From Gammaproteobacteria bacterium (lineage in GTDB: Bacteria; Pseudomonadota; Gammaproteobacteria; Steroidobacterales; Foliamicaceae): a stretch of DNA of 64,000 bases. The notes beneath the pieces were generated by a model. That model saw only the letters and a program-made list of their open reading frames with translations, was not told the origin of the DNA and searched no databases. The translations under genes were made by a program, and so were the position numbers. This document shows, one piece after another, positions 1-64,000 of the stretch. Position 1 is the first letter of the stretch. Each line of letters opens with the position of its first letter. The stretch lies in contig WTGP01000019.1 in the NCBI GenBank assembly GCA_011523505.1, positions 189,151-253,150 of the forward strand, written 5' to 3'.

Positions 1-1977
1 CCATCGGTTGATTTCGTCGAACCTCTGGTTGGACCCGGTAACCAGATCAAACGTCAGCAGATTGATCAGAATGCTCTGGATGTGTTCTTCCCGGTTCTCC
101 GGATCGATCTCATGAAGGCGGCGCAAGGCCTGGTCGTAGGCCGAATAGTCTTCCAGTTGGCTGTACACCTGGGCAAGCAGCCTCTGGTGGCCGATTTCGT
201 CTTCGCCAAATTCCCGCGCGTATTCCCTGATGATCTCGGTGGCCGACAGCAGGTCTCCCGCTTCGGTGTAAATCCGCACCAGGAGGCTCATGTGGTGACG
301 GTTGGCTGTTCCCTCGCTCAACATGGCTTCCAGCTCAAGCGCCATGTTGCCGAGAGCGCCCAGCTCGACCGCCAGCAGCAACATTTGCTCCTCGACGAAG
401 AACCGGCGCGCGGGACTCTCCACCCCCAGCCAGATTTCCTGCCATTGACGCAACGCGTCCTGCTTCTGGTCCACGGTTCCGTACAGCCACGCCAATCGCA
501 TTTGTTCGTCGTAGCCCAGTCCGCCCCCGCTGTCGCGAACGGCCTCAAAGACGCGCACGGCCTCCAGCGGGCGGCTCAAGCGCTCGTACGCATCGGCGAG
601 GTCGCGGCGTTCGGCGGCATTCGGCGGCAGGAATTCATCCAGGCGCGCAAGCACGTCCAGCGCCTCTTTTTCCTGTCCCATTTCCAGGTGCGCTTCGAAC
701 AGAAACAAGAGTGCGCCATTGTTCGGGCCTTGGGCTTGAATATGCCGCTCGATCATGGCCATGGACTCCGCCGTGAAACCCATCCGCAGCATGAGCCGGG
801 CCGCACCCACCAGGACTTCAGCCCGCTCAGAATTCCTCTCTTCCAGGGTCCGCCAGACTCGCAGGGCCCGGCCGGGATGGGCCCGATGCAGGTAGTGCGC
901 GGCCAGGCCGTCGTACCATCGGACCTGTTCCGGCTCCGATTGCATCATGCGCTCGTACTCACGCACCATTCCGTCCGAATCGCCTGCCGCCTCGTACAAC
1001 GAAACAAGCCGACTGCGCTGGCGAATGTCAGCTTCGCTGCCCTCGAGCTGCCGGTAGAGTTCGATCGCCTGCGCATATTCCTCGGTCTCGATCAGCGTTT
1101 CCACGCGCAGCCGCAGAATTTCCTCGTCGCCGACGCCGCGTATCGCCAGGTCGTCCAGCAGCCGGTCCAGTTCTTCCGTTGTCCGATGGGATTCGCTGAG
1201 CAGCGCCAGGGCATATCGGCGGTCCAGGCGAACCTTCGCCTCGGAGTAGGCCATCCAGGCCTGTTCGCGTGCCAGTCCGTGCTCGCCGGCCTTCAGCGCC
1301 CACTCCGCCAGACGCAGGTGTTGCGGGTAGAGGCTGCCGTCCTCAGCGCGGGGCTCGTACAGTTGAGTCGCCCGCTCGGGCCGGCCGAGAAGCGCAAGAA
1401 CGACGGCGGCCTGGTTGCGGAATTGCTGGTCCCGAAGCAGGGCGAGGTTCTCCAGTGTTTCGATATCGATCCTGCTCGTGTCCATCATTGCCAGGCGCGT
1501 GCGGATCGCCCATCGCTGCCTGCTTTCTTCCATGGCTTCGGCGGCGCGGCGGTACAGGTCCTTTGCCTGTTGCGCGTCTCCCCTTGCATCAAGAAGTCGC
1601 GCCTGTAAAAGCAGCGTGTCTCCGGTCGGCGCCAGTTCCTGAGCCCTGGCCGAGGACGACAGGGCCAGCCCGATTTCACCGTCCCTCCACTGAAGGTGAG
1701 CGATCGCCAGGTAAAGGCAAGCCTGTGCGGAGTTGGTGAGATCCGGCTGCCGGGCGAACGCTTCAAGGCGCGCGACGGCGCGATCGATGCCCTCGCCTTT
1801 CAGCACGGTCTCGCGGTACACGTCCGCGACCATTGCGGTGTCGAACTGTTCCGTTGCCTGCGCCGCCGCGACCAGTTCCGCCATCGCGGAGGCGGCGTGG
1901 GCGGCCGGATTGGCGAACGGCGCGCCGCCGCAGATCAGTGCGAGGCAGAGAGCGGAGCGAAGCATGCCGCTATTCAT
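1..1977 (-). CDS. Giant exported TPR/alpha-solenoid protein, paralog of 3268-9921 (N-terminal part; continues beyond left window edge)
   Basis: Not in the ORF track (no stop inside window). Manual translation from ATG 1977 gives MNSGMLRSALCLALICGGAPFANPAAHAASAMAELV..VYRETVLKGEGIDRAVARL and, at the edge, EIDPENREEHIQSILINLLTFDLVTGSNQRFDEINRW. These match VYRETVLTGAGIDRAVARL and EIDPDNRLDHIQSIILNLLTFDLATGTNERLGEIQRW of the 2242-aa ORF. Both ends were translated; the middle was not checked codon by codon. Confidence 0.9.
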   Translation of the reverse strand, partial: MNSGMLRSALCLALICGGAPFANPAAHAASAMAELVAAAQATEQFDTAMVADVYRETVLKGEGIDRAVARLEAFARQPDLTNSAQACLYLAIAHLQWRDGEIGLALSSSARAQELAPTGDTLLLQARLLDARGDAQQAKDLYRRAAEAMEESRQRWAIRTRLAMMDTSRIDIETLENLALLRDQQFRNQAAVVLALLGRPERATQLYEPRAEDGSLYPQHLRLAEWALKAGEHGLAREQAWMAYSEAKVRLDRRYALALLSESHRTTEELDRLLDDLAIRGVGDEEILRLRVETLIETEEYAQAIELYRQLEGSEADIRQRSRLVSLYEAAGDSDGMVREYERMMQSEPEQVRWYDGLAAHYLHRAHPGRALRVWRTLEERNSERAEVLVGAARLMLRMGFTAESMAMIERHIQAQGPNNGALLFLFEAHLEMGQEKEALDVLARLDEFLPPNAAERRDLADAYERLSRPLEAVRVFEAVRDSGGGLGYDEQMRLAWLYGTVDQKQDALRQWQEIWLGVESPARRFFVEEQMLLLAVELGALGNMALELEAMLSEGTANRHHMSLLVRIYTEAGDLLSATEIIREYAREFGEDEIGHQRLLAQVYSQLEDYSAYDQALRRLHEIDPENREEHIQSILINLLTFDLVTGSNQRFDEINRW

Positions 1978-2087
1978 GCTGCACCCGAGACCTGCCAGCC
2001 CTCGCTTGCTACGTGTAGGACGAGGTCCTCGTTATCCCCCGCGAACCCGGAAGCGCTCGTTTACGGCGCCCGTATCAGGTCTATCCG

Positions 2088-3218
2088 CTATGGCTGATCC
2101 GCCGCATCCATCGGTTGGTCGACGGCTTCCTCGCCGCTCGCTTCGGCGGGCTCTTCCTCGGCTGCGGCCTCTTCCTCGGCGGCGGCCTCAGCCTTGGCGG
2201 CTTCTTCCTTGAACAGTTCCTCCAGCCGCAGTTGCAGACCGTTGCCGCGCAGGTTCCGGCCGACCGTGACACCGTCGGTGCTGACCAGGAAGCTGGCCGG
2301 GATGGCGTTTACGCGATACATTTTGGCCACGGGGCTCTCGAATGCGAGTTCGTCCGACACGTTGAGCCACTCGATGTTGTAGTTGTCCTCGGAGGCCTGG
2401 CGCCAGGCCTCGCGTTCATCGTCCAGGTTGAAGGCGAGAATCTCGAAGCCCTGTTCGCGGAATCGCTCGTAGGCCGCCTTGAGGTGCGGAATCTCGGCAA
2501 TGCACGGCCCGCACCAGGAAGCCCAGAACTCCACCAGCGTGAACTTGTTCCTGGCCACGACGTCGAAGAGGCGGATTTCCTCGCCGGCCAGGCTGTTGGC
2601 CGTGAAGTCGCGTATCGCCTCGGCCAGTTCCTCGACCCGTTTGGCCGTGAACACCTTGAGCAACTGCACCGTCAGGTTTTCGCCCAGCAGGGACTCCAGT
2701 TCTTCCATGACCTTCACCTGCTCCTCATCCTCGCCGTCCTGCCAGGCGGCCCTCAGGGCAAGCAGCCGGGCAATCGGATCCTCATACTCAAGATAGATGA
2801 CGCGCAGGGACTCGGTAGCCGCTTCGCCGGGTTCGTCCAGCGCGGCGCGGATCATCTCGTTGTAGTCCCCGCCGCTGAAGGTGAGCGCGTCCGTGGCGGA
2901 ATCCCACAGGACCTCATGCTCGGCGCCGGGTTCCGCAATCCCGCTTACCCGGAACTCGTCGGCCTTCGCGCCCGCAAGCAGGTTCAGTTCGATCAGCAGG
3001 GGCTCGGACAACGGAATCCTCATCGTGGCTTCGCCGTCCTGGATGATCGCGATGCCCAGCACCTCGAAGCCCGCGTCGGTGCGTGGGTCGGTGTAACCGA
3101 TTTCGATCAGCTCGCCTTCGAACTTGTCCAGACCGCTGGCCGTCACCGTGATGTCGCTTTCCGCCGCCAGCGCCGCGCTTGCGGCCAGGCACAAACCGAA
3201 TAACAGGTGTTTATTCAT
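2088..3218 (-). CDS. Exported TlpA/ResA-family thiol-disulfide oxidoreductase with N-terminal accessory domain and acidic tail
   Basis: Signal peptide MNKHLLFGLCLAASAALAAE; thioredoxin motif VEFWASWCGPCIAEIP; YRVNAIP cis-Pro loop; RNLRG; AGGAG upstream. Confidence 0.9.
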   Translation of the reverse strand: MNKHLLFGLCLAASAALAAESDITVTASGLDKFEGELIEIGYTDPRTDAGFEVLGIAIIQDGEATMRIPLSEPLLIELNLLAGAKADEFRVSGIAEPGAEHEVLWDSATDALTFSGGDYNEMIRAALDEPGEAATESLRVIYLEYEDPIARLLALRAAWQDGEDEEQVKVMEELESLLGENLTVQLLKVFTAKRVEELAEAIRDFTANSLAGEEIRLFDVVARNKFTLVEFWASWCGPCIAEIPHLKAAYERFREQGFEILAFNLDDEREAWRQASEDNYNIEWLNVSDELAFESPVAKMYRVNAIPASFLVSTDGVTVGRNLRGNGLQLRLEELFKEEAAKAEAAAEEEAAAEEEPAEASGEEAVDQPMDAADQP

Positions 3219-3267
3219 GATCGTTCTCCTTGATGGGAGTTTACCTTGCGTTTCGTTCTACGGAGGA

Positions 3268-6200
3268 TCAGGGAATGGCCATAGCGACGGCCTGGGTCTC
3301 TTCCTCTTCGTCCGGCGTCAGGTCCTTCTCGGCCGCCTCTTCCCGCTCGATGCGTTCCTGCAACTCGCCGACGTAGGCACTGTCCTCAATCCGCTCGGCG
3401 ATCGTTTGCAGCACGCGCAACACGCCCAGGCCGCTGTCGAGGCCGTTGGCGCGCACGAGCTCCAGCAGTTGCGCCCCCTCGTCGGAGTCCTGATACAGGC
3501 CCAGCAGCGTCAACCGCTCCTTCCATGGGAGCCGCCCTTCCTCCAGTATTCCGGCCACCAGGTCGAACTGCAGAGATCCTCCGCCCGCTTCCGCAAGGGA
3601 AGCAAGCAGCACGAGTCCTTCGGCGCTCAAGGGGCGGCCACCGGCTTCGATGCTCTGCAGGATGCGGGCCATCAGGCCGGCGTCCTGACCGGTTTCTTCC
3701 GCACGCAATTGCCGCAGCCCGAGCGGAACGAGCAACCGGAGTGCGTCGTACTGTTCCACCTGTCGGCTCGCAACCAGGTCCAGCAGCATGTCGGTGGCTG
3801 CCGCGACCCAGTCCGGCATGCCCGGCCATTCGTCCTCACCCATAGGGAAAAGCCGCATTTGCCTTCTGAGAACCTCCTGCGCGGCGGTATAGCCCTGATC
3901 TTGGTATTGGTACCGCTGGGTCACTGCCGGAAGACCGTAGAGCAGGCTGAGGGCGCTCGCGGCCTGGGCACTGAACCTTAGCCGCATATCCATCTGTTCC
4001 TCCGGCGTAAGTGCAGGTGGACCCGCTTCCGTCAGCATGGCGCCGAGAATCTCCGTTGCGCGCGCCAGGTCGCCCGCGCGTGCAAAAGCGCGCGCCAGCT
4101 CGGCCGCCTTTAACGCACCCGATTCGTACAGGCGTTCCGGCAAGTCCAGAGCAGCCGGGGACCGGCGCCGCGCCTGCACGAACACTTCCTCCGGCGAGTA
4201 CACCTTTTCCAGGGAGGCAATCAGAAAGGCGTCGAACAGCATGTCGTAGGCCGGCATCTCCTTCGCAGGCCGGGCGAGAAGCAGGACCGCATCCAGAACT
4301 TCACGCGCCGCCCCCGAGGGCAGTCTTTGCGCAACTTCACCGATCAGTTCCAGGAGGTTGGCGGGGCTCGGTTGTCCCCCGTAAAAGCCGTAAAAGAAGC
4401 GCTCCTGGTCGCCATACTCGTTGTGCTCGATTCTGCGGGCCGCCACCAGCTTGTAGTAGTCCACCGACCGGTCCACCACGCCGGCCGTGGCAAGAACTCG
4501 GGCGGCAAGAAGCAGTTGGTACGGCGAGGGATCGGAAACGGCCGCCAAGCGTGCTTCGAATGCCTCAAGACCCCCAGGCCCGAACTCAACTCTCTGCTCG
4601 TCGCGCAGCATCATCCACAAGGTGAATTCGTGATCGTTGATTTCCTGGAGGTTGAGGCGATTCCACAGGTCCTCCAGCCGCCGGCCGTCAGCGGAGGCCT
4701 TGGCCAGGTATTCGTAAAGCCGGCGGAATCCCGTCCGGGTCCCGTCCGGGATCGCGCGCAGGAAGGCATCCAGTTCGCCAGCTCCGTAGGGCGCCTCCGC
4801 AACGGCGTCAAACAACATGCGTGGCTCGGGAGCCTTTTCGCCCATGGCGCCGGCGGTTGAACCCCCCGACATTGCCGCAGGCGCCATGATGTAGGCCACG
4901 CCACTGAAGTATCCGCCGCGGTTTGCAGGCGCCTTCTTCCCGGGCTCCGGCATCGCAGTATTCAACAGACCGCTGGCGAGGAACGTCAGCGGCATGGTTC
5001 CCGGAGGAGGCCCGTACGGAGAATTGCGGGGCGCCAGCAGACTGCGCCACGCCTCCCGAAGGGCCCGCTGTCCTTCCTCGTGATCGCCGGCGTTCAGCGC
5101 CTCGCCCAGACGCTCGACAGGTCCCTTCCGTCGGCTCTGCTGTTGCGGCGCGCCAAGTACGATCAGCGCGGAACCTGCCGACGCGGATCCCGAATCCTCC
5201 TCGACAGGCTGCATGGTCTGCAACTGGCGGATAATCGCGCCCACCGCGCCGGGCGCCCGCATCTGCCGGGCCATTACCTGCTGCATGACCGCGGGATCGC
5301 TCAGATCCGCGCCGCCGTCCGAAACAATTCCGAGCGCTTCCCCGAAGCGCTGCTGCGAACGGAAAAACAGGAAATGCGCCAGCCGCCAGGCGGCATCGTC
5401 CGGCGCCGCCCGGTACTCTTCGGCGATCGCTTCTCCGGCGCGGTCCGCATATCCCAGGTTCAGCCAGACGCTGATCCGGTCGGCCCGGTACCGGGAAGGA
5501 TCGGGATCCAGCGCGGCAAGCTGGTCCAGCACGAGGTCCTGGCGTTCCAGCCGGTCCATGGTTGGCGGTCGATAATAGAACCGCGACGAGTATTCGCGTT
5601 CATAGGCCGCGCGGGCCAGATCAAGCGGCACCTCCTCGCCGGCGGCAACCCGGTCGAGCAATTCCGAACCCGCAGCCTCCAGAGCGTCATTCAGCCCGGG
5701 TGCGTAAAAGCGCTGGGGGAAGCCTTGCGGCGACGGCAGGTTCTCCTCCATCTCGACGATCAACCGGAACGCTTCGTCGTTTTGGCCGGCATATATGGCC
5801 TCGAGGAACGGTCTCACGTCGGGCATGTTCGGCCAGCGATTGCGGACGTAATCGGCAACGCGGTACAGCACTTCGGCATTTTCCCTGCGGCCGTCCACGA
5901 TCATCATTGCCTGTGCGACCGTGTAGAACACGCGGTCGTCATTGGTCTCGAGGCCGGACAGGAATTCGATGACCGTGTCCGCCACCTCGCTGCGCTGCGC
6001 GGCGGTCAGTTCTTTCCTGAGCAACGGGCGAACGCGGCTCAGGGCATCGCTGCCCGGGAAAAAGATGCCGGCATTGCCATCAGACCCGGCGCCCTCCACC
6101 TCGGCCTGAAGAAAGCGGATCCGGTCCTGCGTGCTTCCCCGCTCCTCGAGGTATTTCCAGTAGCCGCTGTTGTCGTTGAAACCGAAGGGGCTGGCCGGCT

Positions 6201-9200
6201 CGGCGCCGGCACCAGGATCCAGCAGCAGCGCAATGACTTCCTCCGGCGGCGCCAGGGGCTGCCCGGCCACTTCCTCCGCCTCCAGAAGCATGTCCACGTT
6301 CGAACCCACCAGCGCCTTGAAAGCGTCGCGTTCCTCCAGGAGCTTCGACGACGTGGCGAGAGCCAGGCGCCGGAACTCGGATTCGCCGAGCAGACCCAGC
6401 GCATAGCCCAGCCCTTCCGTGAATTCTCCGTCCAGGATCCGCTCGCCCAGCAGCGTCTCCATTTCGTCGAAGGCGCCGTCCAGCCGCAGCAACTGCAACT
6501 GCGTCTCGAAGTCTTCGCGTTGCGCGGCCAGGGCCAACTGTCTTCGCAGCGGCGACTGCGCGGCCAGCGCGCTGTCGTCTTCGACGGTCACGCCGTCGGG
6601 GAGCGGCCGGCCGGCAGCTCCGTACGCCGCGGTCAGGTGCTCGGCAAAGTCGGCGTCGTCGCCGAAGTGCCCCAGCAGCTTATCGTCGGCATACTGCGCG
6701 AGGTCCCCGTCATCAAGGAAGAAACCGACCGTTCGGACCAGCCGGGCTGTGCGGTCCAACCGCGCATAGCGTGCGAGCGGCAACAACTCTTCTTCGGTGC
6801 GGTCGAGCACATTGCGCAACTCGGTGTCGAACAGGGCCTTCAGTTCCGCGGCCGCCGCCTCGGACTCTTCCGCGCCCTCAGGCCAACTCAGCAACAATCC
6901 CTGCTCCAGCGAAGCATAGTGCTCGCGATACTCGCGCGACACCGTGGTGTCGGTGCGCTGGTTCATGATCGCCTGCCAGGAGTTGGGGTCCACCGGACGG
7001 GCGCCGGCGGCCAGCACGGTGGACTGGCGGCGGAGTACGTCGCCGATGGCCTGCATGTAGCGCTGGAACGCCACGTCCTCGCGCCCGATCACCTCGTACA
7101 GGAACCCGGTCTTGTGCAACAGCTCCAGGCTGTCCCGGTTGACGTTGAGGGCGCGGTTGTAGAACACCCGCGACTGCTCGTCGTAGCCGGCCTCCTCGAA
7201 CATCTCGGCCTTGGTCCGATCGATGTCGATCATCCCGGTGATGTCGTCGATCATCTCAAAGGCCCGCTCGGCGCCCGAGACGTCTTCCCGCGCCAGCAGC
7301 GACTTGCCGACGTCGATATACACCTCCGGCGGCAGCTGCTGGCGCAGACCGACCAGGCGGCGGCCATACTTGAGCTGCCGGTCGATGTCGCCGCCGCCGG
7401 TGTTGAATCCGCCGAATCCGGTGTTGGGCGTGGCCATGGTAAGCAGTTCGCGTAACACCGCGGGACGCCGCAATCCCGCTTCGGCCAGCGAGTTCTCCAG
7501 CGCCAGGAACGAGGCCTCGGTATCGCCCTGCTCGTGGGCGATGTCCGCCAGGAGTTCGTAGAGGTAGAACCGGTTCGCGCGGGAAGCAATGCGCTCCAGG
7601 ATCACCCGCCGGGTCCAGGCCAGGGTATCCAGCGTTTCGGGATCCGGTTGCTGGAAGAAAGTCGTGGTGCCGATCAGGTTCAGTACGCCGTCCACCGCCA
7701 CAACGAAGTCGTTGTCCTCGACGGCGTTCTCGGCGAAGAACTGCAGGATCGCCACCGCCTCGTCGGTCTGTCCGTTGTTGTCCATGACGTCGGCCAGAAG
7801 CAGCAGGTTGTCGCTGTTCTCCGGCTGCTCCACCAGCGCCCGGCGGTAGGCCTCGACCGCCTGGTCGACAAAACCCGCCGTGGAGAAAATACTCGCCTCG
7901 AACTCGCCGGTTACGGCTTCTTCGTCATACGTGCGCAACTCCTCGATCCAGCGCTGTATCTCGCCAAGCCGCTCGTTCGTCCCGGTGGCGAGATCGAACG
8001 TCAACAGATTCAGGATGATGCTCTGGATGTGATCGAGCCGGTTGTCGGGGTCGATCTCGTACAGGCGGCGCAAGGCCCCGTCGTGCGCCGGATAGTCCTC
8101 CAGCAGCATGTAAACGTGCGCGAGCAGTTGCTGATGGCCGATCGCGTCCTCGCCCATCGACTCGGCATACTCGTCGATGATCTCGGTCGCCGACAGCTTG
8201 TCGCCGGACTCCACGTAGATGCGCACCAGCAGGTTCATGTGGTTGCGGTTGCCGGTGCCCAGCATCAGCATCCCTTCGAGCTCCACCGCCATGTCGCCCA
8301 AAGCGCCCAGCTCGGCCGCCAACAGCAGCAACTGGCTTTCGGCAAAACTGCGCCGCGCCGGGCTCTCCACGCCCACCCAGATGTCGCGCCACAGGTCCAG
8401 CGCCTCGCGCTTGCGGTCCACCAGGGTGTACAGCCAGGCCAGGCGCATCTGATCGTCGTAGCCCAGCTCGCCGCGAACGTCCCGAATGGCCTCGAACACC
8501 CGCAGCGCTTCCTGCGGCCGGCTCAGGCGCTCATAGGCATCGGCCAGTTCCACCAGTTCGGCGGCGTCGGGAGGCAGAAACGCCTCCAGGCGCTCGAGCG
8601 CGTCCAGGGCCGGTTCGTCATCGCCACGGTCCAGCCAGGTCTCGAACAGGAACAACAGCGCGTCCACGTCCGGACCGTGCGTCTGAAGGTGGCGCTCGAT
8701 CATCGCCACGCTCTCATCGACAAAGCCCATGGCCAGCATCAGGCGCCCGCCCTCGACCAATACGCCCGCGCGTTCGCCGTTGCGCGTCTGGAACGTCTCC
8801 CACACGGACAGCGCCGCGTCGTTGTCGGCGACGTTGAGATAGTGCGCCGCCAGGCCGTCGTACCACTGCGGCTGGGCCGGCTCGGCATCCATCATCCGGC
8901 GATACTCGCTGATCATCGCATCGGTATCGCCGGCCGCCTCATAAAGAGAAACCAGACGGCGGCGCTCGGCAATGTCGGCTTCCGATCCTTCCAGCCGGCC
9001 ATACAGATCGAGCGCCTGCGGGTAATCCTCGGTCTCGATCAGGGTCTCCACGCGCAGGCGCAGCAGGTCCTGGTCCTCGGGATCGCGCGTGGCCAGGTCG
9101 GCCAGCAGGAGCGCCAGTTCATCGGCTGAGCGGTACGACTCGGCCAGCAGGCTCAATGCGTAGAGGCGATCGACGCGGACCGGCGCGTCCGCATAGGCCA

Positions 9201-9921
9201 GCCAGGCCTGCTCGCGGGCCAGTTCATGCGACCCGGCGCTCAGCGCCCATTCCGACAGGCGCAAATGCTGCCGGTAGAGCCGGTCCGCCCCGGGCAGGGG
9301 CCGGTATAGCTCAATCGCACGGTCCGGCCGGCCCAGCAGCGACAGCACCACGGCCGCCTGGTTGCGGAAGGACTGGTCGCGCTGCCACGCCAGTTCCTCC
9401 AACGCCTCGACGTTGCGCGAACTCACATCCATCATCGCCAGGCGCACGCGGATCAGCCACTGCTCGTCGCCCTCGTCGAAGGCCTCGGCCGCCCGCTGAT
9501 ACCACTCGCGCGCCGCGTCCTCATCGCCGCCGGCATCCAGCAGGCGCGCCTTCAACAGCAGCGTCTCGGGCGTGGGCGAACTCTCCAGCGCCAGGTCCGA
9601 GGACACCACCGCATCCTCAATCGCCCCGTCGCGCCATTGCAGGTGCGCGATCGCCAGGTGGGACGCGGCCTGGCCTTCGGGGCTGAGCGTGGCGGCGCGC
9701 GAATAGGCGCGCAAGCGCGCGACGGCGCGGTCGATGCCGGCGCCGGTCAGGACCGTCTCGCGATAGACCGCGGCGACTCTCTCGGGCTCGAAGCGCTCGG
9801 AAGCCTCAAGAGAGGCGATCAGCTCGGCCAGTGCGGACTGGGCGTGGACCGGTGGCGGGAGACACAGGACTGCGAGCAACAGTGCCAGGGCAAGAAGTGA
9901 CCTGTTCGTCATCGTCGCCAT
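3268..9921 (-). CDS. Giant (~2,200 aa) exported TPR-like alpha-solenoid protein
   Basis: ORF track 3268-9996; likely start ATG 9921 or 9912, just after the upstream stop (TGAGGATGGCGACGATG). Signal peptide MTNRSLLALALLLAVLCLPPPVHA. Many TPR-like helix pairs (LADAYERLSRPQEALRVF, AGFVDQAVEAYRRAL..P). Confidence 0.85.
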   Translation of the reverse strand: MATMTNRSLLALALLLAVLCLPPPVHAQSALAELIASLEASERFEPERVAAVYRETVLTGAGIDRAVARLRAYSRAATLSPEGQAASHLAIAHLQWRDGAIEDAVVSSDLALESSPTPETLLLKARLLDAGGDEDAAREWYQRAAEAFDEGDEQWLIRVRLAMMDVSSRNVEALEELAWQRDQSFRNQAAVVLSLLGRPDRAIELYRPLPGADRLYRQHLRLSEWALSAGSHELAREQAWLAYADAPVRVDRLYALSLLAESYRSADELALLLADLATRDPEDQDLLRLRVETLIETEDYPQALDLYGRLEGSEADIAERRRLVSLYEAAGDTDAMISEYRRMMDAEPAQPQWYDGLAAHYLNVADNDAALSVWETFQTRNGERAGVLVEGGRLMLAMGFVDESVAMIERHLQTHGPDVDALLFLFETWLDRGDDEPALDALERLEAFLPPDAAELVELADAYERLSRPQEALRVFEAIRDVRGELGYDDQMRLAWLYTLVDRKREALDLWRDIWVGVESPARRSFAESQLLLLAAELGALGDMAVELEGMLMLGTGNRNHMNLLVRIYVESGDKLSATEIIDEYAESMGEDAIGHQQLLAHVYMLLEDYPAHDGALRRLYEIDPDNRLDHIQSIILNLLTFDLATGTNERLGEIQRWIEELRTYDEEAVTGEFEASIFSTAGFVDQAVEAYRRALVEQPENSDNLLLLADVMDNNGQTDEAVAILQFFAENAVEDNDFVVAVDGVLNLIGTTTFFQQPDPETLDTLAWTRRVILERIASRANRFYLYELLADIAHEQGDTEASFLALENSLAEAGLRRPAVLRELLTMATPNTGFGGFNTGGGDIDRQLKYGRRLVGLRQQLPPEVYIDVGKSLLAREDVSGAERAFEMIDDITGMIDIDRTKAEMFEEAGYDEQSRVFYNRALNVNRDSLELLHKTGFLYEVIGREDVAFQRYMQAIGDVLRRQSTVLAAGARPVDPNSWQAIMNQRTDTTVSREYREHYASLEQGLLLSWPEGAEESEAAAAELKALFDTELRNVLDRTEEELLPLARYARLDRTARLVRTVGFFLDDGDLAQYADDKLLGHFGDDADFAEHLTAAYGAAGRPLPDGVTVEDDSALAAQSPLRRQLALAAQREDFETQLQLLRLDGAFDEMETLLGERILDGEFTEGLGYALGLLGESEFRRLALATSSKLLEERDAFKALVGSNVDMLLEAEEVAGQPLAPPEEVIALLLDPGAGAEPASPFGFNDNSGYWKYLEERGSTQDRIRFLQAEVEGAGSDGNAGIFFPGSDALSRVRPLLRKELTAAQRSEVADTVIEFLSGLETNDDRVFYTVAQAMMIVDGRRENAEVLYRVADYVRNRWPNMPDVRPFLEAIYAGQNDEAFRLIVEMEENLPSPQGFPQRFYAPGLNDALEAAGSELLDRVAAGEEVPLDLARAAYEREYSSRFYYRPPTMDRLERQDLVLDQLAALDPDPSRYRADRISVWLNLGYADRAGEAIAEEYRAAPDDAAWRLAHFLFFRSQQRFGEALGIVSDGGADLSDPAVMQQVMARQMRAPGAVGAIIRQLQTMQPVEEDSGSASAGSALIVLGAPQQQSRRKGPVERLGEALNAGDHEEGQRALREAWRSLLAPRNSPYGPPPGTMPLTFLASGLLNTAMPEPGKKAPANRGGYFSGVAYIMAPAAMSGGSTAGAMGEKAPEPRMLFDAVAEAPYGAGELDAFLRAIPDGTRTGFRRLYEYLAKASADGRRLEDLWNRLNLQEINDHEFTLWMMLRDEQRVEFGPGGLEAFEARLAAVSDPSPYQLLLAARVLATAGVVDRSVDYYKLVAARRIEHNEYGDQERFFYGFYGGQPSPANLLELIGEVAQRLPSGAAREVLDAVLLLARPAKEMPAYDMLFDAFLIASLEKVYSPEEVFVQARRRSPAALDLPERLYESGALKAAELARAFARAGDLARATEILGAMLTEAGPPALTPEEQMDMRLRFSAQAASALSLLYGLPAVTQRYQYQDQGYTAAQEVLRRQMRLFPMGEDEWPGMPDWVAAATDMLLDLVASRQVEQYDALRLLVPLGLRQLRAEETGQDAGLMARILQSIEAGGRPLSAEGLVLLASLAEAGGGSLQFDLVAGILEEGRLPWKERLTLLGLYQDSDEGAQLLELVRANGLDSGLGVLRVLQTIAERIEDSAYVGELQERIEREEAAEKDLTPDEEEETQAVAMAIP

Positions 9922-9923
9922 CC

Positions 9924-12419
9924 TCAGCGCGGCCAGCGGCGGTAGGTGATGTCCGCCAGGTAGGCGAGCAGGGCGGCCAGCAGCAGCCACGGCCAAAGCC
10001 GCGTCACGTCGCCCGCCCGCAGCCCGCCGCCGGCGCGTATCTGCGCAGCGTCGCCGCCGGTCAGCACGGCGCCGCCGGTCAGCGCCGCCAGTTCGTCCAG
10101 GTCAAGCGCCGACGCCGGATCGACCTGGGTTTCTTCAAAACGATCCGAGTAGGGCGCGATCGCGATGCGCTGCGCTCCGGCGCCGCGGTTCGGCCGCACC
10201 ACGACCCGTACCGCCTCCCCGGCCGCAGCGGAGAAATCAGCCTCGAACAATCCGGGCGCGGTCTCGATCAGCGCAGGCATAGGCTCCGCCGTTTCGCGGC
10301 CGCTTGCATCCACCAGCCGGGCGTCCGGCGCCAGCAGCGGGTCGTTGTCGTAGCGCCGCACGCTCAGGTGGGCCCGGTCGCCCCGGCGCTTCAGCCCCAG
10401 CTTGAAGGGTTCCTGGTCCGAGGCCGTGCGGGCCACGATGCGGCCCAGGAACTCGGCGTAATCCGGCCAATCGCGCCAGCCCTCCGTGCCCTGGCCGGCC
10501 GGTTCGGTCATCAGGGCCGTCACCCGGCCCAGGCCGTAACGCCAGGTCGAAAGTACCGGATAGCGGGCGTCCGCGATCCGGATCAGCATTTCCGCTCCGT
10601 CGCGCGGCTCCACCTGGGCATAGCCGTTCAGCGGCGGCAGGGCTGCGGGGTCCACCGGCCCCCACCACCCGGGTCCGCTCAGGCCGTCCAGCGAAAAACT
10701 GCCGCGCTTGTAGCGGACCGCCTTGCGTATCGTGGGCCGCTTGAGAATCAGTTCCACCAGGCTGAACTGGTTGCCGACGCCATAGAAGCGTCCCTGCCCC
10801 CAATTCGCGATATCGGACATGACCAGGTTATGTCCGCCCTGACCGACGAGGATGGTCGAAACGTTGATATTGTCGCGCGAGATGCTGCGCACCATCGACT
10901 CGTAATTGGCGTCCTCGACGCCCGCATCGGTCACGAGAATGATGTGCTTGAAGCGCGCATTGACGTTCTGCAACCCGTAGTAGGCTTCCTGGATCGCGGG
11001 GTACAGGACCGTGCCGCCGATGGCCTTCATACGCCCGATGGCGCGGTCGATCTCGATCTTGTTGGAAGCCGGCTGCAAAGGCACCGCCCAGTGCTTGGCG
11101 CCATAGAACTCCACGATCCCGACCCGGTCGTGCGGTTGCAGGCGGCGCACCGCGATCCGGGCGATCTGCTTGGCCAGCTCGATGCGCGTTCCGCCCATGG
11201 AGCCTGAGGTGTCCAGTATCAGAGCGAGCGCCACGCTGGGATCGCTGATGTCGTCTTCACCGGTAATCTCGACCGGCAACAGCTCCGCCACCGGCGTTTC
11301 GAAGTAACCGCCGTCGGCAAAGGACGCCTGGCCGCCGCTCATCATCAGACCCAGACCCTGATCGACGATGGCGTCTTCAAGGCGCGCCTGGAACGCCTCG
11401 GAGAGCAAACGCGCCGGAACGTCGTCGATGACCACAAGCTGGTACGGCTCAAGGTCCGTATTCTCGTCCGGCGCGGCCGGATCCACCGTATCGATTTCAT
11501 GTCCCGGCCCCAGGATTTCGGCCAGACGCTGCGCCGCGCCCTCCTGGCGCGAACCCAGGTAGAGGATGCGCAGCGGCGCCTGGATCGACGCCACGGCCTG
11601 CAGGCGGTTGTTGCCGGGATCGTCCCCGGCGCCCGGCGCGACCACCAGTTCCGCCGTTACGTCAAGAAAGCCCGGTTCACCGGCTTCGAAATCGACTTCA
11701 ACGTAATGCCGACCTTCGCCCTGGAAGGGCCCGGAGCGGGCCAGTTCTTCCCCGTCCGAGCTCAGCACCAACTGCATCTCGGCGTTCGCGCCGTTGACTT
11801 CGGCCGTTGCCCTCAGCGATTCCCCGGGGCGGCCCGTACTCAGTCGCAGCCGCGCCGGGAACGGATCGGCGGAAGCCGCCCCGGGATTGAACACATGCAC
11901 CGGAATGTCGCGCTCGGCGAGCTGCGCCGCGGACCCGGCCCAATCGCGGCTGGTGGCCAGGCCGTCGGAAATCAGGACCACGGAACCCCGCTGCTCGCGC
12001 GGGATCGACTGACCCGCAATCTCCAGCGCCTCGGCCAGGGGCGACGCATCGCGTTCGCCCGGCACGATCCGCCTCGATCCGTTCTCGTTCGCGGAGCTGT
12101 CCGCGCCTTCCGCGCCAAGGCGAATCATGGTGGCGTCACCGCGTCCGGCCAGTTCGGCCAGCAGCGTGGAAGCCGCCTGCGCGCCGCGGCTGCGCGCCGC
12201 CGCCGACATGCTGGCGGTTTCGTCCAGCACCACGACGTGCCGTTCCTGCTCCACGTCCAGCACCGTCACCGGCTGCATCAGCGCCGCAATCAACAGCACG
12301 AACAGCAGCGATCGAATGACCCCGTGCCAGGTGGTGCGCGGGCGCGCGGGCCAGAACCACAACGCCGGCACGGCCAGCAACAGCAGCGCGGCCAGGGGAT
12401 AGGTAAAGGAAATGCTCAT
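9924..12419 (-). CDS. Membrane-anchored vWA protein (BatA-like N-terminal TMs, two vWA-like domains, GATase1-like domain, C-terminal TM)
   Basis: MIDAS motifs VLDETASMS..ISDG and ILDTSGSM..GGT..LVTDAG; GLGLMMSGGQASF..GGY..TPVAELLPV; WRYGLGRV; hydrophobic ends. Confidence 0.85.
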   Translation of the reverse strand: MSISFTYPLAALLLLAVPALWFWPARPRTTWHGVIRSLLFVLLIAALMQPVTVLDVEQERHVVVLDETASMSAAARSRGAQAASTLLAELAGRGDATMIRLGAEGADSSANENGSRRIVPGERDASPLAEALEIAGQSIPREQRGSVVLISDGLATSRDWAGSAAQLAERDIPVHVFNPGAASADPFPARLRLSTGRPGESLRATAEVNGANAEMQLVLSSDGEELARSGPFQGEGRHYVEVDFEAGEPGFLDVTAELVVAPGAGDDPGNNRLQAVASIQAPLRILYLGSRQEGAAQRLAEILGPGHEIDTVDPAAPDENTDLEPYQLVVIDDVPARLLSEAFQARLEDAIVDQGLGLMMSGGQASFADGGYFETPVAELLPVEITGEDDISDPSVALALILDTSGSMGGTRIELAKQIARIAVRRLQPHDRVGIVEFYGAKHWAVPLQPASNKIEIDRAIGRMKAIGGTVLYPAIQEAYYGLQNVNARFKHIILVTDAGVEDANYESMVRSISRDNINVSTILVGQGGHNLVMSDIANWGQGRFYGVGNQFSLVELILKRPTIRKAVRYKRGSFSLDGLSGPGWWGPVDPAALPPLNGYAQVEPRDGAEMLIRIADARYPVLSTWRYGLGRVTALMTEPAGQGTEGWRDWPDYAEFLGRIVARTASDQEPFKLGLKRRGDRAHLSVRRYDNDPLLAPDARLVDASGRETAEPMPALIETAPGLFEADFSAAAGEAVRVVVRPNRGAGAQRIAIAPYSDRFEETQVDPASALDLDELAALTGGAVLTGGDAAQIRAGGGLRAGDVTRLWPWLLLAALLAYLADITYRRWPR

Positions 12420-12431
12420 CGCGCCGGGTCC

Positions 12432-14153
12432 CTACGGCATCATCCCGCGCTGGTAGGCGTACCACTCGAACGCGAGCAGCGCCAGCGCGGCCAGGATCAG
12501 GAGAAGCGCGAGCAGCGAAGGCCCCGCCAGTCCCGCGGCCGCGGGGGCGAAAGCGGGCAGCTCCACTCCGGTCTGCCCCGTTGTGACCGCCGCGCTCAAA
12601 AGCGAAACCGGATACGAGAGCCCCCCGCCGGGCGCTTCGAGCGTTCCCGAGCGCGCCGGCGGCAGGTCCGCGCCCAGAAGGCGGGTCGCGCTGTCCCCGG
12701 GACCGGTCAGTGCGAACTCCGATGAGTCCTCCGGCGCGAGCCGGCCCGCGGCCAGGTAGGCATACGCCGCATCTTCCTCGGTGAGCCAGCGGGCGGTGCG
12801 GGTAACGAACAGCGGGAACGCCCGCGACGCCGTAAAGTTGAAGCGCTCATCGAGCAGTTCCAGCCACACGGAAATACTCCTCGTCTCGCCGCCTGACGTT
12901 TGCACGCTCACCGGCCGGCCGGCCTCGGCGGCCATTCCCGCACCGTCGATCAGGCTCAGACCCAACCCCTGCAGGCTGTCGCGCAAGGCCGATTCCGCGT
13001 CCAGATTGCCCGTGTACCGAATCTCGAAGGCGGCCTCCTGTTCGTTCATGGGCGCGAATTCGACCGCCGGCAGATCGCCGCCGAACGCCTCGCCGGCCCG
13101 CCGGAAAACCACTTCGGGGTCGGCCTCGGCCAGCAGGAGGCCTGGGTCGGCCTGCACCGCGTCGGCGAGAACGGAACCCAGCGAGGCGGACACGGCAACC
13201 CTGAGTTCCCGGCGTTCGGGCAGCCGCAACTGCGCCATGTCGTCCGCTGGCAAGGCGTCCGGTTCGGACATGCGGACCTCCAGCAATCCGCCCGCGGCGG
13301 GTATGTCGCGGAGGACAAAGCCGTCGGGAGGGGCATCCTGGATGACCGCCCCGCTCAGAGGCGCGCCGTCAAGACTCAGCTCCACGTCGCCCGGAAGCGT
13401 GCTGAGGTCTCCGGCGGAAGCCACACGAACCAGCACGTCCACGGTGTCCCAGCGCCCGGAAGCGGCCGTGCCCAGGCCCATGGCCACGATGCCGCGGTTC
13501 GGTACCGGTTCTTCAGGGCCCTGGGCGCGCTGGACCTCGACATTTTCCGGGAGGCCATCCAGCGCTTCCTCGCTGACCGGAGCGCGGCCGTAAATGACCA
13601 GGCGCACGGCCTCGGGGTAGGCGCCGGGCAGCGCCAGCAGGTCGAGTTGGTCCGCCACCGCCGAGGGCGCCCCTTCGGGCACGAGCCCGTCCACCCTGCG
13701 ATCGAACAGCAGGCTCTCCTCGCCCGCATTCAGAAGCTTCAGGTTCCGGGCGCCGCCCCAGATGACTTCGCGCTGGTCGTCCGGAAGTCTCCGCAAATCG
13801 TCGCGAACGCGTTCGATGGCGCGCTCGAGGTCGCCCGGCGCGGACATGTGCGCCGATCCGTCCAGGAACAGCACGTGGTACTGGCCGCCCTCGGGATCGT
13901 CCACCCGCGGCTCGGCCAGGCCCAGCCACAAGAGCAAGCAGATCAGCAGGCTCAGCAGGTAGGCCAGCCAGTGGCGAAAGCGCCGGCGAAACACCCGCAC
14001 CGGGGCGTCGCGGGCCGCTTCGCGCCAGAACATCGCGGTGGGCACCGCCACTTCGGTGTAGCGGATGCGCAACTGCTGAAGCACGTACAAGAGCCCGGCC
14101 AGACCGGCGGCGCCCGCCAGCAACCAGGGCCAGGACAGGTTGGCGAAGTTCAT
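12432..14153 (-). CDS. BatA-domain / degenerate vWA membrane protein
   Basis: N-terminal MNF..W..LLY..VPTAMFW double-TM pattern; FLDGSAHM (degenerate DxSxS); FPLFV; C-terminal TM ending LAFEWY; 4-nt overlap with the DUF58 gene. Confidence 0.8.
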   Translation of the reverse strand: MNFANLSWPWLLAGAAGLAGLLYVLQQLRIRYTEVAVPTAMFWREAARDAPVRVFRRRFRHWLAYLLSLLICLLLWLGLAEPRVDDPEGGQYHVLFLDGSAHMSAPGDLERAIERVRDDLRRLPDDQREVIWGGARNLKLLNAGEESLLFDRRVDGLVPEGAPSAVADQLDLLALPGAYPEAVRLVIYGRAPVSEEALDGLPENVEVQRAQGPEEPVPNRGIVAMGLGTAASGRWDTVDVLVRVASAGDLSTLPGDVELSLDGAPLSGAVIQDAPPDGFVLRDIPAAGGLLEVRMSEPDALPADDMAQLRLPERRELRVAVSASLGSVLADAVQADPGLLLAEADPEVVFRRAGEAFGGDLPAVEFAPMNEQEAAFEIRYTGNLDAESALRDSLQGLGLSLIDGAGMAAEAGRPVSVQTSGGETRSISVWLELLDERFNFTASRAFPLFVTRTARWLTEEDAAYAYLAAGRLAPEDSSEFALTGPGDSATRLLGADLPPARSGTLEAPGGGLSYPVSLLSAAVTTGQTGVELPAFAPAAAGLAGPSLLALLLILAALALLAFEWYAYQRGMMP

Positions 14154-15061
14154 ATCTCGATGCGCCCCGCCTCGAATGCCGCCGCCAGTTGCGGCAGCAC
14201 GTCCTCGTCGGTATTCAAGCGCAGGAAGGCCGCGCCGTGCCCGGTGGCGAAGGTGGTCAGGCGCTCGTTGAAATCGTTCACGATCGCGCGGTAACTGGCG
14301 AGAATGGCGGGCGTGAGCGACACGTCCACGGCCTCGCCGGACTCGCAGTCGCGCAGGCGCACGTCGCCGCGCATGTCGCGGCGGCCGGCCGGGTCCAGGT
14401 CGTGGTTGCCGATCAGCTGCACCAGCAGCAGGCGGTGCCGGGTCTGGCGCAGCGATCCCAGCACGGCGTCCAGCCCGGCCGGGTCGTAGAAGTCGGAAAT
14501 GACGACCAGCAGCCCCCGGCGCAGGCGCAGCCGTTCCACGCCTTCGATCGCCTGGACCAATTCGGTGGCGCCCTGCTCCTCGAGTTCCGCCAGGCGCTCC
14601 GCGACCCGCATCAGGCGGCCCTGTCCGGAACCGTTCTTGAGCTTCATTTCCAGGTTGTCCGAAAAGGAAAACAATCCCACGCTGTCATGCTGGGACAGGC
14701 TGATGGAGGCCAGGGCCAGCGCCACCTTCAGCGCCACGCCGATCTTGGGCGCGTCCTCGAAATACATGCTGCTCGAGCGGTCCACCAGCAGGTAAACGGG
14801 CAGTTCCTGCCGCTCCTCGAACACCTTCACGACCACGCGGCCGAGGCGCCGGTAGATGTTCCAGTCGATGGTGCGGGTATCGTCGCCGGGCACGTAGGCC
14901 TTGTAGTCGGCGAACTCCAGGCCGGCGCCCTTGTCCTTCGAGAGCTGCTCGGCATGCCGGCCGCCGCTGATGATGCGCCGCGCCCACAGGCTGAAGCCCT
15001 GCAGCGAGGTCAGGAACTCGGTATCAAAGAATTCGTCAACTGTGGGGGCGGCCATGCCCAT
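14150..15061 (-). CDS. DUF58 family protein (MoxR-associated, vWA-like)
   Basis: GLEFADYKAYVPGDDTRTIDWNIY..KVFEE..LLVDRSSSM..VVISDF signature. Confidence 0.92.
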   Translation of the reverse strand: MGMAAPTVDEFFDTEFLTSLQGFSLWARRIISGGRHAEQLSKDKGAGLEFADYKAYVPGDDTRTIDWNIYRRLGRVVVKVFEERQELPVYLLVDRSSSMYFEDAPKIGVALKVALALASISLSQHDSVGLFSFSDNLEMKLKNGSGQGRLMRVAERLAELEEQGATELVQAIEGVERLRLRRGLLVVISDFYDPAGLDAVLGSLRQTRHRLLLVQLIGNHDLDPAGRRDMRGDVRLRDCESGEAVDVSLTPAILASYRAIVNDFNERLTTFATGHGAAFLRLNTDEDVLPQLAAAFEAGRIEI

Positions 15062-15098
15062 GGTTCGGTCTCCTCAACCCCGGGAGCGAGGGCATGGT

Positions 15099-16120
<1,022 letters not shown>

Positions 16121-16124
<4 letters not shown>

Positions 16125-17638
16125 TCGATTTCCTCCGGCGCTTCTTCGCCATTCGTTCGCTGTGCAAGAAAATAGTTTCGTACCACGTCCCGGCCCAACG
16201 GCGGGATTTCGCGATGCAGGGTGTGGCCCACGGCAGCGTCGCGCGCCGGCCGTTCCCGCGCCTGCGCCGGATCGGCCTGGTGCTCTTCGGCGCGGCCCTG
16301 CTCGCTCTGGATCTTCATGCGCCCGGGGTTCACCTTGCCCTGCAGGTAATCGGGCAGCGGAACGCCCAGCAGCATCGCGGCCACGCCGCGGGTCTTCTTC
16401 AGGCCGGACGGGCCGCCGCGGCCGTTCAGGTCGTCGCGTTCCTCATTGCCGTCGGCCGACGGAGTCAGGGAACGGTTGACCGGCGCCTTGCGCTGACTGA
16501 TCAGCGGCTTGCTCGCGGAACCGGCTTTCTGTTCCTCGTCTTCTTCCTCGTCACCGTAATCGGAGTCGCCCTCCGGTTCCGGCTGCTGGGTCTTGTCCTG
16601 GGCGGCGGCGTGATCCGAGGCGGCCATGCGTCCGCCGGACATTTCGCCTTTGCCGCCCTTCAGTCCCGCGGATTCCTTGGGCTGGTCTTCCTCTTCTTTC
16701 GGCGGGTCCCTGGGCTTCTGCTCCCTTGGTTCGTTTTTCCTCGGTTCGCTCTCGTCCTGCTCCTGCTTTTCCGCGCGCTGGCCGGAAGCGCCGGATTGCG
16801 CCTGCCGCGCCCGATTGCTGCGCCGGGCGTCCGAACCGGCGGCGCTGCGGTTGTCGGACTGCCGCTGGGCGGAGAACTCGCGCGCCTCCATCTCGCTTGG
16901 GCGGCTTTCCGCCTCGGAGTCGGGCACCTCGACTTCGGTATTGCGCCTGGCCGCGAGGGAAGCCGGGCGCGGCTGCAGCGGATCGGGCAGGACCTGCGTG
17001 AGGTCGGAATCCCGGCGAAGGTCGCCGGGAATCGCATCGGCAACCAGCGTCTCGCCGGCGGATGCCTGCGACGCCGAGTACTGCCCTGTCCACAGGGCGG
17101 CGACGAGCAGCACCACGGCGAGCGCACCCAGCCTGCGGTGCGGAGGAATCCAGTCCGGCGGCCGGATCGCGACCGGCGGCAGCTTGCGATCCAGGGCGGT
17201 TTGCACATGACCCCGCGCGTCCTCCACCGCCGCCTGCTCGAAATCGCTGCGGTCGGCCTTGGACAGATACTGGTCGGCCGCCTGCAGCCGGTCCTTGAGG
17301 CCCAGGTCGCGGTCGTACAGCGCCAGGCACATGCGCCGGTCGATCCGATGGCGAGCGAAATCGAACAGCACGCAGCCGGCAACCGCCAGAACGGGCAGCG
17401 CCAGCGCAACCAGCACCGTCACTGCCAGGCCGAAGGGCCAGAGACTTGTTCCCGCCGCCGTGTCCAGCAACTCGGCCAGCAGGATGGCGCCGCTCACGCA
17501 AAGCGCGGCGGGGAATAGCAATTTCAGGTAGCGGTCGCAGGCGCAGCGCAGCACCCAGCGCTTGAGGCGCCTCGCGCCCTGGGCGGCGAGGCGGTTCAGC
17601 TGATCCTGAAGACGGTCGGGCGCAGGCTTGGCCGGCAT
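16121..17638 (-). CDS. Membrane protein with 3 TM segments and long disordered charged C-terminus (MoxR-cluster associated)
   Basis: Hydrophobic N-terminal helices; LGLKDRLQAA motif; low-complexity E/Q/S/K region; C-terminal IPPLGRDVVRNYF; ATGA overlap with moxR. Confidence 0.75.
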
Positions 17639-17670
17639 GGCGGGTCTCGTCGCCTACGCCGATACGGAGC

Positions 17671-19206
17671 TTATCTGCCGGCCTCGACGATCAGCGGGTC
17701 GTCCGCTTCCAGCAGGGGCCTGAGGCGCTCCATCCCGTCGCGGGCGCTGTCCTTCAGCGCCTGCGGACCCTCGAGCAGCGGCGATGCGGCGCGCTCGTAG
17801 TTCGAGTAGGCGCGCCGATTGCGCCCCAGCGCCTCGTACACGCGCCCGAGTTCATGACGCACCAGGCTCTCCTTTTCGGGATCGCCGCTGAAACCGGCGG
17901 CCAGGAAGTACTTCCAGGCCTGCTCGGCATCGCCCGCCTCAAGGTAGCGGTCGCCAAGAACCAGTTGCAGGTCCTGCCGCAGCCCCGGATCGTCGGAACG
18001 CGAAATGTATTCCAGCGCTTCCTCGGCCAGCGCCGTGATCAGCTCGGAGCGTTCGTCGCGGTCTTCCGCGAGAAACAACGGTTGCAGCGTTTCCGTGAGC
18101 CAGCCCGACTTCATGCGCTCCAGCGTTTTGGCGAGACGGTAATTCACCGCCTCCATCTGCTCCTCGACCGGGGCGTTCTGCTCCAGTCCCAGGGCAAACA
18201 TCAACTCGGCCGCCTCCGCTACATTGCGGTCGTCCGGGTTGCCCTGGTGATACGACCGCAGCGCGTCGCGGTCCTTGTTCACCGCCGCCGTGTAGAACTC
18301 GAAATCGGCCTCGGAATAATTGCTGTTCACAACCGGCTCCAGCGCCAGGTAGCCCTGCACCGGGTTGATCTCCAGCCTGAAGGCGGTCCACAGGCTCAAA
18401 CCGGGGACCACGAGCCAGTCCCGGGAAAGTTCCGGATCCTGGGAGAAATCGGCCGGAAACAGCGCCGCCATGCCGGACAGCGGAACGCGCTGATCGCCAA
18501 GGCCGAAGTGGATGTTCGGCACGTCGCCGAACGGGTAGCCCAGTCCGCCGGCCAGCGCCGCATTGATGTAGCTGTGATAGCCCGCGGTATTGAAAGCCAT
18601 CAGGGAGCGGTCCTTCTCGCCGATGCTCAGCGGCGCCAGCACCCGGCCTTCTTCGGTCGTGCGCAAGCCGGTGACGATCGACTCGGCCCACAGCATCGCG
18701 TCTTCCACGTTGGCTTCGGCCGCCGGCTTGAAGCTGACCTCGCCGGCGGCCAGGTTCATGCCGAGCGCGTACTGGCGCAGCACCGGGCCGCCCAGGATGG
18801 CCGACACGTCGATGTCCTTCAGCTCCACCGAATACTGCCCGCTCAGGTTCTTCAGGAACAGCGTGCATTCGGAAGAGGCCTCGACGCCCTCCTTCGGCAC
18901 CTCGATGCGCAGACCGTCGGCCAGGATCTTGATGGTTTCCTCGCCCTCGCCGTATTCGACGTAGCCGAGAATGCAGTTGTAAATCCTCAGCGGCTGCTCG
19001 TCGGTGTAGTCGAGCACCACGTGGGTTTCCTTGTGAAACTTCTCGGTGCTCAGCACCACGCGCACCAGCACGTGATCGCCGATGACTTTGGCCTCGGCCG
19101 TGCCTCCGGGGGAGCCCTCGAGCTGCGCGGCGGCAGGCTGCGCCAGCCAGCCCAGACTCACGAACAGGACGGCGATGGCCAAACGCAATGGATTCAGTTT
19201 CATCAA
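17671..19206 (-). CDS. Exported protein with two degenerate retropepsin-like domains plus C-terminal TPR (copy A)
   Basis: Signal peptide; GDHVLVRV..VVLDYT, SAILGGPVL; RVLAP..AFNTAG, VVPGLSLW; TPR ELGRVYEALGRNRRAYSNYERA; clear paralog of 24327-25868. Confidence 0.75.
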   Translation of the reverse strand: MMKLNPLRLAIAVLFVSLGWLAQPAAAQLEGSPGGTAEAKVIGDHVLVRVVLSTEKFHKETHVVLDYTDEQPLRIYNCILGYVEYGEGEETIKILADGLRIEVPKEGVEASSECTLFLKNLSGQYSVELKDIDVSAILGGPVLRQYALGMNLAAGEVSFKPAAEANVEDAMLWAESIVTGLRTTEEGRVLAPLSIGEKDRSLMAFNTAGYHSYINAALAGGLGYPFGDVPNIHFGLGDQRVPLSGMAALFPADFSQDPELSRDWLVVPGLSLWTAFRLEINPVQGYLALEPVVNSNYSEADFEFYTAAVNKDRDALRSYHQGNPDDRNVAEAAELMFALGLEQNAPVEEQMEAVNYRLAKTLERMKSGWLTETLQPLFLAEDRDERSELITALAEEALEYISRSDDPGLRQDLQLVLGDRYLEAGDAEQAWKYFLAAGFSGDPEKESLVRHELGRVYEALGRNRRAYSNYERAASPLLEGPQALKDSARDGMERLRPLLEADDPLIVEAGR

Positions 19207-19365
19207 TTTCTCTCCCGGCTGAAGATTGTATTTGCCGACGCCCCCGTGGGATGGATGCGCCGAACAGCTGTTTCGTTGCGTTTCCCGGTCAGGGGATTGC
19301 AGGCTATTACATCACGTCCAGCTTACCGGAACCTTGCCTGCAGTGCGGACTGCTCTCAAAGCCGT

Positions 19366-19393
19366 GCCGGCCGCCCTTCCCTGAGCGGCCGGC
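19366..19393 (-). terminator. GC-rich hairpin just downstream of the TBDR stop (terminator or mRNA stabiliser)
   Basis: GCCGGCCGC-N10-GCGGCCGGC perfect 9-bp stem; no strong U-tract. Confidence 0.45.
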
Positions 19394-19403
19394 GCCGAGG
19401 GGA

Positions 19404-22400
19404 CTACAGTTCCCAGTTGAATTCGACGAACATCACCTGGCCGCGCGCGTCCCAGCGCGACGGGTCGTACGGCATGCCCCAATAGAGCGTTTCCGGGGGT
19501 TCCGCATCCAGAATATTGCGGCCGCCGGCGCGCAACTGAATGCCGTTGTCGAAGGTGTAACTCAGGGTCAGGTCCACCGAGATGTATGAATCCACCGTCA
19601 GGTGCGGCTTGTCCTGGCCCCAGTACTCGCACCTTCCCACGATTTCAAGGCAGGAACCGGTGTTGTTGTTCAGGTAGCTCGGGGTGTAGTAGACGAACAG
19701 GTGTCCGGCCCAGCGTTCGCGGTACCAATCCAGTTGACCGCTTAGCCGGTACTCGTCGCTGCCCAGCACGGTGCCCTCCCGGCGTATGGGTTCGCTCTCG
19801 GCCGTGATCTGGAAGACTTCCTCCAGCACCCGCGTATAGGTGAGCCGGGGCGTGAAATCGCCCCATGCCGTCTCGAAGTTGTAGGCGAATTCGGTGGTGA
19901 TGATCTCGCTTATCTTGTTTGCGATGTTGATCGGCCGCGATCTGTGGAACACGGTCGCATTTCCGTTCGCGTCCCGCTCCACCACGTCAGGTAGCGCAAA
20001 GATGATTTCCGGATAATCGCGCCACAGGGTACCCACACTCTCGATCTTGTCGGCAAAGTCGATCTTCGACCAGTCCAGCGTCCAGCGGAATCCGGGCAGG
20101 GCCGCGGGGGTCCAGTCGAAGCTGAATGAAACGTTTTCGGAGTATTCCGGATTCGTATTGACTGAATTACGGGCCAAGGTGGAGCGAATGCTGATAGGCG
20201 CGGTATTGCCGGACGGCTCATAGGGGTCCACATAGGTCCAGAACGTGTAGAACGTGGGGTTGGTTAGACTGAAAAGATCTCCCCACACAGGTGGACGGAA
20301 CGACTCGGACCAGGATGCGCGCAGCGAGAAATCCTCCGTCGGACCGTACTGGATGCCGATCCGCGGACTGGTGGCGGAATGCTCGACGTCGATGATGTTG
20401 GGTTCGCCGGGATAGGTCCAGCGCCTGTTCACGCGGTCGTACACCGGATCGACGCCCCCGGCTGCGCCTTCCGTCTTGTAGATGTCGCGCCGCGCCTGCA
20501 GGCTCAGGACGAGCGAAGCAATACCCGGCCGGGCGTTGCGCTCGCCCACGATCGGCAGCGCGAATTCGGCAAAGTACGCGGTCGCCTCACGGGTCGGCCG
20601 GGCCACGCCGATGCGCTCGAAGCGGCCCTCCCGGCGCACGCCATCGCCGGCGATCAGCGTGACCTCTCGGTAGATCGTGTCTTCATTGAATTGCGCTCCC
20701 AGCGCGTAACTGATCGGACCGCCCCACAACTGAAGGAACTGGCCGCGGAGCAGCGGTTCGACGGACCGGGTCTTGGTGACGCTGTCGGACGGAAGCGGCC
20801 AGGCGTCGGTGTTGTAGAGGCTCGCCAGTTCGGGACTCTGCACGGAGCCGTCTCCGAACAGGTTGATCGCCACGCTGGGATCGGAACTGGCCAGCAGTTC
20901 CACCATCCGGGCATGAATCGGGTTCGCCGGATTGATCAGTCCCGGACCATTCAGCTTGTACTGGTGCTGATAACGCGTGGACCGGGATCGGGTCGCGTTG
21001 AGCTCGAAGGTCGTCGTGTCGCCGATATCCCAGATCAATCCGGCGGACAGGGAGCGCTTGCGGTTGCCCGAGGCGGAGAATTCCTCGGGTAGCCCGGACT
21101 CGATCTCCTTGATCGGATAGTAGGTCACCAGCACGGTCTTTCCATAGGGATTGAAGGCGTTGCTGGCCGGCACCGGCCATTGGAACATCTGGGTATTCTG
21201 GTTGCGCGAGGACACGTTGTTCGAATACAGAAAATCCGCATAGAGACGAAGATCCTCGGTCACGTACTGCTCCAGGTACAGGGTGCCCGACTCGTTGCGC
21301 GTGTGTTCCCCGTTTTGCGGCGCAACGATATCGGCGGGCACGATGTTCGTCGTGAAATCATCCACCGTCGCGCCCACGCCGCTGTGGCCCTGGGGAAGCT
21401 GGTAGGTCACCCACGGAAAACCGCAGAAGGTGCCCGTAGGATAGGTGACCGTCGTGGGGCAAACCACGCCCGGCTGACCCACACGGTCGTCGCGGGAGTC
21501 GAACTCGACGCCGTAGCGGTCGCGATAGTCGTAACTGGTCCAGCCGGTCTTTTCATTGGTGATGGGCTGGGACGAATCGCGCGACAAGACGGCGGTAATC
21601 TGGCCGCTGCCCCAGCCGTAGCCGCCCTGGAAGGAAACCTTGCTGGCGTCGGCGTCGGTTGAACTGTACTCGTCGCGGACCTGGAAGGTGGCGCCGGTGT
21701 AGTTCTTCTTGGTAATGAAGTTCACCACGCCGCCGATCGCGTCCGCGCCGTACACGGCGGAGGAGCCGTCCAGCTGGATGTCCACGCGCTCGATGGCCGA
21801 CAGCGGCACGTTGACGAGATTCGCGTAATTGTCCTCGACGCCGGCAACGCCCGCGGTGCGGCGTCCGTTCAGCAGCACCAGCGTGTTGGCGGAACCCAGG
21901 GCGCGCAGGTTCACCGTGGAAATGCCCACGTTAATCCCGCCCGTCCTGAACTCTTCCGTGTCGCTCGCTCCCACGTTCGCGTCATTGTTCTGCGTAGTCG
22001 TGCCCGCATAGGCGAATGGCAGGGTCCGGAACAGTTCCTCGACCGTGGTGACGCCGCGCGCCCGGATGTCCTCGGCGGTTAGAGTGAAAACGCGGACCGT
22101 CGGGTCGCCCATCGTCAGGCGCGAGCCGGTAACCCTCTGCTCTCCCAGTTCGATCGGCGCCTCCTCCTCTTCGGCCGGCGCTTCGCCGGCCGCTTCGGGT
22201 TCGGGTTGCCGGACCTGCTCCGCCTCCTGGACCACCACCAGGTTCTCGGCCGTGTATTCATGCGTCAGGCCCGCTTCGGTCGTCAGGGCCGCCAGGGCCT
22301 CGTCAAACCGATACTCGCCCTGCAAGCCTTCGACTTCGACATCCGCGCCTGCCCCGTCGGCCAGGATGATCTGGACGCCCGAGGATTTTGCGAGCGTTAC

Positions 22401-22538
22401 CAGCGCCGAATCGGCGTTCTGCGGCTTGATGTCGAGCGTCAGAACCTCGTCGGACTGTGCGGAGGCCGCCGTCGCCAAAAATGCCAGCACGGCCACCGAC
22501 AGAACCGCCGGCTTATGTATGCGCAATGAAATGTTCAT
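19404..22538 (-). CDS. TonB-dependent receptor with N-terminal signalling (STN) domain (copy A)
   Basis: Signal peptide; STN (ALVTLAKSSGVQI..GLQGEY..ALAAL); VTGSRL; plug NLRALGSANTLVLLNGRR, IERVDIQLDGSSAVYGADAIGGVVNFITK; C-terminal beta strand FVEFNWEL. Confidence 0.95.
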   Translation of the reverse strand: MNISLRIHKPAVLSVAVLAFLATAASAQSDEVLTLDIKPQNADSALVTLAKSSGVQIILADGAGADVEVEGLQGEYRFDEALAALTTEAGLTHEYTAENLVVVQEAEQVRQPEPEAAGEAPAEEEEAPIELGEQRVTGSRLTMGDPTVRVFTLTAEDIRARGVTTVEELFRTLPFAYAGTTTQNNDANVGASDTEEFRTGGINVGISTVNLRALGSANTLVLLNGRRTAGVAGVEDNYANLVNVPLSAIERVDIQLDGSSAVYGADAIGGVVNFITKKNYTGATFQVRDEYSSTDADASKVSFQGGYGWGSGQITAVLSRDSSQPITNEKTGWTSYDYRDRYGVEFDSRDDRVGQPGVVCPTTVTYPTGTFCGFPWVTYQLPQGHSGVGATVDDFTTNIVPADIVAPQNGEHTRNESGTLYLEQYVTEDLRLYADFLYSNNVSSRNQNTQMFQWPVPASNAFNPYGKTVLVTYYPIKEIESGLPEEFSASGNRKRSLSAGLIWDIGDTTTFELNATRSRSTRYQHQYKLNGPGLINPANPIHARMVELLASSDPSVAINLFGDGSVQSPELASLYNTDAWPLPSDSVTKTRSVEPLLRGQFLQLWGGPISYALGAQFNEDTIYREVTLIAGDGVRREGRFERIGVARPTREATAYFAEFALPIVGERNARPGIASLVLSLQARRDIYKTEGAAGGVDPVYDRVNRRWTYPGEPNIIDVEHSATSPRIGIQYGPTEDFSLRASWSESFRPPVWGDLFSLTNPTFYTFWTYVDPYEPSGNTAPISIRSTLARNSVNTNPEYSENVSFSFDWTPAALPGFRWTLDWSKIDFADKIESVGTLWRDYPEIIFALPDVVERDANGNATVFHRSRPINIANKISEIITTEFAYNFETAWGDFTPRLTYTRVLEEVFQITAESEPIRREGTVLGSDEYRLSGQLDWYRERWAGHLFVYYTPSYLNNNTGSCLEIVGRCEYWGQDKPHLTVDSYISVDLTLSYTFDNGIQLRAGGRNILDAEPPETLYWGMPYDPSRWDARGQVMFVEFNWEL

Positions 22539-23617
22539 GGTCCCACCTCTTGGGATTTGTCTCTGCTCCGGTCCCCCATCGAAGCGCCAATTTCGATCCG
22601 GTCGTAGCGCCTGTCGACTTCGATCGGAAGCACCCGCTCCAGGCCCTTGAGCGCGGATTCGATCTCCTGAATGCTCACCACCATGGAAACACTCAATTCC
22701 ATGACGGATGCATCCTCGATCAGGATTTTCTTCCGCGAGTAGCGGTTCAGCTCCTGCACCACGTCGTTCAGCGGTTCCCGGTAAAAGCCGAGCATGCCGC
22801 CACGCCAGCCCTCGTAACGTTCCATGGATTCGGGCCGAAACGCCCTCAGCTCATCGAGGCTTATGTCGAACTCGGCTACCCAGCCTTCTTCCAGAAGGTG
22901 CTCCGAAGGCGCCGCAATGACTACCGCCTGTCCGCCCGTCGGGAGCGGTGCGGGCGATGCGGGTATTTCTTCAGCAAGTTCGTGCAGCGCAACCGTGCCT
23001 TCAATCACCGCCACCTGGTAACGTTCACGGTGCTTGCGGACACTGAATGCCGTCCCCAGCGCGGTGACGGACCCGAAGCCCAGATCCACCGTAAACGGCC
23101 GTTCGTTGTCCCTCACTACCTCAAAATAGGCCTCGCCGCGCTCCAACAGGATTCTGCGTGACCGGTTGCCGTAGTCCACGACCAACTGGGCGTTGGTGTT
23201 CAGCGTGACAACGCTGCCGTCATCGAGTTCGATGGTCTTCTGTTCGCCGATGCGGGTGACGTACTTTTGCAGCAGGCGTTCGTCCGGCCCGCCCAGGGGC
23301 GAGAAATAAAGCAGGGCCGCGCCGCATGCCACCAGAACGCCGGCGGCAAGGCCGGCCGCCAGCCTCAGATTCGATTTGCGCTCCAGAAGCACCTGGCGGC
23401 AGTCCGAGGCGATTGCCTGAATATCGCCGTCGTCCGCCAGGTCCTCAACGCGCGCGAGGAACTCCAGCGAGCCGTCCAGTTCTTCCCGGTACCTTGCATC
23501 TTTCCGCGCCCGGCTGTCGATCGCCGCCGCTTCGGCTTCCGACAGCTGGTCCGACCAGAGCCGGTGCAAGGCATGCTCCGCGCGGCCATTCAAAATCTCC
23601 TGAAGATTCTTCAGCAC
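22535..23617 (-). CDS. fecR: FecR-family anti-sigma / transmembrane sensor (copy A)
   Basis: Single TM; TRIGEQKTIELDDGSVVTLNT, LERGEAYFEV..RPFTV, ALGTAFSV, GW..F..EPL..V.ELNRYS. Confidence 0.92.
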   Translation of the reverse strand: MLKNLQEILNGRAEHALHRLWSDQLSEAEAAAIDSRARKDARYREELDGSLEFLARVEDLADDGDIQAIASDCRQVLLERKSNLRLAAGLAAGVLVACGAALLYFSPLGGPDERLLQKYVTRIGEQKTIELDDGSVVTLNTNAQLVVDYGNRSRRILLERGEAYFEVVRDNERPFTVDLGFGSVTALGTAFSVRKHRERYQVAVIEGTVALHELAEEIPASPAPLPTGGQAVVIAAPSEHLLEEGWVAEFDISLDELRAFRPESMERYEGWRGGMLGFYREPLNDVVQELNRYSRKKILIEDASVMELSVSMVVSIQEIESALKGLERVLPIEVDRRYDRIEIGASMGDRSRDKSQEVGP

Positions 23618-23619
23618 GA

Positions 23620-24213
23620 TCAGTCTCCTTCGCCCTTCATCTTCCGCTGCGTCTTGCGGATCCTGCGCATCGCCCGCACGATGTAGTTATCGACCTGCTT
23701 CGCCCGCACGCCCATATGCAAGGCGATCTCCTCGTAACTCATGTTGCGGAAGCGTTGCAGAATGAAGGCCACCCGCCAGTTCAGCGGCATGTCCATGATG
23801 GCGGCCTTCATGGCCTCCAGCTCCAGTTGCGCCGCGACGATCCGCTCGGGTGTGCGTTCGTCCACCCGCTCCTGTTCGTTTCCCCGCTGCGCCGCGGCGT
23901 ACTCGCTGCGCAGCTTCCGCTTGCGGTGACGGTTGACAAGGTGGTTGTTGGCCATGGTCAGCAGATAGGACCGATTGCTACCGGTCGTATCGGACATCTT
24001 CTCTTCCAGCCGGGCGACATCCATCAGCCGCGTGAAGAGTTCCTGCACCACGTCTTCGACCTGGTCCGGCGGAACCGAGCGCCCGCGCAGGAACAACCGC
24101 AAGGCCTGGGCATGCTGATCGAACAATTGCTCCACCAGCCGCCTGCGCCCCGGCCTCGGCTGCGAGGCCAGGTCGATGATGCCGTCATTCCGCGGATTGA
24201 ACGAACGGTTCAA
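23620..24213 (-). CDS. ECF sigma-70 factor, FecI-like (copy A)
   Basis: EDVVQELF, SYLLTMANN, TPE, region 4 MPLNWRVAFILQRFRNMSYEEIALHMGV..V.NYIVRA; TTG start after GGAGG. Confidence 0.92.
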   Translation of the reverse strand: MNRSFNPRNDGIIDLASQPRPGRRRLVEQLFDQHAQALRLFLRGRSVPPDQVEDVVQELFTRLMDVARLEEKMSDTTGSNRSYLLTMANNHLVNRHRKRKLRSEYAAAQRGNEQERVDERTPERIVAAQLELEAMKAAIMDMPLNWRVAFILQRFRNMSYEEIALHMGVRAKQVDNYIVRAMRRIRKTQRKMKGEGD

Positions 24214-24326
24214 GAAAGCTCCCTCCCTAAAGAATTAACAACCGAGGCGGTCATTCTCCTTCCCTGACCTTGAGCAGTCCGCTCCGAGACGCCAGGCTGG
24301 CCTTATTTCCGTATCGCGTTTCCCTG

Positions 24327-25868
24327 TTAGCTCTCTTCTTCCGCGAGCAGGGGGTCGTCGGGGTCGAGTAGCGGGCGGATTCGATCCATGCCGGCGCGGG
24401 CGCTCTCCTGCATGTCCGGCGGGGTCTGGACCAGCGGCGAGAGAGCGCGCTGGTAGCTGGAGTACGCGCGCCGGTGCCGTCCCATCGCCTCGTAGGCGCG
24501 GCCCAGTTCGTGGCGGACCACGCCATCCAGCTGCGGGTCGCCGTTGAAGCCGGCTGCGAGAAGAACCTTCCACGCCTCCTCGGCTTCGCCGGCGTGCAGA
24601 TACCGGTCGCCCAGCATCAACTGCAACTGCTGTCGCAACCCGGGATTGTCGGAGCGCGCGATGAACTCCAGGGCCTTCTCCGCTAGCGCCACGATCAATG
24701 CCGACCGTGCATCGCGTTCCTCCGAGAAATGAAGGCCCAGCGCGGTCCCGCCCAGCCAGTCCGACTTCATGCGCTCCAGCGTGGCCGACAGGCGGTAATC
24801 CACCGCCTCCATCTGCTCCTCGACCGAAGCGTTCTCCTCCAGCCCCAACCCGAACAGCACCTCGGCCGCCTCGGACACGTTGCGGTCCTCGGGGTTCTCG
24901 CGCAGATAGGCCTGCAGTTTCCCCCGGTCCCCGGCCGCCGCTGCCGAGTAGAACGCAAAATCCGCCTCGGAATAGTTGCTGTCGCGCACCGGCTCCAGCG
25001 CCAGGTAGCCCTGCGCCGGGTTGATCTCAAGACGATAGGCCGTCCACAGGCTCAGCCCCGGAACCACCAGCCAGTCGGGCGAGAACCGCGGATCGTCGTT
25101 GAAGTCCGCGGGAAAAAGCGCCGCCATCCCCGAAAAGGCAACGCGCTGATCGCCCAGGCCGAAGTGAATGTCCGGCAGGTCGCCGGACGGATGGCCCAGC
25201 GCCGTGGCCGTTTCCGCATTGACATAGCTGTGGTAGCCCGCCGTGTTGATCGCCATCAGCGAAGGCCTTCCGTCGCCGTGGCTGACCGGCGCCAGCACCC
25301 GGCCCTCCTCCGTGGTCCGAAGGCCGGTGATGACCGCCTGCGCCCAAGGCCGGGCGTCCATGGCGTTCGCCTCGCCCGCGGGCGTGAAGGACACGCGGCC
25401 CTCGTCCAGGTTCATGCCCAACGCAAAGCGCCGCAGCACCGGACCGCCCAGGATCGCCGCCACGTCGATCTCCTTGAGCTCACTGGAGTAGCGGTTGCCC
25501 AGGTACAACAGCAGATTCGATTCGGGCGACCCCCGCGCGGTCGGCCGCACACCCTCCCTGGGCACCTCCAGCCGCAGTCCCTCCGCCCCCAGTATCTTCA
25601 GCGTCTGCTCGTTTTCGCCGAATCGCACCGCCCCGAATATCTGACCGTAGATGTGCAGCGGCGTAGCTGCGGCGTAATCCAGCACCAGGTGCGTTTCCTT
25701 GCGAAACGCCTCGGTGCTCAGGGTTACGGGCACCAACACGTGATCGCCGATCACCTTGGCTTCGGCGCTGCCGCCCTCCGCCGCCTCCTGTCCCACGGCG
25801 CTCTGCGCAAGCCACGCAAGAGCGCAGGCCGCGATCGCTGGAATCAGCCTTCGATGCTTCATTACCAC
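24327..25868 (-). CDS. Exported protein with two degenerate retropepsin-like domains plus C-terminal TPR (copy B)
   Basis: Signal peptide; GDHVLVPV..LVLDYA, AAILGGPVL; AINTAGYHSY, VVPGLSLW; TPR; paralog of 17671-19206; start may be ATG 25862. Confidence 0.75.
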   Translation of the reverse strand: MVMKHRRLIPAIAACALAWLAQSAVGQEAAEGGSAEAKVIGDHVLVPVTLSTEAFRKETHLVLDYAAATPLHIYGQIFGAVRFGENEQTLKILGAEGLRLEVPREGVRPTARGSPESNLLLYLGNRYSSELKEIDVAAILGGPVLRRFALGMNLDEGRVSFTPAGEANAMDARPWAQAVITGLRTTEEGRVLAPVSHGDGRPSLMAINTAGYHSYVNAETATALGHPSGDLPDIHFGLGDQRVAFSGMAALFPADFNDDPRFSPDWLVVPGLSLWTAYRLEINPAQGYLALEPVRDSNYSEADFAFYSAAAAGDRGKLQAYLRENPEDRNVSEAAEVLFGLGLEENASVEEQMEAVDYRLSATLERMKSDWLGGTALGLHFSEERDARSALIVALAEKALEFIARSDNPGLRQQLQLMLGDRYLHAGEAEEAWKVLLAAGFNGDPQLDGVVRHELGRAYEAMGRHRRAYSSYQRALSPLVQTPPDMQESARAGMDRIRPLLDPDDPLLAEEES

Positions 25869-25990
25869 TATTGCGCCACCAGGGAAATCACTACTGCCGG
25901 AAGTTTAAGACACCAACTCCTGAACAATGTCTTCGAATTCGTCCAGATTCCGACTTGCACGCCAAGAATACTCTTTCCTTGAATTGGCTG

Positions 25991-26074
25991 GAATTGCGCA
26001 CAAAGAGACACGCAATTCGCCTTGACAATTTCGTGACGGCTCGTCAGACTTAGCCCACCTTAGCTAATCCTAGG
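25991..26074 (+). promoter_or_regulatory. Probable sigma-70 promoter/operator region of the toxin-antitoxin operon
   Basis: TTGACA (26022-26027), 17 nt, CAGACT; palindrome TGACG-N3-CGTCA (26034-26046) overlapping it; GAATTGCG-N12-CGCAATTC inverted repeat (25991-26018); TTAGCTAA. Confidence 0.5.
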
Positions 26075-26082
26075 GCGCCGCC

Positions 26083-26337
26083 ATGAAAGTGAACATGCAC
26101 GAAGCGAAATCGCAACTCTCGAAACTGGGCAAGCTGGCCTGGGAGGGCGAGGAAGTCGTAATCGCCCGATCGGGGGAGGCTTGGTTGCGCCTGACGCCCT
26201 ACCGCGAATCCCTGGAACCACGAAAATCCGGGGGACTGGAAGGCCGTATATGGATTTCTCCCGACTTCGACGAGGAAGATGAGGAACTCATGGAGGCGAT
26301 AGAGAACTCGAAGGTTTTCCCGGACTCGGATCGATAA
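26083..26337 (+). CDS. Type II antitoxin, Phd/YefM family
   Basis: MKVNMHEAKSQLSKL..GEEVVIARSG..G.I.ISPDFD; stop overlaps toxin start (TAATG). Confidence 0.92.
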   Translation: MKVNMHEAKSQLSKLGKLAWEGEEVVIARSGEAWLRLTPYRESLEPRKSGGLEGRIWISPDFDEEDEELMEAIENSKVFPDSDR

Positions 26338-26717
26338 TGCAGCGCCTGTTGCTGGACACGCATGCATTCATATGGTGGCTGTCGGACGTTCCTCAATTGA
26401 CCCGACTCGCGCACGACGGAATTGCCGACCCCCGCAATGAAGTCCTCGTGAGCGCGATTACCGGCTGGGAGATTGCCGTCAAACGCGCGAAGGGCCGTAT
26501 TACGGCGCCCGACAATCTGGGGACGATTGTTACGGAACGAGGCTTCACGCATCTGCCCTTGAACTTCCAGCACGCGGAGCAGGCAGGGCGTCTGCCCATG
26601 CATCACCGCGATCCTTTTGACCGGTTCCTTATCGCCCAGGCGCAATGCGAAAATTTGATCCTCGTTACGCGGGATGCCCGTATCCGCCGCTATGACGTGC
26701 GCACGCTGGCGGCGTGA
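26337..26717 (+). CDS. vapC: Type II toxin, PIN domain (VapC family)
   Basis: LLLDTHAFIWW, VS.I..WEIA.K, HRDPFDR.LIAQA, LVTRD. Confidence 0.93.
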   Translation: MQRLLLDTHAFIWWLSDVPQLTRLAHDGIADPRNEVLVSAITGWEIAVKRAKGRITAPDNLGTIVTERGFTHLPLNFQHAEQAGRLPMHHRDPFDRFLIAQAQCENLILVTRDARIRRYDVRTLAA

Positions 26718-26747
26718 ATACAGGCAAGTCGGAGTTGCGTAAAAGAG

Positions 26748-26860
26748 CCGGGAGCGAGGCGCCAATACTGAGCCCGGGACAATAGGCTCGCCCGCTGCCG
26801 GAGGCCGGCGCACTCGCTCCCGGGATCGCCGGTCCCCCACGCAGGGCCGGGACCGGCGAT
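26748..26860. repeat. Two adjacent palindromic elements between convergent vapC and TBDR (REP-like / bidirectional terminator)
   Basis: CCGGGAGCGAGGCGCC (26748-26763) pairs with GGCGCACTCGCTCCCGG (26807-26823, 1-nt bulge); ATCGCCGGTCCC-N12-GGGACCGGCGAT (26825-26860) is a perfect 12-bp stem. Confidence 0.6.
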
Positions 26861-26869
26861 GAAGGAGGT

Positions 26870-29800
26870 CTAAATCTCCCAGTTCAGGTCGACGAAGAAC
26901 ACCTGACCCCGCGCGTCCCAGCGGGTCGGATCGTACGGCAGGTTGCCCCCGAACACGGTGGGCGGCGCCGCCCGGTCAAGAATGTTGCGACCCCCGACCC
27001 GTATGCGCAGGCCATTGTCCATGAGGTAGGTCAACGTGAGGTCCACCGTGGTCAATGAGCCCACTTCAAGACTCAAATACTCCCAGGGAATCGCCGCGCA
27101 GCGACTGCCGGGAACCTGCTGAACCGCGCTGCTGCAATACCGCGCCCTGTCGTTGGTGTAGGAAGGCGTGTAGTTGACGAACATGCTGGCGGCGAACCGG
27201 TTCCACAGCCAACTCAGCGAGCCCTTCACTGCGTACTCGTTGGGCCCCTCGAGCGTTCCGGCAAACTCAAGCCGGCTCTCCTCGGTGGGACCGATTTGCA
27301 CGTGATCGGCAAGGTAGCGTGAATAACTGATCCCCGGCGTGAACCTGCCGAAGGCCGTGTCGAACGTGTATTCCAGGCTGGTGTCGATCAGTTCGCTGTA
27401 TTTCTCATTGATGTTGATGGGAAGGAACAGCATCGACTCGATCTCGCCGGCCGCGTTGCGCGTCACAACTTGCGGATGGTTAAGAATCAATTCAGGGCGC
27501 AACTGCGCCATGAACGCCACTGAGACACCGTCTTCGATGCGGTTGGTGAAGTCCGTCTTGGACCAATCGACCGTCCATTTCAGTCCGGGAATCGTCAGCG
27601 GATTCCATTCAAATCCAATGGAATATGTATCCGAATACTCGTTCTTCAGTTCCGTGTTGTACACCTGCCTTATCACTCCCCCAAATGGCAGGGAGAATTC
27701 CATGGTGCCATCGGGGTGGTATGGATCCACGCCACTGAAGCTTGTCCGGAATCGTGTATCCGGCGAGCAGAACGAATCCGGAGGCGGATCAATGCAGGTT
27801 TGGAATTGATCGCTCCACACCGGTGCGCGGAAGGCGCGGGTCCAGCGGGTGCGCATGACAAAACTCTCCACAGGCTGATAACGCAGTCCCACACTCGGGC
27901 TGGTGCGGCTTTGTTTCGCAGTGGTGTAGTTGAAATCGTGCACGACGTCAGCGTAGTGGAAGGCCCACTGGCGCTGCTGATAGATCAACCAACCGTCTTC
28001 CGGGTGCCAGTAGGGAACCGGCAGGGGATCCAGAAACTCGAAACTCAGGTAGGCCCCTCGGGTGCCTATGTAGGCGGAACCTCTGGACTTGTTCTCGTCG
28101 CGCCGTGCCTGGAGGCTGAGGACCAACGAATGCACGCCCGGCCGGGCGTTCTCCGGGCCAATCAGCGGCAAGGCCAGTTCGGCGTAGTAGGCGGAAATCT
28201 CGCTGGACGGACGGTCCACGCCGATCCTGGATCCGCTGTCCTCCATGTTCAGCGACAGTCGTCCCTGCGAGGAACTCGTAAAGGTCCTGGTCTCGAAAAC
28301 GATTTTCTCGCGGTACTCCGCGCCGGCCGAGTACGACGCCCGGCCACCCCACATGTCGAACAGGCTGCCTCGAAGCGTGAGGTTGTACTGACGGGTTTCG
28401 CTCTCCCCCGTAATGGGTCCCTGGGTGGTGGTCAGAAACCCGTCGAACCCCGCCACCTGGGCCTCGCCGTTGCCGAAGAAGTTGAAAGCGCGGCTCGGAT
28501 CGGAACTCGACAGTGCCTCGTAGTATGCGACCGCCGTGGGATCCCATTGCTCGCGCCGTCCGCGGGCCTGCAGCCGGTATACCTCACGTTCCGATTTGGT
28601 GCGCGTCACGTCCAGACTGAGTTCATGCGAGCCGCCGAAAGCCCAGATCACTCCGTAGCTCAGGTCACGCTTTTCGCTTACCGCTTCCGTGAAATGTGGG
28701 GGAAGCCGACCTTCCTGAAACTCCCGAATCGCCGCGTATTGCACCAGCATGGGCCGGCCAAATGGATTGTAGGCGTTGGTGGAGGGAATCGGGATCACAC
28801 CCACAAGACGCGGGGCGTGTTCCTGGTACGAATCACGTTTTGAATAGATAAGGTCGGCGTACACCCGGAGATTGTCCGTCAGGTATTGCTCGAAATTGAC
28901 GGTGAGCGAGTCCGTTGTCGATTCCTCGCCGTTCTGCGGCAAGAGCGAGTCGTAGGGGATAGGGGACGGCTCCCCGCGAGCGAAGACGATGAAGTCGTCC
29001 ACGGTCGCTCCTGCGCCGCTGTGGTTTGCGGGAAGCTGGTAGCGGGGCCCGTTGCGCACGCACCGGAAAAACGTGGGCGCCCACGAAGGCGCCTCGAATT
29101 CACACACCACGCCGGGTTGACCGATCGTATAGCTGCGAAGATCAAACTCGGGCCCAAGCAATGGCCGGAAGTCAAGCGTGGTAAGGCCAGTCTTGCTGTT
29201 GGTGATCGGATCGGATGTGTCGCGCGAAACGATGGCGGTCACATTGCCGCTGCCCCACGCATACCCGCCCGTAATGCTGGCCGAGTTCTGGTCCGCATCA
29301 GTGGAACTGGATTCCTGGCGGAAATTGACCGCAAGACCCACGTAGTTTCTCTTGGTAATGAAGTTCACCACGCCGCCGATGGCGTCGGATCCGTATACGG
29401 CCGAGGCGCCGTCCAACTGGATATCCACGCGCTCGATGGCCGAGAGCGGAACGTTCAGGATATTGGCGAAGTCGTCCTCCTGACCGGCCCCGGCAATGCG
29501 TCGGCCGTTCATCAGCACCAGCGTATTGGCCGACCCCATGTTCCGCAGGTTGACCGTGGATATGCCCAGCCCCAGTTCGATGTACTCCTCGTCCTGGTCG
29601 GTGCCGTCAAAATGCAGACTGGTGTTGGTCTGGGTGGTTATGGACGGGTAGGTCCACGGCAGGGTTCGGAAGAACTCCTCCAGCGTGGATACGCCGCGCG
29701 CCGCGATGTCCTCGGCCGTGTAGCTGTAGACGCGGGCGGTGGGATCGCCGCCCACCAGCCGGGAGCCGGTCACGACCTGTTTCTCCAGTTCCAGCGGCTC

Positions 29801-30190
29801 TTCCACTTCCGCCGCGACGGGTTCTTCGGTGGCCGCATCGGAGTCGGCGTCCTCCCCTTCCTGCGCCTGCTGCACAAGCACAACGTTTGCGGAGGCGAAC
29901 TCGTATTCGAGGCCGGTGTTGGTCAACATGGCGGCCAGGGCTTCCTCAAACCGGTATTCGCCCTTCAGCCCTTCGACTTCGACCTCCTGTCCCGCTCCTT
30001 CCGTAAGCATGATCTGCACGCCCGAGGTGCGGGCCAGCCGGACCAATGCCGGGCCGGCCTTTTGCGGCTCGATATCGAGCGACAGCTTTTCCCCGGACTG
30101 CGCCGATGCGATTGCCCCCGAGAGCGCGAGCACAACAGTCGCCACCGCCGGCAGCGCCATCGTCTTGATGTTTCCCAATCTTCTGTTCAT
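26870..30190 (-). CDS. TonB-dependent receptor with N-terminal signalling (STN) domain (copy B)
   Basis: Same plug motifs (VVTGSRL, NLRNMGSANTLVLMNGRR, YGSDAIGGVVNFITK); C-terminus PYDPTRWDARGQVFFVDLNWEI nearly identical to copy A; ATG 30190 preferred from RBS similarity. Confidence 0.95.
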   Translation of the reverse strand: MNRRLGNIKTMALPAVATVVLALSGAIASAQSGEKLSLDIEPQKAGPALVRLARTSGVQIMLTEGAGQEVEVEGLKGEYRFEEALAAMLTNTGLEYEFASANVVLVQQAQEGEDADSDAATEEPVAAEVEEPLELEKQVVTGSRLVGGDPTARVYSYTAEDIAARGVSTLEEFFRTLPWTYPSITTQTNTSLHFDGTDQDEEYIELGLGISTVNLRNMGSANTLVLMNGRRIAGAGQEDDFANILNVPLSAIERVDIQLDGASAVYGSDAIGGVVNFITKRNYVGLAVNFRQESSSTDADQNSASITGGYAWGSGNVTAIVSRDTSDPITNSKTGLTTLDFRPLLGPEFDLRSYTIGQPGVVCEFEAPSWAPTFFRCVRNGPRYQLPANHSGAGATVDDFIVFARGEPSPIPYDSLLPQNGEESTTDSLTVNFEQYLTDNLRVYADLIYSKRDSYQEHAPRLVGVIPIPSTNAYNPFGRPMLVQYAAIREFQEGRLPPHFTEAVSEKRDLSYGVIWAFGGSHELSLDVTRTKSEREVYRLQARGRREQWDPTAVAYYEALSSSDPSRAFNFFGNGEAQVAGFDGFLTTTQGPITGESETRQYNLTLRGSLFDMWGGRASYSAGAEYREKIVFETRTFTSSSQGRLSLNMEDSGSRIGVDRPSSEISAYYAELALPLIGPENARPGVHSLVLSLQARRDENKSRGSAYIGTRGAYLSFEFLDPLPVPYWHPEDGWLIYQQRQWAFHYADVVHDFNYTTAKQSRTSPSVGLRYQPVESFVMRTRWTRAFRAPVWSDQFQTCIDPPPDSFCSPDTRFRTSFSGVDPYHPDGTMEFSLPFGGVIRQVYNTELKNEYSDTYSIGFEWNPLTIPGLKWTVDWSKTDFTNRIEDGVSVAFMAQLRPELILNHPQVVTRNAAGEIESMLFLPININEKYSELIDTSLEYTFDTAFGRFTPGISYSRYLADHVQIGPTEESRLEFAGTLEGPNEYAVKGSLSWLWNRFAASMFVNYTPSYTNDRARYCSSAVQQVPGSRCAAIPWEYLSLEVGSLTTVDLTLTYLMDNGLRIRVGGRNILDRAAPPTVFGGNLPYDPTRWDARGQVFFVDLNWEI

Positions 30191-30219
30191 TGTCCCCACC
30201 CTTGGATCGTTCTGTTGAT

Positions 30220-31269
30220 TTACCGGCCTTCCGAGCCGGTAATCACGATCCGGTCGTAGTGCCGCCTGACTTCGATCGGCAGCAGCTTCTCCAGGCCGTC
30301 AAGCGCGGAATCGATCTCATACACGCTCAGGGCCGTATAGACGGTCAGGTCCATGACCGCGGAATCTTCAATCAGGATTTTTCTGCGCGAGTAGCGGTTC
30401 AGCTCCTGGACCACCTGGAACAGCGGCTCCCGGTAGAAGCTCAGCATTCCGCTGCGCCAACCCTCGTACCGTTCCATGGTTTCCGGCCGAAACGCCCTGA
30501 TCTCATTCCGGCTTACATCGAACTCCGCCACCCAGCCTTTCTCGAGCAGGTGTTGGGAGCGCGCGGGAATCACCACCGCCTCGCCATCGGCCGAGATGGG
30601 CGGAGGCGAAGCGGGCGCGGTATCCGCCAACTCATGCAAGGCAACCGAGCCCTCGATCACGGCCACCTGGTATTGCTGCGGATGCTTGCGGATATTGAAC
30701 GCCGTTCCGATGGCGGTGACGGAGCGGACTCCGAGCTCCACCGTAAAGGGACGGTCGGGGTCGCGCTCGACTTCGAAATAGGCTTCGCCACGCTCCAGGA
30801 GAATTCTTCGTTCCAGTTCGTTGTAGTCCACCACCAACTGACCGCCGGTATTCAGCGTCACAACGCTGCCGTCGTTCAGTTCTATGGTCTGCTGCTCCCC
30901 CACGCGGGTGAAGTACTTCTCGAGGTGGCTGTCGTCCGGCTCGCTCCAGAGCGTGAAATAAAGCACCGCGGCGCCAATTGCCACGATCACGCCGGCGGCC
31001 ACTCCCAGGGCCGCACTGCGTTTCGCCCGGCGCTCCTGTATCAGGCGCCGGTATTCCAGGACGATCTCCCCGATCTCGTCGTCGTCCGCCAATTCCTCCA
31101 TTGAAGCGAGCACCTCGAGAGAACCGTCAAACGCCTCCCGATACTTCGGATCGTTTCGCACACGGTTGCGGATCGCGGCCGCATTGGCCTCCGACAACCG
31201 TTCGGACCAAAGGTGCAGCAACGCGTGCTCCACGTCGCCGCGCAAAATCTCCTGGAGACTCTTCAGCAC
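30220..31269 (-). CDS. fecR: FecR-family anti-sigma (copy B)
   Basis: Paralog of 22535-23617; GTG start at 31269 (VLKSLQEIL vs MLKNLQEIL) rather than the ORF-track start 31431. Confidence 0.92.
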   Translation of the reverse strand: MLKSLQEILRGDVEHALLHLWSERLSEANAAAIRNRVRNDPKYREAFDGSLEVLASMEELADDDEIGEIVLEYRRLIQERRAKRSAALGVAAGVIVAIGAAVLYFTLWSEPDDSHLEKYFTRVGEQQTIELNDGSVVTLNTGGQLVVDYNELERRILLERGEAYFEVERDPDRPFTVELGVRSVTAIGTAFNIRKHPQQYQVAVIEGSVALHELADTAPASPPPISADGEAVVIPARSQHLLEKGWVAEFDVSRNEIRAFRPETMERYEGWRSGMLSFYREPLFQVVQELNRYSRRKILIEDSAVMDLTVYTALSVYEIDSALDGLEKLLPIEVRRHYDRIVITGSEGR

Positions 31270-31865
31270 GATCTTTCTCCCGCGGCCTTGATCTTCCGCC
31301 TCGCTTTGCGGATCCGCCGCATGGCCCGCACGATGTAGTTTTCGACCTGCTTCTCCGTCACCCCCATGTGCAACGCAATTTCCGCGTAGCTCATGTTGCG
31401 AAAGCGCTGCAGGACAAGCGCCACTCTCCAATTCAGGCGCATGTTCCTGATGACGCCCTTGATGGCTTCCAGTTCCAGTTGCGCCGCGACGATCCTCTCG
31501 GGCGTGTGCTCATCCATTTGTTCGCTTTCGATTGCCCGCTGCGCCGCCGCGTAGCTGGTGCGCACGCGCAACCTGCGCTGCCGGTCCACGATGAGGTTGT
31601 TGGCCATCGTCAGGAGAAAGGAACGATTGCTACCGGTTGCGTCGGACATCTTTTCTTCCAGTTGCTCGACTTCCATCAGCCGCGCGAAGAGTTCCTGCAG
31701 AAGGTCCTCAACCCGGTCATGCGGAACAGCCCGCCCCAGCAGGAACAGGCGCAGGGGCCGGGCATGCCGGTCAAACAATTCCTTGACCAGCCGCCTTCGA
31801 CCCGGCCTGTCGCGCAAAGCCAGGTCGATGATGTTGTCGCTACGACCGCCAGGCAAAGTGCTTAT
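31263..31865 (-). CDS. ECF sigma-70 factor, FecI-like (copy B)
   Basis: Paralog of 23620-24213; start inferred from the AGGGAGG RBS and alignment (ATA 31865 or TTG 31856). Confidence 0.88.
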   Translation of the reverse strand: MSTLPGGRSDNIIDLALRDRPGRRRLVKELFDRHARPLRLFLLGRAVPHDRVEDLLQELFARLMEVEQLEEKMSDATGSNRSFLLTMANNLIVDRQRRLRVRTSYAAAQRAIESEQMDEHTPERIVAAQLELEAIKGVIRNMRLNWRVALVLQRFRNMSYAEIALHMGVTEKQVENYIVRAMRRIRKARRKIKAAGERSC

Positions 31866-31966
31866 GGGACACCTCCCTACAAGAATCAACGGCCAGGCGT
31901 GCCTGTTACCCCGCGCTGGCGACGCCCCCGGTCCCGGCAAAGCATAAAATTCACCGCGGCCAGGCG

Positions 31967-33709
31967 ATGAAGAAAGCCCTCAGCATCCTACTTGACCAAG
32001 CCCTGCTTTCGGTTGCCGGGGACCACGCCGACAGCCTTCGATACGCGGGGCTTGAGCAGGCGCGGGACGCGCGCAACGGGCATTACGCCACCAGCGCCGC
32101 CATGCAGCTGGCGGGCGGGCTGAAGCGCAGGCCGGCGGACATCGCGGCCGATATCGTGGCCCACCTGCCGCGGAACACATTGATCGGGCGGGTCGAGATC
32201 GCCGGTCCCGGGTTTATCAATATCTGGCTGGACCCCGGCGCGCTGCAGGCCGAGCTCGGCCGAATCGTTGCCGGCGGCGATGCCTATGGGTGCTGCGACC
32301 TCGGCGCGGGCCGCAAGGTGCTGGTGGAATTCGTGTCCGCCAATCCCACCGGGCCCCTGCATGTGGGGCACGGCCGGCTTGCGGCGATCGGCGACTGCCT
32401 GGCGCGCCTGCTGGAAGCCACCGGCCACGACGTCTGGCGCGAATACTACGTGAACGATGCCGGGCGGCAGCTGGCCGTGCTGGGCCTTTCGGTGTGGCTG
32501 CGCATGGTGCAGCGCGAGGACGCCGGAGCGCGGTTTCCCGACGGCGCCTACCGGGGCGAGTACGTTCTCGACTTGGCAAAGCGCATGGCCGATGAATTGC
32601 CGGAAGCGGCCGAGGCGGCGCGGAACGGGATGGCCTGGCCCGAGGGCGACAAGGCAAATGGCAAGGACGCGGACCAGTTCGTCGATGCGCTAATCGCCAC
32701 CGCGCGCGAAACGCTGGGCGACGAACTGTTCGCCGACATCGGACGCCTGGCCGGCGAATGGGTGCTGGACGACATTCGCGACGACCTCGATGAGTTCGGC
32801 GTGCGCTTCGATCACTGGCAGTCCGAGCGCGAACTGGTGACGGGCGGAGAAATCGAAGCCTGCCTGGAAAAACTCGCCGGCGTCACCTACCGGAGCGACG
32901 GCGCCCTGTGGTTTCCCGCCGAGAAATACGGCGACGAGAAAGACCGCGTGGTGGTGCGGGCCGACGGCCGCAGCACCTATTTCGCTTCCGATATCGCCTA
33001 TCATTACGGCAAGCGCAAGCGTGGCGCGGACGTGCTGCTCGACGTGCTCGGCGCGGACCATCACGGCTATGTCGGCCGCGTGCGGGCCGGCCTCGAGGCG
33101 CTGGGCGAACCGCCCTCGAGCCTGGAGGTCCTGCTGGTGCAGTTCGTGGCCCTGTACCGCGGCGGCGAGCGGGTGGCGATGTCCACCCGCGGCGGCGAGT
33201 TCGAGACCCTGCGGAACCTGCGCGAGGAAGTGGGCGTGGACGCGGCGCGTTTCTTCTACGTATCCCGGGCAGGAGAACAGCATCTTGATTTCGACCTCGA
33301 TCTGGCCAGGAAGCAGTCCAACGACAATCCGGTCTATTACGTGCAATACGCCCACGCGCGCGTTGCCAGCCTGTTCGAAAAGATGCACGCGCGGGGCATC
33401 GGCTTCAGCCCGGACGAGGGCGAGGAGCACGCCGGCCTGCTTGAGCACCCCCGGGAGATCGACCTGATGCTGGCGCTGGCGCGGCTGCCCGAGACCGTGG
33501 AGCAGGCAGCCGTGCAGCAGGCCCCGCAGGTGCTCGCGCATTACCTGGTTAGCCTGGCGCAGGCCTTCCACGGCTGGTACAACCACTGCAAGGTGCTGGA
33601 CGCCGAACCCGGCCTGCGTCGTGCGCGGCTGCTGCTGGCGCAGGCCAGCGGCCAGGTCCTGCGCAACGGGCTGGGATTGCTGGGCGTATCCGCGCCGAGG
33701 AGCATGTAG
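31967..33709 (+). CDS. argS: Arginine--tRNA ligase
   Basis: IAGPGFINI, VEFVSANPTGPLHVGH, DEKDRV, GADHHGY, MSTR, NPVYYVQYAHAR, LLGVSAP.SM. Confidence 0.98.
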   Translation: MKKALSILLDQALLSVAGDHADSLRYAGLEQARDARNGHYATSAAMQLAGGLKRRPADIAADIVAHLPRNTLIGRVEIAGPGFINIWLDPGALQAELGRIVAGGDAYGCCDLGAGRKVLVEFVSANPTGPLHVGHGRLAAIGDCLARLLEATGHDVWREYYVNDAGRQLAVLGLSVWLRMVQREDAGARFPDGAYRGEYVLDLAKRMADELPEAAEAARNGMAWPEGDKANGKDADQFVDALIATARETLGDELFADIGRLAGEWVLDDIRDDLDEFGVRFDHWQSERELVTGGEIEACLEKLAGVTYRSDGALWFPAEKYGDEKDRVVVRADGRSTYFASDIAYHYGKRKRGADVLLDVLGADHHGYVGRVRAGLEALGEPPSSLEVLLVQFVALYRGGERVAMSTRGGEFETLRNLREEVGVDAARFFYVSRAGEQHLDFDLDLARKQSNDNPVYYVQYAHARVASLFEKMHARGIGFSPDEGEEHAGLLEHPREIDLMLALARLPETVEQAAVQQAPQVLAHYLVSLAQAFHGWYNHCKVLDAEPGLRRARLLLAQASGQVLRNGLGLLGVSAPRSM

Positions 33710-33711
33710 TC

Positions 33712-34353
33712 ATGGCAAAACGCAGGAAATCCCGCTCCGGCGGCTGGCGCGGGGGCCAATTCGTGGCGGGCACCGTGCTGGGCCTGGCGCTGGGCCTTTG
33801 GGGCTACCCCACGCTCACCGAGTGGTGGTCGCAGCCTTCGTCCGGCACGCCGGCGGACAATCCGTCGTCTTCCCCGACATTCGATTTCTACGACATTCTC
33901 GAACGCGGCGAACAGGTCGTTGAGGAAACCCTGGCTTCCCGGCCGGAGCCGGCTGGAGAACCCGCGGCGGGAGAACCCGCGGCGGGAGAACCTGCGACCG
34001 GGACGTCCGCGTCAGACTCCGTTCCGGAAACGGTGGCCTCGACCGCCACCGAGCCTGCCGCAGCGCAGGTTCCGGATACCGAACCGCCGCCCCCGGGGCC
34101 CAGTCCGGTGGATACGCCGGGCATGTACGTCCTGCAGATGGGAGCGTTCGTACGCGAGACCGAGGCCGAGTCGCTGAAGGCCAGGCTGGCGCTGGTGGGC
34201 ATGACGGCGCGCATTCAGCCGGTGATGGTGGACCGGCAAACGTATTACCGCGTCCGGATCGGACCCACCGACGATCTCGCGCAGCTGAACGCCGACCGCG
34301 CGCGGCTGCAGCAGCATCGATTCGACTTCTACCTGTTGAAGCTGAGCCAATAG
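33712..34353 (+). CDS. SPOR-domain cell division protein (FtsN-like)
   Basis: N-terminal TM, FDFYDIL motif, Pro/Ala linker, SPOR YVLQMGAF..YRVRIGP; typical position after argS. Confidence 0.88.
   Translation: MAKRRKSRSGGWRGGQFVAGTVLGLALGLWGYPTLTEWWSQPSSGTPADNPSSSPTFDFYDILERGEQVVEETLASRPEPAGEPAAGEPAAGEPATGTSASDSVPETVASTATEPAAAQVPDTEPPPPGPSPVDTPGMYVLQMGAFVRETEAESLKARLALVGMTARIQPVMVDRQTYYRVRIGPTDDLAQLNADRARLQQHRFDFYLLKLSQ
33955..33996 (+). repeat. 15-bp in-frame tandem repeat in the SPOR linker
   Basis: GGAGAACCCGCGGCG x2 plus GGAGAACCTGCG, encoding GEPAA repeats. Confidence 0.8.
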
Positions 34354-34355
34354 CG

Positions 34356-35420
34356 TTGATTTCCGCCTCACGGGCCCGCGCCTACGACGAGGCCATTCGA
34401 CAAGGCTTCCCCTGGCGCGCCCTCGCCGATACGCCCACGCCGGTGGACCGGCATGACTCGCTCGCCGATGAACTCGGCGCCCGCTCGGCCTGGATCAAGC
34501 GCGACGACATCAGTGGCGCAAAGCACGGCGGCAACAAGCTGAGAAAGCTCGAGTTCCTGCTGGCCGACGCGCTGGACGGCGGTTACCGGGGCGTGCTGAC
34601 GTACGGCGCCGTGGGATCCAACCATATTCTGTCCACCTCGCACTGCGCCCGCAGTCTCGGCCTCGAGTGCTGCGGAATCGTCCGTCCCCAGCCGCCCACG
34701 CCCTACGTCGAGAAAACGCTTCGCTACCACCACCTGCTGGGCACCCGGCTGATCGCGGCGGCCGACCGGGAGGCAACCGCGCGGGAGCGCGAGCGGATGC
34801 TGGCCGAAGAGGGCGCCTGGTACGAGATACCGCTGGGGGGCTCCTCGGTACTGGGTTGCCTGGGCTACGTCTGCGGCGCGCTCGAGCTGGCCGGACAGAT
34901 AAAGGCCGGAGAGTGCCCGGCGCCGGACCTGATATACCTGCCCTGCGGGTCTTCCGGCAGCACGCTGGGGCTCGACCTGGGACTTTCGCTGGCCGGGCTG
35001 CCCACGCGCATGGTGGCGGCCCGCGTCGTGTCCGACAACATGACCTCGATGAGCAGGATCCGGGCGCTGGCGGGGCAATTGAGACAGCTCCTGGACGGCG
35101 TCTGCCCCTTGCCCGAAGACGAGCCCCTGAGCCGCGTGGAGTTTCGCACCGAGTTCCTGGGACCGGGCTATGCGCTGCCCACCGACGAGGCGCTGGAGGC
35201 CATCGACTTCATGAAGCGGGAAACGAACACGCAGTTGGAGTACACCTATTCCGGGAAGGGCGCGGCGGCCATGCTGAGCGACGGGCGCAATGGCCGCCAC
35301 AAGGACCGCAACGTGATGTTCTGGAACACCTACAACTCGCGGCCGGCGCCGGCCGGCCTGCCGCCCCTGAATCGCGAAGGGTTGCCCGAGGTCATCCGGG
35401 CGAGTCTGCCGCCGGCCTAG
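34356..35420 (+). CDS. PLP-dependent enzyme, D-cysteine desulfhydrase / ACC deaminase / cysteate sulfo-lyase family
   Basis: PTP, WIKRDD, GGNKLRKLEFL, GAVGSNH, IPLGGS..G..GY, CGSSGS, GPGY, YTYSGK. Confidence 0.85.
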   Translation: MISASRARAYDEAIRQGFPWRALADTPTPVDRHDSLADELGARSAWIKRDDISGAKHGGNKLRKLEFLLADALDGGYRGVLTYGAVGSNHILSTSHCARSLGLECCGIVRPQPPTPYVEKTLRYHHLLGTRLIAAADREATARERERMLAEEGAWYEIPLGGSSVLGCLGYVCGALELAGQIKAGECPAPDLIYLPCGSSGSTLGLDLGLSLAGLPTRMVAARVVSDNMTSMSRIRALAGQLRQLLDGVCPLPEDEPLSRVEFRTEFLGPGYALPTDEALEAIDFMKRETNTQLEYTYSGKGAAAMLSDGRNGRHKDRNVMFWNTYNSRPAPAGLPPLNREGLPEVIRASLPPA

Positions 35421-35445
35421 CCCGCTTGTTGCAGCCGTCCGCGCC

Positions 35446-36201
35446 GTGAGCGACTCGCTGCCCCCGGAATTTCTGCCGCTGCTGGCGCTGGCGGGCTGCG
35501 CGGCGGGTTTTCTGAACGTAATGGCGGGCGGCGGTTCGCTGCTGACGCTCCCGGTGCTGCTGCTGGCCGGCGTCCCGGCGCCGATCGCCAACGGAACCCT
35601 GCGCGTATCCATCATCGCCCAGAACCTGGTGGCGCTGGGCACCTTCCGGCGGCACGGCTTCGGCGAGCTGAAGCAAGCGCTGTTCCTTTCGATTTTCGCC
35701 TGCGCCGGCGCCGTAGGTGGCGCGTCGCTGGGCGTGCGGATGAGCGGGCCGTGGTTCGACCGCATCGTGGTTCTGACCATGGTGGTCTGCACGTTGCTGA
35801 TCCTGCGCCGCGGGAAGGCCGCCCCGACACCGGCCCTGGGTCCCGGCCGCCGCTGGCTGGGCTATGCGGCATTGGTGTTTGCCGGCGCCTGGGGCGGCTT
35901 TATTCAGGTGGGCGTGGGGTTCCTGCTGATGCCGGCGCTCAATCGCATTCTCGGCATGGACCTGGTGCGCGTGAACATGTACAAGGTCGTGATCATCCTG
36001 CCGTACACGGTCCTGGCGCTGGCGATCTTTGCCTGGCAGTCGGAAATCCTGTGGCTGGCGGGCCTGGCGCTGGCGCTCGGCAACTCCGCCGGAGGGTGGC
36101 TGGGCGCGCGGCTTACGGTGTCAAAAGGGGAGCCGCTGATTCGCGCCGTTTTCCTCATCGCCGTCGCCGCGATGGCCGCAAGCCTGCTGCTGCGCGGGTA
36201 A
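35446..36201 (+). CDS. TauE/SafE (TSUP) family sulfite exporter / sulfur compound transporter
   Basis: AGFLNVMAGGGSLLTLP..ANGT, GAWGGFIQVGVG, multi-TM. Confidence 0.88.
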   Translation: MSDSLPPEFLPLLALAGCAAGFLNVMAGGGSLLTLPVLLLAGVPAPIANGTLRVSIIAQNLVALGTFRRHGFGELKQALFLSIFACAGAVGGASLGVRMSGPWFDRIVVLTMVVCTLLILRRGKAAPTPALGPGRRWLGYAALVFAGAWGGFIQVGVGFLLMPALNRILGMDLVRVNMYKVVIILPYTVLALAIFAWQSEILWLAGLALALGNSAGGWLGARLTVSKGEPLIRAVFLIAVAAMAASLLLRG

Positions 36202-36232
36202 CGTCCCAGCATCCCCCGTCTTCACCCTTGGG

Positions 36233-36826
36233 TTAGGGCGTTACGGACCAGGTGTAGGTTTCGCTGCGCAGAACCAGGCCGAATCCCAGGCGCCCGCTTA
36301 CGTTGCGGCGCCACCAGGTCGATTCCTCCGGAAACAGGCGCGCCCGCACGGAGAACACATGCGGCTCTCCCGGCTGAAGTTCGTCCAGGCGGGCCAGGGG
36401 CTGGTCGGCCAGGTAGCCGATCTTGCGCAGGGCGGAAAACATCGTCGCGAATTCCGCGCGGGCGTCGGCCGACGGGGAACTGACGACAAAGCGATCGGTC
36501 TCGCGGTCGAATTCGAGGTAAACGGTGCGCACCACCAGGGCCAGCTGACTGTCGGGGATCACGGGCCTTTGCCGGGCCACGGCGAACTCCACCTCGAACC
36601 TCAGCCTCAGCCCGGCGCGCAGGAGCCGCTCGGCCTCGTCGTCCAGCTCGATGTCCACCCGCGTCGTGACCAGCCAGCTTTCCCCGTCCGCAAGCGCGTA
36701 GGCCAGGCGCACGTCAACCTCCGAGGCCGGGGCCGCCGTGGGAAGGCCGAGCAGGCAAACCAGCGCCAGCAGCCCGATACGGGCGGGCGAATCAGCGAAT
36801 CTGAAGCGGCTTCTCAAGCAGCGCAT
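36233..36826 (-). CDS. DUF4390 family exported protein
   Basis: Signal-like N-terminus, G..L.F.VEF...R pattern; conserved position downstream of rsmB. Confidence 0.7.
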   Translation of the reverse strand: MRCLRSRFRFADSPARIGLLALVCLLGLPTAAPASEVDVRLAYALADGESWLVTTRVDIELDDEAERLLRAGLRLRFEVEFAVARQRPVIPDSQLALVVRTVYLEFDRETDRFVVSSPSADARAEFATMFSALRKIGYLADQPLARLDELQPGEPHVFSVRARLFPEESTWWRRNVSGRLGFGLVLRSETYTWSVTP

Positions 36827-38129
36827 TGAAGTGTCCGTCGGCGCAACGCCTCCCGGGCAGTGTGTGATAACCGTGTCGCGTCAAGGGAAGCGCCCATCCC
36901 CCGGATACGCCGCCGCAACTTCTGACTTCACGGGCCAGACCCCTATTTTCGCCCAGAAAGCGCCGGATTACATCACCGGTTTCTTCCGGCAACACCGAGC
37001 AAACGCTGTAGAGCAGGCGCCCGCCGGGCTTGAGCAGCGGCCAGAGGCGTTCGAGCAGCCGCCCCTGCACGCGGGCGAAAGGCGCAATGTCGTCATCGCG
37101 GCGCAGGTGCTTGATGTCCGGATGGCGGCGAATGACGCCGGTGGTCGAGCAGGGTGCGTCGAGCAGAATGCGGTCGAAAGCGACGCCGTCGAACCACTCC
37201 GCGGGACGCAAGGCGTCTCCGCGGCGAACGGTGGCGCTCAAGCCGAGCCGGGCAAGATTCTCTTCAAGCCGCGCGAGCCGTTCGCCGTCGATGTCCAGCG
37301 CCAGCAATTCGCCCGGGTCCGGGCACAGCTCCAGCAATTGCGCGGTCTTGCCGCCGGGCGCCGCGCAGGCGTCCAGGACCCGCATGCCGGGGCGAACGCC
37401 GAGCCGGTGCGCCGCCAGTTGCGCGCCGGCGTCCTGAACCGACACCAGGCCTTCGGCAAAACCGGGCACATCGCGGACCGGCCCCGGAGGATCGAGCTGC
37501 AATGCGTCCGGCAGATCGCCAGGCAGGCCGAAACGCCACGGGCCGGCGGCGGTTGCCTGCACCCGGTACGCCTTGCGCCCGGTCCTTGTGCGATTGACCC
37601 GCAGCCACATCGGCGGCTTGCGGTTGCCGGCCTGCAATATCGAACTCCAGCGACCCGGCCAGGCGGACTGCAGCCGGCGGATCAGCCACCCGGGATGCGA
37701 GTAGCGCCCCTCGAGGCTTTGGTGGGCCGCCTTCTCCAGGCTATGGCTTTCGCGCAGATAGCGGCGCAGGACCGCGTTGACCGCGCGCGCCCGGGCCGGA
37801 CCGAGCAGCGCCTTGCCCGCGGAAACGCAGGAACTCACGGCGGCATGGTCCGGGATCCGCGTGCGGCCAAGCTGGTACAGCCCCACGGACAGGAGAGCCC
37901 CGAGCTTGCCGGACGGCCGCGGACGCTCCATCAGTCTTTCCAGCAACTGCGCGTGCCGATGGTGCCAGCGCAGCGCCCCCAGCGCCAGTTCCGCGGCCAG
38001 CGCCCGCCGCTCGGGCGTCAGCTCCGAATATCCGGCTGCGTCGAGCGAACGAGCGTAGCTCCGTCCCTGCAGCACGCCGTACACGGCCAGCGCGCTCACC
38101 CGCCGCGGCCCGGCGCCGGTCCCGCTCAA
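36792..38129 (-). CDS. rsmB: 16S rRNA m5C967 methyltransferase
   Basis: NusB-like N-terminus, VQD, VLDACAAPGGKT, FDRILLDAPCS.TGVIRRHPD, LLYSVCS. Confidence 0.95.
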   Translation of the reverse strand: MSGTGAGPRRVSALAVYGVLQGRSYARSLDAAGYSELTPERRALAAELALGALRWHHRHAQLLERLMERPRPSGKLGALLSVGLYQLGRTRIPDHAAVSSCVSAGKALLGPARARAVNAVLRRYLRESHSLEKAAHQSLEGRYSHPGWLIRRLQSAWPGRWSSILQAGNRKPPMWLRVNRTRTGRKAYRVQATAAGPWRFGLPGDLPDALQLDPPGPVRDVPGFAEGLVSVQDAGAQLAAHRLGVRPGMRVLDACAAPGGKTAQLLELCPDPGELLALDIDGERLARLEENLARLGLSATVRRGDALRPAEWFDGVAFDRILLDAPCSTTGVIRRHPDIKHLRRDDDIAPFARVQGRLLERLWPLLKPGGRLLYSVCSVLPEETGDVIRRFLGENRGLAREVRSCGGVSGGWALPLTRHGYHTLPGRRCADGHFNALLEKPLQIR

Positions 38130-39061
38130 GTCAGCACCGCTTCGGCCAGCGGGGCGCCTCGCGCCGCATCCAATGCGGGCATGCGGCGGCGGCCCGGCAA
38201 CTGGACCTCCCGCACCCGCAACACGCCGGAGACGGTCGCCACATCCATCCCATCGCGGGAAACATCAAGGACGCGGCCCGGATCGCCCCCGGCGCCGTCC
38301 AGCGCCTGCGCCTGCCACAGGCGCAGCGGCCTGTCGCCCCACATCGCGTGCGCGACCGGCCAGGGATCGAAGGCCCGCACGCGCCGGGCAAGCGCTTCGG
38401 CCGGCCGGGTCCAGTCCAGGCGGCCCTGCCGCTTGGCGATCAGCGGCGCGTAGGTGGACAGGGACGCATCCTGCGGAACCGCTTCCAGCTCTCCGGCGAG
38501 GATCGCGGGAAGCTGCTCGAGCAGAAGATCGGCGCCCAGCCGGGCCAGCCTCCGCTCCAGGGTCCCAGTGGTTTCGTGCGGCTCGATTGCGGTGCGCCGG
38601 ACCGCCAGCAGCGGGCCCGTGTCCAGGCCGGCATCCATCTGCATCAGCGTGACCCCGGTGTGGCCGTCGCCGGCCAGGATCGCCGCCGCGACCGGCGAGG
38701 CGCCGCGCCAGCGGGGCAGCAGCGACGCGTGAATGTTGACCGCTCCGCGCGCGCAGGCATCGAGCGCGGCGGCCGGCAGGATCGATCCGTAGGCCGCGAC
38801 CACCAGCAGGTCGGCGCCGAAGTCCTCCAGCCGCCGCGTCAGTGACGCGTCCTTCCAGCTTGCCGGCTGCAGCAGGTCCAGCCCGGCCTCTTGTGCCCAT
38901 GTCTTGACCGGAGAGGCCGCGATCCTGCGCCCGCGTCCGGCGGCGCGATCGGGCCGCGTGATCACGGCCGGAATGACATGGCCCGCGCCGTGCAGGGCGC
39001 GCAGCGCTGCCAGCGCAAAATCCGGCGTGCCTGCAAACAGAAGCTTGGCAGGCGCGGTCAT
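38126..39061 (-). CDS. fmt: Methionyl-tRNA formyltransferase
   Basis: FAGTPDFA, VVAAYG, NIHASLLPRWRGASP, MDAGLDTG. Confidence 0.97.
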   Translation of the reverse strand: MTAPAKLLFAGTPDFALAALRALHGAGHVIPAVITRPDRAAGRGRRIAASPVKTWAQEAGLDLLQPASWKDASLTRRLEDFGADLLVVAAYGSILPAAALDACARGAVNIHASLLPRWRGASPVAAAILAGDGHTGVTLMQMDAGLDTGPLLAVRRTAIEPHETTGTLERRLARLGADLLLEQLPAILAGELEAVPQDASLSTYAPLIAKRQGRLDWTRPAEALARRVRAFDPWPVAHAMWGDRPLRLWQAQALDGAGGDPGRVLDVSRDGMDVATVSGVLRVREVQLPGRRRMPALDAARGAPLAEAVLT

Positions 39062-39102
39062 GCTGATGCGACTGTGAAGGGCGCGCTAGGTCCTGTTCGA
39101 CG

Positions 39103-39624
39103 CTACAGCTGCAGGGCGGCGGGCTTGCCGGTCCGCTCGGCTTTCTCCAGGCGTTTGCGCAGCATTCGGCGCTTGAGCGGCGACAGGTAGTCGATGAACA
39201 GCTTGCCGTCCAGGTGATCGATCTCGTGCTGAATGCAGATCGAAGCCAGTCCCTCCAGTTCCTCCTCGACCGGTTCCATTTCGGCCGTGTACGCCCGGAC
39301 CTTCACCCGCTCGGCGCGCGGCACCTCGGCGGTGAATTCGGGCACCGACAGACAGCCCTCCTCGCTCACCACTTCGCCCTCGGAGGAAACGATCTCCGGG
39401 TTGACATAGCAGCGGGGCGTGTCGCGTTCCTCCGACACGTCCATGACCAGCACGCGCTCGGCGACGTTCACCTGGATCGCCGCAAGGCCCACGCCCTTCG
39501 AGGCGTACATGGTCTCCAGCATGTCGTCGGCCAGGCGCCGCAATCGCTCGCCGGCCACCGCGACCGGCTTTGCCTTGCGGCGCAGCCGGCGGTCCGGAAA
39601 GGTCAGTACTCGCAGTTCCGCCAT
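39103..39624 (-). CDS. def: Peptide deformylase
   Basis: GVGLAAIQ, EGCLS, QHEIDHL; start adjusted to ATG 39624 (MAELRVL). Confidence 0.97.
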   Translation of the reverse strand: MAELRVLTFPDRRLRRKAKPVAVAGERLRRLADDMLETMYASKGVGLAAIQVNVAERVLVMDVSEERDTPRCYVNPEIVSSEGEVVSEEGCLSVPEFTAEVPRAERVKVRAYTAEMEPVEEELEGLASICIQHEIDHLDGKLFIDYLSPLKRRMLRKRLEKAERTGKPAALQL

Positions 39625-39695
39625 GGGTACGGTGTAAGGGCTCCAAGGATTCCGCAGTTGTGGTATTTTCCCACAGTCACCAAAGGATGTCCCGC

Positions 39696-40781
39696 ATGGA
39701 AGCAAAACCCTGGATTACCCTCCAATTGTGTCCCGCGCTGCCGCCGTTGCTGCGGCGCAGGCTGCTCAAACGTTACGGCGAGGCGCAGGCCGTGATTGCC
39801 GCGCCGGGCGCCGAACTGCTCGAAGCCGGCCTGACGCCCGCCGTTTTGAACTGGCTCCGGCAGCCGGACCCCGCCGTGATCGCCCCCTGTCTCGACTGGC
39901 TCGCCGGCGAGGGCGCTCACCTGGTGCCGTTCACCGACGAACGCTTTCCCCCGCTATTGCGCGAAATCGACGATCCTCCGGCCGCGCTGTTCGTCCTCGG
40001 ACAAATTGCAGCGCTGGCCGAGCCGCAGTTGGCGATCGTGGGCAGCCGCGCGGCAACGCCCCTGGGACGATCGACCGCGAAGGACTTTTCCCGCGCGCTG
40101 GCGCGCCGAGGCCTGGCCATAGCGAGCGGGCTGGCCGAGGGCATCGATGCGGCCGCGCACGAAGCGGCCCTGGATTGCGGCGGCATCACCGTGGGCGTGT
40201 GCGCCACCGGTCTGGACCGCATCTATCCGAGGCGCAACAAGGAGCTGGCGCGCCGCATCGCCGCCGCCGGCGCATTGATCTCGGAGAATCCGCCGGGCAT
40301 CGAACTGCAGCAATGGATGTTTCCGCGCCGCAACCGGATCATCAGCGGCATGTCGGCGGGCGTCCTGGTTGTCGAAGCGGCCGCACGCTCGGGGGCGCGC
40401 ATTACGGCCCGCGCCGCGGCCGAGCAGGGCCGGGAGGTATTCGCCGTGCCCGGCTCGATACACAGTCCGCAGTCACGGGGCTGCCACGCCCTGATCCGCG
40501 CCGGCGCCAAGCTGGTCGAGCGGCCCGGGGACGTGCTGGAAGAGCTGCCGGCCCTGCTGCAGATCGGCAGCGCGGAAGCGCCGGCGCAGGCGGCGATCGA
40601 ACCGGTTCCCGGCGAACTGCCCCTGGTGGGCGGGCTGCTGCGCCAGGGACCCGTGGGCATGGACGAACTCGTGCGCCAGACCGGGCTGGACGCGTCCGAG
40701 CTGTCCGCCGCGCTCGCGCGTCTCGAGATCGAGGGCCGCGTGCATTCGCTGCCGGGAGGCCGGTTTCAATACGGCCGCTGA
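39696..40781 (+). CDS. dprA: DNA-processing protein DprA
   Basis: AIVGSR, SGLAEGIDAAAH, FPRRNRIISG, VVEA..SG, GREVFAVPG; start ATG 39696 after AAGGA. Confidence 0.95.
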   Translation: MEAKPWITLQLCPALPPLLRRRLLKRYGEAQAVIAAPGAELLEAGLTPAVLNWLRQPDPAVIAPCLDWLAGEGAHLVPFTDERFPPLLREIDDPPAALFVLGQIAALAEPQLAIVGSRAATPLGRSTAKDFSRALARRGLAIASGLAEGIDAAAHEAALDCGGITVGVCATGLDRIYPRRNKELARRIAAAGALISENPPGIELQQWMFPRRNRIISGMSAGVLVVEAAARSGARITARAAAEQGREVFAVPGSIHSPQSRGCHALIRAGAKLVERPGDVLEELPALLQIGSAEAPAQAAIEPVPGELPLVGGLLRQGPVGMDELVRQTGLDASELSAALARLEIEGRVHSLPGGRFQYGR

Positions 40782-40885
40782 ACAGTGCTAGGATGCGCGC
40801 TCGATTTCAGTAGACTCCGTGCAGTAAAGCGCAACAGCCAGATGATTCCATACAGCACGAACCGGCCCATTCAGGTCCTCGCCAC

Positions 40886-43639
40886 GTGACGCGCACCGCG
40901 ACCGGAAAGGCCGCGGGGGGCCTTATCGTGGTCGAATCTCCCGCCAAGGCGCGGACGCTGCAACGCTATCTCGGCAAGGATTATCGCGTGCTGGCCTGCA
41001 ACGGGCACGTGCGGGACCTGAAGAGCGGCGGACTGTCGATCGACACGAAGAAGGGCTTCGCGATGGAGTTCGAGCCGGTGGAGAGTTCGAAAGCGGCGGT
41101 GGCGCGAATCCGCGGCGCGCTGGCCGGGATGCCGGCGCTGTATCTCGCCACCGACCCGGACCGCGAGGGCGAGGCCATCGCCTGGCACCTGCTGGAGATG
41201 TTGTCCGACGCGGGGGCGCTCGAAGACAAGCAGGTTCACCGGGTGGCCTTCAACCAGATCACCCGCAGCGCGGTCAACAATGCGGTCGACGATCCGCGCG
41301 ACGTGTCCATGCCGCTGGTGGAGGCCCAGAAGGCCCGGCGCTGCATGGACCGGCTGCTCGGATTCACCCTTTCGCCGCTGTTGTCGCGGATACTCACGCG
41401 CGGCCTTTCGGCGGGGCGGGTGCAGAGCCCCGCCCTCAAGCTGATCGTGGAGCGGGAAAAGGAAATCGAGGCGTTCAGGCCGCGCGAATACTGGAGCATC
41501 ACCGCGCACCTCGGCAAGGACGGCCAGGAGTTCGAGGCCGCCCTGGTGGAGCTGAACGGCGAGAAGCTGAAAAAGTTTTCCCTGAGCGATGCCGCGGCAA
41601 CCGGACAGGCCCGCGAAGCGCTCCTGGCGGCGATGAAGGAGGGCGCATCGGGCGGCGGGCCCGGTGTGTTGACCGTAGCGAACGTCAAGCCCACGCGGGC
41701 CAAACGCGGTCCGCCCCCTCCGTTCACGACCTCGACCATGCAGCAGGCCGCTTCCCGCCAGCTCGGCATGCAGGCGCAACGCACGATGCGGGTGGCCCAG
41801 TCGCTGTACGAGGGCGTCGATACCGGCAGCGGGGCAGTCGGGCTGATCACCTACATGCGGACCGATTCCGTGCAGATGGCGCGCGAAGCGGTGCAGGAGA
41901 TCCGTGAATACGTCGTCGACAAACTGGGCGCCGGTTTCGTTCCCAAGTCGCCGCGGCGCTACCGCACCAAGACCCGCAACGCGCAGGAGGCGCACGAAGC
42001 GATCCGGCCCACCAGCATCGCGCGCGCTCCGGAAACGCTCAAGAGCCATCTGGATTCGGACCAGTACCGCCTCTACGACATCATCTGGCGGCGCGCCGTG
42101 GCCAGCCAGATGAGCGACGCCCTCTACGACCGCGTGAGCGCGGAGTTCACTCCGGGCAAGGCAGCGGCGGGCGCCGCGGAAACAACCCCGGCGGGCCGCT
42201 TCCGGGCCACCGGCAACACGCTTGCGCATCCGGGCTTCCTCAAGGTCCTGGCGCGGTCGGCGGACAGCAGGGACAAGGCGCTGCCGCCGCTGGCCGCGGG
42301 AGAGACGCTGGACGTGCGGGAGCTCGCGACCGAACAGCACTTCACCGAGCCGCCGCCGCGCTACACCGAGGCAAGCCTGGTCAAGGCGCTGGAAGACCAC
42401 GGTATCGGACGGCCTTCCACCTACGCCGAGACCCTGCGCAAGATCCGCGACCGCGAATACGCGGTCATGGAGAAGCGCAATTTCGCGCCTACCCAGAAAG
42501 GCAGGATGGTGGCCGACTTCCTCACCCGCCATTTCAACGACTACGTCGATTACGACTTCACCGCCGGCATGGAGGAATCCCTGGACGCCGTGGCCAATGG
42601 GGAGAAGCACTGGGTCCCGGTCATGGACGAGTTCTGGAGCCACTATTCGGAGCAGCTCGCGGAGAAAAAGCGCACGCTGAAGGGCATCGAGGAACGCCCG
42701 CGCCGGCTGCTCGGCGAGCACCCGGAAAGCGGCGAACCGGTTTACGCACGGCTGGGTCCCTACGGCTACTTCGTGCAACTCGGCGAGCGCTCGGAGGACC
42801 ATCGGCCACCGGTCGCCACCCTGCGCGAGGGCTTCAATTACGAAGACATCACGCTCGAACAGGCGCTGGAATTGTTGCGCGGACCGCGTCTGCTGGGAAC
42901 CGACCCGGCCACCGGCCAACCGGTCTACGCCGGCAGTGGGCGCAATGGCCCCTACGTGCAACTCGGCGAGAGGGGCGGCGAAGAGAAACCGAAATACGCC
43001 TCGCTGACCGACGGGCTTAGCGAGGAGTCGGTGAACCTGGAGGAGGCCCTGAAGCTGCTTTCACTGCCGCGGGAACTGGGGCCGCATCCGGAGTCCGGCG
43101 ACACGGTCTATGCCGGGCGGGGGCGATTCGGACCGTACGTGCAACTCGGAGAACGCGGCAAGGAAAAGCCGAAATACGCCTCGCTGCCGCCGGACATCTC
43201 CCCTTACACGGTCACGCTGGACGAGGCGGTGGCCCTGCTTCGCCTGCCCCGCGAACTCGGAAAGCACCCGGACAACGGCCGGCCCGTTTTCGTCGGCTGC
43301 GGGGTCAAGGGACCGTATGTGCAGATCGGGAAACGCGGCGGCAAGACGCGGCCGAGGTATATCCGCCTGCCGAAGCCGCATTCGGTGTTCACGCTGACGC
43401 TGGAAGAAGCCCTCAAGGTGCAGCCCGCCCGGCGCGCCAGGCGGCAGGCGATCCGGGAATTCGAGGACGGCGGAATCAGGATACTGGACGGCCGCTACGG
43501 CCCGTACGTCACCGACGGGTCACGCAACGCTTCGGTGCCGCGCGGGCAGGATCCGGCCGCCCTGTCGCTGGAGCAATGCCGGGAACTTCTGAATAATGCG
43601 CCGAAAAAGGGATCGCGAAGAAGGACGGCGCGCCGCTGA
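40886..43639 (+). CDS. topA: DNA topoisomerase I (type IA) with C-terminal Topo-C repeats instead of Zn ribbons
   Basis: VESPAKA, ATDPDREGE, SAGRVQS, LITYMRTD, GIGRPSTY; repeated LG.HP..G.PVY...G..GPYVQ units. Confidence 0.97.
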   Translation: MTRTATGKAAGGLIVVESPAKARTLQRYLGKDYRVLACNGHVRDLKSGGLSIDTKKGFAMEFEPVESSKAAVARIRGALAGMPALYLATDPDREGEAIAWHLLEMLSDAGALEDKQVHRVAFNQITRSAVNNAVDDPRDVSMPLVEAQKARRCMDRLLGFTLSPLLSRILTRGLSAGRVQSPALKLIVEREKEIEAFRPREYWSITAHLGKDGQEFEAALVELNGEKLKKFSLSDAAATGQAREALLAAMKEGASGGGPGVLTVANVKPTRAKRGPPPPFTTSTMQQAASRQLGMQAQRTMRVAQSLYEGVDTGSGAVGLITYMRTDSVQMAREAVQEIREYVVDKLGAGFVPKSPRRYRTKTRNAQEAHEAIRPTSIARAPETLKSHLDSDQYRLYDIIWRRAVASQMSDALYDRVSAEFTPGKAAAGAAETTPAGRFRATGNTLAHPGFLKVLARSADSRDKALPPLAAGETLDVRELATEQHFTEPPPRYTEASLVKALEDHGIGRPSTYAETLRKIRDREYAVMEKRNFAPTQKGRMVADFLTRHFNDYVDYDFTAGMEESLDAVANGEKHWVPVMDEFWSHYSEQLAEKKRTLKGIEERPRRLLGEHPESGEPVYARLGPYGYFVQLGERSEDHRPPVATLREGFNYEDITLEQALELLRGPRLLGTDPATGQPVYAGSGRNGPYVQLGERGGEEKPKYASLTDGLSEESVNLEEALKLLSLPRELGPHPESGDTVYAGRGRFGPYVQLGERGKEKPKYASLPPDISPYTVTLDEAVALLRLPRELGKHPDNGRPVFVGCGVKGPYVQIGKRGGKTRPRYIRLPKPHSVFTLTLEEALKVQPARRARRQAIREFEDGGIRILDGRYGPYVTDGSRNASVPRGQDPAALSLEQCRELLNNAPKKGSRRRTARR

Positions 43640-44186
43640 CGCGCACGTCGGCCGCGCCGCCCGCATCCTTCGCGGTGGCGGCGTGATCGCCTATCCGAAC
43701 GAATCGGTTTACGGTCTCGGCTGCCTGCCGGGCAACGAGCAGGCCGTCGAACGCGTGCTCAATCTCAAGGGCCGCGACCGGTCGCTGGGCCTGATCCTGA
43801 TCGCCGGCGAATGGGAGCAGTTCGACGGCTGGGCGGCGGAACTCTTCACGGCGCCGGAATTCGGGGAGTTGCGAAAAAGCGAGGGAATTACCTGGGTCGT
43901 GCCTGCCTCTTCAAGCACGCCGGAATGGATCACGGGCGGACGCGACACCGTGGCCGTTCGCCGGAGCCTGCACCCCCTGGCCGCGGCCCTGAGCCTGGCG
44001 CTGGACTCTCCGCTGGTGTCCACGAGCTGCAACCCGCACGGCATGCCGCCAGCCCGAACCGAGGTCCAGGCCCGAAGCTATTTCGAGGCCGAGGTCGACT
44101 GGGTGCTGCCCGGCGAGTGCGGTCCGCTCGAAGGGCCCAGCGAAATCCGCGACGCCGTCACCGGAGCGGTGCTGCGACCGGCATAA
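43596..44186 (+). CDS. tsaC: Threonylcarbamoyl-AMP synthase (YrdC/Sua5 family)
   Basis: GGVIAYP.ESVYGLGC, LKGR, TVAVR, LVSTS.N, PSEI; start uncertain (overlaps the topA end). Confidence 0.9.
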   Translation: MRRKRDREEGRRAADAHVGRAARILRGGGVIAYPNESVYGLGCLPGNEQAVERVLNLKGRDRSLGLILIAGEWEQFDGWAAELFTAPEFGELRKSEGITWVVPASSSTPEWITGGRDTVAVRRSLHPLAAALSLALDSPLVSTSCNPHGMPPARTEVQARSYFEAEVDWVLPGECGPLEGPSEIRDAVTGAVLRPA

Positions 44187-44232
44187 TGGCGCGGCCGGGA
44201 CAGCCATTCAGCAAGCAGCGGGGGCAACATTC

Positions 44233-44877
44233 ATGATCACATTCGCGGAAGAGACTCTGGCGCTTCTTCTCGACGACAAGACCGGCACCTTCCTGCCGAT
44301 CGGCAAGTACGCCCTGGAGCACGCGCTGGTGGGCGGCGTCCTGATGGACCTGGCCTTCGCCGATCGCATCGACACCGATCCGGAGCAATTGATCCTGATC
44401 GATGCGGCGCCCACGGGGAACCCCATGCTGGACCGGGTGCTGAAGCGCATCAGCGAAAGCAGTAAAACCCGGGACACCGCCGCCTGGCTGGAGATCATTT
44501 CCGAGGAGCAGGGCGAATCGATTCAGGAGCAGGCCATCGAAAGCCTGATCGAGCGGGGCGTGCTCGAGCGCCGGGAAGAGAAGTTCCTATGGGTGTTCCG
44601 TTCGCGGCGCTATCCGATGATGGACGGCAAGATACAGCGCGAGGCCCGGCAGCGCGTGGTGGGCGTGCTGTTCTCGGGCGACATTCCCGATCCCCGCGAC
44701 ATTGCCCTGATCTGCATCGCCGACGCCTGCGGCGTGCTCAAGACCGTCTTCGGCGACAAGGAGCTGGACGAGGTCTCGCCGCGCCTCGATCAACTGCGCA
44801 AGATGGACCTGATCGGCCGGGAACTGATCACCCAGCTTTCCGTCTGGCGCTGGTCCGGCACGATCACGCGGATCTGA
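44233..44877 (+). CDS. GPP34 (GOLPH3/Vps74-like) family protein
   Basis: TFAEE.LLLLD..G, L.G.VLMDL...RI, PTG.P.LD, L.ERG.L......FLWVF...RYP. Confidence 0.8.
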   Translation: MITFAEETLALLLDDKTGTFLPIGKYALEHALVGGVLMDLAFADRIDTDPEQLILIDAAPTGNPMLDRVLKRISESSKTRDTAAWLEIISEEQGESIQEQAIESLIERGVLERREEKFLWVFRSRRYPMMDGKIQREARQRVVGVLFSGDIPDPRDIALICIADACGVLKTVFGDKELDEVSPRLDQLRKMDLIGRELITQLSVWRWSGTITRI

Positions 44878-44884
44878 GCCGGAG

Positions 44885-45478
44885 TCAGTTCCAGGGAAGG
44901 CCCTTGAAAGCTTGCCGGCACTCGCGGTGCCGGAAGCAACTCACCAGGTGATCGTTGATCAGGCCGCAGGCCTGCAGGTGGGAATAGATGGTGGTGGAGC
45001 CCACGAACTTGAAACCGCGGGCCTTGAGGTCGGCCGACAGGCGATCGGAAAGCGGTGAGGTGGCGGGCAGTTCGTGCTGCTCGCGCCAATGATTGACGAC
45101 GGGGCCGCCGTCCACGAAACCCCAGATATAGCGCGCGAACGATCCGAATTCCGCGCGGACCTCCAGAAAGCGCGAGGCGTTGTTGACCGCGGCGGCGATC
45201 TTCTGCCGATTGCGGATAATGCCGGGATCGGATACGAGGGCCTCGACTTCCCTGTCACCGAATCCGGCCACGCGCAGCGGATCGAAGCCGGCGAAGGCCT
45301 TGCGGTACCCCTCCCGCTTTTGCAGCACGGTCCTCCAGGAAAGGCCCGCCTGCGCCGATTCGAGAATCAGGAACTCGAAGTGGGTGGGATCGCCCATAAC
45401 GGGCAGGCCCCATTCTTCATCGTGATAGGCCTGGTATTCGTCGCTTACACCGAGCGACCAGGGGCATCTTTCCCGCAT
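44885..45478 (-). CDS. tag: DNA-3-methyladenine glycosylase I
   Basis: RCPW, YHDEEWG, FEFLILE.AQAGLSW, IIRNR.KI, GFKFVG.T, G.INDH...C. Confidence 0.96.
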   Translation of the reverse strand: MRERCPWSLGVSDEYQAYHDEEWGLPVMGDPTHFEFLILESAQAGLSWRTVLQKREGYRKAFAGFDPLRVAGFGDREVEALVSDPGIIRNRQKIAAAVNNASRFLEVRAEFGSFARYIWGFVDGGPVVNHWREQHELPATSPLSDRLSADLKARGFKFVGSTTIYSHLQACGLINDHLVSCFRHRECRQAFKGLPWN

Positions 45479-45541
45479 TCGGGCCGAGTTTGGACGCTAC
45501 GCCCCCCGCATGGATACCGGCGCAATCACGCCGGCGGATAT

Positions 45542-45585
45542 GGACGATACAGCCGGCGAGCCCGCGAGCCCGCCGGCTGTCGTCC
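45542..45585 (-). terminator. Hairpin downstream of the small EGSCG peptide gene
   Basis: GGACGATACAGCCGGCG pairs with CGCCGGCTGTCGTCC (2-nt bulge). Confidence 0.45.
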
Positions 45586-45612
45586 TGAAATGGCTACCGA
45601 AGTAGCGGCGAA

Positions 45613-45843
45613 TTATTCTTCTTCGCTGTCGTCGCCGCAGCTACCTTCGCCGCAACTGCCTTCGTCGTCGTCGCCGTCGTCATCGTCGTCGCCGTCGTCG
45701 TCGTCACCACCATGGCCGTCCATCAGTGACGGAAGTTCGGGCGCTTGTGAGCCGTCTACGGCTGCAGCGGCCGGGCCGGCAACGCCGGCGGCGAGGGCTG
45801 CGCTAAGGGCAAGGGCGAGTAGTTTGCGTTCAGGACTGGTCAT
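45613..45843 (-). CDS. Small exported acidic peptide with EGSCGEGSCG motif (EGKCG-type MNIO RiPP precursor-like)
   Basis: GGAGG RBS before ATG 45843; Sec signal MTSPERKLLALALSAALAAG; poly-Asp linker; tandem EGSCG. Confidence 0.75.
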   Translation of the reverse strand: MTSPERKLLALALSAALAAGVAGPAAAAVDGSQAPELPSLMDGHGGDDDDGDDDDDGDDDEGSCGEGSCGDDSEEE

Positions 45844-45871
45844 GAAAATGCCTCCAGTTTGTAGCGTTGTT

Positions 45872-45949
45872 TCCCTGTTCAGGGACATTTAAGGCCGCGC
45901 GCCCGTAACCGAACACGCAGCCGACGCGGGAATAGTTTCTCCCGCGTCG
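45872..45949. promoter_or_regulatory. Two palindromes in the divergent peptide/aroE intergenic region
   Basis: TCCCTG-TT-CAGGGA (45872-45885) and CGACGCGGGA-N8-TCCCGCGTCG (45922-45949). Confidence 0.45.
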
Positions 45950-46044
45950 AAGTCTAGCACACGGTAGCCGAGCTACCGATGACCGGACTTGTGCGGTACG
46001 CTTCGCTCCGAAAGGCGTTCCGGATTCAGACCGGTACCAGGAAA

Positions 46045-46848
46045 ATGTCAGCACTCTACGCCGTAATGGGGTACCCGATCGGCCACAGCCGGTCACCGGA
46101 AATCCATGCCCGCTTTGCCGCGCAAACGGGTCTGGACCTGGAGTACCGGCGTATCCGGGTACGCCCGGGTTCGCTGGCCCTGGCGGTGGAGAACTTCAGG
46201 GCGGACGGCGGACGGGGTTGCAACGTCACGGTGCCGCTCAAGGAGGAGGCCGCGGAGTTGAGCGACGAGCTCGGCCCCCAAGCCGGGCAGGCAGGAGCGG
46301 TGAACACGCTGACCGCCGGCGCGGGTGGCCGGATGCGGGGGGACAACACCGACGGAATGGGCCTGATTCGCCATTTGCGCACCAACCTGGGAGTAGAACT
46401 TGCAGGCGCCAGGGTGCTGATCATCGGCGCCGGCGGGGCCGTTCGCGGGGTACTTCCGGCGTTGCTGGCCGAGGGCGTCGGAGAGACCATCGTCTTCAAC
46501 CGCACGCAGGAACGCGCCCGGGAACTGGCGCGGCGTTTCGATACGCTCGGAGCCATCCGTGTCGCGGATTCCGGCAAGCCGCGGCTTCCGGCGGTGGACC
46601 TGGTCATCAACGCCAGTTCGGCGGGAATCTCGGGTGAGCCGCCCGGGCTGGACCCGGCATCGGCCAGAGGCGCGCTGTGCATGGACCTGGCGTACGGACG
46701 GGCCGCCGAGCCGTTTGTTGCCTGGGCGCGGGAGGGCGCCGCGCGCGCCGCTCACGACGGTTGGGGAATGCTGGTGGAACAGGCGGCCGAGAGCTTCAGA
46801 ATCTGGCACGGCACGCGACCGGACACTGCGGAACTGCTTGAACCCTGA
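46045..46848 (+). CDS. aroE: Shikimate dehydrogenase
   Basis: G.PI.HSRSP.IH, G.NVTVP.K, AVNT, GDNTDG.G, GAGGA, MLVEQAA.SF; start ATG 46045 after AGGAA. Confidence 0.96.
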   Translation: MSALYAVMGYPIGHSRSPEIHARFAAQTGLDLEYRRIRVRPGSLALAVENFRADGGRGCNVTVPLKEEAAELSDELGPQAGQAGAVNTLTAGAGGRMRGDNTDGMGLIRHLRTNLGVELAGARVLIIGAGGAVRGVLPALLAEGVGETIVFNRTQERARELARRFDTLGAIRVADSGKPRLPAVDLVINASSAGISGEPPGLDPASARGALCMDLAYGRAAEPFVAWAREGAARAAHDGWGMLVEQAAESFRIWHGTRPDTAELLEP

Positions 46849-46880
46849 TCCAGGCGCCGGCCGCGCCGGCGGCGGGCCGA

Positions 46881-48236
46881 TCACCGCATCGTTACGAGTT
46901 CTTCGGCCGCCGTGGGATGGATGGCCACGGTGTCGTCGAGGTCGGACTTGCAAGCTCCCATCCTTATCGCCACCGCGAACCCCTGAAGCATCTCGTCGGC
47001 GCCGGGCCCGGCCAGGTGGCAGCCCACGACCCGTTCCTCTTCCCCGACCGTAACCAGTTTCATGCGCGCCTTCGGCTTGCTGTCGGAAATACCGTAGAAC
47101 AGCGGAACGAAATCGGCCCGGTAGCAGCGCACCGCATCCCCATGGGCCTCGCGCGCCTCCTCCTCGGTAAGGCCGACGGCGCCCAACGGCGGGTGGGCGA
47201 ACACCACGGTGGGAATATTGCGGTATTCCATGCGCCGCTCGGGCATTCCGCCGAACTGACGGTCCGCCCAGCGGCGCCCGGCGGCGATCGCTACCGGAGT
47301 GAGTTCATGATGCCCGGTGACGTCGCCCAGGGCGAACACGCCGGGCGCCGTGGTCTCCTGCCATTCGTCCACCTCGATGGCGCCGCGCCCGTCGCATTGC
47401 ACGCCGGCAAGGTCGAGATTCAGGCCCGCGGTGAGCGGACGCCTCCCCACCGCCCACACCAAGGCGTCGAAGGGCCCGCTGCGTTCTCCCGAAACGGCCG
47501 TCAGGCGCAGACCCTCGGCATCCTGCTCGACGGCAGCGGGCACGAAACCCGTGGCGATCCGCACCCCCGACCCGGCGAGCCCCTCCATGCAGGCCTGCTG
47601 GAGGATCTCGTCGAAGCTGCGCAGCACCGAGTCCCGCCTGAGGTGCAGAGTCACTTCCGTGCCCAGACCCCGGAGAATCCCGGCCAGTTCCACGGCGATA
47701 TAGCCGGCGCCCACAACGGCTGCGCTGGCCGGCCGGCGCTCAAGTTCGAAGAACCCGTCGGACGTGATTCCGAGTTCGGCGCCGGGAATCGCGGGGACGA
47801 TCGGAGAGCCGCCGGTGGCGATCAGAATCCGTTCGGCGGAGTAGTCCTCACCGTTCACGGAAAGCACGCGCGGCGCGGAAAAAGCGGCGTGTCCGGAAAC
47901 GCTGTGCACGCCGCGCCGCTCGAGGTTGCTCGCATAGATGCCGTTCAGCCGGCGGATGTAGCGTTCGCGCCGACTGACCAGTTCCCCGAAGTCGTGGCCG
48001 TTCACGTTCAGATCGAAACCGTAGTCGCCGCCATGCCCCAGCTCCCTGGCCAGTTCGGCGGCATGCCACATGATCTTCTTGGGCACGCAGCCGCGATTGA
48101 CGCAGGTGCCGCCGAGGCGTCCGGATTCCAGCAACGCCACCCGCGCTCCGTATTCGGCCGCCCGCTGCGCCGCGGCCAGGCCGCCGCTGCCCGCGCCCAC
48201 CACGATCAAATCGAACTGGTCCATGCGCGGGAGCAT
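46881..48236 (-). CDS. gor: Glutathione reductase
   Basis: GAGSGG, GGTCVNRGCVPKK, GAGYIAVE, LTPVAI, HPTAAEELVTM. Confidence 0.95.
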   Translation of the reverse strand: MLPRMDQFDLIVVGAGSGGLAAAQRAAEYGARVALLESGRLGGTCVNRGCVPKKIMWHAAELARELGHGGDYGFDLNVNGHDFGELVSRRERYIRRLNGIYASNLERRGVHSVSGHAAFSAPRVLSVNGEDYSAERILIATGGSPIVPAIPGAELGITSDGFFELERRPASAAVVGAGYIAVELAGILRGLGTEVTLHLRRDSVLRSFDEILQQACMEGLAGSGVRIATGFVPAAVEQDAEGLRLTAVSGERSGPFDALVWAVGRRPLTAGLNLDLAGVQCDGRGAIEVDEWQETTAPGVFALGDVTGHHELTPVAIAAGRRWADRQFGGMPERRMEYRNIPTVVFAHPPLGAVGLTEEEAREAHGDAVRCYRADFVPLFYGISDSKPKARMKLVTVGEEERVVGCHLAGPGADEMLQGFAVAIRMGACKSDLDDTVAIHPTAAEELVTMR

Positions 48237-48334
48237 AACGCCTTCGCTCTCGCGCCTTGCCTTGACCCGGCAACAAAAATTCGCGAAAGTGCGGGGTTGG
48301 CGGGGCGAAAAGCTGACACGGGCCGCCCAAGCGG

Positions 48335-49027
48335 ATGAGCGAACTATTTGACTATTACCGTCCGAGCCTGACGGTACGGGGGATCGAGCGGCGGTTTCCG
48401 GCGCGGCGGGTCTTTTGCGTGGGCTGGAACTACGCCGACCACATCAAGGAAATGAACCGTGAGAATGTCCCGGAGCCGCCGGTATTCATGAAACCCGCGG
48501 ACGCGCTGCTGCCGGGCGGCGGCGAGGTGCCCTTCCCGCCGCGCACCAGGGACCTGCAGCACGAAGTGGAACTGGTGGTGGCCCTGCAGGGGGGCGGGCT
48601 CAATATCTCCGCGGAAGAGGCGATGGGCCATGTTTACGGCTACGGTGTCGGGATCGACCTGACCCGCCGCGACCTGCAAAGCGAGGTCCGCGAAGCCGGC
48701 GCCCCCTGGGAAATCAGCAAGAGCTTCGACTACTCCGCCCCGGTGAGCACGCTGCGGCGCGCTTCCAGCATCGGGCATCCCGCCAAGGGCCGAATCTGGC
48801 TAGCCGTCAACGGCGCGGTCCGGCAGGAGGCCGACATAAGCCACATGATCCACAAGCCCATGAACCTGATTGCCCAGATTTCCACTTTCTTTGAACTCAA
48901 GCCAGGCGACCTGATCTTTACCGGCACGCCGGCCGGAGTGAGCCGGCTCAAACCCGGCGACCACGTCACGGCCGGCATAGACCGGGTGGGAGACGTCCAC
49001 ATCCGCATGGGCCGCCTGCGCGCCTGA
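48335..49027 (+). CDS. Fumarylacetoacetate hydrolase family protein
   Basis: FCVG.NYADH, FMKP, HEVEL, DLTRRDLQ, K.FD, GDLIFTGTPAGV. Confidence 0.92.
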   Translation: MSELFDYYRPSLTVRGIERRFPARRVFCVGWNYADHIKEMNRENVPEPPVFMKPADALLPGGGEVPFPPRTRDLQHEVELVVALQGGGLNISAEEAMGHVYGYGVGIDLTRRDLQSEVREAGAPWEISKSFDYSAPVSTLRRASSIGHPAKGRIWLAVNGAVRQEADISHMIHKPMNLIAQISTFFELKPGDLIFTGTPAGVSRLKPGDHVTAGIDRVGDVHIRMGRLRA

Positions 49028-49052
49028 CCGGCTTCCCGCCGAATTCCCGGCC

Positions 49053-49823
49053 ATGATGATTGCAAGCTGGAACGTCAACTCGGTGCGCGTGCGCAAGGAG
49101 CATGTGGCGGACTGGCTTGAGTCGCAGGCCCCGGATGCGCTGGGCCTGCAGGAACTGAAATGCCGCGACGAGGACTTCCCCCTTGAGGACTTCGAAGACC
49201 TCGGTTACCGGTGCCTGATACACGGGCAGAAGACCTACAACGGCGTGGCCCTGCTGACCCGCGATGAAGCATCGGAACCGGTTGTCGGAATTCCGGGACT
49301 GGACGATCCGCAGGCGCGCGCCGTTGCGGCGACGGTGGGCGGCGTCCGCGTGATCAACCTGTACGTGCCCAACGGCAAGGAGGTCGGGCACGACCACTAC
49401 CACTACAAGCTGCGCTGGCTGGACGCGCTGACCGAATGGGTCCGCGCCGAACTGCGGCGCTGGCCGCGGCTGGCGGTGATGGGAGACTTCAATATCGCGC
49501 CGGACGATCGCGACGTGCACGACCCGGAGGAGTGGCGCGACAAGATCCTCTGCAGCGCGCCCGAGCGGGACCGGCTCCGGGGACTTGAGGATCTCGGCCT
49601 GCAGGACAGTTTCCGGCTGTTCGAGCAGCCGGAAAAAACGTTCAGCTGGTGGGACTACCGCGCCGCCGCATTCCGCCGCAACCGCGGTCTACGCATCGAC
49701 CTGGTCCTGCTCTCCGAGGCACTGGCGCCCGCGTGCACGGAAGCCGGCATCGACAAGTCACCGCGCAGACTCGAACGCCCCTCCGACCACACCCCCGTCT
49801 TCGCCCGCCTCAGTCGACGGTGA
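49053..49823 (+). CDS. xth: Exodeoxyribonuclease III
   Basis: SWNVNS, LQELK, YNGVA, YVPNG, GDFNIA, WWDYR, GLRID, SDH.P. Confidence 0.96.
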   Translation: MMIASWNVNSVRVRKEHVADWLESQAPDALGLQELKCRDEDFPLEDFEDLGYRCLIHGQKTYNGVALLTRDEASEPVVGIPGLDDPQARAVAATVGGVRVINLYVPNGKEVGHDHYHYKLRWLDALTEWVRAELRRWPRLAVMGDFNIAPDDRDVHDPEEWRDKILCSAPERDRLRGLEDLGLQDSFRLFEQPEKTFSWWDYRAAAFRRNRGLRIDLVLLSEALAPACTEAGIDKSPRRLERPSDHTPVFARLSRR

Positions 49824-51642
49824 CGGACTTGGCGAGGTTGCGGGGGCGGTCCACGTTATGGCCCTTCTGCACCGCCACGTGGTAGGCGAGCAGCTGCAGC
49901 GGCACGGTGTAGAGCACGGGCGCCTGCAGCGCCGTGGCGGGCGCCGGCAGACGGAGCGCGATCATGCCGTCCTCGTGCCCCAGGTTGGCGTCCGGGTCGG
50001 ATACCACGAAGAGCCGGCCTCCGCGCGCGCGGACTTCCTCGAGATTGGAGCGGAGCTTGTGCAGCAGCCCGTCGTTCGGGGCCAGCGCCACGATCATCAT
50101 CCGGTCGTCCACGAGCGCCAGCGGGCCGTGCTTCAGTTCGCCCGCGGCATAAGCCTCGGCATGGATATATGAAAGCTCCTTGAGCTTGAGCGCGCCTTCC
50201 ATGGCCACCGGCCACATCGGTCCGCGTCCCAGGAACAGCACATGCTCGCGGCCCCGGAAATGCCCGGCCAGTTCCGCAAGCCGCCCGTCCATTTCCAGCA
50301 ACTGTTCGATCAGGCCGGGCAGCGCCGCGGCCTCCTGCGTAAGGCTGCGGATTTCCGCCTCGCTGTTGCCCCGCGCACGGGCCAGCGCCAGCGCGATCAT
50401 CGCCAGCGCCGCCAGCTGGGTGAGCAGGGCCTTGGTGGACGCTACGCCCACTTCCAGGCCGGCGCGGGTCAGCAGGCTATGCTCGACGTTGCGGACCAGG
50501 CTGCTGGTCGCGACGTTGCTCAAGGCCAGCACCGCCGCGTAGCCACGGGCGCGGGCCGCGCGGGTTGCCGCCAGCGTGTCCGCCGTCTCTCCCGACTGGG
50601 AAATGGCGAGGAAAAGGCAGTTCGGCGGGCAGGGCGGAGGGCGATAGCGGTATTCGCTGGCGATCTCCACGGTGCAGGGCAGGTTCGCGTAATCCTGTAT
50701 CCACTGCCGCGCGACCAGGCCGGCGTTGAAGGCGCTGCCGCAGGCGGCGATATGCACGGCCGTGATTTCACCCAGCTTGGCGCCCACTTCGGGACCGAAC
50801 ATGGACGCATCCGGCAGGCCGCCGGAAATCAGCGGCAGCAGCGTATCGCGGACCGCCCGGGCCTGCTCGAAGATCTCCTTTTGCATGTAGTGCCTGTAGG
50901 CGCCCCGCTCCACCGACTCGGGGCCGAACTCGCTCTCCACCACCGGCCTTTCCACGGCTTCGCCGCCGGCGCCGGTGATCGCCACGCTGCCGGGGCTGAG
51001 CAGCGCCAGGTCGCCATCGCGCAAAAAGCGGTAGCGGCGCGTGACCGGGAGCAGCGCGGCAATGTCGGAAGCGGCATAGTTCTCCGACTCGCCCAGGCCG
51101 ACCACCATCGGTGCGCCGCGATGGGCGGCCAGGATCGCTTCCGGCTCCGCGGCGGCCAGCACGACCACGGAGAAACTGCCCTTCAATCGCGCCAGCGCAT
51201 CGCGCGCGGCCGCAACAAGTTCCTTGCCTGCGCGCATTTCCGCGTCGATGAGGTGGGCGATGCATTCGGTGTCCGTTTCGCTCGAGAAAACCACGCCCGC
51301 GGCCGTGAGCTCCTCCTTGATTGCCTCGTAGTTCTCGACGATGCCGTTGTGCGCAACCGCCACCCGTTCGCCCGCGAATATGGGATGAGCGTTTTGTTCC
51401 GTGGGCGCGCCGTGCGTGGCCCAGCGCGTGTGGGCGATACCGACCTCGCCCTCAAGGGGCGCCTTTTCGAATTCCTCGACCAGCCGGGCCACGTTCCCGG
51501 GCCGGCGAAGGCGTTTCAGGCCGCCGTTTTCGAGCAGCGCCAATCCGGCGGAGTCGTAGCCTCGGTACTCCAGGCGGCGCAGCCCATCCAGCAACAGCGG
51601 GGCGATGTCCCGCTCGGCCGCGACTCCGACGATTCCGCACAT
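49810..51642 (-). CDS. glmS: Glutamine--fructose-6-phosphate transaminase
   Basis: MCGIVG, LEYRGYDSAG, HTRWATHG, SQSGETAD, GELKHGP, PRNLAKSVTV. Confidence 0.98.
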   Translation of the reverse strand: MCGIVGVAAERDIAPLLLDGLRRLEYRGYDSAGLALLENGGLKRLRRPGNVARLVEEFEKAPLEGEVGIAHTRWATHGAPTEQNAHPIFAGERVAVAHNGIVENYEAIKEELTAAGVVFSSETDTECIAHLIDAEMRAGKELVAAARDALARLKGSFSVVVLAAAEPEAILAAHRGAPMVVGLGESENYAASDIAALLPVTRRYRFLRDGDLALLSPGSVAITGAGGEAVERPVVESEFGPESVERGAYRHYMQKEIFEQARAVRDTLLPLISGGLPDASMFGPEVGAKLGEITAVHIAACGSAFNAGLVARQWIQDYANLPCTVEIASEYRYRPPPCPPNCLFLAISQSGETADTLAATRAARARGYAAVLALSNVATSSLVRNVEHSLLTRAGLEVGVASTKALLTQLAALAMIALALARARGNSEAEIRSLTQEAAALPGLIEQLLEMDGRLAELAGHFRGREHVLFLGRGPMWPVAMEGALKLKELSYIHAEAYAAGELKHGPLALVDDRMMIVALAPNDGLLHKLRSNLEEVRARGGRLFVVSDPDANLGHEDGMIALRLPAPATALQAPVLYTVPLQLLAYHVAVQKGHNVDRPRNLAKSVTVD

Positions 51643-51661
51643 CAGGGCCTGACCGGCGGGG

Positions 51662-53011
51662 CTAGCGCTTCTTCAACGGCAGCGATTTCTGCCGCGACCG
51701 GGCCACGGTGAGCTGGTCCGCCGGCGCCGGCTTGGTGATCGTGGAACCGGCGCCGATCATGGCGCCGGCGCCGACTTCCACCGGGGCCACCAGCTCCACG
51801 CCCGAGCCGATAAACGCGCCTTCGCCGATCACCGTGCGGTGCTTTCGCTTCCCGTCGTAATTGCAGGTAATCACGCCGGCGCCGATGTTCACGTCACTGC
51901 CGACCTCGGAATCGCCGACGTAACTCAGGTGCGATGCCTTGGCGCCGTCGCCCAGCTCGCTGTTCTTGACCTCGACGAAATTGCCGACCCGCGCTTCTTC
52001 TCCCAGCCTGGCCTGTGGCCGCAGCCGGGCGAAGGGACCCACACGGGCCCGCGCCCCGATGTGGGCGCCGTCCACCACGCAATGCGGTTCAATGCGCGCG
52101 CCCTCGTCGATCCGGGTGTCCGAAACCACGCTGTAGGCGCCGATGCTCGCCCCGTCGCCCAGGACGATCTCCCCTTCGAGGACCACGCCCACGTCGAGGA
52201 ACACGTCCCGGCCCGCCTGAACGTCGGCGCGGATCTCGATACGTTCGGGATCCGCAATCCGCACGCCCGCCTCCATCAATTCGCCGGTTCGCCGGCGCCG
52301 AAGCAAGCGTGCGGCTTCGGCGAGCTGCGCGGGGCTGTTGACGCCCAATGCCTCGTCCGGCCCACAGGTCCTGACCGCGCGCACGGGCGTGCCCTCGGCA
52401 AGTGCGATATCAACGGTGTGGGTAAGGTAGATTTCCTGTTTTGCCCCGGAAGGCTTCAGCGCCCCGCAAGCCTCGCCCAGCCAATCGCCGGGCGCCGCCA
52501 TCGGCCCGACATTGATTTCGCGCACAAGCCGCTGCTCGGGAGTGGCGTCCGCATGCTCGACGATCCCCGCTACAGCGCCGTCAGGCCCCCGGATGATGCG
52601 TCCGTAACCCGATGGGTCCTCCACTTCGGCCGTCAGCAGCGACACGCCGGTGTCGTCGGCCACCAGCCGCCCAAGCGTTTCGCCGGTCACCAGCGCGACA
52701 TCCGAGTACAGGACCAGGACGCGCGCGCCGGGATCGATTGCCGGCAGCGCCTGGATTACGGCGTGTCCCGAACCCAGTTGCTCGCGCTGTTCGACCCAGT
52801 CGATCGGCGCCCCGGAGAAAGCTGCGCGCACCGGTTCGGCGCCGTGACCGCAGACCACCACGATGCGATCGGGCTCGAGGACGGCCGCGCCGTCGATTAC
52901 GTGAGCCAGCAGCGGCTTGCCCGCCAGCAGGTGCAGCGGCTTGGGCATGGCGGAGCGCATCCGCGTGCCCTGGCCGGCGGCCAGGATGACCACGTTCAGG
53001 GCCCCGGCCAT
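51662..53011 (-). CDS. glmU: Bifunctional UDP-GlcNAc pyrophosphorylase / GlcN-1-P acetyltransferase
   Basis: LAAGQGTRM.S..PK, hexapeptide repeats, GNFVEVK, HLSY.GD, NYDG; start ATG 53011 overlapping the amidase stop (TGATG). Confidence 0.97.
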   Translation of the reverse strand: MAGALNVVILAAGQGTRMRSAMPKPLHLLAGKPLLAHVIDGAAVLEPDRIVVVCGHGAEPVRAAFSGAPIDWVEQREQLGSGHAVIQALPAIDPGARVLVLYSDVALVTGETLGRLVADDTGVSLLTAEVEDPSGYGRIIRGPDGAVAGIVEHADATPEQRLVREINVGPMAAPGDWLGEACGALKPSGAKQEIYLTHTVDIALAEGTPVRAVRTCGPDEALGVNSPAQLAEAARLLRRRRTGELMEAGVRIADPERIEIRADVQAGRDVFLDVGVVLEGEIVLGDGASIGAYSVVSDTRIDEGARIEPHCVVDGAHIGARARVGPFARLRPQARLGEEARVGNFVEVKNSELGDGAKASHLSYVGDSEVGSDVNIGAGVITCNYDGKRKHRTVIGEGAFIGSGVELVAPVEVGAGAMIGAGSTITKPAPADQLTVARSRQKSLPLKKR

Positions 53012-54450
53012 CAGGCGGACCCTTCGTATCGTGGACAGAGGCCGGTCCATGGGCGCGCGCGTTCCAGTTGCGCGGCCAGACCGAACAGCAGGCCTTCGCC
53101 GCCTTGCGGGGCGGCGAGCTGCACGCCGATCGGCAGGCCCCCGGGCGACCGGCCGAGCGGCAGGGAGACGGCGGGCTGACCGGTCACGTTGAGCAATTGC
53201 GTAAAGGCCGTGTAGCGATTGGTGACATGCATGTAGCCCTTCAGGTCCTCGGTGTCCATGTCGATCTCGCCCAGGCGCGGCGCCGGGGCCGCCGTGGTCG
53301 GGGAAAGTATGACGTCATATCGGTCGCAGAATTCTCCCATCCGGCGCCCAATGTAATGGATATGGCTCATCGCCGCAGCATATTCCGACGCGCTGGCTTC
53401 CGCCCCGGCCCGCGCCATACGCCAGGTCACGTACGACACGTCCTCCCGACGGAATTCGCGGCCCAGCGCCTCGCAGCGCGCCTGAATGTCGGCGTTGACG
53501 TGCGAGCTCAGGATCAGCGTGGCGCAGTTGTGAAGCTGCTCGGGCGACAGCGGACAACGCGCCTCCTCCACCTGATGGCCGAGTTCTTCGCACAAGCGGG
53601 CCGTGTCCCTGCCCACTTCGATCACGTCGGGGTCCACGGGCGCTCCATTGAACGAGTCCTGAACAAGCGCCACGCGCAATGCGCCCGTCGGTTTTTCCAG
53701 CGTTTCCATCCACGTCCCGCGGTGGGCCGGCGGATGATAGGGGTCCCCGGGTTCCGGACCCTCCACCGCGTCCAGGAACGCCGCGGAATCGCGCACGCTG
53801 CGGGTAATCACGTGATTCTGGGCCATGCCGGCCCAGCCCTCGGCCCGGTCCGGGCCGGTGGGGACGCGGCCGCGGGTGGGCTTGAGTCCGACCAGGCCGC
53901 AAAGGGCGGCCGGTATGCGGATGGAGCCTCCGCCATCGCTGCCGTGCGCTGCCGGGACGATGCCGGCCGCAACGGCCGCCGCCGCGCCGCCGCTGGAGCC
54001 GCCCGGCGAGTATTCGGGATTCCAGGGGTTCAATGTCGGCCCGGTCACGGCCGGCTCGGTGGTGACCGCCAGCGCCAGTTCCGGCGTATTGGTCTTTCCG
54101 AAAATCACCAGCCCGGCCTGCCGGTAGCGGCGAACCAGGGTGGTATCCCGCTCGGCCACGAACCCGTCAAACAGGCGGCAGGCGTAGCCGGTGGGCTCTC
54201 CTCCGTAGTGGGCGCCGACATCCTTCAACAGGAAGGGCACGCCGGCAAGCGGGCCATTGCGCCCCTTTTCGGTCACGGTTCCGCGGGCGCGATCAAGAAA
54301 AGCATGGACCACCGCGTTGACCGAGGGGTTGCGCCGTTCACAGCGCTCGATGGCCGCCTCCAGCAGCTCCGCGGCTTCGACCTGACCGGAGCGCACCAGC
54401 CCGGCCAGGCCGACGGCGTCATACGATTCGTATTCGGGAAAAATGCTCAC
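53011..54450 (-). CDS. Amidase-signature family amidase
   Basis: GVPFLLKD, GKTNTPE, PGGSSGGAAAAVA, GSDGGGSIRIPA, G.PAVSLP; start probably GTG 54450. Confidence 0.92.
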   Translation of the reverse strand: MSIFPEYESYDAVGLAGLVRSGQVEAAELLEAAIERCERRNPSVNAVVHAFLDRARGTVTEKGRNGPLAGVPFLLKDVGAHYGGEPTGYACRLFDGFVAERDTTLVRRYRQAGLVIFGKTNTPELALAVTTEPAVTGPTLNPWNPEYSPGGSSGGAAAAVAAGIVPAAHGSDGGGSIRIPAALCGLVGLKPTRGRVPTGPDRAEGWAGMAQNHVITRSVRDSAAFLDAVEGPEPGDPYHPPAHRGTWMETLEKPTGALRVALVQDSFNGAPVDPDVIEVGRDTARLCEELGHQVEEARCPLSPEQLHNCATLILSSHVNADIQARCEALGREFRREDVSYVTWRMARAGAEASASEYAAAMSHIHYIGRRMGEFCDRYDVILSPTTAAPAPRLGEIDMDTEDLKGYMHVTNRYTAFTQLLNVTGQPAVSLPLGRSPGGLPIGVQLAAPQGGEGLLFGLAAQLERARPWTGLCPRYEGSA

Positions 54451-54463
54451 GCGCGGGATACAA

Positions 54464-54498
54464 GTATCCACATTTTCTGTGGAAAAACTTGTGGGGAA
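54464..54498. promoter_or_regulatory. Cluster of three DnaA boxes with DARS-like geometry
   Basis: GTATCCACA-TTTTC-TGTGGAAAA-ACT-TGTGGGGAA: box I opposite to boxes II and III, spacers 5 and 3 nt. Confidence 0.75.
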
Positions 54499-54559
54499 CT
54501 GCCGAAATCAAGCCCGAAAAGCGCGCCGTTGTAACACTTTCCGGACTTTGGTGAAAAAT

Positions 54560-54976
54560 TCAGTCCTGTCCGCGAAGTTTCTTCAGCGCACGGTGGCGCG
54601 CGGCGGCCTCGGCAAGGTCGCGCTGGGCCTTTTCGATGTCGGATTTTTCGGTGGCGCCCTCCAGGGCTTCCTCGGCCTGCCTGCGCGCTTCCTCGGCGGC
54701 GTTCACGTCCAGCTGGTCCGGCCGGAGCGCCGAATCGGCCAGCACGATCACGGCGTCGGGCTGAATCTCGAGCAAGCCTCCGGTCACGTAGAACAGCCGC
54801 TCGTCCTCGCCCTCGCGCTGCACCCGCACCGGCCCGGGACGCAGTTCGGTCAGGAGCGGAGCGTGCCGCGGCGCGATGCCGACATCGCCCTGCGACGCGG
54901 GCGCAACGACGAAATCCGCGTCGCCGGAGTAGATTGCGCCCTCGGCGCTGACGATGTCTATGTGAATGGAAGCCAC
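54560..54976 (-). CDS. atpC: F1 ATP synthase epsilon subunit
   Basis: IDIVSAE, G.VGI.P.HAPL, GGLLEIQP; GTG start 54976. Confidence 0.95.
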   Translation of the reverse strand: MASIHIDIVSAEGAIYSGDADFVVAPASQGDVGIAPRHAPLLTELRPGPVRVQREGEDERLFYVTGGLLEIQPDAVIVLADSALRPDQLDVNAAEEARRQAEEALEGATEKSDIEKAQRDLAEAAARHRALKKLRGQD

Positions 54977-54978
54977 GA

Positions 54979-57250
<2,272 letters not shown>

Positions 57251-57286
57251 TTGCCGGATTCCTGCCGTTGCTCCGGGCCGCGCCGC

Positions 57287-58828
<1,542 letters not shown>

Positions 58829-58855
58829 TCCAATACCCGTTTTCCTTTTTTGGGC

Positions 58856-59407
58856 CTAGTTCCCGGGCCGGCCGAGTGCGGCGGCCAGAGTGCTCAGCCC
58901 GGCCCGAGCCGAACCGTCGAGGACCTGGTCGCCCACCTGTACGCGGACTCCGCCCAGAAGGTTTTCATCCAATTCGAAGCGAAAATCCACTTCGCGTCCG
59001 AGGCGCGCCTTGAGCGCTCCGGCGATTGCCTCCTGCTGCTCCACGTCGAGCGGCGCCGCCGAGACCAGCACCGCTTCGACCCGCCGGGAGTCTTCGCGCC
59101 ACAACTGCTCGAACTGCTCCGCGATCGCGCCGAGCGCGCCCATGCGGCGGTTTTCCCGAAGCAGGCGCATCAGGTTGCGCACGCCGTCGATTTCCCAGGC
59201 CGCCGCGTCTTCCAGCAGTTGGCAGAGCAGTTCGGTCGCCGCCCCGCTCGTATCGGAGGTTTCCAGCGCCGCGCGCATTTGCGGGTCCGCGGCAGCCGAC
59301 GCGGCGGTCTTCAGCGCCGCCGACCACTGGGCCACGCCGCCGCGGTCCTTCGCATGGGCGAAGGCCGCCCGCGCGTAGGGCCTGGCAATGGCGCCGTGCG
59401 AGTCCAT
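58856..59407 (-). CDS. atpH: F1 ATP synthase delta subunit
   Basis: ARPYARA.F, LLGGV.V.VGD.VLDGS. Confidence 0.95.
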   Translation of the reverse strand: MDSHGAIARPYARAAFAHAKDRGGVAQWSAALKTAASAAADPQMRAALETSDTSGAATELLCQLLEDAAAWEIDGVRNLMRLLRENRRMGALGAIAEQFEQLWREDSRRVEAVLVSAAPLDVEQQEAIAGALKARLGREVDFRFELDENLLGGVRVQVGDQVLDGSARAGLSTLAAALGRPGN

Positions 59408-59877
59408 CAGATCCGGTTGGCGAAGCGCTGCAGCATGGCGCCGTGCACGCCCGCGTCGATCTCGCGCTGGAGGATCTTTTCGGCGCCGGCAATCGCCAGC
59501 TCCGCCACCTGCTCGCGGAGTTCGTCGCGGGCCTGCATGGTCTCGCGTTCGATCTCCGAGTGGGCCGACTCGACCAGCCGCAGGCGCTCGCGTTCGCCCT
59601 CCTCGCGCGCTTCATCCACGATGCGCGACGCTCGCCCGTTGGCCTGCTCGATGATCTCCGAGGCCTGGCTGCGCGCCTCCGAGACGAGCTGCTCGATCCG
59701 GCCCTGCGCCGCGTCCAGTTCGCTGCGCCCGCGGGCCGCGGCTTCCAGGCCGTCGGCAATTTCCTTGTTGCGCTGGTCGATGGCCTCGAGCACCTGCGGC
59801 CAGATGAACTTCATCGTGAACCAGACGAGCGCCAGGAATACCAGGCATTGCGCCAGCAGTGTCGCGTTGATGCTCAT
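59407..59877 (-). CDS. atpF: Fo ATP synthase subunit b
   Basis: MSINATL..Q...F..LVWFTMKFIWP, coiled coil, GAEKIL.REID. Confidence 0.96.
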   Translation of the reverse strand: MSINATLLAQCLVFLALVWFTMKFIWPQVLEAIDQRNKEIADGLEAAARGRSELDAAQGRIEQLVSEARSQASEIIEQANGRASRIVDEAREEGERERLRLVESAHSEIERETMQARDELREQVAELAIAGAEKILQREIDAGVHGAMLQRFANRI

Positions 59878-59886
59878 AAGCGATGC

Positions 59887-61065
<1,179 letters not shown>

Positions 61066-61074
61066 TCAACTCCC

Positions 61075-61479
61075 CTAATTCGCTGCTGGGGCGGCAGGAG
61101 GACTGCCTTCCCCCAGCACCGCCGGCAGCAGCCCGGCCCAGTATCCCAGCATCGTGGCCACGAATCCGGCCAGCAACCCCAGGAAAACCAGGTCGAGGAC
61201 GATGATGCAGACGGCGAAACCCACCGCGCAAACGACCAGTTTTGCCGCTTCGCCCACCAGCAACATGGCGAGCATCTGGCCGGGCGTGGCGCCGCTGCAC
61301 ACCCGCAGCAGGCCGGCAACCGTGAACAGGCTGCCCAACAGACCGATGAAAGCGCCGGCAAGGGCGGCCATGCCGGCCGCGCGGCCGAATGCCAGCCAGG
61401 CGACCGCGCCCGCAATGGCGCCGGCCGCAGCCTGCACCAACACCAGACGCATGGCCGACTTTCGCATGGATTCAAACAT
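61075..61479 (-). CDS. atpI: ATP synthase protein I
   Basis: 4-TM hydrophobic protein with GE..K motif, first gene of the atp operon. Confidence 0.85.
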   Translation of the reverse strand: MFESMRKSAMRLVLVQAAAGAIAGAVAWLAFGRAAGMAALAGAFIGLLGSLFTVAGLLRVCSGATPGQMLAMLLVGEAAKLVVCAVGFAVCIIVLDLVFLGLLAGFVATMLGYWAGLLPAVLGEGSPPAAPAAN

Positions 61480-62118
61480 AAAAACGCCACCTGCCCTCTA
61501 TCGGCTGGGGTGGCACTCGCCGGCCATCGCCGGATTCACTTCGACGAACCGCAATTGTACTCCGAGTTTCGCTTTGCGACGTCGAATTCTTGGGGTGTGC
61601 TGAGTTGCATCTCGACCCCAATACCGACGATCGCGTACCTACACGCAATCAAAGCCGAGGAATCATAGCGAATTTAGTGGTTTCTGTGGATGGACACGGC
61701 AGGTTGAGCGTCCCTCGGCTTACTGCTGTTTGTCTCAAATTGACTTAGTTACATGGATTGATTGATCAAGATTGAGAACTCTGATAACCGCGGCTAGACC
61801 GGACAGCGGCCTCTTAACGCTGTCAGATATTTCATCCGAAGTGATCCAGTGTTCGGTAGGCTTTCAAAACAAATTAGGAACGAACTCTCGCGAAGATGCG
61901 CCTCCCATTTACACTCAGTTTCCTGGAGTGGCAACAGGGCGCAAGAATCGTATAGCTTCCTTTCCCCATTTGGATTCTATGACGTATTTGATTTTGTTAT
62001 TCGATACGATGGATTTCGTGTAGTTATGAAATAAGACCTAACAAATTACGGTAAAATACTATCTAGGGAAGTTCAATTTTCTCTACCGTAACTAAAAACA
62101 AATTGGGGGAATAAGAAA

Positions 62119-62496
62119 ATGAAGGGACCAAGAAACTTTCTTGCGGGCTTAGTTGCAGGTTTCGGAATTCTATGTGTTTGCACGACGATCTTATCGTCGG
62201 CGTTGGATGCAACCGACGTGGAAGGAGAACGCCTAGGGACTACGGTCGCCACAATGACAGGTAGTTGTGCGAGCGTCACTAGTGATATACACGCCAGATC
62301 TTTGGACTCTGGTGTTGCGTCTCGCAATGCGGGGATGGGTGCAGGGACAGCTGTATTAACTGGAGCATGGTGGTATACGGAGCCAAACTGCGAAGGTTTT
62401 GCTTTGCCATTTGCCCCCGGTGCAGCCGTTATAGCGTGCTTGATGGTTCCTGCTAGTTCCATCGAACTATTGGGCTTCATATGCATCAATTGCTGA
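62119..62496 (+). CDS. Small exported/hydrophobic Cys-containing protein of unknown function
   Basis: GGGGGA RBS, signal-like N-terminus, Gly/Ala-rich body, C-terminal CINC. Confidence 0.55.
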   Translation: MKGPRNFLAGLVAGFGILCVCTTILSSALDATDVEGERLGTTVATMTGSCASVTSDIHARSLDSGVASRNAGMGAGTAVLTGAWWYTEPNCEGFALPFAPGAAVIACLMVPASSIELLGFICINC

Positions 62497-62508
62497 TACG
62501 ACTAAGTT

Positions 62509-62772
62509 GTGAAGTCAACGACCGTTAAGTCTGGATCGTTCCTGCACATGAGTGTGCGCGCCGTACTTGTGGGCGTTCTTCTTACGCTGTTTATTACCTT
62601 GATAACCTCGCAGATGCCTGTGCCAGAAGGAACGACAAGGCAATTTGCAGGCTTGAAACCGACAATTGGATTCATCGGTTTCATTTATGGTCTGTATACG
62701 TTGGATTGGTTGGCAAAGCTTGCGGCAAGTGCGCTCATGAGCAAGCGAAGCACGCCAAACGGGAGCCACTAA
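62509..62772 (+). CDS. Small 2-TM membrane protein of unknown function
   Basis: Two hydrophobic segments; 12 nt after the previous ORF; start uncertain. Confidence 0.45.
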   Translation: MKSTTVKSGSFLHMSVRAVLVGVLLTLFITLITSQMPVPEGTTRQFAGLKPTIGFIGFIYGLYTLDWLAKLAASALMSKRSTPNGSH

Positions 62773-62877
62773 ACCAGGATTGCTGGCGAACAATAGGGCC
62801 GCTGAATTGCGTGCTAAGGAATCGAGGGCTTCTGCAGCGCGATAGGCTCTAGAACAAGTTAGAAGCCAATTTGAAAG

Positions 62878-64000
62878 CTATCGCTGGTAGCTGAAACGCA
62901 GGTAGCCGACGCGGCCGGGAAGGTCGTGCGCGACGAGGCTCATGCCGATCACTCCGCAGGGGAAGCACAGCGGAGGGTCCACGTCGAACAGGTTGTTGAA
63001 CCCCAGTGAAATGGTCCAGCGTTCACCCATGGCCCGCGGGGTGTAGCCGATCCTGAGGTCGGTGTAGAGAACGGAGTCCACCGCGCTTCCGCCCTCCAGC
63101 TCCATCTCGTCGGTCCAGCGGAAACTGAGCGCGCCGCTCCACCGGTCCTTCATCCATTCGATGTCCGTCACCCAGCGCAATTCCGGGAAGGCGCGCTGAA
63201 AGGTCTCGTCGGTGTGCGTTCCGGTCCGGTCGGTCCGCGTCTGCGTGCCGTCGGCGTTGGCGGTGCGCTCGACGTACTCGCTCAGCAACGTCGCATTGAA
63301 GGCTGCCCTGAACCAGCCGATGCGCCACTCGGGACTGTCGTAGGCCAGTTGCACGTCCCAGCCGGCAGCTTCGATGGCGCCGATGTTCTGCAGCCGGTTG
63401 TCGATGACCTCCAGCGTGCCGCCCGCGGTGCGTGGCGTCAGGTCGCAGAAGAACGGATCGAGCGTGGCGACGCATGCGGCCAGCACGTCGCCGGGGTTCC
63501 GGCCCTGCATGGCCTCGTCGATCTCCAGGCGGTAGTAGTCGATCGATGCCGTGAGTCCCCCGCCGGCGCCGAATTGCCGGCTCCACACAGCGCCCAGGGT
63601 CAGGCCATGGGACTCCTCCGGGTCCAGCGAGCGGTTGCCGGCCGAAATCGCGGTCAGTTGCGGGTTGGTCTGCACGAAAGACGGCGGCACGCCCAGGGAA
63701 GCGCAGTTGGCGACGATGGACTGCGGCTGGGGCGCGTCGCGGCCTCCGTTGGCGGAGCCGAACTGTCCAAGCACGTCCGAGCAGGGATCCACGAAGGTGA
63801 AATGCTCCTGCGCCGCGCCCCCGAACAGTTCGCCGATGCCGGGCGCCCGGAAGCCGGTCGAGGCCGACGCCCGCAGCGACAGGTCCTCGATGGGCCTGAG
63901 CAGCATGCCGGCCTTGTAGGTGGTTTCCGTTCCGAAGGTGCTGTAGTCGGACGCGCGCGCGGCCAGGTTCAGTTCCCAGTAGCGGGCGCCGGAGTCGAGC
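62878..64000 (-). CDS. TonB-dependent receptor, C-terminal beta-barrel part (starts beyond right edge)
   Basis: LRAS.STGFRAP.I.ELF, GN..L.PEE, IDYY, GFNNLFD.DPP, GR..Y..F.Y; frame appears open to the window edge. Confidence 0.9.
   Translation of the reverse strand, partial: LDSGARYWELNLAARASDYSTFGTETTYKAGMLLRPIEDLSLRASASTGFRAPGIGELFGGAAQEHFTFVDPCSDVLGQFGSANGGRDAPQPQSIVANCASLGVPPSFVQTNPQLTAISAGNRSLDPEESHGLTLGAVWSRQFGAGGGLTASIDYYRLEIDEAMQGRNPGDVLAACVATLDPFFCDLTPRTAGGTLEVIDNRLQNIGAIEAAGWDVQLAYDSPEWRIGWFRAAFNATLLSEYVERTANADGTQTRTDRTGTHTDETFQRAFPELRWVTDIEWMKDRWSGALSFRWTDEMELEGGSAVDSVLYTDLRIGYTPRAMGERWTISLGFNNLFDVDPPLCFPCGVIGMSLVAHDLPGRVGYLRFSYQR

Follow-up and report, generated by a model that had tools for sequence, protein, structure and literature searches.

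The window, a stretch of 64,000 nucleotides from a marine gammaproteobacterium, carries most of a genomic island of ~37 kb (about 36.6 kb) flanked by argS and a DUF1838 gene. The argS gene (31967-33709, plus strand) forms one boundary, and the left end of the island lies 4.65 kb outside the window. Genes were called from an ORF listing with Pfam and NCBIfam scans (Table 1), which agree with the gene order of the first-pass annotation, and the ATGA overlaps at 16121-16124, 14150-14153, and 22535-22538 were all found. The claimed co-orientation holds for the island genes on the minus strand and fails for the Phd/PIN toxin-antitoxin (TA) pair on the plus strand. The TA pair is strain-specific, inserted in the opposite orientation; a DNA contig from a relative has 271 other letters where the window has 25775-26865.

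Table 1. Features of the island within the window
Feature	Position	Strand	Evidence and remarks
Second giant TPR protein, N-terminal 659 aa	1..1977	-	Open at window edge
TlpA-like periplasmic thiol:disulfide oxidoreductase	2088..3218	-	AhpC-TSA, Thioredoxin_8, Redoxin; ~190-aa N-terminal domain
First giant TPR/alpha-solenoid protein, periplasmic	3268..9996	-	2242-aa ORF; TPR matches in N-terminal 800 aa
vWA831, membrane vWA + GATase1-like domain, 831 aa	9924..12419	-	VWA_2 2.1e-17, VWA, PF07090 2e-9
BatA_N membrane protein, 573 aa	12432..14153	-	PF07584 4.4e-8; C-terminal TM helix
DUF58 protein (vWA-like)	14150..15061	-	PF01882 6.9e-36
MoxR-class AAA+ ATPase	15099..16124	-	AAA_3 1.1e-62, AAA_lid_2
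Mem505, 505 aa	16121..17638	-	Three hydrophobic segments, long acidic low-complexity stretch, conserved C-terminal part (TM scan, composition)
X1	17671..19206	-	Signal peptide; bilobal pepsin-like domain ~34-291 without catalytic dyad; TPR domain 299-509
Intergenic region	19207..19403	-	GC-rich hairpin immediately following TBDR1; next, ~130-nt conserved block ahead of X1
TBDR1, 1044 aa	19404..22538	-	Plug, barrel
FecR-type anti-sigma factor 1	22535..23617	-	PF04773 2.9e-22; ATGA overlap with TBDR1
ECF sigma factor 1	23620..24213	-	Sigma70_r2, r4_2
X2	24327..25868	-	Signal peptide; pepsin-like pseudo-protease domain; TPR
Phd-like antitoxin	26083-26337	+	PF02604 0.0013
PIN/VapC toxin	26337-26717	+	PF01850 5.8e-15
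TBDR2, 1109 aa	26870..30199	-	Plug, beta-barrel, weak STN; signal peptide; N-terminal signalling extension
FecR-type anti-sigma factor 2	30220..31431	-	PF04773 2.4e-21, FecR_C; one TM helix, residues 138-156
ECF sigma factor 2	31263..31940	-	Sigma70_r2, r4_2; coordinates of longest ORF

Signalling trios and the core operon

Module duplication was borne out by the identities between X1 and X2 (66%), the FecR proteins (66%), the sigma factors (71%), and the TBDRs (46%). The true start of ECF sigma factor 2 is probably further in, at about 31870-31842, and both sigma genes share an upstream GTTG..ATTCTT..TAGGGAGG stretch. The receptors had been described as STN-TBDRs; the STN match of TBDR2 is weak (24.8 bits, below the cut-off of 28.4), and none was detected in TBDR1, which does carry an N-terminal extension of ~110 aa. 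Similarity of TBDR1 to solved receptors is confined to plug level, and neither FusA nor YddB was matched at E<=1e-5. Two cysteine pairs are common to TBDR1 and TBDR2.

Downstream of the trios, Mem505 belongs to no known family and gave no match in Pfam, NCBIfam, or PADLOC. The 573-aa protein had been labeled BatA/vWA, a label to be shortened, as Pfam gives the BatA N-terminal domain alone, without a vWA domain. N-terminal TM helices are present in vWA831. The first giant TPR protein probably starts at M26 (9921) and has a signal peptide and no cysteines in the mature form; its C-terminal 1149 aa were modeled as all-helical repeats (pLDDT 69.7) and matched generic solenoids only. The second giant TPR protein, whose N-terminus is 65% identical to that of the first, is 2208 aa long when intact and extends 4650 bases further left of the window (L033, 20000-15351). 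The WCGPC motif of the TlpA-like protein is invariant in the alignment. Active protease genes are missing from the window's island, and the only M16 peptidase of the genome, as well as DsbD, is encoded on other contigs. RNA-library contigs from a sponge metagenome, 90-95% alike, fall on vWA831, DUF58, MoxR, Mem505, and X1 and give a hint of their expression.

The ~130-nt block before X1 is kept in all eight aligned congener loci, with a TBDR or X2 upstream alike, and occurs once in the genome. It had no match in Rfam and does not clearly resemble the sequence in front of either sigma gene. The block is a candidate promoter or leader.

The X family and the conservation of the core

X is a protein family without earlier description, and the core of the island is built around it. 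The AF2 model of X1 (pLDDT 94.6) has two pepsin-like lobes, with Foldseek matches to pepsins at E about 1e-6 and VIA matches to 9iy9_A (Z 15.7), endothiapepsin (Z 13.9), and TAXI-IIA (Z 13.7). The catalytic Asp pair is absent; X1 and X2 have N at the lobe-2 position, which varies over 60 homologues. Motif columns, model, and both structure searches thus support the earlier description of X as an inactive protease fold plus TPR. Pfam has no family for the protease-like part, and the matches of X2 are confined to the TPR region. The family profile picks up true Asp_protease_2 ORFs, and the language-model neighbors are bacterial Asp_protease_2+TPR proteins. In one homologue (P0014) a C-terminal thioredoxin domain with CGPC is fused on.

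Among congeners, the core X-Mem505-MoxR-DUF58-BatA-vWA-giant TPR is present in 13/22 and otherwise absent as a block. In the first sample, X, Mem505, the giant TPR, and the orthologous MoxR had an identical set of carriers (12 of 21 congeners) and were absent from all 20 genomes of other families. Co-occurrence of Mem505 with X is exact, and MoxR orthologues with >=89% identity were restricted to island-bearing congeners. Mem505 lies directly downstream of X in 12 of the 13 island-bearing genomes, and a receptor gene adjoins X in the same number. The TBDR1 subfamily, copies elsewhere in the genome included, was found in 13/13 island-bearing and 0/9 island-less congeners. In the island-less G006, G021, and G014, the site reads DUF1838-TlpA-argS with the whole block gone, so the retained TlpA homologue is not island-specific in the genus. 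The indel of ~36.6 kb lies between argS and this TlpA gene and includes the sigma/FecR/TBDR trios. On the ArgS tree, which represents one gene and congeners that are not independent, at least three gains or losses of the island were counted, and a single change was allowed in 0/200 bootstrap trees. In G018, TBDR1-X1 occupies the argS site, apart from the MoxR operon on a different contig; in G001 and G012 a TlpA-like gene lies between the TBDR and X.

The core order, X-(Mem505)-MoxR-DUF58-BatA-vWA-gTPR, recurs in four other lineages with X at 27-42% identity, namely, the metagenome loci L028/L029 (47% GC), G1033, G946, and G929. Congener co-occurrence and this distant synteny uphold the claim of a single conserved unit made up of X and the MoxR/vWA/giant-TPR genes, and island-less sites, the ArgS tree, and the TBDR1 subfamily likewise uphold the joint coming and going of trios and core in the genus. 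An M16 peptidase of ~920 aa is encoded within about 10 kb in all four distant lineages; these M16s are 25-33% alike. The order in G929 is sigma-FecR-TBDR-M16-X-MoxR, all on one strand; its TBDR is of another subfamily and was matched by neither TBDR1 nor TBDR2 in tblastn. G946 carries, 10 kb downstream and in the same orientation, a TBDR1-subfamily receptor (35.6% identity to TBDR1, E 3e-155) that overlaps an M16 peptidase and in which the two cysteine pairs are not conserved, and in G1033 the order is S46 peptidase-M16-TlpA-DsbD-X. An adjacent trio is absent in two of the four lineages: L029 has no TBDR or trio in the 10 kb of upstream sequence at hand, and the closest FecR-TBDR pair in G1033 is about 15 kb off. 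In G946 and G1033, a two-component system downstream of gTPR stands in place of sigma/FecR.

Since genomes carry 32-100 TBDRs each (75 Plug domains in the 3.1 Mb of the window's genome and 69-100 in those of the distant lineages), a TBDR is often to be expected within 20 kb and TBDR adjacency alone is weak evidence. The TBDRs, M16, S46, TlpA, and DsbD of related loci are in keeping with polypeptide import, reduction, and processing. The proposal of an import-and-processing platform has partial support from them and none from the two lineages with a non-adjacent trio. More distant MoxR operons have neither X nor the trio.

Comparison with known systems

The island shares with Bat operons the MoxR AAA_3 and DUF58 proteins, the BatA N-terminal double-TM domain, a membrane vWA, TPR protein(s), and tight packing. 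Only the island has X and Mem505 at the operon start, a duplicated TPR component of 2,200 aa instead of the small BatC/BatE, a GATase1-like domain in the vWA protein, and an attached TlpA reductase and CSS-TBDR modules; a BatD-type domain was not found in it. A classical paralogous operon, MoxR-DUF58-vWA-vWA-DUF7939, is present in the genome, too. For Bat (Bacteroides aerotolerance), parts of PMC3557215 propose a periplasmic complex with a redox role or periplasmic reduction and call the function still 'elusive'.

With FecI/FecR/FecA the island shares the ECF sigma factor, the one-TM FecR anti-sigma factor, and a TBDR extended at its N-terminus, in two sets. Unlike in that system, the receptors, of 1044-1109 aa, come from an uncharacterized subfamily, and the FecR/TBDR ATGA overlap means that the usual sigma-dependent promoter would not fit before the receptor. 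A TBDR with a periplasmic M16 is described as an established protein-import arrangement in PMC6793856, whose main text does not mention MoxR, thioredoxin, or TPR. The likeness to FusA/FusC and YddB/PqqL is a large TBDR genetically coupled to periplasmic processing proteins, seen in the G946 receptor-M16 overlap and in the TBDR-M16 directly before X in G929; an M16 gene is missing from the window's island, and TBDR1 has no specific similarity to the solved FusA/YddB. The bilobal aspartic-protease fold without catalytic dyad also occurs in the wheat xylanase inhibitor TAXI (3hd8_A, Z 13.7 with X1) and soybean basic 7S globulin (3aup_A, Z 13.4), whereas X is bacterial, periplasmic, TPR-fused, sits in a MoxR operon, and is not recognized by Pfam protease models. 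As in SusC/SusD of Bacteroidota, a gene for a ~500-aa helical-repeat-containing protein directly follows a large TBDR under sigma/anti-sigma control. However, the SusC model scored 20.9 bits where 368 is the cut-off, and X has no SusD match but a beta-rich protease-like domain, with no lipoprotein cysteine in X1. In line with the first-pass annotation, a literature search found no paper describing the combination.

Alternative explanations and proposed function

It is somewhat unlikely that the island joins two independent systems with nothing in common but its history, the trios serving ordinary cell-surface-signalling uptake of a small ligand and the genes from X to TPR forming a self-contained Bat-like operon that serves redox or protein homeostasis in the periplasm. 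The separate conserved element of X1, preceded by the hairpin after TBDR1, the core without adjacent trio in L029 and G1033, the two-component system replacing sigma/FecR, the very high TBDR density, and the periplasmic reduction proposed for the 'elusive' Bat in parts of PMC3557215 would suit such a pair. Against it stand the gain or loss of trios and core as one block at least three times, the lack of dispersed TBDR1-subfamily copies in 9/9 island-less congeners, the same-subfamily TBDR (G946) or full trio (G929) near the core in other families, and TBDR1-X1 together in G018. Other MoxR-vWA pairs mature specific client complexes. By that parallel, the machine could be a maturation or maintenance factor that folds, reduces, or inserts the TBDR subfamily itself, a reading that is improbable even with the strict co-presence of TBDR1 subfamily and island, the cysteine pairs next to a thiol reductase, and X beside a receptor gene in most island-bearing congeners. 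The lack of a TBDR in the 10 kb upstream at L029, the other TBDR subfamily in G929, and the non-conservation of the cysteine pairs in the G946 homologue argue against it, and it leaves the M16, S46, and DsbD neighbors unexplained.

Export of the giant TPRs and X as eukaryote-like repeat proteins onto an animal host, aided by the MoxR operon, is very unlikely. Relatives that point to sponge-associated bacteria, the great size of the TPR proteins, and the origin of the two distant metagenome loci L027 and L029 from one record set speak for it; ordinary Sec signal peptides, an island free of secretion-system genes, tight coupling to inner-membrane proteins, and the core in G946, G1033, and G929 speak against it. 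A MoxR-vWA conflict or anti-phage system is scarcely credible. The MoxR secondary match to bpMoxR (4.8e-15) and the variable presence of an island with a TA pair on board would agree with one, but PADLOC gave nothing for 7/8 proteins and a weak DolB match for MoxR (6.8e-5), no beta-propeller or effector domain is present, the partner proteins belong to the periplasm and the membrane, and the TA pair is a strain-specific insertion.

We tentatively prefer to read the island as one trans-envelope apparatus, a specialized Bat-type relative that may handle imported or periplasmic polypeptides. The data show the gene content, the X fold, the conservation and joint inheritance of the core, and the recurrent neighbors; the contacts, topology, substrate, and regulatory link of the apparatus, as we infer them, would be the following. 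A cytoplasmic MoxR AAA+ ring and its DUF58 adaptor would work on the inner-membrane BatA_N protein, vWA831, and Mem505, which would be the anchor for one or two alpha-solenoids of 2,200 residues, X, and TlpA, assembled in the periplasm. X would most likely hold an extended polypeptide with its dead substrate-binding cleft and TPR. Polypeptides that the dedicated TBDR subfamily imports into the periplasm would be taken over by this assembly, kept reduced and unfolded, and handed on to periplasmic peptidases encoded elsewhere. In the genus, the receptor-linked FecR/ECF pairs would report the surface ligand and probably switch on the X1 operon via the conserved upstream element.

Organization and control of the island

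ORF listing and domain scans of the window, G000:C19:189151-253150, which has a GC content of about 59-70% and belongs to a 3.1-Mb, 95%-complete genome (G000), bore out the gene order proposed in the first-pass annotation. On the minus strand, the island, with argS as its right-hand and a DUF1838 gene as its left-hand neighbour, reads sigma2-FecR2-TBDR2-(TA)-X2-sigma1-FecR1-TBDR1-X1-Mem505-MoxR-DUF58-BatA_N-vWA/GATase1-like-gTPR-TlpA-gTPR2. The two sigma/FecR/TBDR/X sets are true paralogues (46-71% identity). The second giant TPR protein, gTPR2, extends 4650 bases past the window edge and is intact, with 2208 amino acids (aa).

The three claimed ATGA overlaps are all present, and the other junctions within the island are mostly -4 to 49 bp; the MoxR and DUF58 genes lie 37 bp apart. 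Wider junctions separate TBDR1 from X1 (197 bp), X2 from sigma1 (113 bp), TlpA from gTPR2 (110 bp), and TBDR2 from X2 (1001 bp). The last contains a toxin-antitoxin (TA) pair on the opposite strand. In the DNA contig of a relative, 271 other letters replace the segment spanning this pair, which therefore is a recent insertion.

A GC-rich hairpin lies directly 3' of TBDR1. The block of about 130 nt before X1 was kept in all eight aligned congener loci, whichever of TBDR or X2 precedes it, and was unique in the genome with no Rfam match; an Rfam search of the whole window returned no family. Conservation and uniqueness of the block suggest that the X1 operon has its own control region, and the block may be either a promoter with its leader or a small regulatory RNA. 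One of its motifs occurs once in the genome; the other has 6 matches at up to one mismatch (control, 6) and is exact at the X1 site only. No motif shared with other genome sites was recognisable, and no regulon was definable. Simple sigma-70 promoter and terminator scans of positions 15000-32200 gave nothing above shuffles, with 0 promoters and 18 terminator-like sites compared to 13.4 expected. The regions upstream of both sigma genes have in common a GTTG..ATTCTT..TAGGGAGG stretch, and the 9-mer GGGAAACGC was found upstream of sigma1 and also of X1.

In one RNA-library run labelled sponge metagenome, contigs 90-95% alike matched the genes for vWA831 (the membrane vWA protein), DUF58, MoxR, Mem505, and X1; at this likeness they come from a relative. 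A 720-nt contig bridges the 3' end of an X2-type gene and the 5' part of X1, and the same tandem X2-X1 form is present in the congeners G008, G011, and G020. The mapped contigs, from relatives in all three runs, show neither strand, ends, nor a single transcript and may include DNA carry-over, and TBDR/FecR stretches free of RNA-library cover are not readable as silence. The contigs thus amount to no more than a hint at expression of the operon in that habitat.

Coordinates of features and loci discussed in the text (window positions unless a contig is given)
Feature	Position	Strand	Remark
Mature gTPR	3268-9996	-	no cysteine
vWA831	9924-12419	-	no cysteine
Promoter and terminator scan	15000-32200		
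Block upstream of X1	19207-19340	-	about 130 nt
Region upstream of a sigma gene	24214-24326		shared stretch
Region upstream of a sigma gene	31842-31966		shared stretch
Segment replaced in relative	25775-26865		271 other letters
Phd-like antitoxin + PIN/VapC toxin pair	26083-26717	+	within TBDR2/X2 gap
Classical Bat-like operon (L051)	G000:C19:56000-75999		
Inverted-TBDR locus (L106)	G009:C1:1461000-1471500		
Analogous MoxR operon (L048)	G029:C1:1525000-1544999		

The X family and its partners in the core

Both X1 and X2 carry Sec-type signal peptides, and apart from a C-terminal TPR neither matched Pfam or NCBIfam. A search of 1.84 billion cluster representatives retrieved 155 relatives at E ≤ 1e-3, 23 of them at E ≤ 1e-30, in two length classes of about 500-560 and 760-800 aa; those with names in databases are annotated just as "hypothetical protein" or "tetratricopeptide repeat protein". 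The longer class (25 of the 60 homologues examined) has a C-terminal extension of about 270 aa, mostly without CxxC. One homologue among the 60, P0014 (680 aa), is X with a C-terminal thioredoxin domain containing CGPC.

The AlphaFold2 model of X1 (pLDDT 94.6, pTM 0.87, 60-sequence alignment) has two domains, one rich in beta structure (about residues 34-291) and one made of helical repeats (299-509). The best Foldseek matches in the PDB were the pepsin-family proteases endothiapepsin, plasmepsin X, and renin (E ~1e-6, TM to target 0.4-0.5). In an all-against-representatives structural search, the N-terminal domain gave Z scores of 13.5-15.7 over 214-235 residues, with a putative Bacteroides fragilis endopeptidase at the top (9iy9_A; Z 15.7, rmsd 3.2, 214 residues) and endothiapepsin at Z 13.9. 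Two classic inactive proteins of the pepsin fold were also matched, wheat xylanase inhibitor at Z 13.7 and soybean basic 7S globulin at Z 13.4. The X-family profile also retrieves genuine Asp_protease_2 (PF13650) ORFs of about 135 aa in two other genomes, and the language-model neighbours of X are bacterial Asp_protease_2+TPR proteins. Against PDB sequences, matches of the profile were limited to designed or consensus TPRs.

An Asp-Thr/Ser-Gly catalytic motif in both lobes is the signature of the pepsin and retropepsin aspartic proteases (clan AA). By structural searches the bilobal/dimeric beta fold of the clan is present in X; the two-lobe motif is not. At the catalytic Asp position of lobe 2, both X1 and X2 have N (N-T-A-G), and the 60 homologues vary there among E, G, A, N, S, T, and others. 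Lobe 1 keeps D66 in a D-Y-T/A context, invariant in the close subfamily only. With a pepsin-like fold and the dyad missing, the earlier description of X as a pseudo-protease was right, and sequence and model together predict a TPR-fused, pepsin-like cleft lacking the dyad. The protease-like domain is without a Pfam model, and no literature on the X family was found.

In Mem505, the 505-aa membrane protein encoded next to X1, three segments are hydrophobic, a long stretch is acidic and of low complexity, and the C-terminal part is conserved. The modelled C-terminal half of gTPR comprises about 60 helices and two disordered linkers without beta structure (pLDDT 69.7, 6-row alignment) and matches generic eukaryotic solenoids only (TM ≤ 0.21); no beta-barrel or enzyme domain was seen in this model. 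The TlpA protein has AhpC-TSA (2.9e-17) and Thioredoxin_8 (3.1e-15) domains and an N-terminal signal peptide, and its WCGPC was invariant in the five aligned sequences. By its predicted thioredoxin fold, CxxC, and export signal it fits the TlpA/ResA periplasmic thiol:disulfide oxidoreductases. Mature gTPR, vWA831, and mature X2 contain no cysteine, which is striking beside a thiol reductase gene. A predicted complex of X (residues 30-511) with TlpA (residues 20-340) scored 0.00 against a mark of 0.32, a result that counts neither way.

Distribution of the core and its possible link to the receptor trios

X, Mem505, gTPR, and the orthologous MoxR (at least 89% identity; a second, paralogous MoxR at 41-48% is present in most of these genomes) occur together in the identical 12 of 21 other species of the genus. 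X, Mem505, and the orthologous MoxR were found in none of 20 genomes in a first sample of 20 other families of the order, where gTPR gave weak repeat-level matches in five. X lies immediately 5' of Mem505 in 12 of the 13 island-bearing genomes. The exception, G018, retains between argS and DUF1838 (L014) only X1 and a TBDR1 without the signalling extension, and its MoxR operon is on a separate contig, which breaks off 161 bp before Mem505.

A 300-genome sample of the order added three X carriers from two other families. With a 769-aa X-family member as query, a metagenome scan at first gave no match; another scan yielded a 47%-GC lineage with X (L028/L029). In these four distant lineages, X (27-42% identical) directly precedes (Mem505-)MoxR-DUF58-BatA-vWA-gTPR; the order differs in G929, where Mem505 and vWA lie after the TPR gene. 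Samples of 400 class and 400 phylum genomes gave no full-length X and yielded two small true aspartyl-protease ORFs; as just two to four first-look candidates were scored per genome, absence of X from these samples is not established. The core is a module that is conserved, rare, and undescribed. Its hallmark is a TPR-bearing pseudo-protease of pepsin fold, encoded at the start of a Bat-like MoxR operon whose products include giant periplasmic solenoids.

The first-pass annotation read the island as a platform for import and processing. This reading is partly supported. The core is associated with a TBDR subfamily, M16 peptidases, and thiol-disulfide reductases repeatedly, in different lineages; a trio adjacent to the core is not general, being missing from L029 and G1033. 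Within the genus, the locus of the island-less G006, G021, and G014 reads DUF1838-TlpA-like gene (58-61% identical)-argS, so that the whole block of about 36.6 kb, trios included, behaves as one indel. A maximum-likelihood tree of ArgS from 21 genomes implies that the island was gained or lost at least three times, and a single event was allowed in 0 of 200 bootstrap trees; G010, with the island, is sister to G016, without it (support 98/97). The TBDR1 subfamily (E ≤ 1e-100) is present in 13/13 island-bearing and 0/9 island-less genomes, which nonetheless carry 32-76 Plug domains each, and copies distant from the island occur in 12 of the 13. In 12 of 13 island-bearing congeners, a co-oriented receptor gene of this subfamily is found no more than 3 kb upstream of X; in G009, the TBDR is inverted except for an N-terminal fragment left in place, and X2 follows TlpA. 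Outside the genus, G929 has on one strand sigma-FecR-TBDR (STN+CarboxypepD_reg)-M16 peptidase-X-MoxR. In G946, a gene on the same strand 10 kb downstream encodes a TBDR with 35.6% identity to TBDR1 (E 3e-155) and overlaps that of an M16 peptidase.

Trios and core may instead be merely adjacent, an alternative that we regard as doubtful. The hairpin after TBDR1 and the conserved block before X1 speak for it. The upstream 10 kb of L029 contains only peptidases, a glutaredoxin-domain protein, and unrelated enzymes; the FecR-TBDR pair nearest to the core of G1033 is about 15 kb off; and in G946 and G1033 a response regulator and histidine kinase 3' of the TPR gene replace sigma/FecR. TBDRs are moreover abundant, with 69-100 in the distant genomes and 75 in that of the window. 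A role of the machine in receptor maturation appears improbable. The best single reading, held tentatively, is periplasmic handling of imported polypeptides, for which the repeated association with the TBDR subfamily, M16 peptidases, and thiol-disulfide reductases argues. A bolder and unlikely version has X, Mem505, the solenoids, and the Bat-type MoxR/vWA proteins form an unrecognised trans-envelope machine, in which a cytoplasmic AAA+ ATPase would be coupled to capture, reduction, and unfolding of whole proteins that a dedicated TBDR subfamily imports.

All four distant lineages encode a two-domain M16 peptidase of about 920 aa no more than about 10 kb from the core. L029 has it adjacent and divergent, and G929 directly upstream; in G1033 only TlpA and DsbD part it from X, and in G946 it is paired with the TBDR. 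The three M16s compared are 25-33% identical in partial alignments, and genomes carry about 3 to 10 M16 genes, which argues against simple inheritance of one neighbour. By rough arithmetic on genomes of 3.8-5.4 Mb with 3 to about 10 M16 genes, one would fall within a 36-kb span by chance in about 3-7% of cases per genome. Immediately upstream of X, G1033 encodes an S46 peptidase, a TlpA 49% identical to that of the window, and a full DsbD, and in G001 and G012 a second TlpA-like gene sits between TBDR and X. In G000, the sole M16 peptidase (contig C45) and DsbD are both off the contig of the island. A more distant, analogous operon of non-homologous parts in G029, of the same order, reads TPR+Peptidase_MA_2-MoxR-DUF58-BatA/vWA/ThuA-like-1282-aa DUF4175-like-AhpC/TSA thioredoxin-fold; it hints at a broader class of MoxR operons that have genes for a protease-like TPR protein and for a protein of thioredoxin fold at their flanks.

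In both G946 (L075/L083) and G1033 (L072), the regulator is of the OmpR type and directly follows the gTPR gene; in G946, the regulator and kinase genes are followed by an HlyD-MacB-OEP efflux set and then by the TBDR-M16 pair.

Comparison with known systems and significance

With Bat-type operons the island shares an AAA_3 MoxR (1.1e-62) followed by DUF58 (6.9e-36), a BatA N-terminal double-TM domain (PF07584, 4.4e-8) in a 573-aa protein with no detectable vWA domain, and an 831-aa membrane vWA protein (VWA_2, 2.1e-17) with N-terminal TM helices. It differs in its TPR proteins, which have 2242 and 2208 aa and are not small BatC/BatE, and no BatD-like domain (e.g., DUF7939) was found in island proteins. 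A classical Bat-like operon, MoxR (46% identical)-DUF58-vWA-vWA-DUF7939, lies on the same contig, and its counterparts (MoxR 41-48% identical) are present in most genomes of the genus, including most island-less ones. Bat proteins were proposed to form a periplasmic complex and to reduce periplasmic proteins or export reducing power, and their function "remains elusive" (PMC3557215).

FecIRA-type signalling is shared in the ECF sigma (Sigma70_r2, r4_2) and FecR (FecR, FecR_C) proteins of both modules. STN was weak in TBDR2 (24.8 bits against a cut-off of 28.4) and not detected in TBDR1; the alignment of both receptors to the FecA model starts at residue ~13-23, and about 110 aa precede the plug. 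The 75 Plug domains of G000, about one per 42 kb of 3.1 Mb, make this small genome unusually receptor-rich; congeners have 32-76.

A TBDR with a periplasmic M16 protease follows the logic of ferredoxin uptake and YddB/PqqL, termed "protease-associated import systems" (PMC6793856); MoxR, thioredoxin, and TPR do not occur in the main text of that paper. The island differs from Fus-like import in having no M16 beside the TBDR, while the G946 and G929 loci have one. Against PDB sequences, TBDR1 gave only plug-level matches (BtuB, CirA, and FepA), none to FusA or YddB at E ≤ 1e-5, and it is therefore not filed as FusA-like. SusC/SusD systems differ as well, with TIGR04056 scores of 20.9 and 17.3 bits, where the cut-off is 368, and no SusD Pfam match in X. 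A SusD-like identity of X was dropped once its fold was known, and a defence system found no support from PADLOC.

Full-text literature searches found no paper on "Foliamicus", none joining MoxR, von Willebrand, TonB-dependent, and tetratricopeptide, none with aspartyl protease, tetratricopeptide, and MoxR together, and none on a gammaproteobacterial sponge symbiont with TonB-dependent and tetratricopeptide. Papers joining MoxR, TonB-dependent receptor, and operon were unrelated by title; in one of them, an iron-regulon table includes MoxR and a TonB-dependent receptor (PMC3751524).

We rate the island as built on Bat-type MoxR operons, CSS-TBDR modules, and protease-associated import, around a new protein family. 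Operons of the Bat MoxR/vWA type are widespread, and the island and its relatives are an unusually informative version of them. A constant partner whose protease cleft is dead, a thiol reductase that in one case is fused to it, giant periplasmic scaffolds, and TBDR and M16 genes that recur nearby together point to periplasmic polypeptide handling as a concrete, testable hypothesis. If the receptor link holds, processing of TBDR-imported proteins would go beyond the single M16 protease of the Fus and YddB systems. If the trans-envelope machine were real, protease-associated import would be extended by an "unfoldase" platform, energised and periplasmic, and a first definite task would be known for Bat-like operons. 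The system could bear on the feeding of TBDR-rich, possibly sponge-associated bacteria.
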